DNA from: Macrostomum lignano
Lineage: Eukaryota
Reading direction: 5' to 3'
Assembly (NCBI GenBank): GCA_002269645.1
Contig: NIVC01000640.1
Span: 372,001 to 436,000, forward strand
Length of the DNA stretch: 64,000 bases
Below are positions 1 through 64,000 of the stretch, in pieces (the stretch's first letter is position 1; every line of letters starts with the position of its first letter). The translations under genes and the position numbers were made by a program. The notes beneath the pieces were generated by a model that had not been told where the DNA came from, did not search any database, and worked only from the letters and a program-made list of their open reading frames with translations.

Positions 1-1419
1 GATGGCCATCAGATGGCCCTTGACAGTCATGATGTCGCATAGCAAGGCCAGATGGCGATAATTAACGTAGCTGCCGTCAAAGCTGATCACGTGATTCATC
101 TCGCGCTCGATGGCCTTGCGAACGGCTTCGATGCCAAGAACTTCGAATATTTCCACGATGTCGTTGCTAACAGTGCGCACAGGGTCGACGTTGCGTTCGG
201 CAAGCACTGGAACAAAAGTTTATACACGGTGGATTTGATTGCGTGACAAGTAGCGTTTTCATCTATCCCTATTGTGAGCTTCCATATGCGGTCAAAAATC
301 GAGATTTTACTACTATTGAGTAGTAACGCTTGTATTATGAATAAATTAAGACGAACCTTCATCAGACAGGTGCCGTCAGTCTCCAGTATCCAGTCAGCAA
401 CATAATGATAGCTTCCGTCCTCATTGAACATAACCCGCTTCTTGCTGTCCTCCTTCGGCAGGTGCATGTACACCTTGGCGATTGACTCGATGCCCTGCAG
501 GGTCATATCGCTAAGCAGATTCTGCTCGATCAGCCGCAGGAAGGTCTGATCCTCCAGCTTGTCAACGCCTGTGGCGGCGGCCTCCTCTTCGTCGTCCTTT
601 TCGCCATCCTGGCCCATGATTCGAATGCGCAGCACCAGCTTCTCCGAATTGTCGTCATTGAAGATGCAGCTGAGATCGTTGCCGAAGCTGGCCGACACTT
701 CTCAGCGATGCTCTCCATAGTGAGCTTCTTGTCCACCATCCGCTTCCTATCTAGCTCGATCCGCAGCATCCACGGGCTGGGCCGCGGCAACATCAAAGTC
801 GCCCAAATCGTAGTAGAGGCTGACCCAGTCGCGGTCCTCTTTGATGACGGTGTTTCCGCGGATCCGGATCGTAGTAGATAGCCGTGTTGGCGACAACCTT
901 ACGCAGAGTGGTGTGCTCCAGCCGGCACAGGACATCCTTAGCCTTCTCGGCATCGATAGCAGCTTGGCCAGTGAGAAACACGTTAGGCTGGGCGTCTTCG
1001 GCGCTTAGACACGTTGATAATCTCTTTAAGCCGGGGCACGCCCAGCGTGACGTTCTTGGCCGACACGCCGGCATAGTGGAAAGTGTTGAGCGTCATCTGC
1101 GTGGCCGGCTCGCGAGAGACTGCGCAGCGGGGCGCCGACCATCTCGCCAGGGTGCACGTGGGCGAGCTGGAATCGGGACTCGATCTCGCCTAGCAGCCAT
1201 TCGAATGCTTCGGCACTGAGCCTGTGCTCCTCAATCACCTTCTTGCAGCACAGGGACGAGCGGATCAGGCAGGCCATCAGCAGCGTGGCGTTATTGTTAG
1301 CCTCCCGGCTAAGCTTGTCGTCGCCTTTCACAATGCACAACTGTTCGCAGAGGCGCGGACGCCTTGGACAACCCGGGTTGGATGCAGATCGGTAGGCCGG
1401 CGCACGTTTAGCTTGAATA
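1..1419 (-). pseudogene. Tandem duplicate of RPB1 exon 5 (3' part), intron 5 and exon 6 start, with many frameshifting indels
   Basis: 1..1419 matches 1800..3221 almost base for base, including the ~148-bp intron. ORF pieces repeat RPB1 text ([32 protein letters not shown]) in shifting frames. Confidence 0.85.
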
Positions 1420-4400
1420 GCCGCCAGCTGGCGTCATGCCAGGCGTGATGGCCGGAGACCAGGCGCCGGCGTATGGCGTTGCCCCGCTGTTCCACGGCGT
1501 GGCATGCGGGGTGAATCCGCCGCCTGTTGGCGAAGCTGCGCCGCCGAAGATGATGCCGGTGGTGCCGAGCCCGTGCCCATGGGGATCTCCATGGCGAATC
1601 GACACTGCTCGTGATCCAACAGCAGGTCGAAGCAGCCGGTGCCGATGCGGGCTAGCTGGCCAAGCATAATATTCTCGCTGACGCCCTTCACCGGGTCAAC
1701 CTCGGCAGAGCTGGCCGCCTCCATCAGGATGTCGACAGTCTCTTCAAAGGAGCAGCGGGCCAGAGCGCCGGTGTCCTGCCTGTTGATGCCGTGCCGGGTG
1801 ATGGCCATCAGATGGCCCTTGACAGTCATGATGTCGCATAGCAAGGCCAGATGGCGATAATTAACGTAGCTGCCGTCAAAGCTGATCACGTGATTCATCT
1901 CGCGCTCGATGGCCTTGCGAACGGCTTCGATGCCAAGAACTTCGAATATTTCCACGATGTCGTTGCTAACAGTGCGCACAGGGTCGACGTTGCGTTCGGC
2001 AAGCACCTGGAACAAAAGTTTATACACGGTGGATTTGATTGCGTGACAAGTAGCGTTTGATATCAGTATTGTGAGCTTCCATATGCGGGTCAAAAATCGA
2101 GATTTTACTACTATTGAGTAGTAACGCTTGTATTATGAATAAATTAAGACGAACCTTCATCAGACAGGTGCCGTCAGTCTCCAGTATCCAGTCGGCAACG
2201 TAATGATAGCTTCCGTCCTCATTGAACATAACCCGCTTCTTGCTGTCCTCCTTCGGCAGGTGCATGTACACCTTGGCGATTGACTCGATGCCCTGCAGGG
2301 TCATATCGCTAAGCAGATTCTGCTCGATCAGCCGCAGGAAGGTCTGATCCTCCAGCTTGTCAACGCCTGTGGCGGCGGCCTCCTCTTCGTCGTCCTTCTC
2401 GCCATCCTGGCCCATGATTCGAATGCGCAGCACCAGCTTCTCCGAATTGTCGTCATTGAAGATGCAGCTGAGATCGTTGCCGAAGCTGGCCGACACTTTC
2501 TCAGCGATGCTCTCCATAGTGAGCTTCTTGTCCACCATCCGCTTCCTATCTAGCTCGATCCGCAGCATCCACGGGCTGGCCCGGGCAACATCAAAGTCGC
2601 CCAAATCGTAGTAGAGGCTGACCCAGTCGCGGTCCTCTTTGATGACGGTGTTCCGCGGATCCGGGTCGTAGTAGATAGCCGTGTTGGCGACAACCTTACG
2701 CAGAGTGGTGTGCTCCAGCCGGCACAGGACATCCTTAGCCTTCTCGGCATCGATAGCAGCTTGGCCAGTAAGAAACACCGTTAGGCTTGGCGTCTTCGGC
2801 CGCTTAGACACGTTGATAATCTCTTTAAGCCGGGGCACGCCCAGCGTGACGTTCTTGGCCGACACGCCGGCATAGTGGAAAGTGTTGAGCGTCATCTGCG
2901 TGGCCGGCTCGCCGAGAGACTGCGCAGCGAGGGCGCCGACCATCTCGCCAGGGTGCACGTGGGCGAGCTGGAATCGGGACTCGATCTCGCCTAGCAGCCA
3001 TTCGAATGCTTCGGCACTGAGCCTGTGCTCCTCAATCACCTTCTTGCAGCACAGGGACGAGCGGATCAGGCAGGCCATCAGCAGCGTGGCGTTATTGTTA
3101 GCCTCCCGGCTAAGCTTGTCGTCGCCTTTCACAATGCACAACTGTTCGCAGAGGCCGCGGACGCCTTGGACAACCCGGGTTGGATGCAGATCGGTAGGCC
3201 GGCGCACGTTTAGCTTGAATATCTTGGTGGCATTCCATATCAGGCGCTGTATGTTGCAGGGCAGCACTGTGCGCGCGTCGCCTCGAGGAAAAATTGCTCT
3301 CAGCTCTTTGCGATCTGCCTGCAGCTGATTCCACTCTCGCTCAAGCTCCTGTTGGCAGTTGTTATCGTGTAATACTCGCCTCATCTGCTCCTCGGTCATG
3401 CAGCGGCGGAGCATTCGCTCGTTGCTCAAATCGAAACGGAAATTCCGTTCGAATGCCGGATTAGACGGCTTGATGATTGGCACGGCTTGGAACTCGACGT
3501 GACAGGCGTCCAGGCCGTCTTCGCCGTACCTCAGCTGGATGACCTGTTCGATCTGGTTGCGCACAGTATTGTCGTACTTGACCATCACAGATTCCATGGC
3601 TTTGATCAAGCGACGCTGAATATAGCCAGTCTCGGCGGTTTTCACGGCCGTGTCAATCAAACCTTCGCGACCGCCCATGGCGTGAAAGTAGAATTCGGTG
3701 GGCGTCAAGCCTGCGGGGCGAGTGAATGCGCAAGATTATAACTTCAAGACTTTTAGAATTTCTATAGTTAATTAAGTTCCTATTAAACACTTTATATTTG
3801 CCCCAAAGTGGTACGGGGGCCGTAGCCCAGAGGTCTAGCGCGGCGCTCTGGTGTGCCAGCGGGCCAGGCTCGATTCCAAGGGCAGTCACATTAATTTGGG
3901 GCCAAATTGAACTCTTGGCTTAGCTTTGCTCGTGCAATTAACTCTTAAAATGTACATGTCTAACGATAAATAAAGTTAGGGTTGTTGTACACTCCTGTGT
4001 GAGTCTCTGTGCTTGTGTGCCTCTTTAGGGGAGTCGGCGAAATGGGAAAGAAATCGATTGTGTAATGGCAAGGACCAGGTAATGAGGACTCATGGTTCGA
4101 TTCCCCATGCGACGACGGCAAAGACAAAGAGTTGTGTACTGATTAGAAAGTCAGGGCCACTGTGCGAGTGCGTGCCGGCCTACACATTACACACAACTAA
4201 AACCACTCAGAACGGTGGCTCACCTGCCAGGTAGGAGTTCTCAACGAAGCCGCGAGACTCTGGCCCGTAGTCGTCTTTGATGAAGTGCGGCAGAGTCCGA
4301 TGGCAGAAGCCGAACGGAATCCGTTTACCTTCGACGTTCTGCTGGCCTACGCAGGCGATAACCTGAGAGATGTTGATCTTGGAGCCTTTGGCGCCGGACA

Positions 4401-7400
4401 CCACCATAGCGTTGAAGTTGTTGAACTCAGACAGAGACTTCTGAGCGCAGCTGCCAGTCTTCTCTCGGGCATCGTTGAGTATCTTATTAACCATGTTCTC
4501 AAACGTCTGTCGAAGAGTATTGCCGGGCGTAGGCGTCAGCTCGTCGTGATGCGCCTGATTGATGACATCTTCCACATTCTCCTTCGCCTTCTTGATAGTC
4601 TCGCGAATGTCGCTGTAGGTCTTATTGTCCGCAATGGTGTCGCCTATGCCAATAGTGTGGCCCTCGATCAGCAGCCAGTTGTTTACTACAGTCTGGATTT
4701 CGCCATAGAACCGACCGGCGTCCATGTGGCTGCACTCCAGGGCGACAATGTGCACCAGAGAGCCAGCGGACGCGCCCAGCGACTTCTTGCACAGGATGCC
4801 GCTAAGCAGCTGGCCGTCCTCCACCAGAACCTTGGTGTCGCCCGGGCTGATCCATTTATAGGGCCCGTTGTCCTCCTCGTCCGGATGAGTGAAGTGCGTT
4901 CGTACGCAGTTAATCCTTGGCGGAATGATAAGGCTAAACAGCTGCTTGCCAGTCCACAGTGGCTGAGGCTTCAGTATAGCAGGATTCGGCATCCGACCGT
5001 CCCAGCTGGGCAGGTACATTAGCAAGTTCATCATCTCGGCCCGAGTTATAAACACGTCGCGTTTAGTCATCTTCCTGACAGCGGTCAGGGTGTCCTGCAC
5101 AATGCCCATTACCGGCCGGTTGCTCTGCGGCGTGATGATCATGCGGGGCACAGTGGCAAGCTGGGCGATCTCGGCTTTGGTCTCCAGCGACTGCGGCATG
5201 TGCAAATTCATCTCGTCTCCATCGAAGTCGGCGTTGTACGGAGTGGTGACCGACAGGTTTAGGCGAAAGGTGGACCAGGGTAGCACCTGGGAAAATTAAG
5301 AAAGATTAGAGCTAACTTTAAAATTGTAAGAGCCAAGTTCATCAAGTGATACATGGACTTCACATATGTTGTATCAACAGTAGCATACATCGGATTTAAT
5401 GCGCTTATTTGCATTTTGACGCAACGCATTCGGCCACATCTTCCCACAGCCAACTGTGAGGCACTTACTGTAAGTGCAAGCAGCGCTCCAATACTACGCT
5501 TACACAGGGTGTACACGGCGGCCCTGACTTTCAAATTGTCAGGCAATGCACCTTTGTCATATGAAATCTAATAACACTCCTAAATGAGGCGCAACTATCT
5601 ACTTTCAACCGCCTACGAGTAGTATCAAGCAAATTCGTACAAACCTTGACCCGATGGCACATCATAGACATTTTGTGCAGAGTTGGCTGCCGATTAAACA
5701 CAACATAATCATCGTCCATCATGTGACGCTCAACAATGTAGCCAATTTGCAGAGTGAGATCGGCGGCCTTCGGATGGTAGCGCAGATCGATGCGATCGCC
5801 GTTGTCGCGAATGATGTACTTGGCGCCTGGATAGTGATTGGCACCGTTGCGGACCAGCTCCTGAAGCCATTCAATGTTGAACGGGGTCACCACCTCCGGG
5901 AAGGTGAGGTTCAAAGCGATGGTTCGGGGCACGCCGACCTGGTGAATGCCGATGTTCGGATCGGCAGTGATGACGGTACGACCGCTGAAGTCGACGCGTT
6001 TGCCCATCAGGTTGCCTCGGATCCGGCCCTCCTTGCCTTTCAGACGCTGTTTGACCGACTTAAGCGGTCGGCCAGACTTTTGAGTAGCCTTGGGCAGGCC
6101 AGGTATCTCATTGTCAATGAGGGTGGTGCAGTGATACTGCAGCATCTTAGTGTCCTCCTGGATAATGTGAGCAGCCGCACCGCTCTGCTCATTCCGTCTC
6201 AACTGATTATTAGCTTTGATAATATCTGACAACTTGTGCGTCAGATCGTCCTGATTTTTGGCGGCTCCGTGCATCACTACGGCCGGCCGAACCGGAAGCG
6301 GCGGCACGGGCAGCACGGTGGTGATCATCCAGTCGGGCCTGGCGAAGCGAACATTCATGCCGAGGACATGACAGTCGTCGTCAGAGATGCGCTTGAAGAT
6401 TTCTAATACGCGCTCGGCCGACAGGGCGATCTTGCGCTCCTGGCTTTCATCGTTTACCTGTCAGTTTGGTATGGGTTATATTAAGGGGTTATATAGAAAT
6501 GACAAAGGTTAGAATAAAAAGGATGCGTAAAGCCGAGATTGTAGGAGGGGGGTTGCTTTTTCAATCGCAACTCGTTTACGAGACTATGGGGTAGAGCAAG
6601 TATAGCTTATTAATTTGTGTACTCTGTCGGCAAATGTACTTTACGAATTTTCATTGGGTGGCCCGTAACACAATGTCAGACCTTGTTCCACTCGGCCGAC
6701 AAGTCCAATCCGGTTTTGCGAATCTTCGGCTGATAACGGGAGCAACCAGACCGGACGGTGACTTCGCCGCCGATGCCTTCGCTGAACGCCGCCCCGCCAG
6801 CCTCGGCGTCCGGCTGGTCCTGCTGGCCGCCGGTGGACGGAGCCTCGCAGATGCTTTTACCTTTGCACTCGTCGTAGATGTAGTTTAAACGCCGCTGCGG
6901 ATGATGGGCCGTTTTAATAAGAATTTCCTTCACCTTCTCCGACTGCGGATCGATTAGCAGCTTGGAGCAGAAGAAGCAAACGCAGCGAAGTATCTTCACT
7001 ATCTTAGTCATCATTGGCACGTGGAACACCGGCTTGGCCAGCTCAATGTGTCCGAAATGGCCCGGACATTGCGACATGTTGCCGGCGCAGGTCTGGCAGC
7101 GGGACATTCGGTCGATGACGCCCTGCCTCGGGTCCATAAGGCCGCCCAGCTTTGGCTTGCCCGCCTCCATGGTCTCTGGATAGAGTATGCCGCCCTCGGT
7201 CACAGACATGCGCTTCTACAATGGGCAGGCGGGCAAAATCAAATAGCAATGGTTTGGACATCAGAACATTTTTTGCTACCTATCCTTTCCAAGTAGGCCT
7301 TGTTTTCCATAGCTATTGTTCAAAGCCCTACAAGTAATTGTAATTGCAATTACTGCAAATTAGGGGTTATCAAGGGGTTGGGACTAGTTTAGGCCCATTG

Positions 7401-10400
7401 ATTAGGATAAAGCTTTGAGCTTATATGTTTTCCTCTTGCATACTATGGCCTATTTAATGAAACACAATGTTGCTTATCTATTTTGTTACTCTTATGCAAA
7501 CTTGAAATAGCAAACTATTACAATTATCTTTGGCAATTCCTTAATATATATCCATAAGTAGACATGTCTAGCTAGGTTCAAGGACTAGTACTAATTAGTG
7601 ATGGACCAAATGTGGATTTTTGCAAGTTTACAAAACCGAATCCAAATGTACAAAAAAATTCTGAATCCGAATCTGAATATCCAAATGTGTTTCCAAATGT
7701 AAACAAGCAAAAGGTAAACAGCGAGAGTAACTATGATACTTTTAAGTAACAAAAATGTATCAGCATCTATTAATGATCTAAGTAAACAACTAGTCTACTC
7801 TTAAAGCAAAATTTCAAGTGAAATTGCAAGAATTAAAACCTAGTAAAGAGTAAGTAAGTTTGAATTCAGCATAACTCTTATATAACTAATCTAGATAATT
7901 CTAATTATTAATACTAACTGACATTATATTCATGTTCTTGAGAATGCTTTACTATAGTCTGTAAGTCCATGCATTTGCATTTTGAAAAGAACCAACTAAT
8001 GATTACACTTAAACAATGATTGCCAAAAATCTTTCTGCAACTTTAGGTTCAATGCCTCAAAGGTCTTAAAGTTTAGTAACTGTTTCTTTCAAATATTTTG
8101 CTGCAAAAATGAACAACATGGCATAAAATTTTATACTTTCTTATTTTAAAAGTTTTATTTCTTTTACAAACTTGAAATTGTTTAGGTTTCTTGATTTTTT
8201 AATATTTGGAAGCATATTTGAAAAATATTTGGAATATTGGATTTGTTATACAATATTAAAGCCTGATCAGGATAAGAAAAATCTGGTTGGGCGGGATTGG
8301 GTGGGATTGAATTCAAAAAGTTGGGACTTGGGATTGGTTGGGATTGAGATCAAGGTCTACCATTGGCATCCAGGCTTCTTTAGGTATACAATGGCTAAGG
8401 ATGCATTTATTACTATAATATATAGGCTAATAGGCACATTTATTAATTTGTATTAGTAGGCCCTGGTCAAGTAATATTACTACTACTATACTAGCCTAAC
8501 TTGTAGTTTAGTATAAGTTAGTACTATAAAACATAGAGCCTAGACAAACTCAGATTTTGGTCAAGTCGAGTACTTGATCAAACTTTGGGAGTTCAAGCTG
8601 AGTATTCAAGTTGAGTTTTGTTGAGCAGTCAAGTAGAATGAAAATTTGGAAGTTAGTAAATTTCAAACTTCAACCTTGCTCTATTTGACTATTGTCATAT
8701 TTTTTGCACTAAACTTTATATATTTCATTTTGTTAGTATTTCTATTGCAATAGTAATTATAGATTATCAAATAATACCTTAAGCACAAAATTGTGCTATT
8801 CAATTACTTTTCGTTTGAGTAAGTTAATTGATTCATTTACATAAACATATTCTAGGAAATCAAAATAACCTCAAACTAAATAAATGATTCAATTTAGAAT
8901 ACTTGCCTCATCTAGTCATTTCAAAATCTCTTCTAAATGATTTGATGGTATACTTAAAATGTAAAAATTTTTTATTAATCCTGCCTGACTTTTCCCGACA
9001 CTTACTCTTGACATGGTTGGGAATCTGAAAAAACACCCAGGTCCCAACCAAGTCAGGATTGGGATCTTAGTCAGGCTTTATACAATATCTTAAATAAAGA
9101 ATTTGTTAAAATTGCATCATAAAATGAAAGTGAGGGGATAGAAATAAAAATGCAAGGGAATAGTAAGAATTGGACATAGACACACAAGATTTCTATAGTC
9201 ATAGCATTGAGTTGTTAATATTGTTATACTCATTTCTTTTCAGCCATGGTAGCAAAACAAAATTCTTCTGGCTTGTTTAATTTGACAAAGAACATGTTTT
9301 ATTTTTAGGGTCTTTTATTTCTTTGCCACATACCCCCTCATTTTTATTTTAGGATACATTCTTAACAAATTCTCTATTTAAGGTTTTGTATAACAAAAGT
9401 GAATATAAGGAAAAAGCTATAATTGAAGCATTATTGCAATTATATTATGTCTATTTGACACAAAATATGGGTATTGTAAAACAAAAGAATGCCACATTCA
9501 TTAATTGCTGCCATCCCCTATGTAGTCTAAATAGAGAATCCATTGAACTTTAAAAGATAGCATATAAGCCAAAAATCATATGCATAATGCATATTTAAGC
9601 CTTTAGGCTAAAGATAGCCTTTACAAGGGGGTCCATGGAGATTTTGAAACTTCTAAATTTCTAATTTTTTATTATATACTATGATAGATCTTATTTGTAT
9701 AAATAAAAATACACCTCACTTTTGAATTTTGGTCAAGTAATAAAAAAGTTATAGCATTTTAGTGTTATATTTTTTAATACTTTCATAATGCATTTTCCCA
9801 TAAGGTACTGTGATCATTTTTCTTCAAAATGTCTGATTTTCTGAGTTATAGATAATATAACTTTTGAACTATCCAATGGATTTTTATGCCTAAAATGTCT
9901 TTTTATCATTTTTCTTGTAGATTATTTTGCATTAGTGCTTTGCAAAATGCATTTGATAGTTTTTCTCCTATTCTCAAAATAATGAGGTGCTGTAAATGGA
10001 ATTTTAATCCTCAGAACACCATTATTCCATTTTTATCTTTATATAAATCATCCAAATACAATACCAAGCCAATCTAGCTATCTGGTGAGGGGCTTAGCCA
10101 AGGTAAGTTGCAAAAATGCCTATCTAATTAGTACTCCAAATCCACACTCCAGATCATGTAATATATGCCCAAAAATTTGTGCATGCATTGGCCTTGCATG
10201 CCAAAATTAGACATGCACAGTTGGCGTGCATCACTCCTGAGAAAATAGTATGTGTGCACACTTGGCATGCACTTTATAGAATCACGCGTAAGAGTTATTG
10301 TGAAGTAGAAAAAAGATTAAAAAAAGTTCATTCTTAAGCGCAAATTTCAAGCTTGTATAGAGCATTTAAACAAATCTTTGCATGTATAAATTTTCTGATA

Positions 10401-13050
10401 TAAATAGTATCTACAAAAAAGAATAAAAAGTAACCAAATTATCTGGTAATAAGGGTCAATTACACAATTTAAAAAAGGTCTTTTATTGTCACAACATAAA
10501 AAGGTCATTTATTGTTGCAACATCAGCGTATTTTTTAGAACGGAGTACTTATAAGCACAGCAGCTGTGTCTATAATATTTGAGCTTATAGGCACGGCAAT
10601 AATCATCAATATAAAATGTGTGTTCTGTAGGGCTTTCTCACAAGCAATTGGTGGCTTAGTGGATATATCGATTTCTTTGTGATTGTGTGTAGCAAGGGTT
10701 TGAATCCCAAGTGGTTGGAGATTTTTTTTGAAATTTTTTAGCAAACAGAAACTTTTCCGCCTTGAATTTTTTTAGATTTTTAATTAAAAAAATTTAAATT
10801 AATTTTTAATAAGAATAAACTTAATCTTAAAGTGTGGCCAATATGTATCAAAAAAAACTTTTTTCATATAAAATTGTGGCCGAACTTCAAGATTTTGTGT
10901 TACTCTTAAAATTCTAATTTAATTTAATTTAAAAAAAAATTCAAATTAAAAAACTCCCGAATGACTTATTCAATCAGTCGATATTTTTCATCCAATTGAT
11001 GATTATATATACATAGCAGCCATGCCTATATTAAGCTCCAATATTAGAGACACAGCCACCCACCGTGCCTCGAAGTGTGAACCTAGTCAATATTAATGAC
11101 ATGGCCACCCACCGTGTCTCTAAGTGTGAACCCATTCAATATTAACGACATGGCTACCATGCAAGTTTCATTGACATGGCGACTGTGTCTCTAATAATGA
11201 CTAGGTCCATACTTATAGACACGGCCACCGTGTCTATAAGTATGGACCTAGTCACAAGTTTCTGCATTATAGACATAGCCGTAGTGTCTTTAAGTGTGGC
11301 ATTTTGAGAATGGGTATACACTAAATTTTTTGGCATGCATTTGTAATTATTCAATTTTTGTTTGGGCATGCACCTAGCATAATCTAGACTATGGCTCCAA
11401 ATTAGCAAAGGAGTACTAATTAAATGATGAGGTATTTACTCCTGCCATTTACCTAAACCATTAGTACCATTATTGGAGTTGTAGTAAGATTTGGCAATGA
11501 GATCATTGTTTCCTCTTGTTTGCATGCCATTTTGGATAATAAAACAGAAGAAAAAAGAAGAAAAAGAAAGTCCATTTGTTTGGTTATACATACATATTAT
11601 TAGGGGGGGGTCATGTTTAGACCACTATATGGATAAAAATGGAAACTGAAAAGTAAAAAAAATGATACAATTAAATTCTATGAAAAAATTCTATATAAAA
11701 AACAGGTGCTGGCAATTTGGGACCCTAGATTCACTAGTAGAAATAATCATTTAAAGTTTTTAAATGAAATTTTATAATACATAAAATAATTAATTTTTTC
11801 TTAAAAAACCTATAAAAAGTAAAATTTATAGTCTTTTCTATCTATTTTCATCAACAAGATGTTTTACTACATCTTTTTTCATTTTTATGTGTTGGCACTT
11901 TTAGAAACATACACACTTACAAAAATCACAATGTGAAATTTAGAGAGAAAAAACGAAAACTTTAAACATATATCACTTTTGTCAACGTTGACCAATTCTT
12001 TTATAAAAACAGGCATTCTTTCATTTTACAATCCCTGAGCAGGTCAAGTTTTGTCTTACGATCCCCATTAAAAAAGAATCAAAAAGACACTCTAGTTTAT
12101 CAAAAAAGTATGTTTCACATTTATTTTCCAAGAACAAAATCATTGCAACTCACTTTCCAGTCAACCTAATTCATCATTGCAACTTACTTTTTAGTCAACT
12201 TGAGGATTGTTGGCGTAGCATTAGTTATGAAAGCATATAGCTTATATTCACTTTTATCATATGATCATTTAAATGAAGTTATATGTAGATGATTGACTAA
12301 TTTTACTATTGGTGTGATTGTAAGTCAAAATCTACAAGCTCTTTCAGTTTTGTCTTGTGATTATCTGCATATAACTTCACCATTTAAATGATCACATAAC
12401 GAAAGTGAATATAAGGACAGGCTTTTAACTTCTATAAGACACAATATTTTTTGTTAAAATGACACACTTAGAAGTGGTCCCATTTTGAAGTTCAATTTTA
12501 AGAGCAATTTTCCATTCTCTGTGGGGGATCATATAACAAGTCCCAACACTTATAGGGACAGTGCTAGGTGATCATAAAACAAAAGAATGCCTAAAAACAT
12601 TTATTTGAAGCAAAATTTTATAATCTTTTGAACCTTTCCATCTTTATTCTATGAAAACTTCTATTTTTTGTGTTTTTCTTAATCAAACATACAACCCTTT
12701 TTACCAATTTTTTACTTTTTTTTACTTTTCTATGTTGCTCAATAGACCCGCTACCTTTACTACCATGTCTAAATATATAAGAAGACTGCTTAAATGTATT
12801 TTAATACTTTAAGACTCAAAGGGATTATGAACACTAGTGCTTGCATGCAAGCTAATAAGAACCTATGCTATATATTTGAATACTTTAATAATATATTAGA
12901 TACCTATCATATTCATATCATAGCCATAATAATTAAAATTTGAGTAAAACTACTACAACTTACAATTTCATCAGGGCTGAGAATACCAAATTGGACTCTT
13001 TTAACTGTCCTCAATGGTGCAGTTGAATCTGCAACCTCGTACATAAGCAT
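1408..13050 (-). CDS. POLR2A: RNA polymerase II largest subunit (RPB1), truncated before the CTD heptads in this assembly
   Basis: Exons 12964-13050 ([29 protein letters not shown]), 6682-7215, 5645-6457, 4224-5286, 2155-3710, 2006-~1420. All introns are GT-AG and phase-consistent. Catalytic NADFDGD, bridge helix ([23 protein letters not shown]) and trigger loop ([15 protein letters not shown]) are present. A 1-nt frameshift lies near 1572; stop at 1408 after the duplication junction. Confidence 0.97.
3815..3888 (+). mobile_element. tRNA-derived (tRNA-Glu-like) short SINE-type repeat in RPB1 intron 4
   Basis: A-box TAGCCCAGAGG and B-box GGCTCGATTCC. A second copy lies at 31393-31470 on the minus strand. 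The cloverleaf is imperfect. Confidence 0.6.
4059..4110 (+). mobile_element. Degenerate tRNA-derived SINE head
   Basis: GTGTAATGG (A-box-like) and GGTTCGATTCCC (B-box); no cloverleaf. Confidence 0.35.
12241..12414. mobile_element. MITE-like imperfect inverted repeat (~50-bp arms)
   Basis: CTTATATTCACTTTTATCATATGATCATTTAAAT... pairs with ...CATTTAAATGATCACATAACGAAAGTGAATATAAG. The end motif TAAC(G/A)AAAGTGAATATAAGG recurs near 9391 and 46926. Confidence 0.5.
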
Positions 13051-13885
13051 TCTGACAAGCTTCTAATGATGTCGGCGAATGCAAAATGAAAGCAAGGACA
13101 ATATCAACTATCTCAATCCCAACCTGTATAAAGGTTGGGTAGGTTTCAAATTGTTTTTAGCAGGCCTTCTTAGTATAGAAAAATTACAAACTAAACGCTG
13201 CTCTGCGAAAAAATTCGTTTGTTAGACTTAGTGAGTAAGAGAGAGTTAAATTGGGGGACGCGGCCGGTAGCACAAATTTAAGAAATATGAAGTGATTTGA
13301 AAGTAAAAGTCTACCAAATTAATGTTTTTATTTAATAAATAAACAACACATGTCTTGTATTCTTTGGCATTTCTTAGAAATAGTTCTTTATAGCACACTA
13401 AAGAATTTAATAGTTTTGTTTAATCTTTGTGACATCTATATTTAGCCTAAAGTTTTAACAAAACGTTGACTGTATACAGTAAAATGTAACATTGCTGTAT
13501 TTATTGCTGTATGCTAAAATTCTGTATTCAGACAGACGCATGTTGAAGATATAATTTTTATAAGAAAAGACAGAGTTTTGATTTTTATAGGTAGAGATAT
13601 ATTTAAATATTGTGCTAGTTTTACGTCTTTTTTTCTTAAAAGAAACGGACGAATAAAATTAGTGAGCTAAGAGAGGACTGGGTCCGTATTTGAGTAATAA
13701 ATTTAATCCTACGTTTTAATAGTTGTGCGTGTTCGATTTTCTTCTGTAGAATTTTACAGTCTATAAAGAATTCGTTTTGAAACAAAAAACGAAATGTCAT
13801 CTTTGTTCCTGCGCAAAATTTTCAGCATTAATCCCGCATGTAAGTAGGAATGGCCTACTAGGCTAGGCCACGTTTATTAGTCTAT
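13051..13885. promoter_or_regulatory. Probable bidirectional promoter of RPB1 and NDUFS8
   Basis: Divergent start codons at 13050 (-) and 13886 (+). Locally more CpG than the flanking introns. No transcript data available. Confidence 0.55.
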
Positions 13886-16800
13886 ATGGCTTTTAACCTA
13901 GGTTGGGTTTTGCATTCATATCAGTATCAGGTCACATGCGCGGCCCTTTTATGTATTACTTACCACTACTTTTAACTTTACATAAGCCCTAAAGGATATT
14001 GCGGCAATCCTACACTTCCATTCGGTAAATTATTATAACATTTGAATTCGTATCACCGAGTCAAATAATGTCGATTGGCAATGTGTCTATGGCCAAAAGT
14101 TTGAGCAAATAGAGTTTAAGGGGGTGTCAGTTTAAGGGAGCTGTTGCTTGTGAGCTGCTTGTTTTTGAGCTGCCATCGGCTACACTTCGTAGATCCAGCG
14201 GACCCAACAGTCCACACCAACACCGTGGAGGGCACATGGGCCCACGCGAAGCGCAAGATCCGCAACATGCATGGCACGAGCGACGCACAAATTGAGGAAT
14301 TCCTCTGCTCTGGCGTCGTCTGTATCCCCAATGTCCATTTGGGGCTATCTTGTACTGGATTGGACATTACTATCCATTGTAGACACCTTAATGACCTGCA
14401 GACATACTCTAAGTGACTATGCGCTCTAACAGACTGCTACCATGTTCCACTGTTTCAGTTTTGTTTGTTTACATTGTTATTTAATACACCTGTTCAAAAT
14501 TCAGTGTCAAAATAATTTACCGAATGGAAGTGTAGGATTGCCAATATTGCCAGTTGGCTTTTTTGTGCATAGAGTGTGTGTATGCACCTTAAATTTAAAA
14601 TTGCACCCTGAAATTGAAAAGTGGATGACATTTAGTGTGGTCTCATAACCTATATTTCTTTTTAAGGTTAAGGTTAAGGTTTAAGATAAATTACACTTTA
14701 GGTCTTAAAATTACATTTTGAAATTAGGCATAAAGTGCAATTTTGTACCTTATCTTGGGCAAAAAATATAGAAATTTGCCAGGTTTAAAAAATGTGTTAG
14801 GTCTGATATCCAATGGCATAGATGGGGCAAAGGTGTTTTTCAGGGTAGAACCAGTTGAAATTAAAATAAAATATATGTATAATATATAAAACAAACAAAA
14901 GCAATCTTTTGGAAGACAATCATTTCTTAAGTTATTAGTTTTTATAGATGATCACCATTTGTCTTTGTCTATCTCTGTTCAAACTAAAGAAACCCCAATG
15001 TTTATATAACTTAGAAATAAGTCGTTTTAAACAAATAACCTGTATATATTCAGTTTCAGAAAGCAATCATTTAAATAAAACTTTTATATATAAATGATTG
15101 TGTTCCAAAACAAAAATTGAAATTTTCTATATGATTAAGTGCCTTTTTATAGTACTTAAATAGTCATCCTTTATATATTCAATTTTGGAAAGCAATCATT
15201 TAAATTATACATTTACATACAAGTGATTATGTTCCAAAACTATAATTTTGCGGAATACTAATTGTTTGCTTGAAGAATAGAAAAAATTCCCTGCTCACCT
15301 CTCCCTACACACTTCTCCCTAATTATTTTTTCTATTCTTCAAGCAAACAATTAGTATTCCGCAAAATAGTAAGCATTGCAATACTTAAAGATCATTCATT
15401 GCAATAGTTAAAGATCATTTGTATATAATAATAGCATTTTAAAATGATCATCTTCTAAAATTGAAAGGGATGCTGCAGCATACATTTCACTTTGTAACCC
15501 CTCAATTCTCTTTTATATGGTTTTCTTTGTTTTATGTATAGAGTAGAAGTGAAGTAAAAAGGTAAAAGTGAGTGAGATGCTAGAGACCCCTATTGCAGCC
15601 AATGGCCATTTTTGTGGACGGCGTCCGGCGCGGATTTTGGCCTGGCGGCAGCGCGGCGCGCGGCGGCGGCGCGGCGCGTGGCGGTGGCGCGCGGTGGCGT
15701 GGCGTGTGGCGGCGGCGCGCGGCGGCGTGGCGCGGGGGCATGGGAGAGGGGTGCGGGGGCACACGTGAGGAGGGGCACAGAGGGTTATATTGAAGCAAAT
15801 CACTGATCCTGGGGACTGGCCCTGGCGCGGTACGAGTAGATGTCTGGCGCGGGAAAGGGGGGCGTCCGGCGCGGTTCAGACCTTGGCTGCAATAGGGCTA
15901 GAGACAAGAAAAGAAGTACTTATAATTTCAAAACACAATCATTTTAATACAATTTTCGTATTTAATTGATCATTATCTAAAATAGATATAATGCACAAGG
16001 TGTTAAAATATAAATGCTATTAGGATCATTTGTTCCATAAAGTCAAAACTTTTTATCTCTGGGAAGAGTTTGTTATATTGCTTTAAAAACTTCCAAGCTT
16101 ATTTATTTTATTCAAAACTTATTCAAATTTTCCAAGGTGATCATCACTTAACTTGTGATCATTATCCAAAAGATTGCTAAAACAAATAATAATTTTTATT
16201 TTAGTCTATTATATTAGGATATATTAATATTATCTTAGAAATATTTTCTCTTATAGTTTCATTTCATTCAGTAGTGCAACCAAAAACTATTGAGGAGCAA
16301 TTTTTAGGGTAGACTTAAAAGGGTAGAAAGGGTGGCTTTGTGCCTTAGCAATAATTCACTTGGTCCCCCTTTTATTTTTTATAGTTTCTGCCTAAAGGGA
16401 GAGGCAACCACCTTGTGCCCTCACCTTGGTTTGATTACTTTTGGTTACTTTTTATATAAAATTAGTAGGCCTATTTTAAAAAAATAGGCATTAGCACAAC
16501 CAAGCAGAAGGGCAGGGGGCAGTTGCCCTTCCCCTTAGGCAAAGACTAGAAAAAAATCAAAGCCAATAGGGAAACCAAGTAAGTTTTTGCCAAAAACAGA
16601 GCCACCTTGCTTTGTTTCCCCTTGGGTCTTTATCCTCCAAAATTTGCCCCTCTTAACAAATTTCTAGTTGTGCTACTGCAAACAAGCAATATATTTGCTT
16701 TGTTTCTTTCTTTGTTGTATTGCTAAAAGGTTCTAAAAACTTTTGTTAAAAACAATTAACAGATAATATTTTGCTACTTTTATCAAAAAGTTTATATTTG

Positions 16801-19800
16801 AAATGATTATTATCAAATGAATTATGGGTATAGTTAGTGAGTTAGTGAATTATTAATTAAATAATTATGCTTCTCTATAATTCTACTTTGCTATTACTGA
16901 CATGAGCACAAAGCACAAAGGTTAAACTTAAAGGCATAAATTTAAATGGCCAGCTATATATATTATTAGAAATATATAAAGTTTAAAAATGGTGCCTTTC
17001 TTTCTTACCTTTTTAGTGAACTGTGTTACAAGGAGATGCTTTCAAACATCGCATCCAGTTGCCACATACAGTGAGTTCTTGATTTGATTTTTAGTCTTTC
17101 TCTATATTAAGCATGGTAATTGAGTTGATTTATATTCTTAATTCAAAGTCTCTCATAGCTACCTAAACCTACCTAACAAAAACTTTCTAAACCTAAGCCT
17201 GACTCAAAAGTAATACCTTAATGATTCTCATTTATTTCTTAGCATGTTTAACACACTTCCTTGAATTGTTAATAAATGAAGAGTTCAGAACTGTCTTCAT
17301 TAAATTGTATTCAATTATTTTCCATTTGCCTGTCTAAAATCTTTTTCTTGCATAACTTCAACCAACGAATTGCATTTAACAAGATTATCATAATTGCTAG
17401 CTTTTTGCAGGCCTCCCACAACTGACTAACAACCTGAGCCCCAATCAGTACCTGATTCCTAATGAATGCCCAGCCCAACAGCCCAATCCCAGCCCAGCCC
17501 AACAGTCACACCTGTCCAATCCCAATACAAAGCTTGTCACACATGTTCAATCCCAATACAATGCCTGTCACACCTCAATTTCAATCAAAAGCCTGTCACA
17601 TCTGCCCAATTCCAATCCAAAGCCTGTCACACCTGTCCAATTCCAATCCAATGCCCGTCACACCTGCCCGATACCAATCCTGTCTGCCTGTCTGCCTAAT
17701 TTCAATCCAAAGCCTGTCACACCTGCCCAATTCCAATCCAAAGCCTGTCACACCTGCCCAATACCAATCCAAAGCCTGTCACACCTGTCCAATTCCAATC
17801 CAATGCCTGTCACACCTGCCTAATTCCAATCCAAAGCCTGTCAAACCTGCCTAATTCCAATTCAAAGCCTGTCACACCTGCCCGATACCAATCCAAAGCC
17901 TGTCACACCTGTCCAATTCCAATCCAATGCCTGTCACACCTGCCTAATTCCAATCCAATGCCTGTCACACCGGGTCATATCAACCCAGAGCCTGTCACAC
18001 CTGTCTATACAGACACGCCTTATCATAAGGCAAGTATTCCACAATCCTGAGCAGTTCTGTCTAACCCATTACCCATTCTCAGAGCTGGTCAGCCGGCCCG
18101 ATCCATCTGATGACTGGCGCACCATTGGTGACGAGAGCGCTCGCCACCTATTCCTAATCGAACTGCTGAAAGGTATGGGCATCACCATGGCTAAAGTGTT
18201 CCAGGAGCCGGCTACTATCAATTACCCATTTGAAAAGGGTCCACTGAGTCCGCGCTTCCGCGGCGAGCACGCCCTGCGCCGTTATCCCAGCGGCGAGGAG
18301 CGCTGCATCGCTTGCAAACTGTGCGAAGCCATCTGCCCTGCCCAGGCCATCACCATTGAGGCTGAGGAGCGCGAGGACGGCTCCAGGCGGACCACTCGCT
18401 ACGATATTGACATGACCAAGTGCATCTATTGCGGCTTCTGTCAGGAGGCCTGTCCAGTTGATGCCATCGTTGAAGTGAGTGTCCTTTCACTCCTAGCTGC
18501 TAAGTTAGGTCTAAATAGAAATAAGATCTCTTATGTAACATTTCTCTATTCGTCCAACCTTTAAGATACACTCAGCAACATTTAAAACGCAACACTCTAA
18601 CTAGAAGAAAAATCAACTCACTCAGAAGAGTCAAAGCGCATAGTCTATGGTTCAAATCGAGCTTCAGAAACGCGTGTAGCTTCCTCTCGCAAGTAACAGG
18701 GCGTTGACTCGACGTGGCATTCCCAGAACAAGGCGTCGAAAAAAGTCCTGGGGAATTTCCTGCCACGCGTTAGCAACAGCGTTTCGCAGTTCAGCGACTG
18801 TCTGCTATTCTCAGCAGGCGTCGATCTGCCCTCGCTGTTGTACTGCGAAGTTGGTGAAGCACCGTACCTTTTCTCGCGTGAGCCACGCTTCCAGTGGCTC
18901 TGCTCTTCTGTAGCAGACGTAAAACTGTTGAAGGCGACCTCCCGAAGTGGTTCGCAACTGTTCGAAGAGTACAACCTGCTTCCAACATTCCGACTGCTCG
19001 CCATCTTTCCGCGTCTGTCATCTGTTGAACCATTCTCTCAGCTGGATCACTCTATCTGAAAACAGTCCATAGTCATCGCCCTGTTACTTGCGAGAGGAAG
19101 CTACACGCGTTTCTGAAGCTCGATTTGAACCATAGACTATGCGCTTTGACCTCTTCTGAGTGAGTTGATTTTTCTTCTAGTTAGAGTGTTGCGTTTTAAA
19201 TGTTGCTGAGTGTATACACTTTAAAATGCTTATAAGCTTCTCTGTTACAATATTTAGGCTCGGTCAACCCGTTCTATGCTTGGGGTGTGTAGTATTGCTT
19301 TTATCAGCTGAGTTGATTGTTACGCCAACCAAGTTGAGAATTCCAATTTAGCAGCAGTAGATTTGGTCTTGCCCATAGACATGTATAGAAAAAAGACAAG
19401 CAAGTTGATAATTCTCATCTTTACTGCGTGGAAGTCGATGTTTAAGCATGGTTTCAGTGCTGGAATCCTTTTCATTGCTGATGTCTATGGCCTAGCGGAA
19501 TGGGCGACGCTCGCCTCCCCGCTGCGTCTTCGGACTGCCCTGCAGCTAAAGATGTCTATGACCGAAATATCAACTTGATTTGCCTTTTTCCGTCTATGTC
19601 TATGGGCAAGATCAACTCTACCGCTGCGTAATAGGAATTCTCTGTTCGATTTTTGGCCATAGACAACTGAATAGTCCTATGAATGCTTGTTGGTTTTAAA
19701 TCCAGCATCGATCTGTCTGTAGTTCTGTGCTCTATCTATTCGAATATGTTAATAATTTTTTCAGGGCCCGAACTTTGAGTACTCCACAGAGACGCACGAG

Positions 19801-19896
19801 GAGCTGCTCTACAACAAGGAGAAATTATTGGCTAATGGCGACCGCTGGGAGGCTGAAATAGCTGCTAATCTCAAAGCTGAGCACTATTACCGCTGA
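13886..19896 (+). CDS. NDUFS8: NADH:ubiquinone oxidoreductase TYKY 2x[4Fe-4S] subunit, 197 aa
   Basis: Exons 13886-13901 (tentative), 17017-17070, 18083-18474, 19765-19896 total 594 nt with all phases consistent. Motifs [12 protein letters not shown] and [12 protein letters not shown]; C-terminus [43 protein letters not shown]. Presequence ...[14 protein letters not shown]. Confidence 0.95.
14174..14440 (+). mobile_element. Merlin/ISXO2 (IS1016-like) transposase C-terminal fragment
   Basis: [32 protein letters not shown] matches the ISXO2-type FVDP..HTNTIEG.W...KR...G motif. A possible right terminus ...ACTGCTACC lies at 14440. Confidence 0.7.
15245..15367. repeat. Perfect 43-bp inverted repeat with a 37-nt spacer (mini-MITE or hairpin) in NDUFS8 intron 1
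   Basis: 15245-15287 is the exact reverse complement of 15325-15367. Confidence 0.85.
15588..15897. mobile_element. GC-rich 310-bp MITE with 15-bp TIR and 8-bp TSD
   Basis: TIR CCCTATTGCAGCCAA / TTGGCTGCAATAGGG. Direct repeat CTAGAGAC at 15580-15587 and 15898-15905. Confidence 0.85.
17465..18000. repeat. ~30-bp minisatellite in NDUFS8 intron 2
   Basis: Tandem CCTGTCACACCTG(C/T)CCAATTCCAATCCAA(A/T)G units. Confidence 0.9.
18569..19212 (-). mobile_element. Tc1/mariner internal-deletion derivative (644 bp) in NDUFS8 intron 3
   Basis: ~130-bp TIRs beginning CACTCAGCAACATTTAAAACG, flanked by TA on both sides. Retains N-terminal HTH ([20 protein letters not shown]...[19 protein letters not shown]) and the C-terminal tail. 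Confidence 0.9.
19351..19627. mobile_element. MITE with ~60-bp imperfect TIRs containing CCATAGAC/GTCTATGG
   Basis: GCAGCAGTAGATTTGGTCTTGCCCATAGAC... versus the reverse complement of the right end GCAGCGGTAGAGTTGATCTTGCCCATAGAC. Confidence 0.65.
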
Positions 19897-20564
19897 CAGA
19901 GCTGTCTCCGCAATCATTTAAGGCTATTAACTGTTTTCTGTCGCCATCAATTCTCCCTAGAAATCCCTCCCAGATCCCACAGACCGACCAGCATGGCTAG
20001 AATAGTTTCAAAATGTTTTCCATCGCCTTAAGATACCTGTCATGAATGTCTGTCTACATGCGTGTAAACTAATGCCCAGATTATATATGATATACTACTT
20101 ACTGTACTACTGGTGTTACTCGTGCACTCGTCTATCTGATTGCCCTGAACCATTTGTAGTGTGGATAGTAGGCTATCAGTGTAGAAATTATATCGAACTA
20201 AGAGAGTGAAATAGATGGTCGTTTTGCACACCTCTTCTCAGTTTCTGTCTCGCATTGTTTAAAGCTTAAATTATTTTTTAAGTGTTAAAATGTCTAATTA
20301 TTTTCGGCTGCTAAATAATTTTAATGAGAATTGTCTGCCTTCTTAATTCTTGGAGGTGCAACCGAGTGAAATTTGATGTTCGAGTGTGAAATTACTTTTA
20401 AAATGTTGCCATAAATCAGGGCATTTCTTTTGGCCTCGGCCAAGAAATGAATAAATGACCTAGAGTCGAATTCGGTAGTCTATAGTAGAGAACAGAGAAG
20501 AAAGACGAGAAGAGAGTAAGGCGAGGATTAGATCGAAGAAAGAAAGAATTTGGAGAGACGACAA

Positions 20565-20710
20565 ATTTCATATACGATATACCAGTGCTTGCAAAAGACG
20601 TGCGCGACCCGTCTGCATGAGGCGGAGGTGGAGAGCGCTGACATTTGTCAAGTTACTGGCCACAGCTGCTCAGCCGTTGAGCGTTACATCGGAGTTTCTG
20701 TGGAACAAGG
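20565..20710 (+). mobile_element. Crypton-like tyrosine recombinase C-terminal remnant
   Basis: YTIYQCLQKTCATRLHEAEVESADICQVTGHSCSAVERYIGVSVEQ aligns by eye to the Crypton/DUF3504 motif (N)HSLRxTxATRL...TGHxS...V..Y...S.EQ. TGH and catalytic Y are kept; HxxR is decayed. Confidence 0.65.
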
Positions 20711-21108
20711 TTTACTACAGACTTCATCAGTTCGGCCAGACCAGCTGTGCCCGCCAAGTCTGTCCCCATGCACACAGCTGACACTCCGTGTGTTGAGCAG
20801 CCATCTGGCAAAAAATGCGCATCGAAATTTGCGGTGAGATCCAGAAACAAGATTTGACTGACATTTTTCGATTACACTAAACTAACTTAATCGATGCTGA
20901 CGGACGTGCATCCTGCTATTGGTTGGACTTTTACCGTACACAGTACAGTACGTGGGCAAGATAAACTCTGCAACGTTTTTAATTGGTCGAGCCATTTATT
21001 TGGCAGGCACGGCCAGATAAATTAACCATAGACTGCAAATTGCCTGGTTATTTTTATTTTCTCGTCTATGGTGAATAAGAATTTTGCTGGACTCTTTGCA
21101 ACGAATCA

Positions 21109-22032
21109 ACTATACCTTTTGAACTTCGGATTCGTCAAAAGTGAGTTCAAATTTGTCAGCGTATGCAAAACTATATAGCGCTCAAGGGGAAGAGAGTGAG
21201 TGTCTATGGTAAATTTTTAGAGAAAGTGACTTCGAATTTGTCTAAGTAAGTGAAATTCGCCAGTGCAAATACAGCCTGACCATAAAAAGTGTCTGCTTTG
21301 TCCATGGTAAGAAAAGAAGTTGTCTATGGTAAATTTAGGTAAGAAAGTGAGTGCAAAGTTCGTCTGTGGATCGCTCTAGACTCGTGCGATGTTTTCAACA
21401 AGGACGAGACTGGAGACAACTCGCAATTGAACTGGATATGAAGAGGACAACTGCCAGTGACATCATCAGGAGATATGTTGATGAGGGTAGGATTGATCTT
21501 AACGTGCGTGGCGGTGCAGTGAGACCAAAGTTTTCTGAGGAGATGCTCGGGGCGTTGACGAGGTATGTGGAAGAGAAGCCGACTGTGACCCCTCAAAGAA
21601 ATGCAGCAAAAGCTTGTTGCAGATTTTCCTGCTGCTCCTGCTGTGACAACGCAGGCAATCAGTCGTCGGCTTGACGGGACTTTGTGTGTTACATTGGCTG
21701 TTTGTTGCCATGTAGGGCATCTCTGACAAATCAAAGCATGAAATGAAGATTTTAGGAAATTGGGCTACTTTTCCACAGACGAAATTCACTCACTTTCTTA
21801 CTTAAATTTACCATAGACAACTTCTTTTCTTACCATGGACAAAGCAGACACTTTTTATGGTCAGGCTGTATTTGCACTGACGAATTTCACTTACTTAGAC
21901 GAATACGAAGTCACTTTCTCTAAAAATTTACCATTGAACACTCATTCTCTTCCCCTTGAGCGCTAGATAGTTTTGCATACGCTGACGAATTTGAACTCAC
22001 TTTTGACGAATCCGAAGTTGAAAAGGTATAGT
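21109..22032 (+). mobile_element. Long-TIR (~240 bp) IS630/Tc1-like non-autonomous element with transposase N-terminal HTH
   Basis: 21109-~21350 is an inverted copy of ~21788-22032. The internal ORF 21351-21674 (DRSRLVRCFQQGRDWRQLAIELDMKRTTASDIIRRYVDEGR...RGG.VRPKF) is a typical Tc1-family paired-like HTH. Confidence 0.8.
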
Positions 22033-22281
22033 AGGAAGCAAAAGGATATACCATGTATTAAAAAACAAAGCCAACCTACTATAAGGTTCGAGAAGTTCCA
22101 TCAGATTCTTCGGGTTCCCCAAATTACTGCTTAAATTGTCTATGGTACTCGGGCACTTGATATAAAGTACCCAATTCTTGAGCGACAAAAATCCCTCCTT
22201 ACATTCGGGCTCTGTTGATCCGAAGTTGAATTTAGAACAAGTTAAATTAGCATCAGGTCTACTAAAAGCAGAACCGAGCAC

Positions 22282-24317
22282 ATGGCCTGGATATCTTACG
22301 GTGGCCGCAGTGGCGCGACCATTCTCGATAAACGTCGCAGCCGCTACGCCGACAACGCTTCCAACAGCGACGACGGAGGCGCCGTTGGATCTGACGATCC
22401 GCCGCGTTACAAAGGCGTCCCATTGTGCGGCGCCGGCCTCTGCTCGGGCCCCGGCCTGCCGCCGAAGCGTCTGCCCCGGCCGGGCATCGACTGCGTCAAC
22501 GGTGACCGGCCCTGTCTGCCCTGCGACATCGTCAACGTGCGCCTACGTGTGGCCGTCGCCGGCTCCAAGGTGAAGCGGGCGGTGGCCGAGTGTCAAAGGC
22601 GCTACTTCTGCCGAGTGTGGAACCTGCTGTTCGCCTACCTGTTCCCTGGCGAGCACCGCGATGGCCCGTGCAATCCTCGAGTCGTGAGGCCCAACGATCC
22701 CATGCCTGTTTGCCGTGGCCAGCCGCAAAATAGTCAATGGCGGCAGAGACAAAAGTGAGCGTTTCTTACATTTCTGGGGCCGAAAAATCGCTGTTGGAAA
22801 GTTGATTTCCTGCCTTTCTACTGTCAAAGTTTCAATCTCGTTCGCTTCGACATCAAATCTTGGCAGTTCAGTTGCGAATGTTGATTATACTTGCTCGTCT
22901 AATACTCGTCAAAACTCGATTACAAACGAGCAACGAGCACTTGCTCAGCCCTGGTGCCCACTAGTAGCAGCTCGGCTCTGCTTTGAATTTTCCCGTATTG
23001 CACTAGGGAAATTCCTTAAACTTCTGGTTAGTAACAAAGTGGCAGTTTTCCCAGTTTCCAGGAATCAATAAATAGGGTGAGAGGGAAACTTGCATTCATA
23101 ATTGTCAGACAGGACGAGTTAAATGCTATTGAATAGCTTTGAATACCTGCCGGTGTTGTGAGAGGCTTCGCATGGCTTTTGTAGAAATATTTGCTAAATT
23201 GGACTTACATATTCTTGAATAAGTCTTAATGTCTCTATCGGAGATGAGATTAGTAAATTTATTTAACCCTTAAGGCACGGGTCGGAAAACTCAGCTCTCT
23301 TCTCTATTTTCTCTCCCCTCCCCTCTCATCTCATCTATCATCTCCTTGTTCCTCTTCTCTTTCCTCCTTTATCTGATCAAAAACAATTTGCAGACTTCTG
23401 GCTCGGGTTCTGTTCCCGAGGTTGCTTTAATGCGGCATGCACAAGCGGAATTCGATCGGGTTTCGGCTAAATTTAAAGGGTCGCCATCATAAACCCGAAA
23501 AATCACAACTCCGAAAGCACTTCCAATCATAAACCCAAAATATCATAACTCCGAAAACCTAAATAGTGTTGGACATTGCTAGAACTTTCGGAGTTATGAT
23601 ATTTCGGGTTTGTGATATTTCGGGTTTGTGATATTTCGGGTTTGTGATATTTCGGGCTTGTGATATTTCGGGTTTGTGATATTTTGGGTTTGTGATATTT
23701 CGGGTTTATGATATTTCGGGTTTAAGATGGAAAGCGCTTTTCGGAGTTGTAATTTTTCGGGTTTGTGATGCCCCCCATTGTTGGCCTAGCTGAAACTACA
23801 GCTGATTATCATTATCATCGGTCATCATATAAAAGTGTTTTACCTTTGGTCGATCGAAACTTCCGAAAGATACTAAATTAGGTCCATAGGCCACCCAACA
23901 GTCTCAACACTGTACAAGTGTATTCCAATCATTTCTCAGTGTCAAATTGAATCCCGCCTTGCTATGTTTATTTGCAGGCAGAGCCAGCCCAGGCCTGGCT
24001 GGGAGCGAGCGCTCAGCCCAGTTGAGGACATGAAGATGACGGACCATCGGGTGCGCAGACGCCTGCCAGACGAGCAGAAGCAACCGCCTGCCAGCACATC
24101 ACCGCCGCCGCCTCCGCCGCCGACAGCTAAGAAGCGACCAGCAGTTCAGACACGCCGACAGGCCGGCAACCTGCGGTATAACCTGGTTGACAGGCCCTAC
24201 CTGACTGGTGACAGCCTCAAGAGTCACCAGATTCGCGGCGCCACGCCAGCGCGGAATGGACAGTTGCGAGGCAATTTCTACGACCTGCCGGCAATGGATT
24301 CTGAGAAGAGAGCCTGA
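22282..24317 (+). CDS. Uncharacterised protein, unassigned 'CLPC-QRRYF-VW' family member X1 (~270 aa, 2 exons)
   Basis: Exon 1 22282-22754 (ATG start, donor AA/GTGAGC, phase 2). Exon 2 23978-24317 (acceptor TTTGCAG, phase 2, in frame). Conserved block shared with X2 and X3; exon 2 has a poly-Pro stretch and KKRP. Confidence 0.7.
23478..23776. mobile_element. MITE with subterminal 16-bp repeats, in the X1 intron
   Basis: Inverted ends (CATCA(T/C)AAACCCGAAAAAT(C/T)ACAACTCCGAAA) and tandem GATATTTCGGGTTTGT units. Confidence 0.7.
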
Positions 24318-25476
24318 TTTCTTGAGGAAACAGCGGCTCAACTGCATTTTTAAAATACGTGCAGGTTTAGACTGACTGCATATGCGCTCATCTGTATGAT
24401 AATGTAATTTCTCTAAAGCTTTATAACGCATATGATTTGTTTAGTACACAAGTGTTCAGTTTAGTGCTAACGCTTCTATATTTTGTTCCTATGTTAAAAA
24501 AGATGACTAGCTCTCTACTACTGCAGCTCATTAAGTAGTTGATACAACTTGCTTTTTATTTTATTGGGCAAATTTAATACACCTTTGTCACTTGTACATC
24601 ACTTTTTGTATTGTTTTAGTTGTGTCGGCAACTTCAAATTTCAAATTATACATAAACTGAGCTCTTAAAAATAGTTGCTATGCCCTCTCTGCATACTGCA
24701 TGTAAGAATCTTCGGGTTTAGCGCCTCGTATTGTCCACACTTTAGTCTGTGGCTAATTGTGTCTAGTTTCGTTTGGGCCACAAACGATTGCGTCGACGGA
24801 AATTGTGAACTAAGTAAATTTTTGCGCGCCTTTCAGGCATCGAAACAGGAATACAACAGATTGCTTATCTGCGAATAGTCTATGGTCAAGCCGCCCCCAT
24901 CTTTGGATATTCCCAACGGGTTATATTTGGATATACCCATTTGCAGATGAGCAATCTGTATATTCCTGTATCAATGCGTTTGCGAGGATATTTTTTATTC
25001 AATACAACAAAGCTGAATAAACAGATTGTATAAATGTACGAAAACGGCCGTAACGTGGGCATAATGAAACGTGGACCAATTGTTCCGCAATAATCGATGA
25101 GTAGAGCTAGAATCGAAAATAATTACACTCACATCGGCCGAATTGCATGGTTTGTTCCGCATGGGATCCTTGGGGCAAGCCTCTTCTTCGCTTGGCAGTG
25201 GTGGCAGAGCATCATCGTTACCGCATTCAATGAATCGGATGAACTCCATCAACTCTTCGTCATTCGCCTCGTCACGTCCACCCATACTCAAGTCGCTGAG
25301 AAAGTTGACCTCATTTCCATTCAAGCCGTCAATGCTTTCAATCGGCAAATTCGATCAATTTATCATTCGTATGAGTGGCATGAATAGAGGTTAGGGCAGA
25401 CAGAAGAAACAGGAACATGTATCCTCTGCTGCAGAGTTCCAGCTTATAAGACCACAACTTCATTTAACATGTTTCG

Positions 25477-27659
25477 CAGGGACAACTAAAACCCTCGGGA
25501 CGCGAAACGAGCCAATTCATGGCAAAAAATCTGAGGGGCTCGCTTAAAAGTATTGTTCTATGGCTTTTTCAAGTCTTCTCTGCTATCAGGCAAATTAAAA
25601 TTGCTTTAGCTGCGGCCAGCAGTGAAGCTAAGCTGAACTATATCAAGAGAAGCATTTTTTATTCACTTGATGAAATGCCAAGAAAGTGCAGCGTATTTCC
25701 GTGCTCGTCAAATTACAACTCTGAAGCCGTTCGAACACGGACATTTGCGTTTCCCAGAGATCCACAGGAGCGAGAGCGATGGAGAAAGGCGCTGCCAAAT
25801 ATTCTCCAGGTAAGAAACCAGATCATTTGCTGTCATTACTGCTGCATAATTCCGCTTCAATTCTGCATGCCAGTCTTGTCCAAACAACTTGAAACCCAAA
25901 ATTTATTATTTTAGAGAGTGACTGACAATATGGGCGTGTGCGTAAAGCATTGGCCAAGCGATGCTCCAATGGTCAAGAAAAACTATCGAAAGGCCAATTA
26001 ATCCTCCTGTTTTTAATGGAGTTCCTAGCTCGTGTTTTATTCAGAACCAAGGTACGTAACTTAAAGATTGCTCAACACTTAGCGTCTGTATCGATTTTGC
26101 CGCTCACAATTATCTTACTTTTATTTTTACTCTTATTTTAGACCAGGACCGACAGGCCGAAAAGCGCGGTGTTCTTTCTGACGCGAGGTGCGGCGACATC
26201 GATGAGATGGACGCTTTTCAGCTGCTTGATTTTTTGCCGGCATGGGAAAGTTTTCGAGCTGAGGTGAAAAATTCGGATGTCGTATCTCGACATGCACTGA
26301 ACACAGCTATTCTGAACGAAGACGTTTACTTGTTTACGTTAGATAAAGATGGAGACCTGTCTGTTCGAATTTTTGTCTCACCCAACTTTCTGATTCGTGC
26401 ATTCAAACTGCATACACCGATTTCGGTTCGAGACTTGTTGGGATTTCAACCGACACTCAAGCGCTGGTCGCAACTGGATGCTGTTGTCGTGCGGTGCAAA
26501 AATTCCGACGCCAATCCCCAACGTGAAGTCGAAGCGTTTGTTAGTAGAATCAGTGATGATATAGATTCTGACTCTGATTTGGATCCGTCGCTTCAGTTTT
26601 TGATTCGACAACTTAGCCTTACATTAGTAAATCGGAACAATCGCCGCTATGACATTTCACTAGTGCGATCCAGTCAGCATTGCTCTACTTGATCAGTAGT
26701 TCGGCTTACTCTTACCTACGGAAGCTATTGCCATTGCCTCATCCCCGAACGCTGCAGCTGCAACTAGCAGGTACAGGAGAAGTTAGCACAGAAACCGACG
26801 CAGCCGATGTGATCCAGTCAGTTTTTGCTAGTCTATCAGGAGCTCAGCGAAACTGCGTAATTATGTTTGACGAAATGTACATACAACCGTCCGTTCGATA
26901 TCGATGCCGTCACCTTCTGGGTCGAGCCGTCGACGATCCGGACCAGGTTGCTAGGACAATTTTGGCCATAATGGTAAAGCCATTACTTGGTGGAAAACCG
27001 TTTGTAGTCCGACTATTGCCGACATACATTTTGTCTGCGGAGTTTCTGCGAAAATGCGTCAGCCAATGTATTAAAGCAATTAACAACAACGGTGGCCGTG
27101 TCGTTGCTCTCGTCAGCGACAATCACCCTACCAACCGCAAGTGTTTTGCTTTATTTAGCGATGGAAGAGAGAAGCCATCGATTGGACTCCCACCAATACC
27201 GACGACATCCCATGATAGAAAGCTTCGGAAGTTAGATGTTCAGTAGGTGAAGTTCCAGCGTTTCCTTTATGTACGAGCTACTGACTGTTTGTGTCGTCTT
27301 GTCCTTGGAGTTCCGTATTTGCTTCTATCTTCTTGCCGTTGGAGTTTCATCTTCGCTTTCATCCTTTATCTTCTTGCCGTTGGAGTTCATCTTTGCTTTC
27401 ATCTTTTATCTTCTTGCCGTTGAAGTTTTTTGTTGATATGGCGATTACTTTATTGTAAATACATTGTAATTATATCACTGGTTCCTATTCTTTAAATTAA
27501 ATACTCGACATTGCCTCGCTTTACTATTTAATCTAACCGTTAATGCCTGATAGCAGAGAAGACTTGAAAAAGCCATAGAACAATACATTTAAGCGAGCCC
27601 CTCAGATTTTTTGCCATGAATTGGCTCGTTTCGCGTCCCGAGGGTTTTAGTTGTCCCTG
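25477..27659 (+). mobile_element. P-superfamily (THAP) DNA transposon, internally deleted, 2183 bp
   Basis: ~72-bp TIRs (CAGGGACAACTAAAACCCTCGGGACGCGAAACGAGCC...) and a perfect 8-bp TSD ATGTTTCG at 25469-25476 and 27660-27667. Confidence 0.92.
25675..27246 (+). pseudogene. Spliced THAP/P-element transposase, 3'-truncated, two frameshifts
   Basis: Exons 25675-25809, 25915-26051, 26142-~27180 with GT-AG introns. THAP C2CH (MPRKCSVFPC...FP...W...VCVKHW...P). Core YSYLRKLLPLPHPRTL, CVIMFDEMYI, VALVSDNHPTN. Frameshifts near 25985 and 26685. Confidence 0.85.
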
Positions 27660-28027
27660 ATGTTTCGTCTATGGTAATTTCAGACTGTTCCGCTTAACTT
27701 TTCGTTCCAGACGTTTAGTCTATGGCCATCATTTGGCTTGCGCCAAGTGGAAAATGCCTATGACACAAGTCCCTAGAATCACTCAGTGAACAATTCCCGT
27801 CTGGGAAGTTGTGTCCTAGCCGTTTTGAATTGGTTTTTGGACGAAACTAGACACAATTCCACTATCGAGAGTTCACGCCTCACACACAACTGCCATAGCG
27901 TCGAGGCCGGTTGTGACCTCTTGATAATCATACATTGTGTGCAGCAAACAATAACGAGTGCCCGCATGTTCCGCTCGCGCTATCTATCACACCAGACGCA
28001 GTGATTGACATTGACAGAGTTGACAAT

Positions 28028-28531
28028 ATGATGTCAAGGATTGATAGCGGAGGAATTTCAGTTGCGGCCGACCGTGGCTTCGAGCCATGTACATTACATT
28101 GCCTACTAGACATGCCACACAGTGGTTGCTTGGACGTTCAAAGGGTCTCCCTGTGGGATATCCCACTCTTCAAGATCTGCAGAGACTCAGTTAATCCTTG
28201 CCTACCGTGCGACATTGTCAAACTGCGGACGTGTGCCTCTGAAACTCAGCTAGATCGAAAAATGGCTGAGTACCAGAAGCGCTATTTCTACTGAGTCTGG
28301 GACCTGCTATTTGCCCACCTGTTCCCAGTTCAGTCTACAAGTCCAGCCGAGTCCCAGTCAGCCAAGCGCCAGAGAAAGTCTGACTGCGAAGCAAACAGCC
28401 AGCAGCAGAAACTGGAGCAGCAACCGCAACCGGTTGAGTCGACTGACACCCAGGAAAAAAGTGACGGTTTTCCCAGTTTAAATAGACGAGGCACGGGGGG
28501 AGCGAAGAGCAACAGACAAAAAGACTCATGA
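28028..28531 (+). pseudogene. Family member X2 with an internal TGA
   Basis: PCLPCDIVKLR...EYQKRYFY*VWDLLFAHLFP. The frame stays open for 78 codons after the TGA (28292-28294) and includes AKRQRK. The start codon is uncertain. Confidence 0.65.
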
Positions 28532-29014
28532 AAGAACGCCGGCGTGTGTACTTGTACTACGACTATCTACGAGTACATGTATGTGTGCCGTATTTTTTCG
28601 GTATTCATTCAACCAAATCTGAAACCATATCTCGACCATATTTTGAGCAATCTACATGCACAAATGCAAGCGCAATTACACTATATTAAAGTAGAATATT
28701 TTGATACACCAGTATTTGTACACTCATAATTTTTGTGTTAACTGTTGCTCCAATCTTTTTTCCAACGCCTAAATAATAATAATAATAATAATTGATTACC
28801 TGCCTGATTGGCCAGGTGTGCAACCGACAGCTCAGCCGCAGCTATTGCGCGGCGCATCTGAAGGTTGCCTACGGCTGTTCAGTCCAAGGACTGGGGGTCG
28901 CCACACACAGCCTCAATTACCCCAGCTAATGCTGGAACCCATTACACAGCTGGGTGAACTGAAGCAAAGACACAAATTGTTACGATGGGATCGAGAGTCG
29001 AAACAAGAACAACA

Positions 29015-29090
29015 GTTGTCCTTGGAGTCGAACCTCCGACCGTCAAGTCGTGAGTCGGACGCTCTAACCGCTAGGCTATACCAACCCCCA
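29015..29090 (-). mobile_element. tRNA-derived SINE head
   Basis: Minus strand TAGCCTAGCGGTTAGAGCG (A box) and GGTTCGACTCC (B box); T and acceptor stems do not pair. Confidence 0.5.
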
Positions 29091-29580
29091 ACGCCTAAAA
29101 AATATTCCACTATGAATGGCTGCTGACTTGTATGAAGGCTTGAGTCCAATGCTTAGTGTCTTGTCCTGGAATACTTTTTAGTCTACAAAACTTTTAATCT
29201 CATATTTCATTGCAAAAGATTTGGTTTTTCTTTTTGATACATGTATACTCGTAATACGAAACCAGGACCCCACCGTTGATACCATTAGCATTCAACTCAA
29301 ATGAGCTTCTGGTGGTCCTTTTAGTTGTAAATTTTGGGGTCATTAATTTTTCCGTTCAGTGAGATGTTCAGTAAAACATTGATGGAGTCATTTGGACTGT
29401 CGCTAGTTCAAGATCGTTAGGTATGTTTTTTTCTGCTAGGCAGTTACTGCCGATGTATTCGTATTTAAAAACGATGTCGGAAAAAATCTCTTTGGTAGCA
29501 AAAAAAATTTTTGAAAAGCAAAGTCAATCCAGCTGATGAAATGACCATGGTAAACATCCGTTGGCAGTTTCCGCCAACCA

Positions 29581-29928
29581 TCAGCAGTGCATGTACCTGC
29601 CGACAATCTGACCACATCCGGGACAGGTGTGCACCGCGTCTTTGGCTCGGTCGCAGCAGAATGGAAAGCAGCAGAAAAGAGGACACAGAAGCCACGGCAT
29701 GAGACCGTTGTACTTCTTCACTAAGGTAACGATATCCTTGTAGCAGTAAGGACAGGTCATAGGCAGCGGGTCAGGCCCGATCTGGGTGATCACAATGTCC
29801 GGCTGGTGCTGGCTCTGATGCCGGTGCTGCCGGCCCTCGTGTCCGGGCGGCCAGTCGTCCACTCCGCCGCGGTCGCGTATTCGGCCGCTGGAAATTGGCG
29901 GCGATCGAAGCCGCTCCGACCTGAGCAT
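29581..29928 (-). CDS. LITAF: LITAF-domain protein 1 (divergent; start uncertain)
   Basis: MTCPYC...hydrophobic/Cys segment...DAVHTCPGC zinc-ribbon halves. Confidence 0.8.
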   Translation of the reverse strand: MLRSERLRSPPISSGRIRDRGGVDDWPPGHEGRQHRHQSQHQPDIVITQIGPDPLPMTCPYCYKDIVTLVKKYNGLMPWLLCPLFCCFPFCCDRAKDAVHTCPGCGQIVGRYMHC

Positions 29929-31392
29929 GCCGAGCTGTGTGCGCGTAATTTTGGCTGGCGTTGACTGCCGTTGGCGGACCGTTCAATGCGGAGCTTCCAG
30001 GCCGGGCGCATCAAAGATTAACAATACGCGACTAGCGTTGATTCCGTGGCTAGATGCTACAGCATTTCGCAGCTAGTTTATGCTGCTTCTGTTGTTAATT
30101 ATTTTTTAAATAGATCTTTCCACCATAGAACCCTTATTTATTGCTGTTATTCCCACCCGATTTACGGGGCTCAAATGTCACGGAAATCTTCAATCCTCAT
30201 CACAGATACTAAAATAACTAGATGGGCCACTCAGGCATATATACTCGTACTTAGCAAAACAGCTTTCTACTTTCAGTTCAGTAGCAAAGAAGAATACATA
30301 AGCTATTTTTTTAAATAAAGGCTGCTGAAATGACTTTGACTCTGACTCTGAGTTTAGAAGCCCAAACTTGCAGGCGTAAACAACTTGCTAATTGGTTCAG
30401 CAATACTGTAATGCACATTAGCCAGTCCACTGAAATGTACATGGCAGCTTTAGGCTGGAAAAAAATTGGGGCGGGACGGTGGTAAAGTGGTAAGGCGCGG
30501 TTGGAGGGTTTAAGCTGAGGGTAAGAGCCAATAAATGAGCCTTGGCTTTAAAAATACATTAAAATGCTTCAGTTTAACTTACTACTAAACTGAAAGTAGC
30601 TTACACGCAAATGTGCTGAGTGGCCAATCTTAGTTATTTTAGTATCTGTGATCCTCATGATAGATTTGGGCTGGGTAAGGAGGGATTTGGAAGAGCGGAG
30701 GGCGAAGACTGGATGGATTGAAGCCACCACCTGGTTTCCGTTGTTTTTCCAGCATTTTTAAATATCAAAATGGTTGACCAGGTGATAGACGCTGGTCGAA
30801 AGACACTGATCACTTGGGGCAAAGGGTGGCGACTTTTCAATGTTGCTGAGTATAATTATTTTCCCATATTCTCTATCGGCAAAAGGAAGAATTCCTAATT
30901 CTATCTCCAATTGTGAAGTATTCGATAATTATGTACCTTTATGAAGCATTTCATGCCAAATGATCCTCACCGAGTCGTACTGCTCACAGCTGTGCAACAG
31001 GTGCAGCTGCTGACGCTATCGGCGCCCTACTGGTGAGGACAGGCGCGCACTCGGCAATTCGTCGGATGCCTGCTGACTGATGTCGGCGCCCTGGATTTGG
31101 TCGGCAGTGCAGCCTGCACTGCGACGCTGTTCTCATCTCGATATTAAGACTTACTGACAGGGAATTCTTTGCTGCTCCCAGGCTTAAAAGATACGAGTAC
31201 ATATGTTGCGATACAATGTCCCAGGGCCCTACAAAGAACGGAACAGTGATGAGCTGATTAAAATCGGGTAGCGAGGGCCCAAAGGCTTTTTTGCTGATTC
31301 TTTCAAAAAAAGTTTCGTAAAAAGATCCGAGCATATGAGTCCGGTAACAAGGAAACAGCACATCAGGAGTTTAGTAGCGAAAAAGCTAAAAT

Positions 31393-31470
31393 GTGACTGC
31401 ACTGGGAATCGAGCCTGGGCTGCTGGCACATCAGAGCACCGAGCTAGACCTCTGGGCTACGGCACCCCGG
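31393..31470 (-). mobile_element. Second copy of the tRNA-Glu-like short repeat
   Basis: The reverse complement closely matches 3815-3888. Confidence 0.6.
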
Positions 31471-31536
31471 AGACAAAGCTTTATTGAGAATAAAAGCTTT
31501 CCTTCGACAAAAATTTTCTGATTAAAAGTTGGCTTT

Positions 31537-31812
31537 GTGGATCCGATTAAGAGAAAGAAACTCCGCTTTTTCCGTCATGTTGTGAGAAGTGATGGAGTGC
31601 TGAAGGCTGTGGTAGAAGGTGGTGTTGAGGGACACAGGGGCAGAGGCAGGCCACAAGATGACTGGGCAGGCAACCTGAAGCTGCGGAGTGGAGAGAGTAT
31701 GATGCAGCTGAGCAGGATGGCCTTGAATCGTAGGAGGTGGAGAGTCGCTGTCGAGAATCGGGTGCACCAACGGCCATACTGGCTACGGACCTGATGATGA
31801 TGGCAATGATGA
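31537..31812 (+). mobile_element. 5'-truncated RTE-clade LINE 3' end with (TGA)n tail
   Basis: IKRKKLRFFRHVVRSDGVLKAVVEGGVEGHRGRGRP...W...R..W is a typical RTE ORF C-terminus, followed by TGATGATGATGGCAATGATGA. Confidence 0.8.
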
Positions 31813-31953
31813 AAAGTAGAAATAAAGTACATTTAGATAGTTTCTGTTCTATGATTTTTTTAGAATGATGCGGCTCCGTTTACACAGTGCCAATGCGATT
31901 AAGTTTGTTTGGTCAAATGTTGGCGTTTTCTTTTCAAACAGAAGCATCTGCAT

Positions 31954-32295
31954 CTAGTTGATCAGCCTGTGCCTTCCAACCACTTGCTGGCAGCTGGGGC
32001 AGCGGTGCTCCGCGTCCTTCAGTTTGTCAATGAAGAACGGGATGATGCAGCAGCCGAAAAAGCACCCAACCAACGCCAGACCGCCGCAGACAAGCCAAGG
32101 AGCCAAGCCATTGATTTGATTCACCGCTGTGGTGATGTTGACGCGGCAGTGCGGGCACATCATCGTCACCGGATGCTTATCGAATGACACAGACGGTTTG
32201 TCAACAACTTGCACTGCCGGCGGCTGCTGCTGCTGCTGGTAGCATCCCTGTGGAACATCGTATGCCGGTGGCGTAGCCTGCAGGCTCTTCTCCAT
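31954..32295 (-). CDS. LITAF: LITAF-domain protein 2 (113 aa)
   Basis: PPAY (PPxY) motif; CPHC...DAEHRCPSC. Confidence 0.9.
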   Translation of the reverse strand: MEKSLQATPPAYDVPQGCYQQQQQPPAVQVVDKPSVSFDKHPVTMMCPHCRVNITTAVNQINGLAPWLVCGGLALVGCFFGCCIIPFFIDKLKDAEHRCPSCQQVVGRHRLIN

Positions 32296-34244
32296 GGCTG
32301 GCTTTCAACTTGTTTGTCCTGTCTGTTATGTAGAATCTAGTTTTTACCCGGACTGCGAGCGGTAAGTGTGCTGCCGGATTCAGAGTCTACTTATATGATG
32401 TGTCCGAATGCCTTCCGCTAGACCGCAAGTAACCCAAAGAGTGGACAGCATGCCACACAAAAATTTCTCGAAAATGCGCACAAAACCAATGATCTCTAAT
32501 CCAATCAGTGACAGCTCAATATTATTGCGCAAAAAAATCGTGAGCATCTTGCTGTGGCAAATGTTTCTCATTTCCACATATACTGAGCTCAAAATGCTGA
32601 CTGGCAGCTTTTCTACATTGTAAATCTTGAGCTGTACGTCTTGTAGAATTTCGGGTCTCTTTTTTGGGGCGTTGTTTTTTTTCGATGCGCAGCGATAAGC
32701 CAGTAAATTCATAACAATTATTAAGCGTGCCTGTTATTGTATAGCGCCGAGAAGCATATGCAATAGCTAAAAGCAGAAATTCCTTCTGAGCTGCACTGGA
32801 GTTAAGGACTTGACGGCCGAAGCTTTGGATTTAGAATGCTTTTTGTTGTACGCTCCGTGTTGGTTTGCACCAACTAATAGCTATATTCAGCTCAAGTTAC
32901 TGGCCGTAGCTATAGAAACTCGATGGAAAATGCTCGACTTTATTGCGATTGATGTCATCTACATGTACTAGTAATGCAGAAATATCACTATTCATTTTGC
33001 ATATCACAGAAATATGTCTGATGCTCTGCAATATAGCCAGGTTACAGCCTGCTGCTCAAGCTGCCTACAGCTTGTACGAAAGTGTGACAATTGACTGCTG
33101 CAATTTGACTGCTGAAAATTTAGGCTGTGGTTAGGTTTAGGGCCTAGGGACTGCTGTGTTTTCGTCAATTGTGAGAAATAGCCAACATGGAGACTGGGAT
33201 TGTCAGTTCAGTAGCTTGCGAGATATAGACACTTTTTTGACAATTTGTTAAGAATGATCGCGGAAGTGAAACTATATATCTGGTTCCATTCACTGGGTTA
33301 GATATTGAGCAACATGAGCAGCTTCTTGCACAACTCGAGGAGTTGCTGTGCAATCACAATTTTGACTCGCACATACGAGTATTTTCTTCACAACGGGATG
33401 GTGAAGTCATATGGCACCCCTTTTCCGAACCTTGACGTTGGATTGAAACTTTAAAAGAGGCATTCTACTAAAAGTAGCGAGCTGACGACGCCAACTCTTC
33501 ACTGCTTATCTACACAGAAAAAGCAGCAGGAATCCTCAAAAAGAAATACTGGTGTAAATTTCACGCCTGAACAAGAAGACTATGCAGGCCCGTGGAATCC
33601 GTTGGACTCGAAGAGATGCTGACGCTGTTCTCATTTCGATTTTAAGACCTACAGACGGTGAATTCTTTGCTGCTGTTGCTGTTACTCTAGCATATCTCAA
33701 GCAGCTCCCAAGTTTTAAAAGGTACTCTTTCATAAATTACAAAACAACGGCCCACGGAAACTTTGATGATGAATGGTGTCTTTTAAATCCAGTTCCATCC
33801 GGCATATACGGCTCGTATTTGGTTTGGCCGTATCGTCCATCGGGAGAAATCATTTTATATTTGCTTAATGAAAACTTTGCAACAATGAGACAGTGGCTCG
33901 TAATGAAGAGAATGTACAGATCCGTGTGAATGCGAGACATCAGCAGATGCCTTACCTAGGTTAATGCTTAGCTTTCGCTTACCATGATTGGCTAAAAAAG
34001 TTTTATACAGCGATAGGTAGAAAGCCATTCTTAAAGGAGAATAGAATTTTCAATCAGAAATATTTTCAAAGATAAAAACACAAACAAAGTACATTGGATG
34101 GCTTTGTGAACCTTGTGAACCTCTAATTACGAGCTTATGATTTTAGAATGATGCGACCCTTTTTACATTGTGGTGATGCGATAAAGTTTGCTTGGTCAGG
34201 TCTAATCGTTCTTTTCGTTTCTTTTTGAGCAGCAAAATCTGTAC

Positions 34245-34655
34245 CTAGCTGATCAGCCTGTGCCTTCCAACCACCTGCTGGCAGTTGGGGCAGCGGTGCT
34301 CCGAGTCCTTCAGATCGTCAATGAAGAATGGGATGAGGCAGCAGCCGAGCCAGCAGCCAATTAGAATGAGGCCGCCACTGACAAGCCACGGAGCCAAGCC
34401 ATTAACGTAGCTCACCGCCGTGGTGATGTGGGCGCGGCAGTGCGGGCACGTCGTCGTCACCGGTTCCTTATTGAATGACACCGCGGCCGCAGGCTGTTGG
34501 ACGACAACTTGCACTGATGACTGCTGCGGCTGCTGCTGCATTGGGTATTGCTGCTGCGGAGGAGGATACGGCGCTCCAGTTTGAGGATAGTACTGCGGCT
34601 GGTAGCCTCCCTGCGAAGCATTGTATGCCGGTGGCGGAGCCTGGCCCTTCTCCAT
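34245..34655 (-). CDS. LITAF: LITAF-domain protein 3 (136 aa)
   Basis: PPAY, Gln/Pro-rich N-terminus; CPHC...DSEHRCPNC. Confidence 0.92.
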   Translation of the reverse strand: MEKGQAPPPAYNASQGGYQPQYYPQTGAPYPPPQQQYPMQQQPQQSSVQVVVQQPAAAVSFNKEPVTTTCPHCRAHITTAVSYVNGLAPWLVSGGLILIGCWLGCCLIPFFIDDLKDSEHRCPNCQQVVGRHRLIS

Positions 34656-35599
34656 GGCTGGCTCTCAACTTGTTTTTCCTGTCTGTGTTATTTAGAATCT
34701 AATTTTTACCCGGACTGCGAGCGGTAAATAAGTTCGCTGCCGAATTCAGAGCCCACTTATATTTTGTGTCCGAATGCTGCCTGCCTGTCGCTAGACAGCA
34801 GCAGCCCAAAGATTGGACAGCGTGCTACTCAAAATTTTCTTGAAAATGCGCACAGCATTTCATCTCTCGTCCATTGTGCAACGACTGCATATTATTGAGC
34901 GAGAATCGTTAGCATCTTGTTAGCAAGAAATTTCCTCCGAGTGTAGCTGCTTTAATTGCTTCACATCAATCCTTAAGTTTACTTTACTCGAGTCTGCTAA
35001 CTTTACCAATTAAATGTGCGCATGTCTGAGAGATGGCGTGCGAAAGGCTTTCCTGGCTCGGTTGTATGATCAGACCAGGGACTTCTTAAGTCCCTGGCCT
35101 GAGTTAAGAAGTCCCTGGCCTGAGCATACAACCGGGGCCAGCTTAAGAAGTCCCATGGCTCAGGCACGTTGTTTGAAGAGTTTTTCATTTCCACGTACTG
35201 AGAGCACAATGCTGGCGGACCGCTTTTCTTTATACTAAATCTTGAGCCGCATTTAGGTAGAATTTCGGCTTTCTATTTTGGGGCGTTGTTTTTGCGATGC
35301 GATGAGTCAGTAAATACGTGGCTGTTTATTGTACAGTGCCAACTAATAGGTGCGAACAGCTGAAAAAACTCGATGGAAAAGCTCAATTTTCTTGCGATTG
35401 ATGTCAACTACATACTAATGCAGCAATAGCACTGCTCAGATATCAAATCGCAACAATAGCTAGTATGCCTGATGCGCTACAGCCTGCGGCTCTGCTACAC
35501 TGCTTTGATTTGGAAATCCATACACATTGGTAGGTAGCATCTTTATACTAACGCAGATCACAGAGCAGGGTGAACCAGTTAGTTTGCTACTAACTCACT

Positions 35600-35985
35600 T
35601 TGAATGAATGGCCGATGAATTGAATGAGTCAATGAGCAGCCTTATTTACGCTGGTAGGGCGCCTGTATCTTCCTTAGGCGTGGGCAGTGCGACTCAGCGC
35701 GGATGATGTGGTCTGCCTACTGGAGTTGCCGACAGCGCAACAGGTCGCTTGGACGGTCCAGACTGTGCACCGTTGGATACTCGCTCGTCGCCGGTCTTGA
35801 TTGCGGCGTGCAGCAGGCCAGCGTGCGCCGCGTCAACGTCAACTCGCTGTTCGAGCGATTCAGTCAACGTCCAGGTCTCGGCAGTGTAAAGCAGGACGGT
35901 CTCGACCACAGTCTGGAACAACACCGTCCTCTGGCGGTCACGTAGGACCTCGGACTGCAAGACTGTTCTCACAGAACTAAAGGCA
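35600..35985 (-). mobile_element. LINE (RTE/L2-like) 3' fragment, repeat unit 1
   Basis: RTVLFQTVVETVLLYTAETWTLT post-RT motif and a (CATT)n-like tail near 35600. Copies at about +3605 and +7210. Confidence 0.7.
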
Positions 35986-36499
35986 GGCGGACGTCGGGAG
36001 CCAGACCGTCAAGTTAGACGATATACTGGCATCCGTATGTTCCGTCGTCTGTCCATATACGCCTCGTCAAGAAATCGCAACCTCGATGTTGTGCTCGATG
36101 TGGTGGGGCACGCAGAGCACGACGGGCTTCTACGTGTTGACCACCAGGCCCACACTCGCCGCAACCGCAACCACCCCGTCCAGCTCTCGCTGGATGCTTT
36201 CGACGGTTAAGGACTCTAGGTCGAGATCGTCGGAGTAGCCAAGCACGCTGAGCCGTCTGTCTGGTTGGCGTCAACCCATGCTTCGCCGCAGCAGAATGCC
36301 ATCGTAGTAGAAAAAGCATCCCGCAGCACCCAGTTAAGCTCCAAAAAACAGGAACGTCAATAGGATATTGCCCTCGAGCACCCTGAGTATATCTCAAAGA
36401 AGTCCGATAGGCCGTCAGGTGTTAACACAGCAGCTTTACTGTTAGCACACCAGTTAACACACCAGCCTGCTGAACAAGCACTGCAACCTTGGGAGGCAA

Positions 36500-37370
36500 C
36501 GAGGCTGCCTCAGCTCCTCAGTAATGGCGCACCTCCAAGATTGTCTCCATCCCGAAGAAAGGCGCCTCCACTAGCTGGACAACCAGCGGGGCATCGCGCT
36601 AGAAGGCACAACACCGAAGCTGCTGAACGCAATTCTGTGCAACCACCTCCTGCCCGGCCTCAAGTCGCTGCTGCTGAGCCTCCAAAGCGGCTTCCGCCCG
36701 GGCAGGTCCACTACCGACCAGGTTGCCACCATCCGCTCTGTCATCGAGGCCTGCAAGACCCGCCAGCGCTCCGCGTCAATCATCTTCGTCGACTTTTGCA
36801 AGGCGTTTGACTCGGTGTCCAGGCCTGCGATCGCGTGGCTTCTATCTCATATGGCGTACCTGCTGCGCTAGTGAGCGCGGTGATGGATCTCTAACGCGAC
36901 TCCAGGGGTTTTGTCATGTCAAACAACGGCCCCACAAAAGATTTCGGCACCAGCTCAGACGGTTGTGGACTACGTGCTTCGTCGGTCCCACCGCGAGGAT
37001 GACAGCTACTTGCTGGTCTCGCGCCGAAGCTCCACACACCGTGCTGTTTCGCTTCCCGCTCTCGCGGGTTAAGGGAAAGGGTTAGATTCGGTATGGAGTC
37101 GCACTCCATCCTGAGGGCCTATGAGTTTCACAACAGCTGATCGATGCCAAAACGTCGTTCTACCAACGACAGGAGAGCTGCTGTTGTGTGAGCGGAAGCC
37201 TGTCTGACCTCTTCGACACCTCGTCTGGTGTTTGCAACACGCTGACTTTGTTTGTGCTGCTCAGTGTCAGTGTGCTGACCCTGAGAGTGCACTCCATCCC
37301 CAAGCAGTCACCCAGACATCCCACGTACTGTCGCTGTCTGTCTGGCGTTACCCGTCTCTCTTCGTGGGCA
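36500..37370 (+). mobile_element. Degenerate non-LTR reverse transcriptase fragments, repeat unit 1
   Basis: IVSIPKKG...NQRGIAL...LQSGFRPGRSTTDQVATIR...IIFVDFCKAFDSV; later VDYVLRR...LPALA and SDLFDTSSGV. Frameshifted. Confidence 0.85.
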
Positions 37371-37847
37371 AGCCTCCATTGGCTGACTTACCCGCGGTAG
37401 GGTCTGTGTGTCGGGGGCAAGGGGTGAGACTTACGAGCTACATCGCTCTGGCCTAGTATAAGGCTCTTTGTGTCTCCTTTCCCTGCGAAATACGCTCGCT
37501 CCGCTTTCCATATATGCGTAGCAAGCTTTGTTAGTCGCTACAGATCCTTTTAAAATAAGACATCAGCAAGTCATAATAATGCTTCATTTTCACTTGTCAT
37601 GAATGGCTAAAGAGGTTGTTATAAAGCAATAGATAAAAAGCCATGTTTTATATTTAAAAGAAGTTTCTGATTTAACTTTTATTGTAGGTAAAAGTACAAA
37701 AAAGTACATTGGGTAGTTAGTTTAGTGTATCTCTGAATATGATTTTTAGAATGATGGGGCTCTGTGAACATTGTGCCGATGCGATAAAGTTTGCTTGGTC
37801 AGGTCTAATCGTTCTTTTCGTTTCTTTTTGAGCAGCAAAATCTGTGC

Positions 37848-38258
37848 CTAGCTGATCAGCCTGTGCCTTCCAACCACCTGCTGGCAGTTGGGGCAGCGGT
37901 GCTCCGCGTCCTTCAGATCGTCAATACAGAACGGGATGAGGCAGCAGCCGAGCCAGCAGCCAATTAGAATGAGGCCGCCACTGACAAGCCACGGAGCCAA
38001 GCCATTAACGTAGCTCACCGCCGTGGTGATGTGGGCGCGGCAGTGCGGGCACGTCGTCGTCACCGGTTCCTTATTGAATGACACCGCGGCCGCAGGCTGT
38101 TGGACGACAACTTGCACTGATGACTGCTGCGGCTGCTGCTGCATTGGGTAATGCTGCTGCGGAGGAGGATACGGCGCTCCAGTTTGAGGATAGTGCTGCG
38201 GCTGGTAGCCTCCCTGCGAAGCATTGTATGCCGGTGGCGGAGCCTGGCCCTTCTCCAT
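37848..38258 (-). CDS. LITAF: LITAF-domain protein 4 (136 aa)
   Basis: Intact ORF; PPAY; CPHC...HRCPNC. Confidence 0.92.
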   Translation of the reverse strand: MEKGQAPPPAYNASQGGYQPQHYPQTGAPYPPPQQHYPMQQQPQQSSVQVVVQQPAAAVSFNKEPVTTTCPHCRAHITTAVSYVNGLAPWLVSGGLILIGCWLGCCLIPFCIDDLKDAEHRCPNCQQVVGRHRLIS

Positions 38259-39204
38259 GGCTGGCTCTCAACTTGTTTTTCCTGTCTGTGTTATGTGGAA
38301 TCTAATTTTTGCTCAGACTGCGAGCGGTAAATAAGTTCGCTGCCGAATTCAGAGCCCACTTATATTTTGTGTCCGAATGCTGCCTGCCTGTCGCTAGACA
38401 GCAGCAGCCCAAAGATTGGACAGCGTGCTACTCAAAATTTTCTTGAAAATGCGCACAGCATTTCATCTCTCGTCCATTTTGCAACGACTGCATATTATTG
38501 AGCGAGAATCGTGAGCATCTTGTTGGCAAGAACTTTCCGAGTGTAGCTGCTTTAATTGCTTCACATCAATCCTTAAGTTTACTTTACTCGAGTCTGCTAA
38601 CTTTACCAATTAAATGTGCGCATGTCTGTGAGAAGGCGTGCGAAAGGCTTTCCTGGCTCGGTTGTATGATCAGACCAGGGACTTCTTAAGTCCCTGGCCT
38701 GAGTTAAGAAGTCCCTGGCCTGAGCATACAACCGGGGCCAGCTTAAGAAGTCCCATGGCTCAGGCACGTTGTTCGAAGAGTTTTTCATTTCCACGTACTG
38801 TGAGCACAATGCTGGCGGACCGCTTTTCTTTATACTAAATCTTGAGCCGTAGTTAGGTAGAATTTCGGCTTTCTATTTTAGGGCGTTGTTTTTGCGATGC
38901 GATGAGTCAGTAAATACGTGGCTGTTTATTGTACAGCGCTAACTAATAGGTGCGAACAGCTGAAAAAACTCGATGGAAAAAGCTCAATTTTCTTGCGATT
39001 GATGTCAACTACATACTAATGCAGCAATAGCACTGCTCAGATATCAAATCGCAACAATAGCTAGTATGCCTGATGCGCTACAGCCTGCGGCTCTGCTACA
39101 CTGCTTTGATTTGGAAATCCATACACATTGGTAGGTAGCATCTTTATACTAACGCAGATCACAGAGCAGGGTGAACCAGTTAGTTTGCTACTAACTCACT
39201 TTGA

Positions 39205-40975
39205 ATGAATGGCCGATGAATTGAATGAGTCAATGAGCAGCCTTATTTACGCTGGTAGGGCGCCTGCATCTTCCTTACACGACTGTGGGCAGTGCGACTC
39301 AGCGCGGATGATGTGGTCTGCCTACTGGAGTTGCCGACAGCGCAACAGGTCGCTTGGACGGTCCAGACTGTGCACCGTTGGATACTCGCTCGTCGCCGGT
39401 CTTGATTGCGGCGTGCAGCAGGCCAGCGTGCGCCGCGTCAACGTCAACTCGCTGTTCGAGCGATTCAGTCAACGTCCAGGTCTCGGCAGTGTAAAGCAGG
39501 ACGGTCTCGACCACAGTCTGGAACAACACCGTCCTCTGGCGGTCACGTAGGACCTCGGACTGCAAGACTGTTCTCACAGAACTAAAGGCAGGCGGACGTC
39601 GGGAGCCAGACCGTCAAGTTAGACGATATACTGGCATCCGTATGTTCCGTCGTCTGTCCATATACGCCTCGTCAAGAAATCGCAACCTCGATGTTGTGCT
39701 CGATGTGGTGGGGCACGCAGAGCACGACGGGCTTCTACGTGTTGACCACCAGGCCCACACTCGCCGCAACCGCAACCACCCCGTCCAGCTCTCGCTGGAT
39801 GCTTTCGACGGTTAAGGACTCTAGGTCGAGATCGTCGGAGTAGCCAAGCACGCTGAGCCGTCTGTCTGGTTGGCGTCAACCCATGCTTCGCCGCAGCAGA
39901 ATGCCATCGTAGTAGAAAAAGCATCCCGCAGCACCCAGTTAAGCTCCAAAAAACAGGAACGTCAATAGGATATTGCCCTCGAGCACCCTGAGTATATCTC
40001 AAAGAAGTCCGATAGGCCGTCAGGTGTTAACACAGCAGCTTTACTGTTAGCACACCAGTTAACACACCAGCCTGCTGAACAAGCACTGCAACCTTGGGAG
40101 GCAACGAGGCTGCCTCAGCTCCTCAGTAATGGCGCACCTCCAAGATTGTCTCCATCCCGAAGAAAGGCGCCTCCACTAGCTGGACAACCAGCGGGGCATC
40201 GCGCTAGAAGGCACAACACCGAAGCTGCTGAACGCAATTCTGTGCAACCACCTCCTGCCCGGCCTCAAGTCGCTGCTGCTGAGCCTCCAAAGCGGCTTCC
40301 GCCCGGGCAGGTCCACTACCGACCAGGTTGCCACCATCCGCTCTGTCATCGAGGCCTGCAAGACCCGCCAGCGCTCCGCGTCAATCATCTTCGTCGACTT
40401 TTGCAAGGCGTTTGACTCGGTGTCCAGGCCTGCGATCGCGTGGCTTCTATCTCATATGGCGTACCTGCTGCGCTAGTGAGCGCGGTGATGGATCTCTAAC
40501 GCGACTCCAGGGGTTTTGTCATGTCAAACAACGGCCCCACAAAAGATTTCGGCACCAGCTCAGACGGTTGTGGACTACGTGCTTCGTCGGTCCCACCGCG
40601 AGGATGACAGCTACTTGCTGGTCTCGCGCCGAAGCTCCACACACCGTGCTGTTTCGCTTCCCGCTCTCGCGGGTTAAGGGAAAGGGTTAGATTCGGTATG
40701 GAGTCGCACTCCATCCTGAGGGCCTATGAGTTTCACAACAGCTGATCGATGCCAAAACGTCGTTCTACCAACGACACGAGAGCTGCTGTTGTGTCAGCGG
40801 AAGCCTGTCTGACCTCTTCGACACCTCGTCTGGTGTTTGCAACACGCTGACTTTGTTTGTGCTGCTCAGTGTCAGTGTGCTGACCCTGAGAGTGCACTCC
40901 ATCCCCAAGCAGTCATCCAGACATCCCACGTACTGTCGCTGTCTGTCTGGCGTTACCCGTCTCTCTTCGTGGGCA
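39205..40975. mobile_element. LINE fragments (minus-strand 3' end plus plus-strand RT), repeat unit 2
   Basis: Near-identical to 35600-37370. Confidence 0.8.
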
Positions 40976-41452
40976 AGCCTCCATTGGCTGACTTACCCGC
41001 GGTAGGGTCTGTGTGTCGGGGGCAAGGGGTGAGACTTACGAGCTACATCGCTCTGGCCTAGTATAAGGCTCTTTGTGTCTCCTTTCCCTGCGAAATACGC
41101 TCGCTCCGCTTTTCATATATGCGTAGCAAGCTTTGTTAGTCGCTACAGATCCTTGTAAAATAAGACATCAGCAAGTCATAATAATGCTTCATTTTCACTT
41201 GTCATGAATGGCTAAAGAGGTTGTTATAAAGCAATAGATAAAAAGCCATGTTTTATATTTAAAAGAAGTTTCTGATTTAACTTTTATTGTAGGTAAAAGT
41301 ACAAAAAAGTACATTGGGTAGTTAGTTTAGTGTATCTCTGAATATGATTTTTAGAATGATGGGGCTCTGTGAACATTGTGCCGATGCGATAAAGTTTGCT
41401 TGGTCAGGTCTAATCGTTCTTTTCGTTTCTTTTTGAGCAGCAAAATCTGTGC

Positions 41453-41863
41453 CTAGCTGATCAGCCTGTGCCTTCCAACCACCTGCTGGCAGTTGGGGCA
41501 GCGGTGCTCCGCGTCCTTCAGATCGTCAATACAGAACGGGATGAGGCAGCAGCCGAGCCAGCAGCCAATTAGAATGAGGCCGCCACTGACAAGCCACGGA
41601 GCCAAGCCATTAACGTAGCTCACCGCCGTGGTGATGTGGGCGCGGCAGTGCGGGCACGTCGTCGTCACCGGTTCCTTATTGAATGACACCGCGGCCGCAG
41701 GCTGTTGGACGACAACTTGCACTGATGACTGCTGCGGCTGCTGCTGCATTGGGTAATGCTGCTGCGGAGGAGGATACGGCGCTCCAGTTTGAGGATAGTG
41801 CTGCGGCTGGTAGCCTCCCTGCGAAGCATCGTATGCCGGTGGCGGAGCCTGGCCCTTCTCCAT
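41453..41863 (-). CDS. LITAF: LITAF-domain protein 5 (136 aa)
   Basis: Differs from copy 4 by one residue (YN to YD). Confidence 0.92.
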   Translation of the reverse strand: MEKGQAPPPAYDASQGGYQPQHYPQTGAPYPPPQQHYPMQQQPQQSSVQVVVQQPAAAVSFNKEPVTTTCPHCRAHITTAVSYVNGLAPWLVSGGLILIGCWLGCCLIPFCIDDLKDAEHRCPNCQQVVGRHRLIS

Positions 41864-42809
41864 GGCTGGCTCTCAACTTGTTTTTCCTGTCTGTGTTATG
41901 TGGAATCTAATTTTTGCTCAGACTGCGAGCGGTAAATAAGTTCGCTGCCGAATTCAGAGCCCACTTATATTTTGTGTCCGAATGCTGCCTGCCTGTCGCT
42001 AGACAGCAGCAGCCCAAAGATTGGACAGCGTGCTACTCAAAATTTTCTTGAAAATGCGCACAGCATTTCATCTCTCGTCCATTTTGCAACGACTGCATAT
42101 TATTGAGCGAGAATCGTGAGCATCTTGTTGGCAAGAACTTTCCGAGTGTAGCTGCTTTAATTGCTTCACATCAATCCTTAAGTTTACTTTACTCGAGTCT
42201 GCTAACTTTACCAATTAAATGTGCGCATGTCTGTGAGAAGGCGTGCGAAAGGCTTTCCTGGCTCGGTTGTATGATCAGACCAGGGACTTCTTAAGTCCCT
42301 GGCCTGAGTTAAGAAGTCCCTGGCCTGAGCATACAACCGGGGCCAGCTTAAGAAGTCCCATGGCTCAGGCACGTTGTTCGAAGAGTTTTTCATTTCCACG
42401 TACTGTGAGCACAATGCTGGCGGACCGCTTTTCTTTATACTAAATCTTGAGCCGTAGTTAGGTAGAATTTCGGCTTTCTATTTTAGGGCGTTGTTTTTGC
42501 GATGCGATGAGTCAGTAAATACGTGGCTGTTTATTGTACAGCGCTAACTAATAGGTGCGAACAGCTGAAAAAACTCGATGGAAAAAGCTCAATTTTCTTG
42601 CGATTGATGTCAACTACATACTAATGCAGCAATAGCACTGCTCAGATATCAAATCGCAACAATAGCTAGTATGCCTGATGCGCTACAGCCTGCGGCTCTG
42701 CTACACTGCTTTGATTTGGAAATCCATACACATTGGTAGGTAGCATCTTTATACTAACGCAGATCACAGAGCAGGGTGAACCAGTTAGTTTGCTACTAAC
42801 TCACTTTGA

Positions 42810-44580
42810 ATGAATGGCCGATGAATTGAATGAGTCAATGAGCAGCCTTATTTACGCTGGTAGGGCGCCTGCATCTTCCTTACACGACTGTGGGCAGTGC
42901 GACTCAGCGCGGATGATGTGGTCTGCCTACTGGAGTTGCCGACAGCGCAACAGGTCGCTTGGACGGTCCAGACTGTGCACCGTTGGATACTCGCTCGTCG
43001 CCGGTCTTGATTGCGGCGTGCAGCAGGCCAGCGTGCGCCGCGTCAACGTCAACTCGCTGTTCGAGCGATTCAGTCAACGTCCAGGTCTCGGCAGTGTAAA
43101 GCAGGACGGTCTCGACCACAGTCTGGAACAACACCGTCCTCTGGCGGTCACGTAGGACCTCGGACTGCAAGACTGTTCTCACAGAACTAAAGGCAGGCGG
43201 ACGTCGGGAGCCAGACCGTCAAGTTAGACGATATACTGGCATCCGTATGTTCCGTCGTCTGTCCATATACGCCTCGTCAAGAAATCGCAACCTCGATGTT
43301 GTGCTCGATGTGGTGGGGCACGCAGAGCACGACGGGCTTCTACGTGTTGACCACCAGGCCCACACTCGCCGCAACCGCAACCACCCCGTCCAGCTCTCGC
43401 TGGATGCTTTCGACGGTTAAGGACTCTAGGTCGAGATCGTCGGAGTAGCCAAGCACGCTGAGCCGTCTGTCTGGTTGGCGTCAACCCATGCTTCGCCGCA
43501 GCAGAATGCCATCGTAGTAGAAAAAGCATCCCGCAGCACCCAGTTAAGCTCCAAAAAACAGGAACGTCAATAGGATATTGCCCTCGAGCACCCTGAGTAT
43601 ATCTCAAAGAAGTCCGATAGGCCGTCAGGTGTTAACACAGCAGCTTTACTGTTAGCACACCAGTTAACACACCAGCCTGCTGAACAAGCACTGCAACCTT
43701 GGGAGGCAACGAGGCTGCCTCAGCTCCTCAGTAATGGCGCACCTCCAAGATTGTCTCCATCCCGAAGAAAGGCGCCTCCACTAGCTGGACAACCAGCGGG
43801 GCATCGCGCTAGAAGGCACAACACCGAAGCTGCTGAACGCAATTCTGTGCAACCACCTCCTGCCCGGCCTCAAGTCGCTGCTGCTGAGCCTCCAAAGCGG
43901 CTTCCGCCCGGGCAGGTCCACTACCGACCAGGTTGCCACCATCCGCTCTGTCATCGAGGCCTGCAAGACCCGCCAGCGCTCCGCGTCAATCATCTTCGTC
44001 GACTTTTGCAAGGCGTTTGACTCGGTGTCCAGGCCTGCGATCGCGTGGCTTCTATCTCATATGGCGTACCTGCTGCGCTAGTGAGCGCGGTGATGGATCT
44101 CTAACGCGACTACCGGGGTTTTGTCATGTCAAACAACGGCCCCACAAAAGATTTCGGCACCAGCTCAGACGGTTGTGGACTACGTGCTTCGTCGGTCCCA
44201 CCGCGAGGATGACAGCTACTTGCTGGTCTCGCGCCGAAGCTCCACACACCGTGCTGTTTCGCTTCCCGCTCTCGCGGGTTAAGGGAAAGGGTTAGATTCG
44301 GTATGGAGTCGCACTCCATCCTGAGGGCCTATGAGTTTCACAACAGCTGATCGATGCCAAAACGTCGTTCTACCAACGACACGAGAGCTGCTGTTGTGTC
44401 AGCGGAAGCCTGTCTGACCTCTTCGACACCTCGTCTGGTGTTTGCAACACGCTGACTTTGTTTGTGCTGCTCAGTGTCAGTGTGCTGACCCTGAGAGTGC
44501 ACTCCATCCCCAAGCAGTCATCCAGACATCCCACGTACTGTCGCTGTCTGTCTGGCGTTACCCGTCTCTCTTCGTGGGCA
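42810..44580. mobile_element. LINE fragments, repeat unit 3
   Basis: Near-identical to units 1 and 2. Confidence 0.8.
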
Positions 44581-45057
44581 AGCCTCCATTGGCTGACTTA
44601 CCCGCGGTAGGGTCTGTGTGTCGGGGGCAAGGGGTGAGACTTACGAGCTACATCGCTCTGGCCTAGTATAAGGCTCTTTGTGTCTCCTTTCCCTGCGAAA
44701 TACGCTCGCTCCGCTTTTCATATATGCGTAGCAAGCTTTGTTAGTCGCTACAGATCCTTGTAAAATAAGACATCAGCAAGTCATAATAATGCTTCATTTT
44801 CACTTGTCATGAATGGCTAAAGAGGTTGTTATAAAGCAATAGATAAAAAGCCATGTTTTATATTTAAAAGAAGTTTCTGATTTAACTTTTATTGTAGGTA
44901 AAAGTACAAAAAAGTACATTGGGTAGTTAGTTTAGTGTATCTCTGAATATGATTTTTAGAATGATGGGGCTCTGTGAACATTGTGCCGATGCGATAAAGT
45001 TTGCTTGGTCAGGTCTAATCGTTCTTTTCGTTTCTTTTTGAGCAGCAAAATCTGTGC

Positions 45058-45468
45058 CTAGCTGATCAGCCTGTGCCTTCCAACCACCTGCTGGCAGTTG
45101 GGGCAGCGGTGCTCCGCGTCCTTCAGATCGTCAATACAGAACGGGATGAGGCAGCAGCCGAGCCAGCAGCCAATTAGAATGAGGCCGCCACTGATAAGCC
45201 ACGGAGCCAAGCCATTAACGTAGCTCACCGCCGTGGTGATGTGGGCGCGGCAGTGCGGGCACGTCGTCGTCACCGGTTCCTTATTGAATGACACCGCGGC
45301 CGCAGGCTGTTGGACGACAACTTGCACTGATGACTGCTGCGGCTGCTGCTGCATTGGGTAATGCTGCTGCGGAGGAGGATACGGCGCTCCAGTTTGAGGA
45401 TAGTGCTGCGGCTGGTAGCCTCCCTGCGAAGCATTGTATGGCGGTGGCGGAGCCTGGCCCTGCTGCAT
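45058..45468 (-). CDS. LITAF: LITAF-domain protein 6 (136 aa from the ATG at 45468)
   Basis: MQQGQAPPPPY...CPHC...HRCPNC. Confidence 0.92.
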   Translation of the reverse strand: MQQGQAPPPPYNASQGGYQPQHYPQTGAPYPPPQQHYPMQQQPQQSSVQVVVQQPAAAVSFNKEPVTTTCPHCRAHITTAVSYVNGLAPWLISGGLILIGCWLGCCLIPFCIDDLKDAEHRCPNCQQVVGRHRLIS

Positions 45469-46423
45469 GGCTAAAGCTTTCAAGTTATTTGTCCTGTCTG
45501 TGTTATGTAGAATCTAATGTTTGCCCAGACTGCGAGCGGTAACTAAGTTCGCTGCCGATTTCAGAGCTCACTTATATTTTGTGTCAGAATGCTGCCGGCC
45601 TGTTGCTAGACACAATTTTTTTTTCAAAAATGCGCACAGCATTTCATCTCTCTCCTCCATTGTGCGACGGCTGCATAATATTGAGCGAGAATCGTGAGCA
45701 TCTTGTTGGCCAGAGCTTTCCGAGTGTAGCTGCTTTAATTGCTTCACATCAATCCTTAAGTTTACTTTACTCGAGTCTGCTAACAGTACCAATTAAATGT
45801 GCGCTGGGCTGTGAGAATAGTCGTGCGAGACGAGCAGGCTTTCCTGGCTCGGTTGGATGCTCAGGCACATTGCTTGAAGATTTTTTCATTTCTACGCACT
45901 GAGCTCAAAAATGAGGGTAGGGCGGGCAGATCTCGAGCTGTGGAACTTTGGCTTGTTGCCTTGTTGCCTGTTTATTGTACAGCGCCAACTAATAGGTGCG
46001 GACACAGATGCTAGAATAGCAGATACTAGTTATTCTAGTATCTGTGTGTGCGAACAGCTGAAGAAACTCAATGGAAAATGCTCAACTTTTCTGCGATTGA
46101 TGTAATCTACATGTACTAGTAATGTAGAAATATCACTGTTCATTTTGCATATCACAGAAATATGTCTGATGCTCTACAATATAGCCAGGTGTACAACCTG
46201 CTGCTCAAGCTGCCTACAGCTTGTAATATCCAGACACATTGTAAGTAGCATCCGGATACTAAACGCAGATCACAGGGCAGGGTTGAACTGAATAGAGATT
46301 CGACAAGTTAGAAATTTGCTTGTATCTGTGTTAGTTATCGACAATGGAATTCAGTATTTTTAACAGAATATGTAATTTAGCGCCAAATACATGTATAATA
46401 TTAATCATTAACAAATAGTTTAC

Positions 46424-46459
46424 CAAGGACTTCTAGACTAGTTAGTCTAGAAGTCCTTG
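46424..46459. repeat. Near-perfect palindrome (17-bp arms, 2-nt loop)
   Basis: CAAGGACTTCTAGACTA-GT-TAGTCTAGAAGTCCTTG. Confidence 0.85.
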
Positions 46460-47137
46460 TAGTTTACTTTGAGTGGAGCCAGCCAGAGTCTAGCTTTGGG
46501 TGTGATTGTTTAGTTCAAATCGCTGGAGATTCTGCTCGTATGGCAACAAGAAACTTTCGACATTCTTTCGTCTTACGATACCCCACAGCCCAATTAATTA
46601 CTTGCGTCAAATGGAGAATGGTAAGAACGGAAACAGACGAGCAAACTGCAAAAATCTTAATCGTAGCTTACTAGAGCCATTTTAACAAATTGTAAGAGCC
46701 GAGAATTTAGAGTAAGTTTACGAAGTATATTTTGATGCACAATAATTTACGAGCGATTAAATAGTCAGCGATGATAGATCGATTAAAGTGACTCACCCAA
46801 CTGGGGTGGTGGGCATGTACAGAGAAGAAAGCGAGATGCAAGTACATATACTAATAGAGCAGCCCCCACCCCGACGGCCCAAACCAAACGCAACCCTACA
46901 AAATTTTCCATTTAGGGTATCGTATAACGAAAGTGAATATAAGGATCGTGCTCTAGCTAGTAAGCTAGTTAGCTAGTAAGCTAGTAAGCGCGATTTGAAA
47001 CTGGAAAGAGCTTTGGGTTGTATTGGAATACCCGGTACATGTACGCAGTTATGTACAAGCGCGCGAAATTCAACTGTACTCGTACTTTAATCGTACTTTA
47101 AAAATTCCGACGAAGTTACTCACAGCAAAATCTGGAA

Positions 47138-47488
47138 CTAGCAGATCACCTTGTGCCTGCCAATCACCTGCTGGCAGCTGGGGCAGCAGTGCTCCGTGTC
47201 CTTCAGAGTGTTGATGCAGAGCGGGATGAGGCAGCAGCCGAGCATACAGCCAATCAACGCCATACCGCCGCAGACAATCCAAGGAGCGAAGCCATTGATC
47301 TGATTTACCGTCGTGGTGATGTTGGAGCCGCAGTGGGGACACGTGGTCGTCACCGGTTCCTTGTCGAATGATATTGGCTGCATGACCATATTGTACGGTA
47401 CTGGCGGCTGCTGCTGTTGCAGCACTTGTTGGTATTGCTGCTGCTGTATGCATTCCTGCTCGCATTCATTCCTTCCCGCCACTTTAGT
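47138..47488 (-). CDS. LITAF: LITAF-domain protein 7; the exon begins at a splice acceptor and has no upstream in-frame ATG
   Basis: TTGCCACAG/ACT AAA GTG acceptor in phase 0; CPHC...DTEHCCPSC. Confidence 0.88.
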   Translation of the reverse strand, partial: TKVAGRNECEQECIQQQQYQQVLQQQQPPVPYNMVMQPISFDKEPVTTTCPHCGSNITTTVNQINGFAPWIVCGGMALIGCMLGCCLIPLCINTLKDTEHCCPSCQQVIGRHKVIC

Positions 47489-48849
47489 CTGTGGCAATAT
47501 CAAAACGGGACTTCTTGAATTCTTTTTTATATATTTAGTTATATAGATTCAATAAATTAGTTATTGGTTATTTCGATAGGATAATAATTTCATCACTAAG
47601 GGGGCTTTTGACGGTGCTGATTTCGATTTTTTCAGCTTTGTTTTTGGTAGCTTCAACCCAACTATATGTAGCTTAAAGCCAACCACTGGGGTACGGGGAT
47701 GGGGGGTTCTAGGATAGGGAGATTCTTCATGGGGATTGATTTTTTATATACCGAAAATTCAATAGAGACATTGGGGGTCTATTGAAGATTAAGCATATAA
47801 ACTTTTAGACCTTTGAGGGAGGTAGCTAGCTCACCAAAGAACCATGGCCAAGAACTGGGACATGAGGAATGGGGGGTTAGGGTTTCAATTACCATGTTAG
47901 CATTCAGAAACATTTGGCATCATTACTAGCTTCCTAATTTCATATCTTGAAAACACTTTTTCTTAATCTTTTTGTTTCTAAAAAATGTTTATTTAAATGC
48001 ATTATTTTTACAAACTGTATCCAATTCTCATTGACAGCATTTGGGGATTAACAAATTGACCACGAGGCATGATCAATTTGCACAGAATCGCCACTGGAGA
48101 GATTAGTGCCCATCCTGGACCTCAACGACATGGACATTTTTGACGGAAGTGAGGAATCTGGGTGATTCCGTATCGCGACTGAGATGTACAAGAAACGGCT
48201 TGAACAGTCGTTAAAGAGGGCATCAATGCCTTCATTGTGCAGTGGTGAACCTGCGCGTGTCAAAGCGACGTTCTTCTAATTAAAATGTCCATGGACTTCT
48301 AACCCTCTGCTATCACAACGACTATATCAATGATATATTTTCTAGTGGCATATTTTCTGATTGTTCTTGTCCCCAAATTTGTCTACGGTGCAACATATTT
48401 GATGCAATGCATTCTGCAAAATGTCGGTTGTGAAGTTGCTTGTCGAGTGCAATCAAGAAAAAATAAAGGCTACCGTCACAACTAAATGATTTGGATCAAC
48501 CAGAAAATCTGCTTTTTTAGGAATTCAATAAGGAGAACTTTAAGTAAAAATTGTGAGTATATTTGCGGACTCAAAAAATAATACAATTCGGGTTTCATAA
48601 AACTTTTTCAAACTTTTTGTTTAAACACTATATTATAAGTTAAAGTCGTGTCTTGTAAAAGATTGATAAAAAACGTAATGGTTGAGCCTCCGATGTTCTT
48701 TGCGAACAATTTAAAATACTCGATGCTCTTCCAAACTTAATTAAATGTGTACCAGTAAAACACTGTTTGAACGGGTACAGTTACAGCTCCTCCAATCGAC
48801 CACTGTTTCAGAAGCCAGGCTCTGAAAGAATAGAATTCAGAAGGGCAGA

Positions 48850-49495
48850 GCAATGCGGATGGTTGTGTGAAATGTACATACGGGGAAGGGGTTAGAGCAA
48901 TGGGCGTTGGTTGTGTGAAATGTACATACGGTAAGGGGTAGAGCAATGCGGGGTTGGTTTTAAGAAATGTACATACGGGGAAGAGGTAGAGCAATGCGGG
49001 GTTGGTTTTAAGAAATGTACATACGGGGAAGAGGTAGAGCAATGCGGGGTTGGTTTTAAGAAATTTACATACGGGGAAGGGGTAGAGCAATGCGGGGTTG
49101 GTTTTAAGAAATGTACATACGGGGAAGAGGTAGAGCAATGCGGGGTTGGTTTTAAGAAATGTACATACGGGGAAGAGGTAGAGCAATGCGGGGTTGGTTT
49201 TAAGAAATTTACATACGGGGAAGGGGTAGAGCAATGCGGGGTTGGTTTTAAGAAATTTACATACGGGGAAGGGGTAGAGCAATGCGGGGTTGGTTTTAAG
49301 AAATTTACATACGGGGAAGGGGTAGAGCAATGCGGGGTTGGTTTTAAGAAATGTACATACGGGGAAGGGGTAGAGCAATGCGGGGTTGGTTTTAAGAAAT
49401 TTACATACGGGGAAGAGGTAGAGCAATGCGGGGTTGGTTTTAAGAAATTTACATACGGGGAAGGGGTAGAGCAATGGGGGTTGGTTGTGTGAAAT
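48850..49495. repeat. 48-bp minisatellite (~13 copies)
   Basis: GTAGAGCAATGCGGGGTTGGTTTTAAGAAAT(G/T)TACATACGGGGAAG(A/G)G units. Confidence 0.95.
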
Positions 49496-49593
49496 TTGCG
49501 AGTAATACGCTCGTAATAGCAACAATAGCTCGTCAGTATGGTCATAAAAATCAAACTTACACTATGCATCGATGTTGAAAAAGCAATCCAGCT

Positions 49594-51434
49594 CTACATG
49601 CCAATAAAGGAAGCTTTTCGCGGCGGCGCCACGGCAATTTGATCGGTAAGCGAAATCCGACGACTGTCGCTGGTATCCAGCCGCGGCGGGGGGTCGAAAC
49701 TTTGAATCGACGGCTTTCCTGGCCGGTTGCTCACCTGATATTCGAAAATGAGTTGTCTTATAACAATTGACTGATTGTTTTTCTTAATGGCATTAACAGG
49801 GACGTCGCCAGGAGGGACAGGGGGCAGGGGCATAGGAGGGACAGGGGAAGACAGTGGGGACAGGTGGGATAGGGGGGGGACAATGGGGAAAGGAGGGACT
49901 AAAATGAGTGCCCGAGGCGCCAAAATGAGTGCCTGAGGCGCCACAATGAGTGCCTGATTTGGCGCTAAAATGAGTGCCTGAGGCGCCACAATGAGTGCCT
50001 GATTTGGCGCTAAAATGAGTGCCTGAGGCGCCAAAATGAGTGCCTGATTGGAGCGCCAAAATGAGTGCCTGATTGGAGCGCTAAAATGAGTGCCTGATTG
50101 GAGCGCTAAAATGAGTGCCTGAGGCGCCACAATGAGTGCCTGATTGGAGCGCTAAAATGAGTGCCTGAGGCGCCACAATGAGTGCCTAATTGGGGCGCTA
50201 AAATGAGTGCCTGCGGTGCCAAAGTGAGTACTAACAACAGCAATTCCTTTGCTATAATATTAATAACAGAATGCTTTGCTCTGGAGTTTAGGTTTTGTCC
50301 CTCTCACCATAAAAGCCATGGCAACGCCCATTTGAATCATACTCTTTATAAGAAAAAATTCTTGACGTAAACGATAGATCCTACTTATACGAGTATAAAG
50401 TAGAAAACGGCTGCAATAGTGTCAGTGCGCCTATTAAAGATAAGTTTTTTATGTACATAATTATACTTTAGGACATTAAGTGGAGGACACTTTACTACTT
50501 TATTTTAAATAAGTTTAAGTAGTAATTTCAATTTTAGGAAGTCCTTGGAGAGACGGCATTTTGTCCTTCAGCTGGAAGGTGATTAACCTCCAGGACTAAC
50601 TCAATTAGTAGGACGGAAAACAACGTTTCTTGGAAAATTCCAGGCGCGCAGGTTTCACCGAAAATGTATTCTGTTGCACATTTTGTCATATCAAAAAGGG
50701 CTATAAGAATGGCATATCATATCAAAAGATAAACATTGGGTCTGCCTCCTATCAGAAGCAACAACAATTGTTGTGCTGAAAAACCAGACACGTCCTGTAT
50801 CTTTGTAATGCATTTTTGGTAAAAAACTTGCCTCCTACCTTCTACTTGCACAGTCCTTGTCATAAACTATTCCCGAAAATGTTATTTTGAGCTTTGCTAT
50901 CACCTGGTTTAGGCTGACTTTTGACAGTGCTCATAGGTCATGACATTTTTAACAACTGGGAGAATCATGGGCCTTCTCCTAAGGAATGATAAACTGCTCA
51001 GGCAGTCTCAGTGCCTTGGAATCTAAGCGAGAATTCTCCACCCCTACCTTGAAGAATTTCTTCTTTTTCGCAGCAGCCGGCTGTGCATCACTGGTTTCGC
51101 CTTCAGCGTCAGCGTCCTCGTCAGCACCAGCATCTTGCTCTGGCTCGACGTCCGCGTCAGCGTCCGCCTGTCCGAACAGCTGGCCGAACACGAGGTGCCA
51201 GACGTCGCGAAAGTAGCGCCGCTGGCAGTCGAGGGCGCGCATCGCCAGCCGTTTGGCGTTGTCGGGATCGGTGAAGCGCAACTCGGCGTAGCAGCAGGGC
51301 AGGCAGCAGCCAGGAGCGCTGCAGCGCGTGTACACCGGCATGCAGGTGGACTCCAGGGAGAAGTCCCTGCTGATCGGAAATTGCCTGTCGGCGGCATGGC
51401 TGCGGCAGCATTGGGTAGTGCAGTGGCGTTGCAT
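49594..51434 (-). CDS. Family member X3 (~175 aa, 2 exons)
   Basis: Exon 1 51048-51434 (ATG; CCLPCCYAELR...DCQRRYFRDVWHLVFGQLF; acidic tract; AAKKKKFFK; donor AAG/GTAGGG, phase 0). Exon 2 49594-49734 (acceptor TATCAG; VSNRPGKP...ASFIGM*). Confidence 0.65.
49900..50225. repeat. 21-25-bp minisatellite in the X3 intron
   Basis: AAAATGAGTGCCTGA(GGCGCC/TTGGAGCGCT) units. Confidence 0.9.
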
Positions 51435-51601
51435 GTTGAAGGCTGCTTTAAAAGGCGAGCTGCTCGAATTCCAAATTGAAAGCTGAAGCGAAGTGAGCAG
51501 AATTTTTACTATACATTTATTTGTACGACTGTCTCTGGCAGATAGACTGACTGGAGTATTCATTAGATACGCACTTTTAGCCTTCGACTGTTGCCACAGA
51601 C

Positions 51602-52244
<643 letters not shown>

Positions 52245-52843
52245 CCATAGACAAATGTCCGGTAGCAACGAGAAAGCTTTTTTTAGAAGTCTAATCACCG
52301 ACCAAACTGCAAAAAGTTATATTATTGCTCAATCAATCAATCCACAATTGAACAGTTACTTTACACTTTAAAAAGTTCTAACAACAATGTAGCATATCTA
52401 CTTTTAGTAGGATTTATTACAATGCTTCTAGGATAAATCTAGCTTGTCGGGGACTGCAGTCTCTGCAGTATCCACGAGACAGTTCTCACTAGAAGCCGAA
52501 AGAGCGTAAATTTGCATTTAGTGTGCTCTATAATAGAGAAATTGAATTTGTCTATGGGAAAACCCATTCAGCGCCATTTTCAAGAGCGTACTAAATGGCT
52601 CATTTATTTAAGCTTTTAAGCTCTCCATGAGTGGAATTCGAATGCGGAGCGACAATAGGCCAAGAAGATCACGGATGCGACGAGTTTCATGTTATAAAAA
52701 TCGACCGCACCTTCGAAAGCTGTGATACATAAGATTTTTTTTATTTTCCAACAAATTTGAAACAAAGTGGCGTCATTTAAAAGAGCTGACTTTTTTAAGA
52801 CAAAGTATTATGCAAATAAAAGAAATTCAACCAAGAATAAATG

Positions 52844-52893
<50 letters not shown>
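52844..52893. repeat. (TAGA)n, ~12 units
   Basis: Direct inspection; left flank of the Tc1 insertion. Confidence 0.95.
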
Positions 52894-53716
52894 CACTCAG
52901 CAACATTTAAAACGCAACACTCTAACTAGAAGAAAAATCAACTCACTCAGAAGAGTCAAAGCGCATAGTCTATGGTTCAAATCGAGCTTCAGAAACGCGT
53001 GTAGCTTCCTCTCGCAAGTAACAGGGCGATGACTATGGACTGTTTTCAGATAGAGTGATCCAGCTGAGAGAATGGTTCAACAGATGACAGACTTCGCGTC
53101 TGGCGTGAGCCACGGCAAGAGCTTCTGCAGCAGCACGTGCAAAGCTGCGATGGGCAGGGACCCTCCGTACACGTGTGGGCAGGGATTTCAATGCGAGGCA
53201 GGACCCAGCTGGTTTTCTTAGACGCAAACGTGAACGGCGATGAGTACGCTCGTTTGCTGCAGACGCATCTGCTCCCTTTGTTAACAACCACTTTGGTGGC
53301 GTCGCAAACTGCATACTGCAGGACGATAATGCACCGGCGCACCGGGCAGCAGCTGTCAGCGAACTCAAGGACCAGCTGCACCTGCGTACTCTTCGGTGGC
53401 CTTCAAGATCCCCTGATATGAACCCAATTGAACATGTCTGGGACTTTATCAAGCGGAGTGTTCAACGGCAGAATCCGCCGCAGACAGTCGCTGAACTGCG
53501 AAATGCTGTTGCTAACGCGTGGCAGGAAATTCCCCAGGACTTTTTTCGACGCCTTGTTCTGGGAATGCCACGTCGAGTCAACGCCCTGTTACTTGCGAGA
53601 GGAGGCTACACGCGTTTCTGAAGCTCGATTTGAACCATAGACTATGCGCTTTGACTCTTCTGAGTGAGTTGATTTTTCTTCTAGTTAGAGTGTTGCGTTT
53701 TAAATGTTGCTGAGTG
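52894..53716 (+). mobile_element. Tc1 (DD34E) internal-deletion derivative (823 bp), same family as 18569-19212
   Basis: Same TIRs and TA flanks. VHVWAGIS...LQDDNAPAHR...WPSRSPDMNPIEHVW has 34 residues between D and E. Frameshift near 53281. Confidence 0.92.
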
Positions 53717-54017
<301 letters not shown>

Positions 54018-54581
54018 CGGTCAATAGTCAAAATCGGTTTGGCTGTTCTGAAATTATTGAGAATTTTGTGCAGATAATAGGATTTTTGAAACTGAACAGG
54101 CCCGGGCTGGTCCCTCCCGGTCAGACCGTGAAGGCTGCGCAGCCAATCGGGAGAGAGGTCGGCTGCCTCACAGCGATGCGAGAAAATAACGGCAGTTCGG
54201 GGACTGGACTGATGAAGAAGCGACGGCCGTCGCTGATTGGGGGAGCAGCTTTGGGGAAGCTGCGAGGAGCCAACTGCAAGGCTGCAGGCGGTGGATGCGA
54301 CATCCCCCCCGGTGCGCCCAGGTGAGTATCGAGCAACCCCCTCCACCTGGACCAAAAAATTATTTGTCGAGAGAATTAAGAAATATATAAGCGACGCTTT
54401 CCTTAGCCTGAGGATAAAAGCAGAGTGCTGGAGATCCAATCGTGAAGTCTTGCTGGCACAGCTGCTGTGGAAGCGTTCAGAGGAATCGCGCTCCAACTCT
54501 TCTTCAACATCAAAATCCCAAACAGGTAGAAGCGGAGCAGGATTTCACCTGGCCTCTCACCTCGAGGAACGGCGCTTTTTC

Positions 54582-54716
54582 ATGACGATGGACGAGCGAC
54601 CTGCCGCTCTGCGAAGCAATAACAACAACAAAAACAACAACAATAACAGTAACAGCAACAACAATAACAGCAACGGATGCCCAAGTTCTATTGGGGCCAA
54701 ATTACCGCAAAAGCAG
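54582..54716 (+). CDS. Candidate first coding exon of the LIM-domain gene (Asn-rich)
   Basis: MTMDERPAALRSNNNNKNNNNN...LPQKQ followed by a CAG/GTGAG donor in phase 0. CCAAT boxes lie upstream (~54142, ~54234). The link to the LIM exon is inferred. Confidence 0.4.
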
Positions 54717-55249
54717 GTGAGAGAGACGTTTAATTATTTTGTGCTTGTGTATCTCGGTTTGGTGTTTCTATCTAGAACACACGCGCGTGCACACACACAC
54801 ATCTGCCGTCCCGTCTGTCCCAGCGGCTTTCAGTCTGTTAATTGTGCAACTGTTCGGGGGAGGAGTTATACATTAAATAAATCCAAGTGCGCCCCCTCAG
54901 CGGAGATATCTCTGGGAAAACATCCCGCCGGGTAATGATAGGGTCGGCTGTAGATTCCCCGGTCGGCAACGAGTGCGTCCAGTTTAATTAAAACATTCGG
55001 GGCGATGATGCGGACGCTGCTCTTTGTCACTCTTTATCCTCATTATGTTGTGACCCGTGCAGCCTAGTGTGGAGTAATCTTTATCTTTATCGTTATCTCA
55101 ACCTCCCCTCTCCATCGAACAATGCGGCCGTGAGGGCTCGCTGTGTTGCCCTGCCATGCAGCCAGTATTGTGCATCAGGAATGCATCAGACTTAACAGCC
55201 TGCATGGATTCTTCTGCAAGGGGATTCCTCTGCACTTTCATGGCGTCCC

Positions 55250-55412
55250 CAGAGTGGCGCCCCCAGAGTGGCGCCCCCAGAGTGGCGCCCCCAGTGTTGC
55301 GCCCCCAGAGTGGCGCCCCCAGAGTGGCTTCCAATGTGGCGCCCCCAATGTGGCGCCCCCAGTAGGTACCCCCAATGTGGCGTCTCAGTAGGCGCCCCAA
55401 TGGGTGGCGCCA
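55250..55412. repeat. 14-bp GC-rich minisatellite
   Basis: GAGTGGCGCCCCCA-type units. Confidence 0.85.
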
Positions 55413-58400
55413 CCCTAAAAAACTTAGCCTTCTCACCCTAAGCAACAGACCGGATACGCCATGCACTGGCCGCAGTAGGGAATTATCGGGATTTTCAAGG
55501 TATCTGATTTCGGGTAGCCCCAAACCTTACAGCGGCTCGGGTTGTATCCTGGCTGGGGATCAGAGGAGAGGGGAAGAAACTCCGCATTACGCGGGTAACT
55601 CGACACCCAAGAGCGATGCCTGGACTGCAGGGGGATTCCAATCGCGAGAGGGATTTGAGCAGGCGCTGCCTCTATCGATACACGACGACAGTAGCGAGTT
55701 CTATAGTCACACATGCCAGCCTCTCTTGGTGCCCCATTCTTGATCTGCTCAAGCACTCGACTACTCGTCTCTTACCTGACCGTGTCAAACTCGATGGAGT
55801 CTTGACCCAGCATCGCTGCGTTCTTTAGTGAAGTGGGAAATTTTCCCAAGGGCGTCACGCTGGGATCCGTGGTCTCCCCTTCCCTTAGCTGCGGCAGGCC
55901 GCGGTGAAATGGGCGAATCACTTAACTTTAAGAATGCTTGTGAATCCCCTCAACCTAGACCTACCAACTCTTCTGCATCATCTTTCTTGAGTCCACTTGC
56001 TTCTGCTGAGTTTAGCCAAGCGGGTTATTCTGCCAGAGAGAAAGTGTGCCCGCGCCAGTTTTCACAGCTCCTTATCTGCTTTATTTCCAACTGCTCAATG
56101 GAACATGCCGGCAGCCTATTTTATGGAGGCCTACAGCGATGGCCGGGACTCAGCGATCAGCTTAGGGAGACTCTGAACTGAGCAATGTCAACAACAGCTC
56201 ACTCCACAGCCAGTCCAGATTGCGAAGCCTGCAGTCAGTCAGACTGATTGCCAGTCCCATGCAGCCTCATTAGAGTCGAGGCGAGGAGGTGTAACAATGA
56301 AAACAGAGAAAAAGCATATAGGAGAATTTTCCCTGTGCTGAGTCGGAGAAGGCACGGACTCGAGATTCCGAGCTGATTAATCCTTGGCTGGGTCCCCAGT
56401 GAATGAGGAATCTCTACCTGATGAGCAGTGAGTGATGCAGGATTGCAATAATTGCTGCTCAACGCAGCCTCTCCACTTCGGGGCAATTGTTTTGCTTTGT
56501 AAAAAAGAGAATTGCAAGTGAATTCTTTCGCGCTAATCACCCCCCCTTCTCTTGAGCTCGGCACCCTTGAGCGACTCGTTGAAAACAGCACACCACTTCC
56601 CAAAGAAAACTTTCTTTTTTCCTGTGCAACAAAGGATGAGCCTGGGCGCGTGCGTGCAGATCCACACAGAGGCGAAAACATAACTCTCTTTTTATTGCGA
56701 TTAGTTGTTCTGCTCCAGCATTGCGGCACTCGAAATGAAGCCCGAGGGACGGAGAGAGGGAGAGAACACGCGGTCGCCGCGTCGACACATGGGTGGACAG
56801 ATTTCCCATATTATTCATCCCTTGCCACTCAGTCAGCCAGTATCGGTTCTCCACCCCTGCCTCACGCCGAGTCGCCGTTCATGCCTCACTTAAATAGAGG
56901 GCTCAGGCTCCGTAGCAGCAGCATCTTAAGTCGATAGCCCTGTGGAGTGCGCCAGAGTAGCAGTAAGAAGTTAACGGGCAGCAGTTGCGCTAAGAGAGGG
57001 ACCTGGCTGAACTGAGCTGAAGTGGGCTTAAGGGTTTGACGGTCTCACTAAGAGAGTGAAGAGAAAAAAACGATGCAGCTGAGACAAAAGACTCAACCGT
57101 TTGAGTCCGGCCAGCAGCCACGTGTCCACCAGCCAGTGGGAGTCACAGGGAAGCCCGAGGATTAGGGCAGCGAGGCCACCTTCCAGTTTCCTCAGCTGCA
57201 CCTTGTGGCCCCGTCAGCGCCGGGCTGGTCCGCAAGACTCCACCTCCCGCGCCGTTTCCTCTCCCACGCTGCCAGTCCCGCGCGTCACGGGGCCCGCAGT
57301 TGGGGCGCCTGCTGCCGCAGCCTCCTCCAACCCTCCCCCCTTTCCCCTCCCGCCAAACGGGAAGAAAAGCCAGCAGAAGATGCATCCCTGAATTATTCAA
57401 CTGCGCAGCGGGAGTCGCAGAGGCCGCTAAGACGTCTCGGTGCAGGCAGACAGGCAGGCAGGGGATGGACTGGACTGCGGGTCTCGGGGCCCCCGCCGAG
57501 TCATCCACGGGACCTCGCCTGCAACTCCAGCCTCCACAGGTGTCACTCCGAAATATATGGGAATGAATGACGCTGCGTGGGGAGACGTGGGAGGGGGTGC
57601 GGGGTGCTGAGACAAGCGGGTGAAGTTGAGGATTATAGCCGGGACTTTGCCGACAAGGACAGAGCAAGCAGGAGCTGGAGTTTGCAACAAACAGCTCGGC
57701 CGCATGCATTGGTCCTGAGCTGAATAATTTAGGCCCAGACTGCCACCCCCTCTTAACTTCAACTCCCCCACATTTTTCTGTTGCTTTCTGGGGAACTGAC
57801 TGGAGAATTTAGCTGTCAGACAAATAGTCACTTAGTGGTAAGCCCTGCAAACACAATAGGCTTTTAATTCAAGTTCCAGGACTCAGTTTCTACATTGAAT
57901 GCAGCTTTAACTATTAATCCCTCCTAGGCATCCATGAGCGCATTGAATCCTCCTTTTTTTAAAAGGATAACTTTGTCACTTTTTAACTAGTCTGATGATA
58001 GATAGATAAATTGGCTAAAAAAGAAGAGGAAACAGCCTGACAGGCGGCGCGTGCCGCTTTCCCTGCCTCGCAGCTTCAGTCCTCGCTAGCTGCATCAGCA
58101 GCAGCAGCATCCCCTTGCCGCAGAGGCTTCAGGAGTTTCTAGACGTCAGATGCATGCAGTCTCTGGCGCAGTTTTTCTAATCCAACTCTCGAACTCAATA
58201 GGTGATGTCTCAGCTCCAGCTCAAGGCTGGAGGGGGGTGGGCGTGAGACGTGCTCAAGTGGCTGGTTGCTTTGCAGTTCGATGTAAAATGTTAAAGTGGC
58301 GAGGAGAGGGAGATGCGAACTACGGGGGCTAAACTAGAGACAGGGGATTCTATAGTTGAATAGAGTCAGCCACACCCCTAGTCAAGGGCCAGGACAGGTT

Positions 58401-59430
58401 TCCAAGCCACAGAGATGTACAGGCAGTTTTGCATGGGAACTATTATAAAAATCTCCCCCTTCTTAGCACCCACATCATTCTTCCGGGCATCATTGAAACT
58501 GTCCTATCCTATAGATACTTTTGTTTCGTATAGAGAAAAATAATGGCGCACCTGGTCACTCATAGAGAGAACTTTAATAACGGAACAATAGGAGAGCCAG
58601 TGGGAGGAATCTCCGCAGATTGCGCTTTCTCTCAGTCCTCAGCGCTCGAAAAGACACAAAATGATTTGCAGACTCCCCGCAACCGTGCTCTGAGCAGTTG
58701 TCCAAGTGCTCTATTGTCCTCTATCTGTCACGCGACTCAGGGGGGAGGGCGCCGGACACAAACTGTCGGAAAAAATCCAGCCTAAGCAGTGATTTCTATA
58801 AATAGCTTGGCGCACCCGAAGGGGCGTGGAAATTTCGCAGGTCGCCCAGCGGGGTGCCAAATCTTCAACAAATACAGCGAGTGACCCGGACAGTCCTCTA
58901 CACACTACCTGGGGAGCATAGCAACCCGTCAGCAAGCCGTGGCCCCAGCTTTGTCTTCAGTTTGCTCTTCGAGCCCATGAAAAAGCGCGGGTAGCACACG
59001 CAGACTTCATCACTAGGCTGATGATGAGGCTCAGCCTCCGCAAACAGGAGTCTCCTGTATGTCAGAGCTGTTTGTCCTTTTGGTTAAAAAAACCGCTACT
59101 TTTTATTCCAAAAAATTGCAACAAGGAAAGCTCGTGTCACGAAGCGAAAAACAGGCAAAAGGGGATCTCAGTAAAAAGTCAGTTTTTTTACTTTTTCTTT
59201 TCCCCGATTTGTAGAGATTAAAAGCATGGAGTCGGGTTGGCTGATGTTCGGAATCAAAAAGTCGCACTGGTTGAGGTGCACCTGAGCAGTTGTCTTTTTG
59301 TCACGTTCCGCCTCTCTGTTGAATCTCTGAAGAGCTGCAAACTTTTTCTTCACTGCTGCCTCTCAGCCGCTTGTTGTCTCTATGGGTCAGGTTTTATCCG
59401 GCACTGAGGTCATTGAGTTAATCAGGACAG

Positions 59431-59708
59431 CTGGCTCAAACTCTCACTGCATCAACCCGCCCGCAGCAGCAGCAGCAGCAGCAGCGTGGAGGCGGCCAAT
59501 GGCAGAGCGAGCCCGACAGCCCGACCCCGACAGCCGCCTGGTGTCAGGCCTGCCTGCAGCCCATCGCTGACCGCTACTTCCTGCAGGTTGGCGACTGTCT
59601 CTACCACAGCGGCTGCCTGCGCTGCCAGCAGTGCCAGCGGTGCCTGGAGACTGCCGGCTCCTGCTTCGCTAAGGAGGGGAAAATCTTCTGCCGAGACGAC
59701 TATTATAA
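59431..59708 (+). CDS. LIM-domain exon (first LIM of a LIM-homeobox-type protein, Lhx6/8-Arrowhead or Lhx2/9-like); the gene continues beyond what can be traced
   Basis: CQACLQPIADRYFLQVGDCLYHSGCLRCQQCQRCLETAGSCFAKEGKIFCRDDYY(K) has the full C-x2-C..H-x2-C-x2-C-x2-C..C-x2-D pattern, then a GTGAG donor at 59709. Absent from the ORF track because it has no ATG. Confidence 0.85.
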
Positions 59709-61424
59709 GTGAGACTGGTTTGAGCTGCACGCGCGGGTTGCTATTGAACTCGTGTGATACCGGCGCTGGTTGACCCTCTCCGTTCCTGTCTGACCTTCTT
59801 CTGTTCCTGTTGGATCCTCTTCTGCCCCTCTCTCACTCTCTCCCGCCCCTGTCTCATTCTATTCCAACCCTGTCTGTTTCACTCTCTCCCGCCTCTGTTT
59901 CACGCTCTTCCGCCCCTCCTCAACCAGTTCCGCCCCTGTTTCACACTCAACCGCCCCCTCCGCGCCCATGTATGCAGCTGCCCCTCATGCAGCCATACAT
60001 GCCAGCGCAGATATTCTACATCTGTGAACAGAGTTCCCGCAGGAATCTCTGATTGAGATAGCATTTGCATAGAAAAAGCAAACTAGCACGGGAGGCCACG
60101 CAGGTGCTGAGGGCGGCCCGCTGTGCTATGGAAGGGAATTCTTCAATCCCAGCAGTTTATCTCAAGCCTATACTAAATATTCGTTGGCCCAAAAATCAGT
60201 GCAGCAACTTGTGGCAATGTCACTATCAGATTCTCAGAAATTGGCTTCCAATTTTACTAGATAAGAGATCTGCAGCGGTTGGAACAATTTCTTATAGGCA
60301 GCACTGATCTCCCGCGGGAATCCAGAGTGGAGCATCGATAAAAAAGCATCTTCTAGCAAAGGCAGTTAAGTTATTTAAAAGATGAAATTTGAAATTTGAC
60401 TTGAAGTAGTAGAAAGCAAAACAAGTAAGTAAGGGATTCCTTTCGCATGGATCTGACTGACTCGACCCCCCAGCTGTCTCGTCTGCCATAGACTATAGCG
60501 CTCGTTAGCTCCCCTCCCAGCGGGGCCACCGCATGGGAGACTTTTCCCCAAGCCCTATTCGCCCAACTAGGCCCACCAGCTGCTGCGGCAAGCCAAGGAC
60601 CCTTGAACTCCGTGGACTGGGAAGCGAGCGCTCTGAAATAACCAGAAGTTTGACTTGCCTCCTCTTTTTACACAAAAAAGATTGACGGAGAAGATTTAAC
60701 AAAATCTTTCACGGCTTTCAATCTTGTGCCCGGCGCTAAATGCACAGGGAAATCTATAGCTCTGGTGAGCTGTAAAATATCTATCATCAAGAAGAGATAT
60801 CTCCCAAATAGTCCAGTCCAGTACCAAGTTCGAGGGTCCATGGCTGCCATCCCCCCTGCCGATCTGTGCCGCCACAGCAAGGGAGGTCGGTTGGTCAGCA
60901 TTGCATGGCAGCTCGGCAATTGGAATCGAATGGGTGGAAAATAACTGCATTGGGTACAGACTGACGGGCAGTGCAGGGGGGCCAGCAGGGAAATTTGAAT
61001 GACAACTCGATTCCCACCGCTGGTGGCCGTTCAGCGAAATTGTCGAATAATTTCGAATTGCCGCTAATGCTGCGGCGGGGCCTTTGGCTCCAGCTCTGTA
61101 GGGCTGAATATTTGTTCGGTGCATAGCTCTAGAAATCAACTGCCAGATGCGGTCTGTATTTCCCAGCGTGTGTGCGGGCATTGTTCAACTTGTCTGTTTG
61201 AATTTTTGTTTGCAATTATTTGATCAAAACAAAGGACAGTCTTGAGAGAATTTTTTACTCTATAATTTTCTTGACCTCAGCGAGCGAAAAATATTTAATG
61301 GATGAATTACTTAAGCCCGAGTGGAGTCTAGGAGCTTAGGAACTTTTGATTTGGGAATTAATTAATTCAAGTATGAGCATGCCGAATTAATTTTACAAGA
61401 ATTCCAAGAATCCCGCTTTCTACT

Positions 61425-62295
61425 CTATCCTCTCCGCTTTCTAGTCTTGTCTACTCTATTTCCGCTTTCTACTCTGTCTCTGCCGTCTACTCTATCTCGG
61501 CTGTCTACTCTGTCTCCGCTCTCTACTTTATCTCCGCTGTCTACTCTATCGTCTCCGCTCTCTACTTTATCTCCGCTGTCTACTCTATCGTCTCCGCTGT
61601 CTACTTTATCTCCGCTGTCTACTCTTTCTCGGCTGTCTACTTTATCTCCGCCGTCTACTCTATCTCGGCTGTCTACTTTATCTCCGCCGTCTACTCTATC
61701 TCGGCTGTCTACTCTGTCTCCGCTGTCTACTTTATCTCCGCTCTCTACTTTATCTCCGCTGTCTACTCTATCGTCTCCGCTGTCTACTCTATCTCCGCTG
61801 TCTACTTTATTGTTTCCACTGTCTACTTTATCTCCGCTGTCTACTCTTTCTCGGCTGTCTACTCTATCTCGGCTGTCTACTTTATCTCGGCTGTCTACTT
61901 TATCTCCGCTGTCTACTCTATCTCCGCTGTCTACTTTATTGTTTCCGCTGTCTACTTTATCTCCGCTGTCTACTCTTTCTCGGCTGTCTACTCTATCTCG
62001 GCTGTCTACTTTATCTCGGCTGTCTACTTTATCTCGGCTGTCTACTCTATCTCCGCTGTCTACTTTATTGTTTCCGCTGTCTACTTTATCTCCGCTGTCT
62101 ACTCTTTCTCGGCTGTCTACTCTATCTCGGCTGTCTACTTTATCTCGGCTGTCTACTTTATCTCCGCTGTCTACTCTATCGTCTCCGCTGTCTACTTTAT
62201 CTCCGCTGTCTACTCTATCTCGGCTGTCTACTTTATCTCCGCTGTCTACTCTATTGTCTCCGCTGTCTACTTATCTCCGCTGTCTACTCTGTCGC
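61425..62295. repeat. 18-bp minisatellite
   Basis: TCTACT(C/T)TATCTC(C/G)GCTG units. Confidence 0.95.
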
Positions 62296-63094
62296 CTCTC
62301 ATTACATACTCATTACATACTCATTACATAAAGAACATATCGTTTCAAGTGAAATCATTAATCAAATAAGAGTATTTAGACTTAGAGTGGGAATTACTGA
62401 GAAAATGATAAGTGTTGGGTAACACTCCATCAATAACGGTGTAGAAGCGATACGTAAATACAACAGCATTAGCGCCTATTGCAGAACAATGTTAAATCAC
62501 AGTCAATAGAATGCTTGACAGCCAGACAGTGCATCATTATTGAAATGCTTTGGGATCGCGCGAGAGTGGCGCTTGATTTCAAATTCCGTAGCAAAGAAAT
62601 TCCGCAGCATCTCGTTCGATTCAGTTTAATCGATAAACGATAAACGATTACAAACTGAGTGGGAGGAGAGAAGTATTTCTCTCTGTTTATCCCCCATGTC
62701 TAAATATCCCAACCGATGCGACCGGCTCGCAGGGGCCCTCGCCCAAAACTCCAGCGCGGGGCCGCTCCATTTGATTTTCTTAGAAAACACGGAAGATCCA
62801 TCAATGTTGGCCTTCAGTTCTGGCATTTCGGTGAAGGGAGAAGAGAAGAGCCGCAAATATAAGCCGCAGTTTCAGTTGGCTGCATGACAGGTGACAGGCA
62901 ACACACAGAAAGCCAGCAGAAGCAGCAAATAAGCGGCAGTTTTTCAGTGATGACGGAGATTGCTGGAAGCTGCAGAAGCAGAAGGTTAAAATGGTTCGAA
63001 TCTTAATCGATTCTGAGTTTCTAGGATATTGCAGCGAAGATGGGAAAGTTAAAGTTTGAAGTATGAAGTATGAATTCTTCTCTAGAATTTGATG

Positions 63095-63178
63095 CATGAA
63101 ATATGAAATGTGAAATATGAAATATGAAATATGAAATATGAAGTATGACATATGAAATATGACATATGAAATATGAAT
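63095..63178. repeat. 7-bp tandem repeat (GAAATAT)n
   Basis: Direct inspection. Confidence 0.9.
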
Positions 63179-64000
63179 CGTGAATCGTGAATCAGGATGT
63201 ATTTAAAATAAAATTTCATAAAATTTTACAAAGTTACTTTCGGTTGAACGGGTTGAATTCTTGCTCGAACTTCTTAAAACAACAATCAGAACTTGTTAAC
63301 CGAAGGGCAAGGGTCAGCGCACCTATACAATATGAAAGTGAAATCGGCACCCCGCAATAAATTCACTATTAGATTCTGTTTTCAACAATACGCGATCGGA
63401 TGGTTGCAGGAACTTCCCCAGTATTTTTGTATTGTTGCCATGGGCTAAGCAGGTTCACCCGAGAGGGGCAGGTTGGCCGGCACCGGGGGTCTGCCCCCCC
63501 CCCCCAGTGCGGCGCTGACAGTAAAGCCCGTGATTGAGGGCTTGGGCGCATTGGATATGACAGGTCATGTTTACTGGGCTAGGCTTAAGCCAGGAGGCCC
63601 CGTGCAAAGTCTTCTAGCGGGCATAATCTTCTTGCATCGCATTCTTCATCTGGGGCCGGAGAGGCTGCGGCATCTCCTACCCCTAACCCTCCCAGCCTCC
63701 ATCCGCGTGTCTGCTTGGAAACAAAAATCGTCTTGTTGCAAAATCTTTCCTTCCGGCTTCCTTATACAGTCGCTGGCGCCTGTAATCCCCCTTTACTGAG
63801 AGGCTCTCCCCCCTCTCTCTTCCCAGCTGGATAGCCTCCTGAAAGATATGCGGATAGGCGGATATGCACCTGACTTTGTCAAGTTCCTCAACCAGCAGCA
63901 GCCGCCTTGGTGATAGGAAGTGGGGGATCGAGGGGGGAGGGTCGCCACCGCTTGCACAGACTGCGGCCGTGTCGGCGGTCATCGCTTTATGACTGCTTTA

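What the first reader, a model, noticed from the sequence alone, without database searches (positions are those of the whole stretch)
22282..51434. Unassigned three-member gene family (X1, X2, X3) with a new Cys-plus-aromatic-helix motif
Seen: three otherwise dissimilar ORFs share one block. X1: DCVNGDRPCLPCDIVNVRLR...AECQRRYFCRVWNLLFAYLFP. X2: ICRDSVNPCLPCDIVKLR...AEYQKRYFY*VWDLLFAHLFP. X3: RCSAPGCCLPCCYAELR...LDCQRRYFRDVWHLVFGQLFG. X2 and X3 also share AADR(G/Q)F upstream. All have a low-complexity tail with a basic cluster (AKKRP, AKRQRK, AAKKKK). X1 and X3 have phase-compatible second exons with canonical splice sites, which argues for real genes. Protein-level conservation despite strong DNA divergence suggests purifying selection. 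I recognise no known domain. Inference: a lineage-specific small nuclear protein family, possibly Zn-binding via C..CLPC, with an amphipathic interaction helix.
Basis: partly seen in the sequence, partly recalled or inferred. Interest (0 to 1): 0.75.

Follow-up and report, generated by a model that had tools for sequence, protein, structure and literature searches.

The report
Flatworm-only small cysteine-helix protein family
Two working genes and one decaying copy in the flatworm Macrostomum lignano share a 55-residue block (four fixed cysteines plus an aromatic helix) that matches no known protein family; it is a real but fairly ordinary lineage-restricted gene family of unknown function.

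Summary
The window is Macrostomum lignano contig NIVC01000640.1. Three ORFs share one ~55-aa block, C-x5/6-C-L-P-C ... C-Q-[RK]-R-Y-F-x-x-V-W-x-L-[LV]-F-x-x-L-F, and there is no fourth copy.

- **X1 (270 aa) and X3 (175 aa):** both are two-exon genes with GT-AG introns. GenBank already lists them as RNA-seq-derived "hypothetical proteins".
- **Three homeologous loci:** the whole locus occurs three times in the assembly. Between copies X1 and X3 show pN/pS of 0.11-0.44. Their GC3 (0.72-0.73) matches neighbouring genes.
- **X2 is a pseudogene:** two copies carry an in-frame CGA>TGA and a Cys>Tyr change. The third copy keeps both residues but has a 7-bp frameshift. pN/pS is 0.6-1.1.
- **No relatives found:** Pfam, PDB sequences, a profile search of 1.84 billion representative proteins and Foldseek found no credible relative outside M. 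lignano.
- **Tested links:** F-box and LITAF were tested and rejected. An 18-column resemblance to the phospholipid-scramblase palmitoylation motif is suggestive only.
- **Structure:** AlphaFold2 gives a mostly disordered protein with one long amphipathic helix.

Function is inferred, not shown. I favour a Zn-stabilised knuckle-plus-helix interaction module. A palmitoylated membrane anchor is the main rival. Interest is modest.

The parts
22282..22754 (+). X1 exon 1 (codons 1-158, the last split after its 2nd base); holds the conserved block at 22465-22665
   Evidence: ORF and motifs. tblastn to annotated P0003 at 98.7%. GT donor at 22755 read directly. Window copy = PAA79337.1 / BOX15_Mlig017691g2.
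23978..24317 (+). X1 exon 2 (Pro-rich, basic tail with AKKRP; the stop codon ends at 24317)
   Evidence: tblastn to P0003 residues 158-271. AG acceptor at 23976-23977. The spliced CDS of 813 nt translates to 270 aa.
28028..28531 (+). X2, single-ORF pseudogene; premature TGA at 28292-28294 inside the block (28145-28345); TAC (Tyr) at 28271-28273 where the other copies have Cys
   Evidence: The TGA is shared by homeolog L002. Homeolog L003 keeps CGA and TGC but has a 7-bp deletion frameshift. pN/pS is 0.6-1.1. GC3 is 0.55. No protein is annotated at any of the three loci.
51048..51434 (-). X3 exon 1 (codons 1-129); conserved block at 51153-51356; acidic tail and KKKK cluster
   Evidence: Annotated as BOX15_Mlig007488g1 (P0001). 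The complete 175-aa form P0013 sits at the homeologous locus.
49594..49734 (-). X3 exon 2 (46 codons plus stop)
   Evidence: tblastn to P0001 residues 155-202. GT-AG phase-0 junction read from the sequence.

Best explanation
What it is (shown): a Macrostomum-restricted family of small protein-coding genes lying beside a tandem array of LITAF-like genes. X1 (270 aa) and X3 (175 aa) are intact, spliced and under purifying selection. X2 is a decaying copy. The proteins are mostly disordered. They share one ~55-aa module: a cysteine knuckle C-x5/6-C-L-P-C, a short hydrophobic-alternating stretch, then a ~27-residue amphipathic helix that starts at a fourth invariant Cys and carries the aromatic face Y-F..V-W.L[LV]F..L-F. 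How it most likely works (inferred): the four invariant cysteines bind one Zn ion, which pins the knuckle to the N-terminus of the helix. This would give a mini-domain in the manner of a zinc finger or treble clef. The exposed aromatic face would dock onto a partner protein or onto another copy of itself. The variable tails (acidic in X3, Pro-rich and basic in X1) and the short basic clusters would give each paralog its own output and possibly nuclear import. My probabilities: about 0.9 that this is a genuine protein-coding orphan family with X2 a pseudogene; about 0.3-0.35 for the Zn-knuckle/interaction-helix mechanism specifically. The single confidence figure given (0.5) is a compromise between the two.
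For: Organism and annotation. The GenBank gene models come only from RNA-seq transcript assemblies, and transcripts overlapping repeats were removed (PMC5730564). Exon structure. Three syntenic homeologous loci with the order Rpb1 - NDUFS8-like - X1 - X2 - LITAF array - X3. Purifying selection between homeologs: X1 pN/pS 0.11-0.17 and X3 0.16-0.44. About 4 of 13 substitutions in X1 and 7 of 16 in X3 are nonsynonymous, against ~75% expected; one-sided binomial p = 0.001 and 0.004. These totals are my rough tree counts from the pairwise tables. None of the X3 replacements hits an invariant block position. GC3 is 0.72-0.73, like neighbouring genes, against introns at 0.41-0.43. Four Cys are invariant in all X1 and X3 copies and in the ancestral-like X2 copy; the fourth is lost only in the X2 copies that also carry the nonsense codon. 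A helix is predicted at X1 residues 94-120 (pLDDT 50-65; about 75 when the module is folded alone), and the rest is below 50. Hydrophobic moment is 0.33-0.46. There is no N-terminal hydrophobic stretch like a signal peptide and no stretch long enough for a transmembrane helix (read from the sequences).
Against: No experiment or homolog bears on function. AlphaFold2 confidence is low: 3-4 sequences in the alignment, pLDDT 41 for the whole protein and 60 for the module. It does not show a compact knuckle-helix domain. The Cys spacing is not that of any catalogued zinc finger. X3 has extra Cys pairs (CCLPCC, and QCC at the N-terminus), which look more like acylation clusters. Substitution counts behind pN/pS are small. 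I found no expression level or tissue data. Orthologs in other Macrostomum species could not be searched.
Confidence: 0.5

Rival explanations
1. S-acylated membrane-associated proteins. The cysteine cluster (CLPC, CCLPCC) is palmitoylated. Together with the aromatic amphipathic helix and the nearby basic residues it anchors the protein in the plane of a membrane. Loss of acylation could release it to the nucleus through the basic cluster, as described for phospholipid scramblase 1 (my own knowledge, not looked up here).
For: hhalign aligns the block's Cys motif plus the following strand with the CCCPCC-LQEIEI segment of human PLSCR1 over 18 columns: probability 17.5%, pairwise E = 0.0014. Only 1 of 200 composition-preserving shuffles reached that score. 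UniProt's automatic name for one X3 copy is 'Phospholipid scramblase'. X3 has Cys doublets. The helix has a broad aromatic face flanked by Arg/Lys. KKKKFFK in X3 resembles polybasic-hydrophobic membrane-binding stretches.
Against: Pfam's Scramblase model does not hit any copy. UniProt gives three different names to near-identical copies, so those names are unreliable. Acylation clusters rarely keep exact spacing and an invariant L-P, nor a conserved distant fourth Cys.
Confidence: 0.2
2. A very divergent fragment of a known family (LITAF/SIMPLE-like from the adjacent array, F-box, or scramblase) rather than a new family.
For: X genes flank seven LITAF-like genes, whose domain contains GCCLIPFC, similar to X3's GCCLPCC. 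LPxDIV...FCRVWNLL looks superficially like the F-box LPxEIL...VCKRWxxL. The scramblase motif evidence is given above.
Against: LITAF: hhalign probability 0.6% over 8 columns, and 72 of 200 shuffles do as well. The order of elements also differs, because the hydrophobic segment precedes the Cys motif in LITAF. F-box: hhalign probability 0.2%. Pfam gives no hit at E <= 10. A profile search of 1.84e9 proteins returned no member of any of these families.
Confidence: 0.07
3. Transcribed but functionless ORFs (young or de novo genes, or all three decaying), with the block similarity left over from recent duplication.
For: No homolog outside the species. The proteins are mostly disordered. One copy is demonstrably dying. 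X1-X3 block dN/dS is ~0.9 by Nei-Gojobori.
Against: The paralogs are old: synonymous sites are at or near saturation for X1-X2 and X2-X3, and there is no DNA similarity outside the block. Even so, 16 block positions stay invariant. Homeolog pN/pS is well below 1 for X1 and X3 but not for X2. GC3 matches real genes, while X2 has drifted to 0.55. All six X1 and X3 reading frames are intact.
Confidence: 0.07
4. A transposable-element or virus-derived protein domain.
For: The M. lignano genome is repeat-rich. A P-element-like transposase fragment lies between X1 and X2 (26680-27246).
Against: The copies occur only at syntenic positions in the three homeologous loci, and the flanks are not repeated. 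The GenBank annotation excluded transcripts overlapping repeat annotation. There are no Pfam TE domains in X1-X3. The transposase fragment sits in a 2.2-kb insertion that is absent from homeolog L002, so it is unrelated to X2.
Confidence: 0.03

Closest known systems
Phospholipid scramblase (PLSCR1) palmitoylation motif CCCPCC and the strand that follows it
   Same: A Cys cluster with an embedded Pro is followed by an alternating hydrophobic stretch. A basic NLS-like cluster lies elsewhere in the protein. The 18-column hhalign match has probability 17.5% and was reached by 1 of 200 shuffles.
   Different: There is no scramblase beta-barrel and no Pfam PF03803 hit. The X proteins are 175-270 aa and mostly disordered. 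The aromatic helix follows the Cys motif after ~20 residues, not ~100.
LITAF / SIMPLE-like domain proteins (PF10601), the immediate genomic neighbours
   Same: They are small proteins with CxxC knuckles, a CCL(I)P(F)C motif and a hydrophobic membrane-dipping segment. They sit in the same gene cluster.
   Different: The order of elements is reversed. There is no second HxCxxC knuckle. Profile-profile similarity is at chance level.
Small zinc-knuckle-plus-helix modules (classical C2H2 and treble-clef fingers)
   Same: Two ligands come from a CxxC knuckle and a further ligand sits at the N-terminus of a helix. The size is ~30-55 aa and a short beta-like stretch lies between knuckle and helix. This is inference from the sequence pattern.
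   Different: The ligand spacing C-x5/6-C-x2-C-x20-22-C matches no catalogued finger. There are no His ligands. No sequence or structural hit was found.
F-x-x-x-W-x-x-L amphipathic helices of acidic activation domains (e.g. the MDM2-binding helix of p53)
   Same: The invariant F-x-x-V-W-x-L-[LV] reproduces the F/W/L spacing. In X3 it is followed by a strongly acidic tail (direct reading of the sequence; the motif itself is from my own knowledge).
   Different: It is a short linear motif that could arise by chance. X1 has no acidic tail. No partner is known in flatworms, and none of this was tested.

Membership tests
F-box (PF00646) | ~45-aa three-helix motif LPxE(I/L)L..I...L ... VCK.W..L recognisable by profile | tested here: not met
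   No Pfam hit at E <= 10. The LP-to-W distance is 7 residues longer than in F-boxes.
LITAF / SIMPLE-like (PF10601) | N-terminal CxxC knuckle, ~20-residue hydrophobic segment, then CC.IPFC and a C-terminal HxCxxC knuckle | tested here: not met
   No Pfam hit. hhalign against the window's own six LITAF-like proteins gave probability 0.6% over 8 columns. 72 of 200 shuffles reached the same score. There is no second knuckle, and the hydrophobic element lies after the Cys motif, not before it.
Phospholipid scramblase (PF03803) | ~220-aa Tubby-like beta-barrel with a C-terminal hydrophobic helix | tested here: not met
   No Pfam hit for X1, X2, X3 or for P0015, the copy UniProt names 'scramblase'. 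AlphaFold2 predicts no beta structure.
Phospholipid scramblase (PF03803) | Cys-rich palmitoylation motif (CCCPCC) followed by a beta strand | tested here: inconclusive
   18 aligned columns, probability 17.5%, E = 0.0014. 1 of 200 shuffles reached the score.
Transposable-element protein | Dispersed multi-copy DNA with repeated flanks and TE-type domains | tested here: not met
   The only copies are the three paralogs and their syntenic homeologs. DNA similarity is limited to the block. There are no TE domains.
Pseudogene (applies to X2 only) | Disabled reading frame plus relaxed constraint relative to intact paralogs | tested here: met
   TGA at codon 89 in two homeologs. A 7-bp frameshift in the third, and a 4-bp deletion in L002. 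pN/pS 0.6-1.1 against 0.11-0.44 for X1 and X3. GC3 0.55 against 0.72. Not annotated as coding.
Taxonomically restricted (orphan) protein family | No detectable homolog outside the lineage at profile sensitivity | tested here: met
   The profile hmmsearch of 1.84e9 representatives returned only the two M. lignano clusters plus four repeat-protein artefacts. Word-indexed searches found only M. lignano proteins. No PDB sequence hit and no Foldseek hit. Caveat: genomes and transcriptomes of other Macrostomum species were not searchable.
Structural zinc-binding module | Four conserved Cys/His ligands that bind Zn stoichiometrically | not testable with these tools
   Four Cys are invariant in all intact copies. 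Metal binding itself needs biochemistry.

The most novel reading that the evidence does not exclude
The ~55-aa block is a previously undescribed autonomous domain: a C-x5/6-C-L-P-C...C zinc knuckle clamped to an aromatic F..VW.L.F..LF helix. It would be confined to macrostomid flatworms and serve as a docking module. The paralogs would have diverged into an acidic (activator-like) form and a Pro-rich/basic form, possibly switching between membrane and nucleus through Cys acylation.
Probability: 0.2. Interest if true: 0.45.

Novelty: new variant of a known kind. Interest (0 to 1): 0.3.

Why it matters
If confirmed, this would add one new small domain family (a DUF-level entry) to the large uncharacterised fraction of flatworm genes. 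M. lignano can be studied by transgenesis and RNAi, so function could be tested directly. The locus also gives a clean small-scale picture of gene fate after the recent whole-genome duplication in this species. Two paralogs are kept under constraint in all three homeologous copies. The third paralog has been disabled by different lesions in different copies. Beyond that, lineage-restricted families of small disordered proteins are common, and nothing here points to an unusual mechanism.

Tried and rejected
- **F-box idea** (LPxDIV...FCRVWNLL): rejected by hhalign and Pfam.
- **Origin from the neighbouring LITAF genes:** rejected.
- **UniProt names:** X3 copies are called 'Phospholipid scramblase', 'DUF4708 domain-containing' and 'Ubiquitin-like domain-containing'. 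Pfam supports none of them. P0002 is a frameshifted model and P0014 a 1031-aa fused model from an older assembly.
- **Extra hits of the profile search (P0004-P0007):** these are long internal-repeat proteins. P0004 looks like a plakin-repeat protein with a recurring VSVWDLLFSKY. Their scores sum over 7-11 repeats, so they are artefacts.
- **Foldseek on the module model:** best E = 7.5, so no match. Searching with the full-length model would be meaningless at pLDDT 41.
- **Word-indexed search with X1 exon 2 alone:** it returned nothing, not even P0003, which contains the sequence. Negatives from that tool are therefore weak.
- **Gene IDs in the literature:** Mlig017691, Mlig007488 and Mlig015263 appear in no paper text. 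Of six M. lignano papers, four had supplement text to search, with no occurrence; two had none held. No expression or tissue data were obtained.
- **Paralog-level dN/dS over 44 codons:** uninformative. Synonymous sites are at or near saturation or convergent through codon bias.
- **Selenocysteine or readthrough of the X2 TGA:** set aside, given the relaxed constraint, the accompanying loss of the fourth Cys, and the independent frameshift in the third copy.


Full report
**Where the window comes from.** A protein search with the X3 ORF returned a 99%-identical GenBank protein, 'hypothetical protein BOX15_Mlig007488g1, partial [Macrostomum lignano]'. Its contig, NIVC01000640.1 of assembly GCA_002269645.1, is 100% identical to window 39594-61515. 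The window is therefore nuclear DNA of the free-living flatworm M. lignano, so the standard genetic code and spliceosomal introns apply.

**Check of the observation.**
- X1 is an ATG-initiated ORF at 22282-22755 (+).
- X2 spans 28028-28531 (+) and has an in-frame TGA at 28292-28294, in the middle of the conserved block (FY*VW).
- X3 starts at 51434 on the - strand.

Aligned, the three share 16 invariant positions in 69 columns: P, C, C-L-P-C, Q-x-R-Y-F, V-W, L, F, L-F. Within-window tblastn E-values are 2e-12 (X1-X2), 1.5e-5 (X1-X3) and 1.5e-4 (X2-X3). An HMM of the block run with all filters off over six-frame translations finds exactly these three sites, and the next best site scores 6.8 bits. 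At the DNA level the paralogs are alike only inside the block: 64 bp at 80% and 58 bp at 72%. The AADR(G/Q)F motif near the N-terminus of X2 and X3 is real, and X1 has a weaker counterpart (RSRYADN).

**Gene structures.** Two annotated proteins fix the exons.
- X1: exon 1 at 22282-22754, GT...AG intron, exon 2 at 23978-24317. The product is 270 aa, equal to PAA79337.1 (BOX15_Mlig017691g2), which lies on the window's contig.
- X3: exon 1 at 51434-51048, GT...AG intron in phase 0, exon 2 at 49734-49594. The product is 175 aa, as in the complete homeologous model PAA75180.1.

The two introns differ in phase, so they need not be homologous. The GenBank annotation of this assembly was built only from RNA-seq transcript assemblies (StringTie/TACO, TBONE, TransDecoder). 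[quoted passage not shown] The two-exon models therefore stand for spliced transcripts, although I could not inspect reads myself.

**Three homeologous loci.** The 90%-identity clusters hold three GenBank copies of X1 and three of X3, on contigs NIVC01000640.1 (the window), NIVC01000897.1 and NIVC01001827.1. I fetched both other loci. They are 92-99% identical to the window over the X genes and about 97% in the X1 intron. All share the order RNA polymerase II Rpb1 (-), NDUFS8-like 2xFer4 gene (+), X1 (+), X2 (+), LITAF-like genes (-), X3 (-). This fits the recent whole-genome duplication reported for the species (abstracts of PMC10468722 and PMC10733133).

**Selection.** All three X1 copies and all three X3 copies have open reading frames.
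- Nei-Gojobori pN/pS is 0.11-0.17 for X1 and 0.16-0.44 for X3.
- Rough tree totals taken from those pairwise tables are about 4 nonsynonymous of 13 changes for X1 and 7 of 16 for X3, where about 75% would be expected under neutrality. One-sided binomial p is 0.001 and 0.004.
- None of the X3 replacements touches an invariant block residue.
- GC3 is 0.72 (X1) and 0.73 (X3), the same as the neighbouring LITAF-like genes (0.72-0.74). The X1 and X3 introns are at 0.41-0.43.
- Paralog-level dN/dS over the block is about 0.2 for X1-X2 but about 0.9 for X1-X3. Synonymous sites are at or near saturation or biased, so that test is uninformative.

**X2 is a pseudogene.**
- The window and L002 copies share the CGA>TGA nonsense codon. 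They also share TGC>TAC, which removes the fourth conserved Cys.
- L002 additionally has a 4-bp deletion in the tail.
- The third copy (L003) keeps CGA (Arg) and TGC (Cys), so its block reads AECEKRYFYRVWDLLFAHLFP. It has a 7-bp deletion and a scrambled stretch after codon 19. This separates the ATG from the block, and the block-frame ORF contains no Met.
- pN/pS between X2 copies is 0.6-1.1 and GC3 has fallen to 0.55.
- No protein is annotated there at any locus.

The ancestor at the time of duplication probably had an intact X2, and different lesions have since disabled it. The family is therefore two genes plus one pseudogene per locus, not three genes.

**Search for relatives.**
- Pfam gives nothing for X1, X2, X3 or the older gene models.
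- A profile of the block finds nothing meaningful among PDB sequences; the best E is 0.12, to a conotoxin-like peptide.
- hmmsearch of the profile against 1.84 billion representative proteins returns the two M. lignano clusters at E ~1e-31. The four further hits (E 4e-7 to 6e-4) are all long internal-repeat proteins whose scores add up over 7-11 repeats, so I treat them as artefacts.
- Word-indexed searches find only M. lignano proteins.
- The search with X1 exon 2 alone returned nothing at all, not even P0003 itself, so negatives from that tool carry little weight.
- Genomes and transcriptomes of other Macrostomum species could not be searched with the tools available.

**Leads that were tested.**
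- F-box: the pattern LPxDIV...FCRVWNLL recalls LPxEIL...VCKRWxxL. hhalign against an F-box alignment gives probability 0.2%. Rejected.
- LITAF: seven single-exon LITAF-like genes lie between X2 and X3, and their domain contains GCCLIPFC, like X3's GCCLPCC. hhalign gives 0.6% over 8 columns, and 72 of 200 shuffles score as well. Rejected.
- Scramblase: UniProt's automatic name for one X3 copy is 'Phospholipid scramblase'. The block's Cys motif and the following strand align with the CCCPCC-LQEIEI segment of human PLSCR1 over 18 columns, at probability 17.5%. Only 1 of 200 shuffles does as well. Pfam's scramblase model does not hit. It is a functional analogy worth testing, not evidence of membership.
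- Transposable element: rejected, because the copies are only syntenic, their flanks are unique, and they contain no TE domains.

**Structure.**
- AlphaFold2 on full-length X1 with a 4-sequence alignment gives mean pLDDT 41. The single secondary-structure element is a helix at residues 94-120 (GSKVKRAVAECQRRYFCRVWNLLFAYL).
- The isolated 68-aa module gives pLDDT 60 and pTM 0.43. It shows a short helix over IVNVRLR and the long helix at pLDDT ~75.
- Foldseek against the PDB finds nothing (best E 7.5).
- The helix is amphipathic, with hydrophobic moment 0.33-0.46. Hydrophobic residues sit at i, i+1, i+4, i+5, i+7/8/9, i+12 and i+13.
- No copy has an N-terminal hydrophobic stretch like a signal peptide or a hydrophobic stretch long enough to span a membrane (direct reading).

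**Mechanism (inference).** The most telling feature is that four cysteines, C-x5/6-C-x2-C-x20-22-C, are invariant in every intact or ancestral-like copy. The fourth is lost only in the X2 lineage that also acquired the stop codon. A CxxC knuckle plus a ligand at the N-terminus of a helix is how small zinc modules are built. I therefore favour a Zn-stabilised knuckle-helix mini-domain whose aromatic face (Y-F..V-W.L.F..L-F) binds a partner or itself. The tails differ: acidic in X3, and Pro-rich and basic with AKKRP in X1. They would confer paralog-specific output and perhaps nuclear import. I give this about 0.3-0.35.

The main rival (about 0.2) is that the Cys cluster is S-acylated and, together with the amphipathic helix and the basic residues, holds the protein on a membrane, as in scramblase. 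Minor rivals are a very diverged known family (0.07), functionless transcribed ORFs (0.07) and TE origin (0.03).

**Comparison with what is known, and verdict.** The family belongs to no catalogued family that I could test. In kind it is a taxonomically restricted family of small, largely disordered proteins with a short Cys-plus-helix module. Such families are common in flatworm genomes, and these genes are already deposited as hypothetical proteins. The main correction is that X2 is a pseudogene. Interest is modest (0.3). The family could become more interesting if the module proves to be a new Zn-binding fold or an acylation-controlled switch. Both can be tested directly in this transgenesis-capable animal.

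Noticed in passing
window 29581-47503 (- strand): Seven single-exon LITAF-like (PF10601) genes lie between X2 and X3. Four of them sit in a 3605-bp tandem array (33962-45864, copies 96-98% identical). Copy number differs between the three homeologous loci, so the array is expanding or contracting.
   Followed up: partly
window 1-7209 (- strand): Exons of RNA polymerase II largest subunit (Rpb1 domains 1-7). A 1.4-kb segment (1-1419) is repeated at 1800-3221 with 98% identity. This is either a tandem duplication inside the gene or an assembly artefact.
   Followed up: no
window 25476-27660: A 2.2-kb insertion is absent from the homeolog on NIVC01000897.1. It carries a P-element/THAP9-like transposase fragment (ORF 26680-27246; Pfam TNP-like_RNaseH_N and Tnp_P_element), just upstream of the X2 pseudogene.
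   Followed up: partly
window 18568-19213 and 52889-53718: A ~645-bp insertion is missing from homeolog L002. Its ends are 99% identical, in inverted orientation, to sequence near 52.9-53.7 kb. It is probably a recently active non-autonomous transposable element.
   Followed up: no
window 21109-21370 / 21772-22032: A 262-bp inverted repeat pair (95% identity) ends about 250 bp upstream of the X1 start codon. It could be a MITE-like element or a hairpin in the X1 promoter region.
   Followed up: no
window 48843-49486; 51774-52146; 53717-54017; 61448-62290; 17505-18003; 23586-23723: Several satellites are present: a 48-bp unit x13.5 just 3' of X3; (GA)n of ~370 bp just 5' of X3; a perfect (TAGA)75; an 18-bp unit x45; a 31-bp unit x16; and a 16-bp unit x8.6 inside the X1 intron.
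   Followed up: no
L003 15577-16073 (X2 copy on NIVC01001827.1): This X2 copy keeps the Arg and Cys codons that are mutated in the window copy, but a 7-bp deletion cuts it off from its ATG. M. lignano mRNAs are often trans-spliced, so whether a spliced leader could supply a start codon and rescue this copy was not examined.
   Followed up: partly
protein clusters of X3: UniProt gives three different automatic names (Phospholipid scramblase, DUF4708 domain-containing, Ubiquitin-like domain-containing) to near-identical or frameshifted copies of the same small protein from the older ML2 assembly. Pfam supports none of them.
   Followed up: yes
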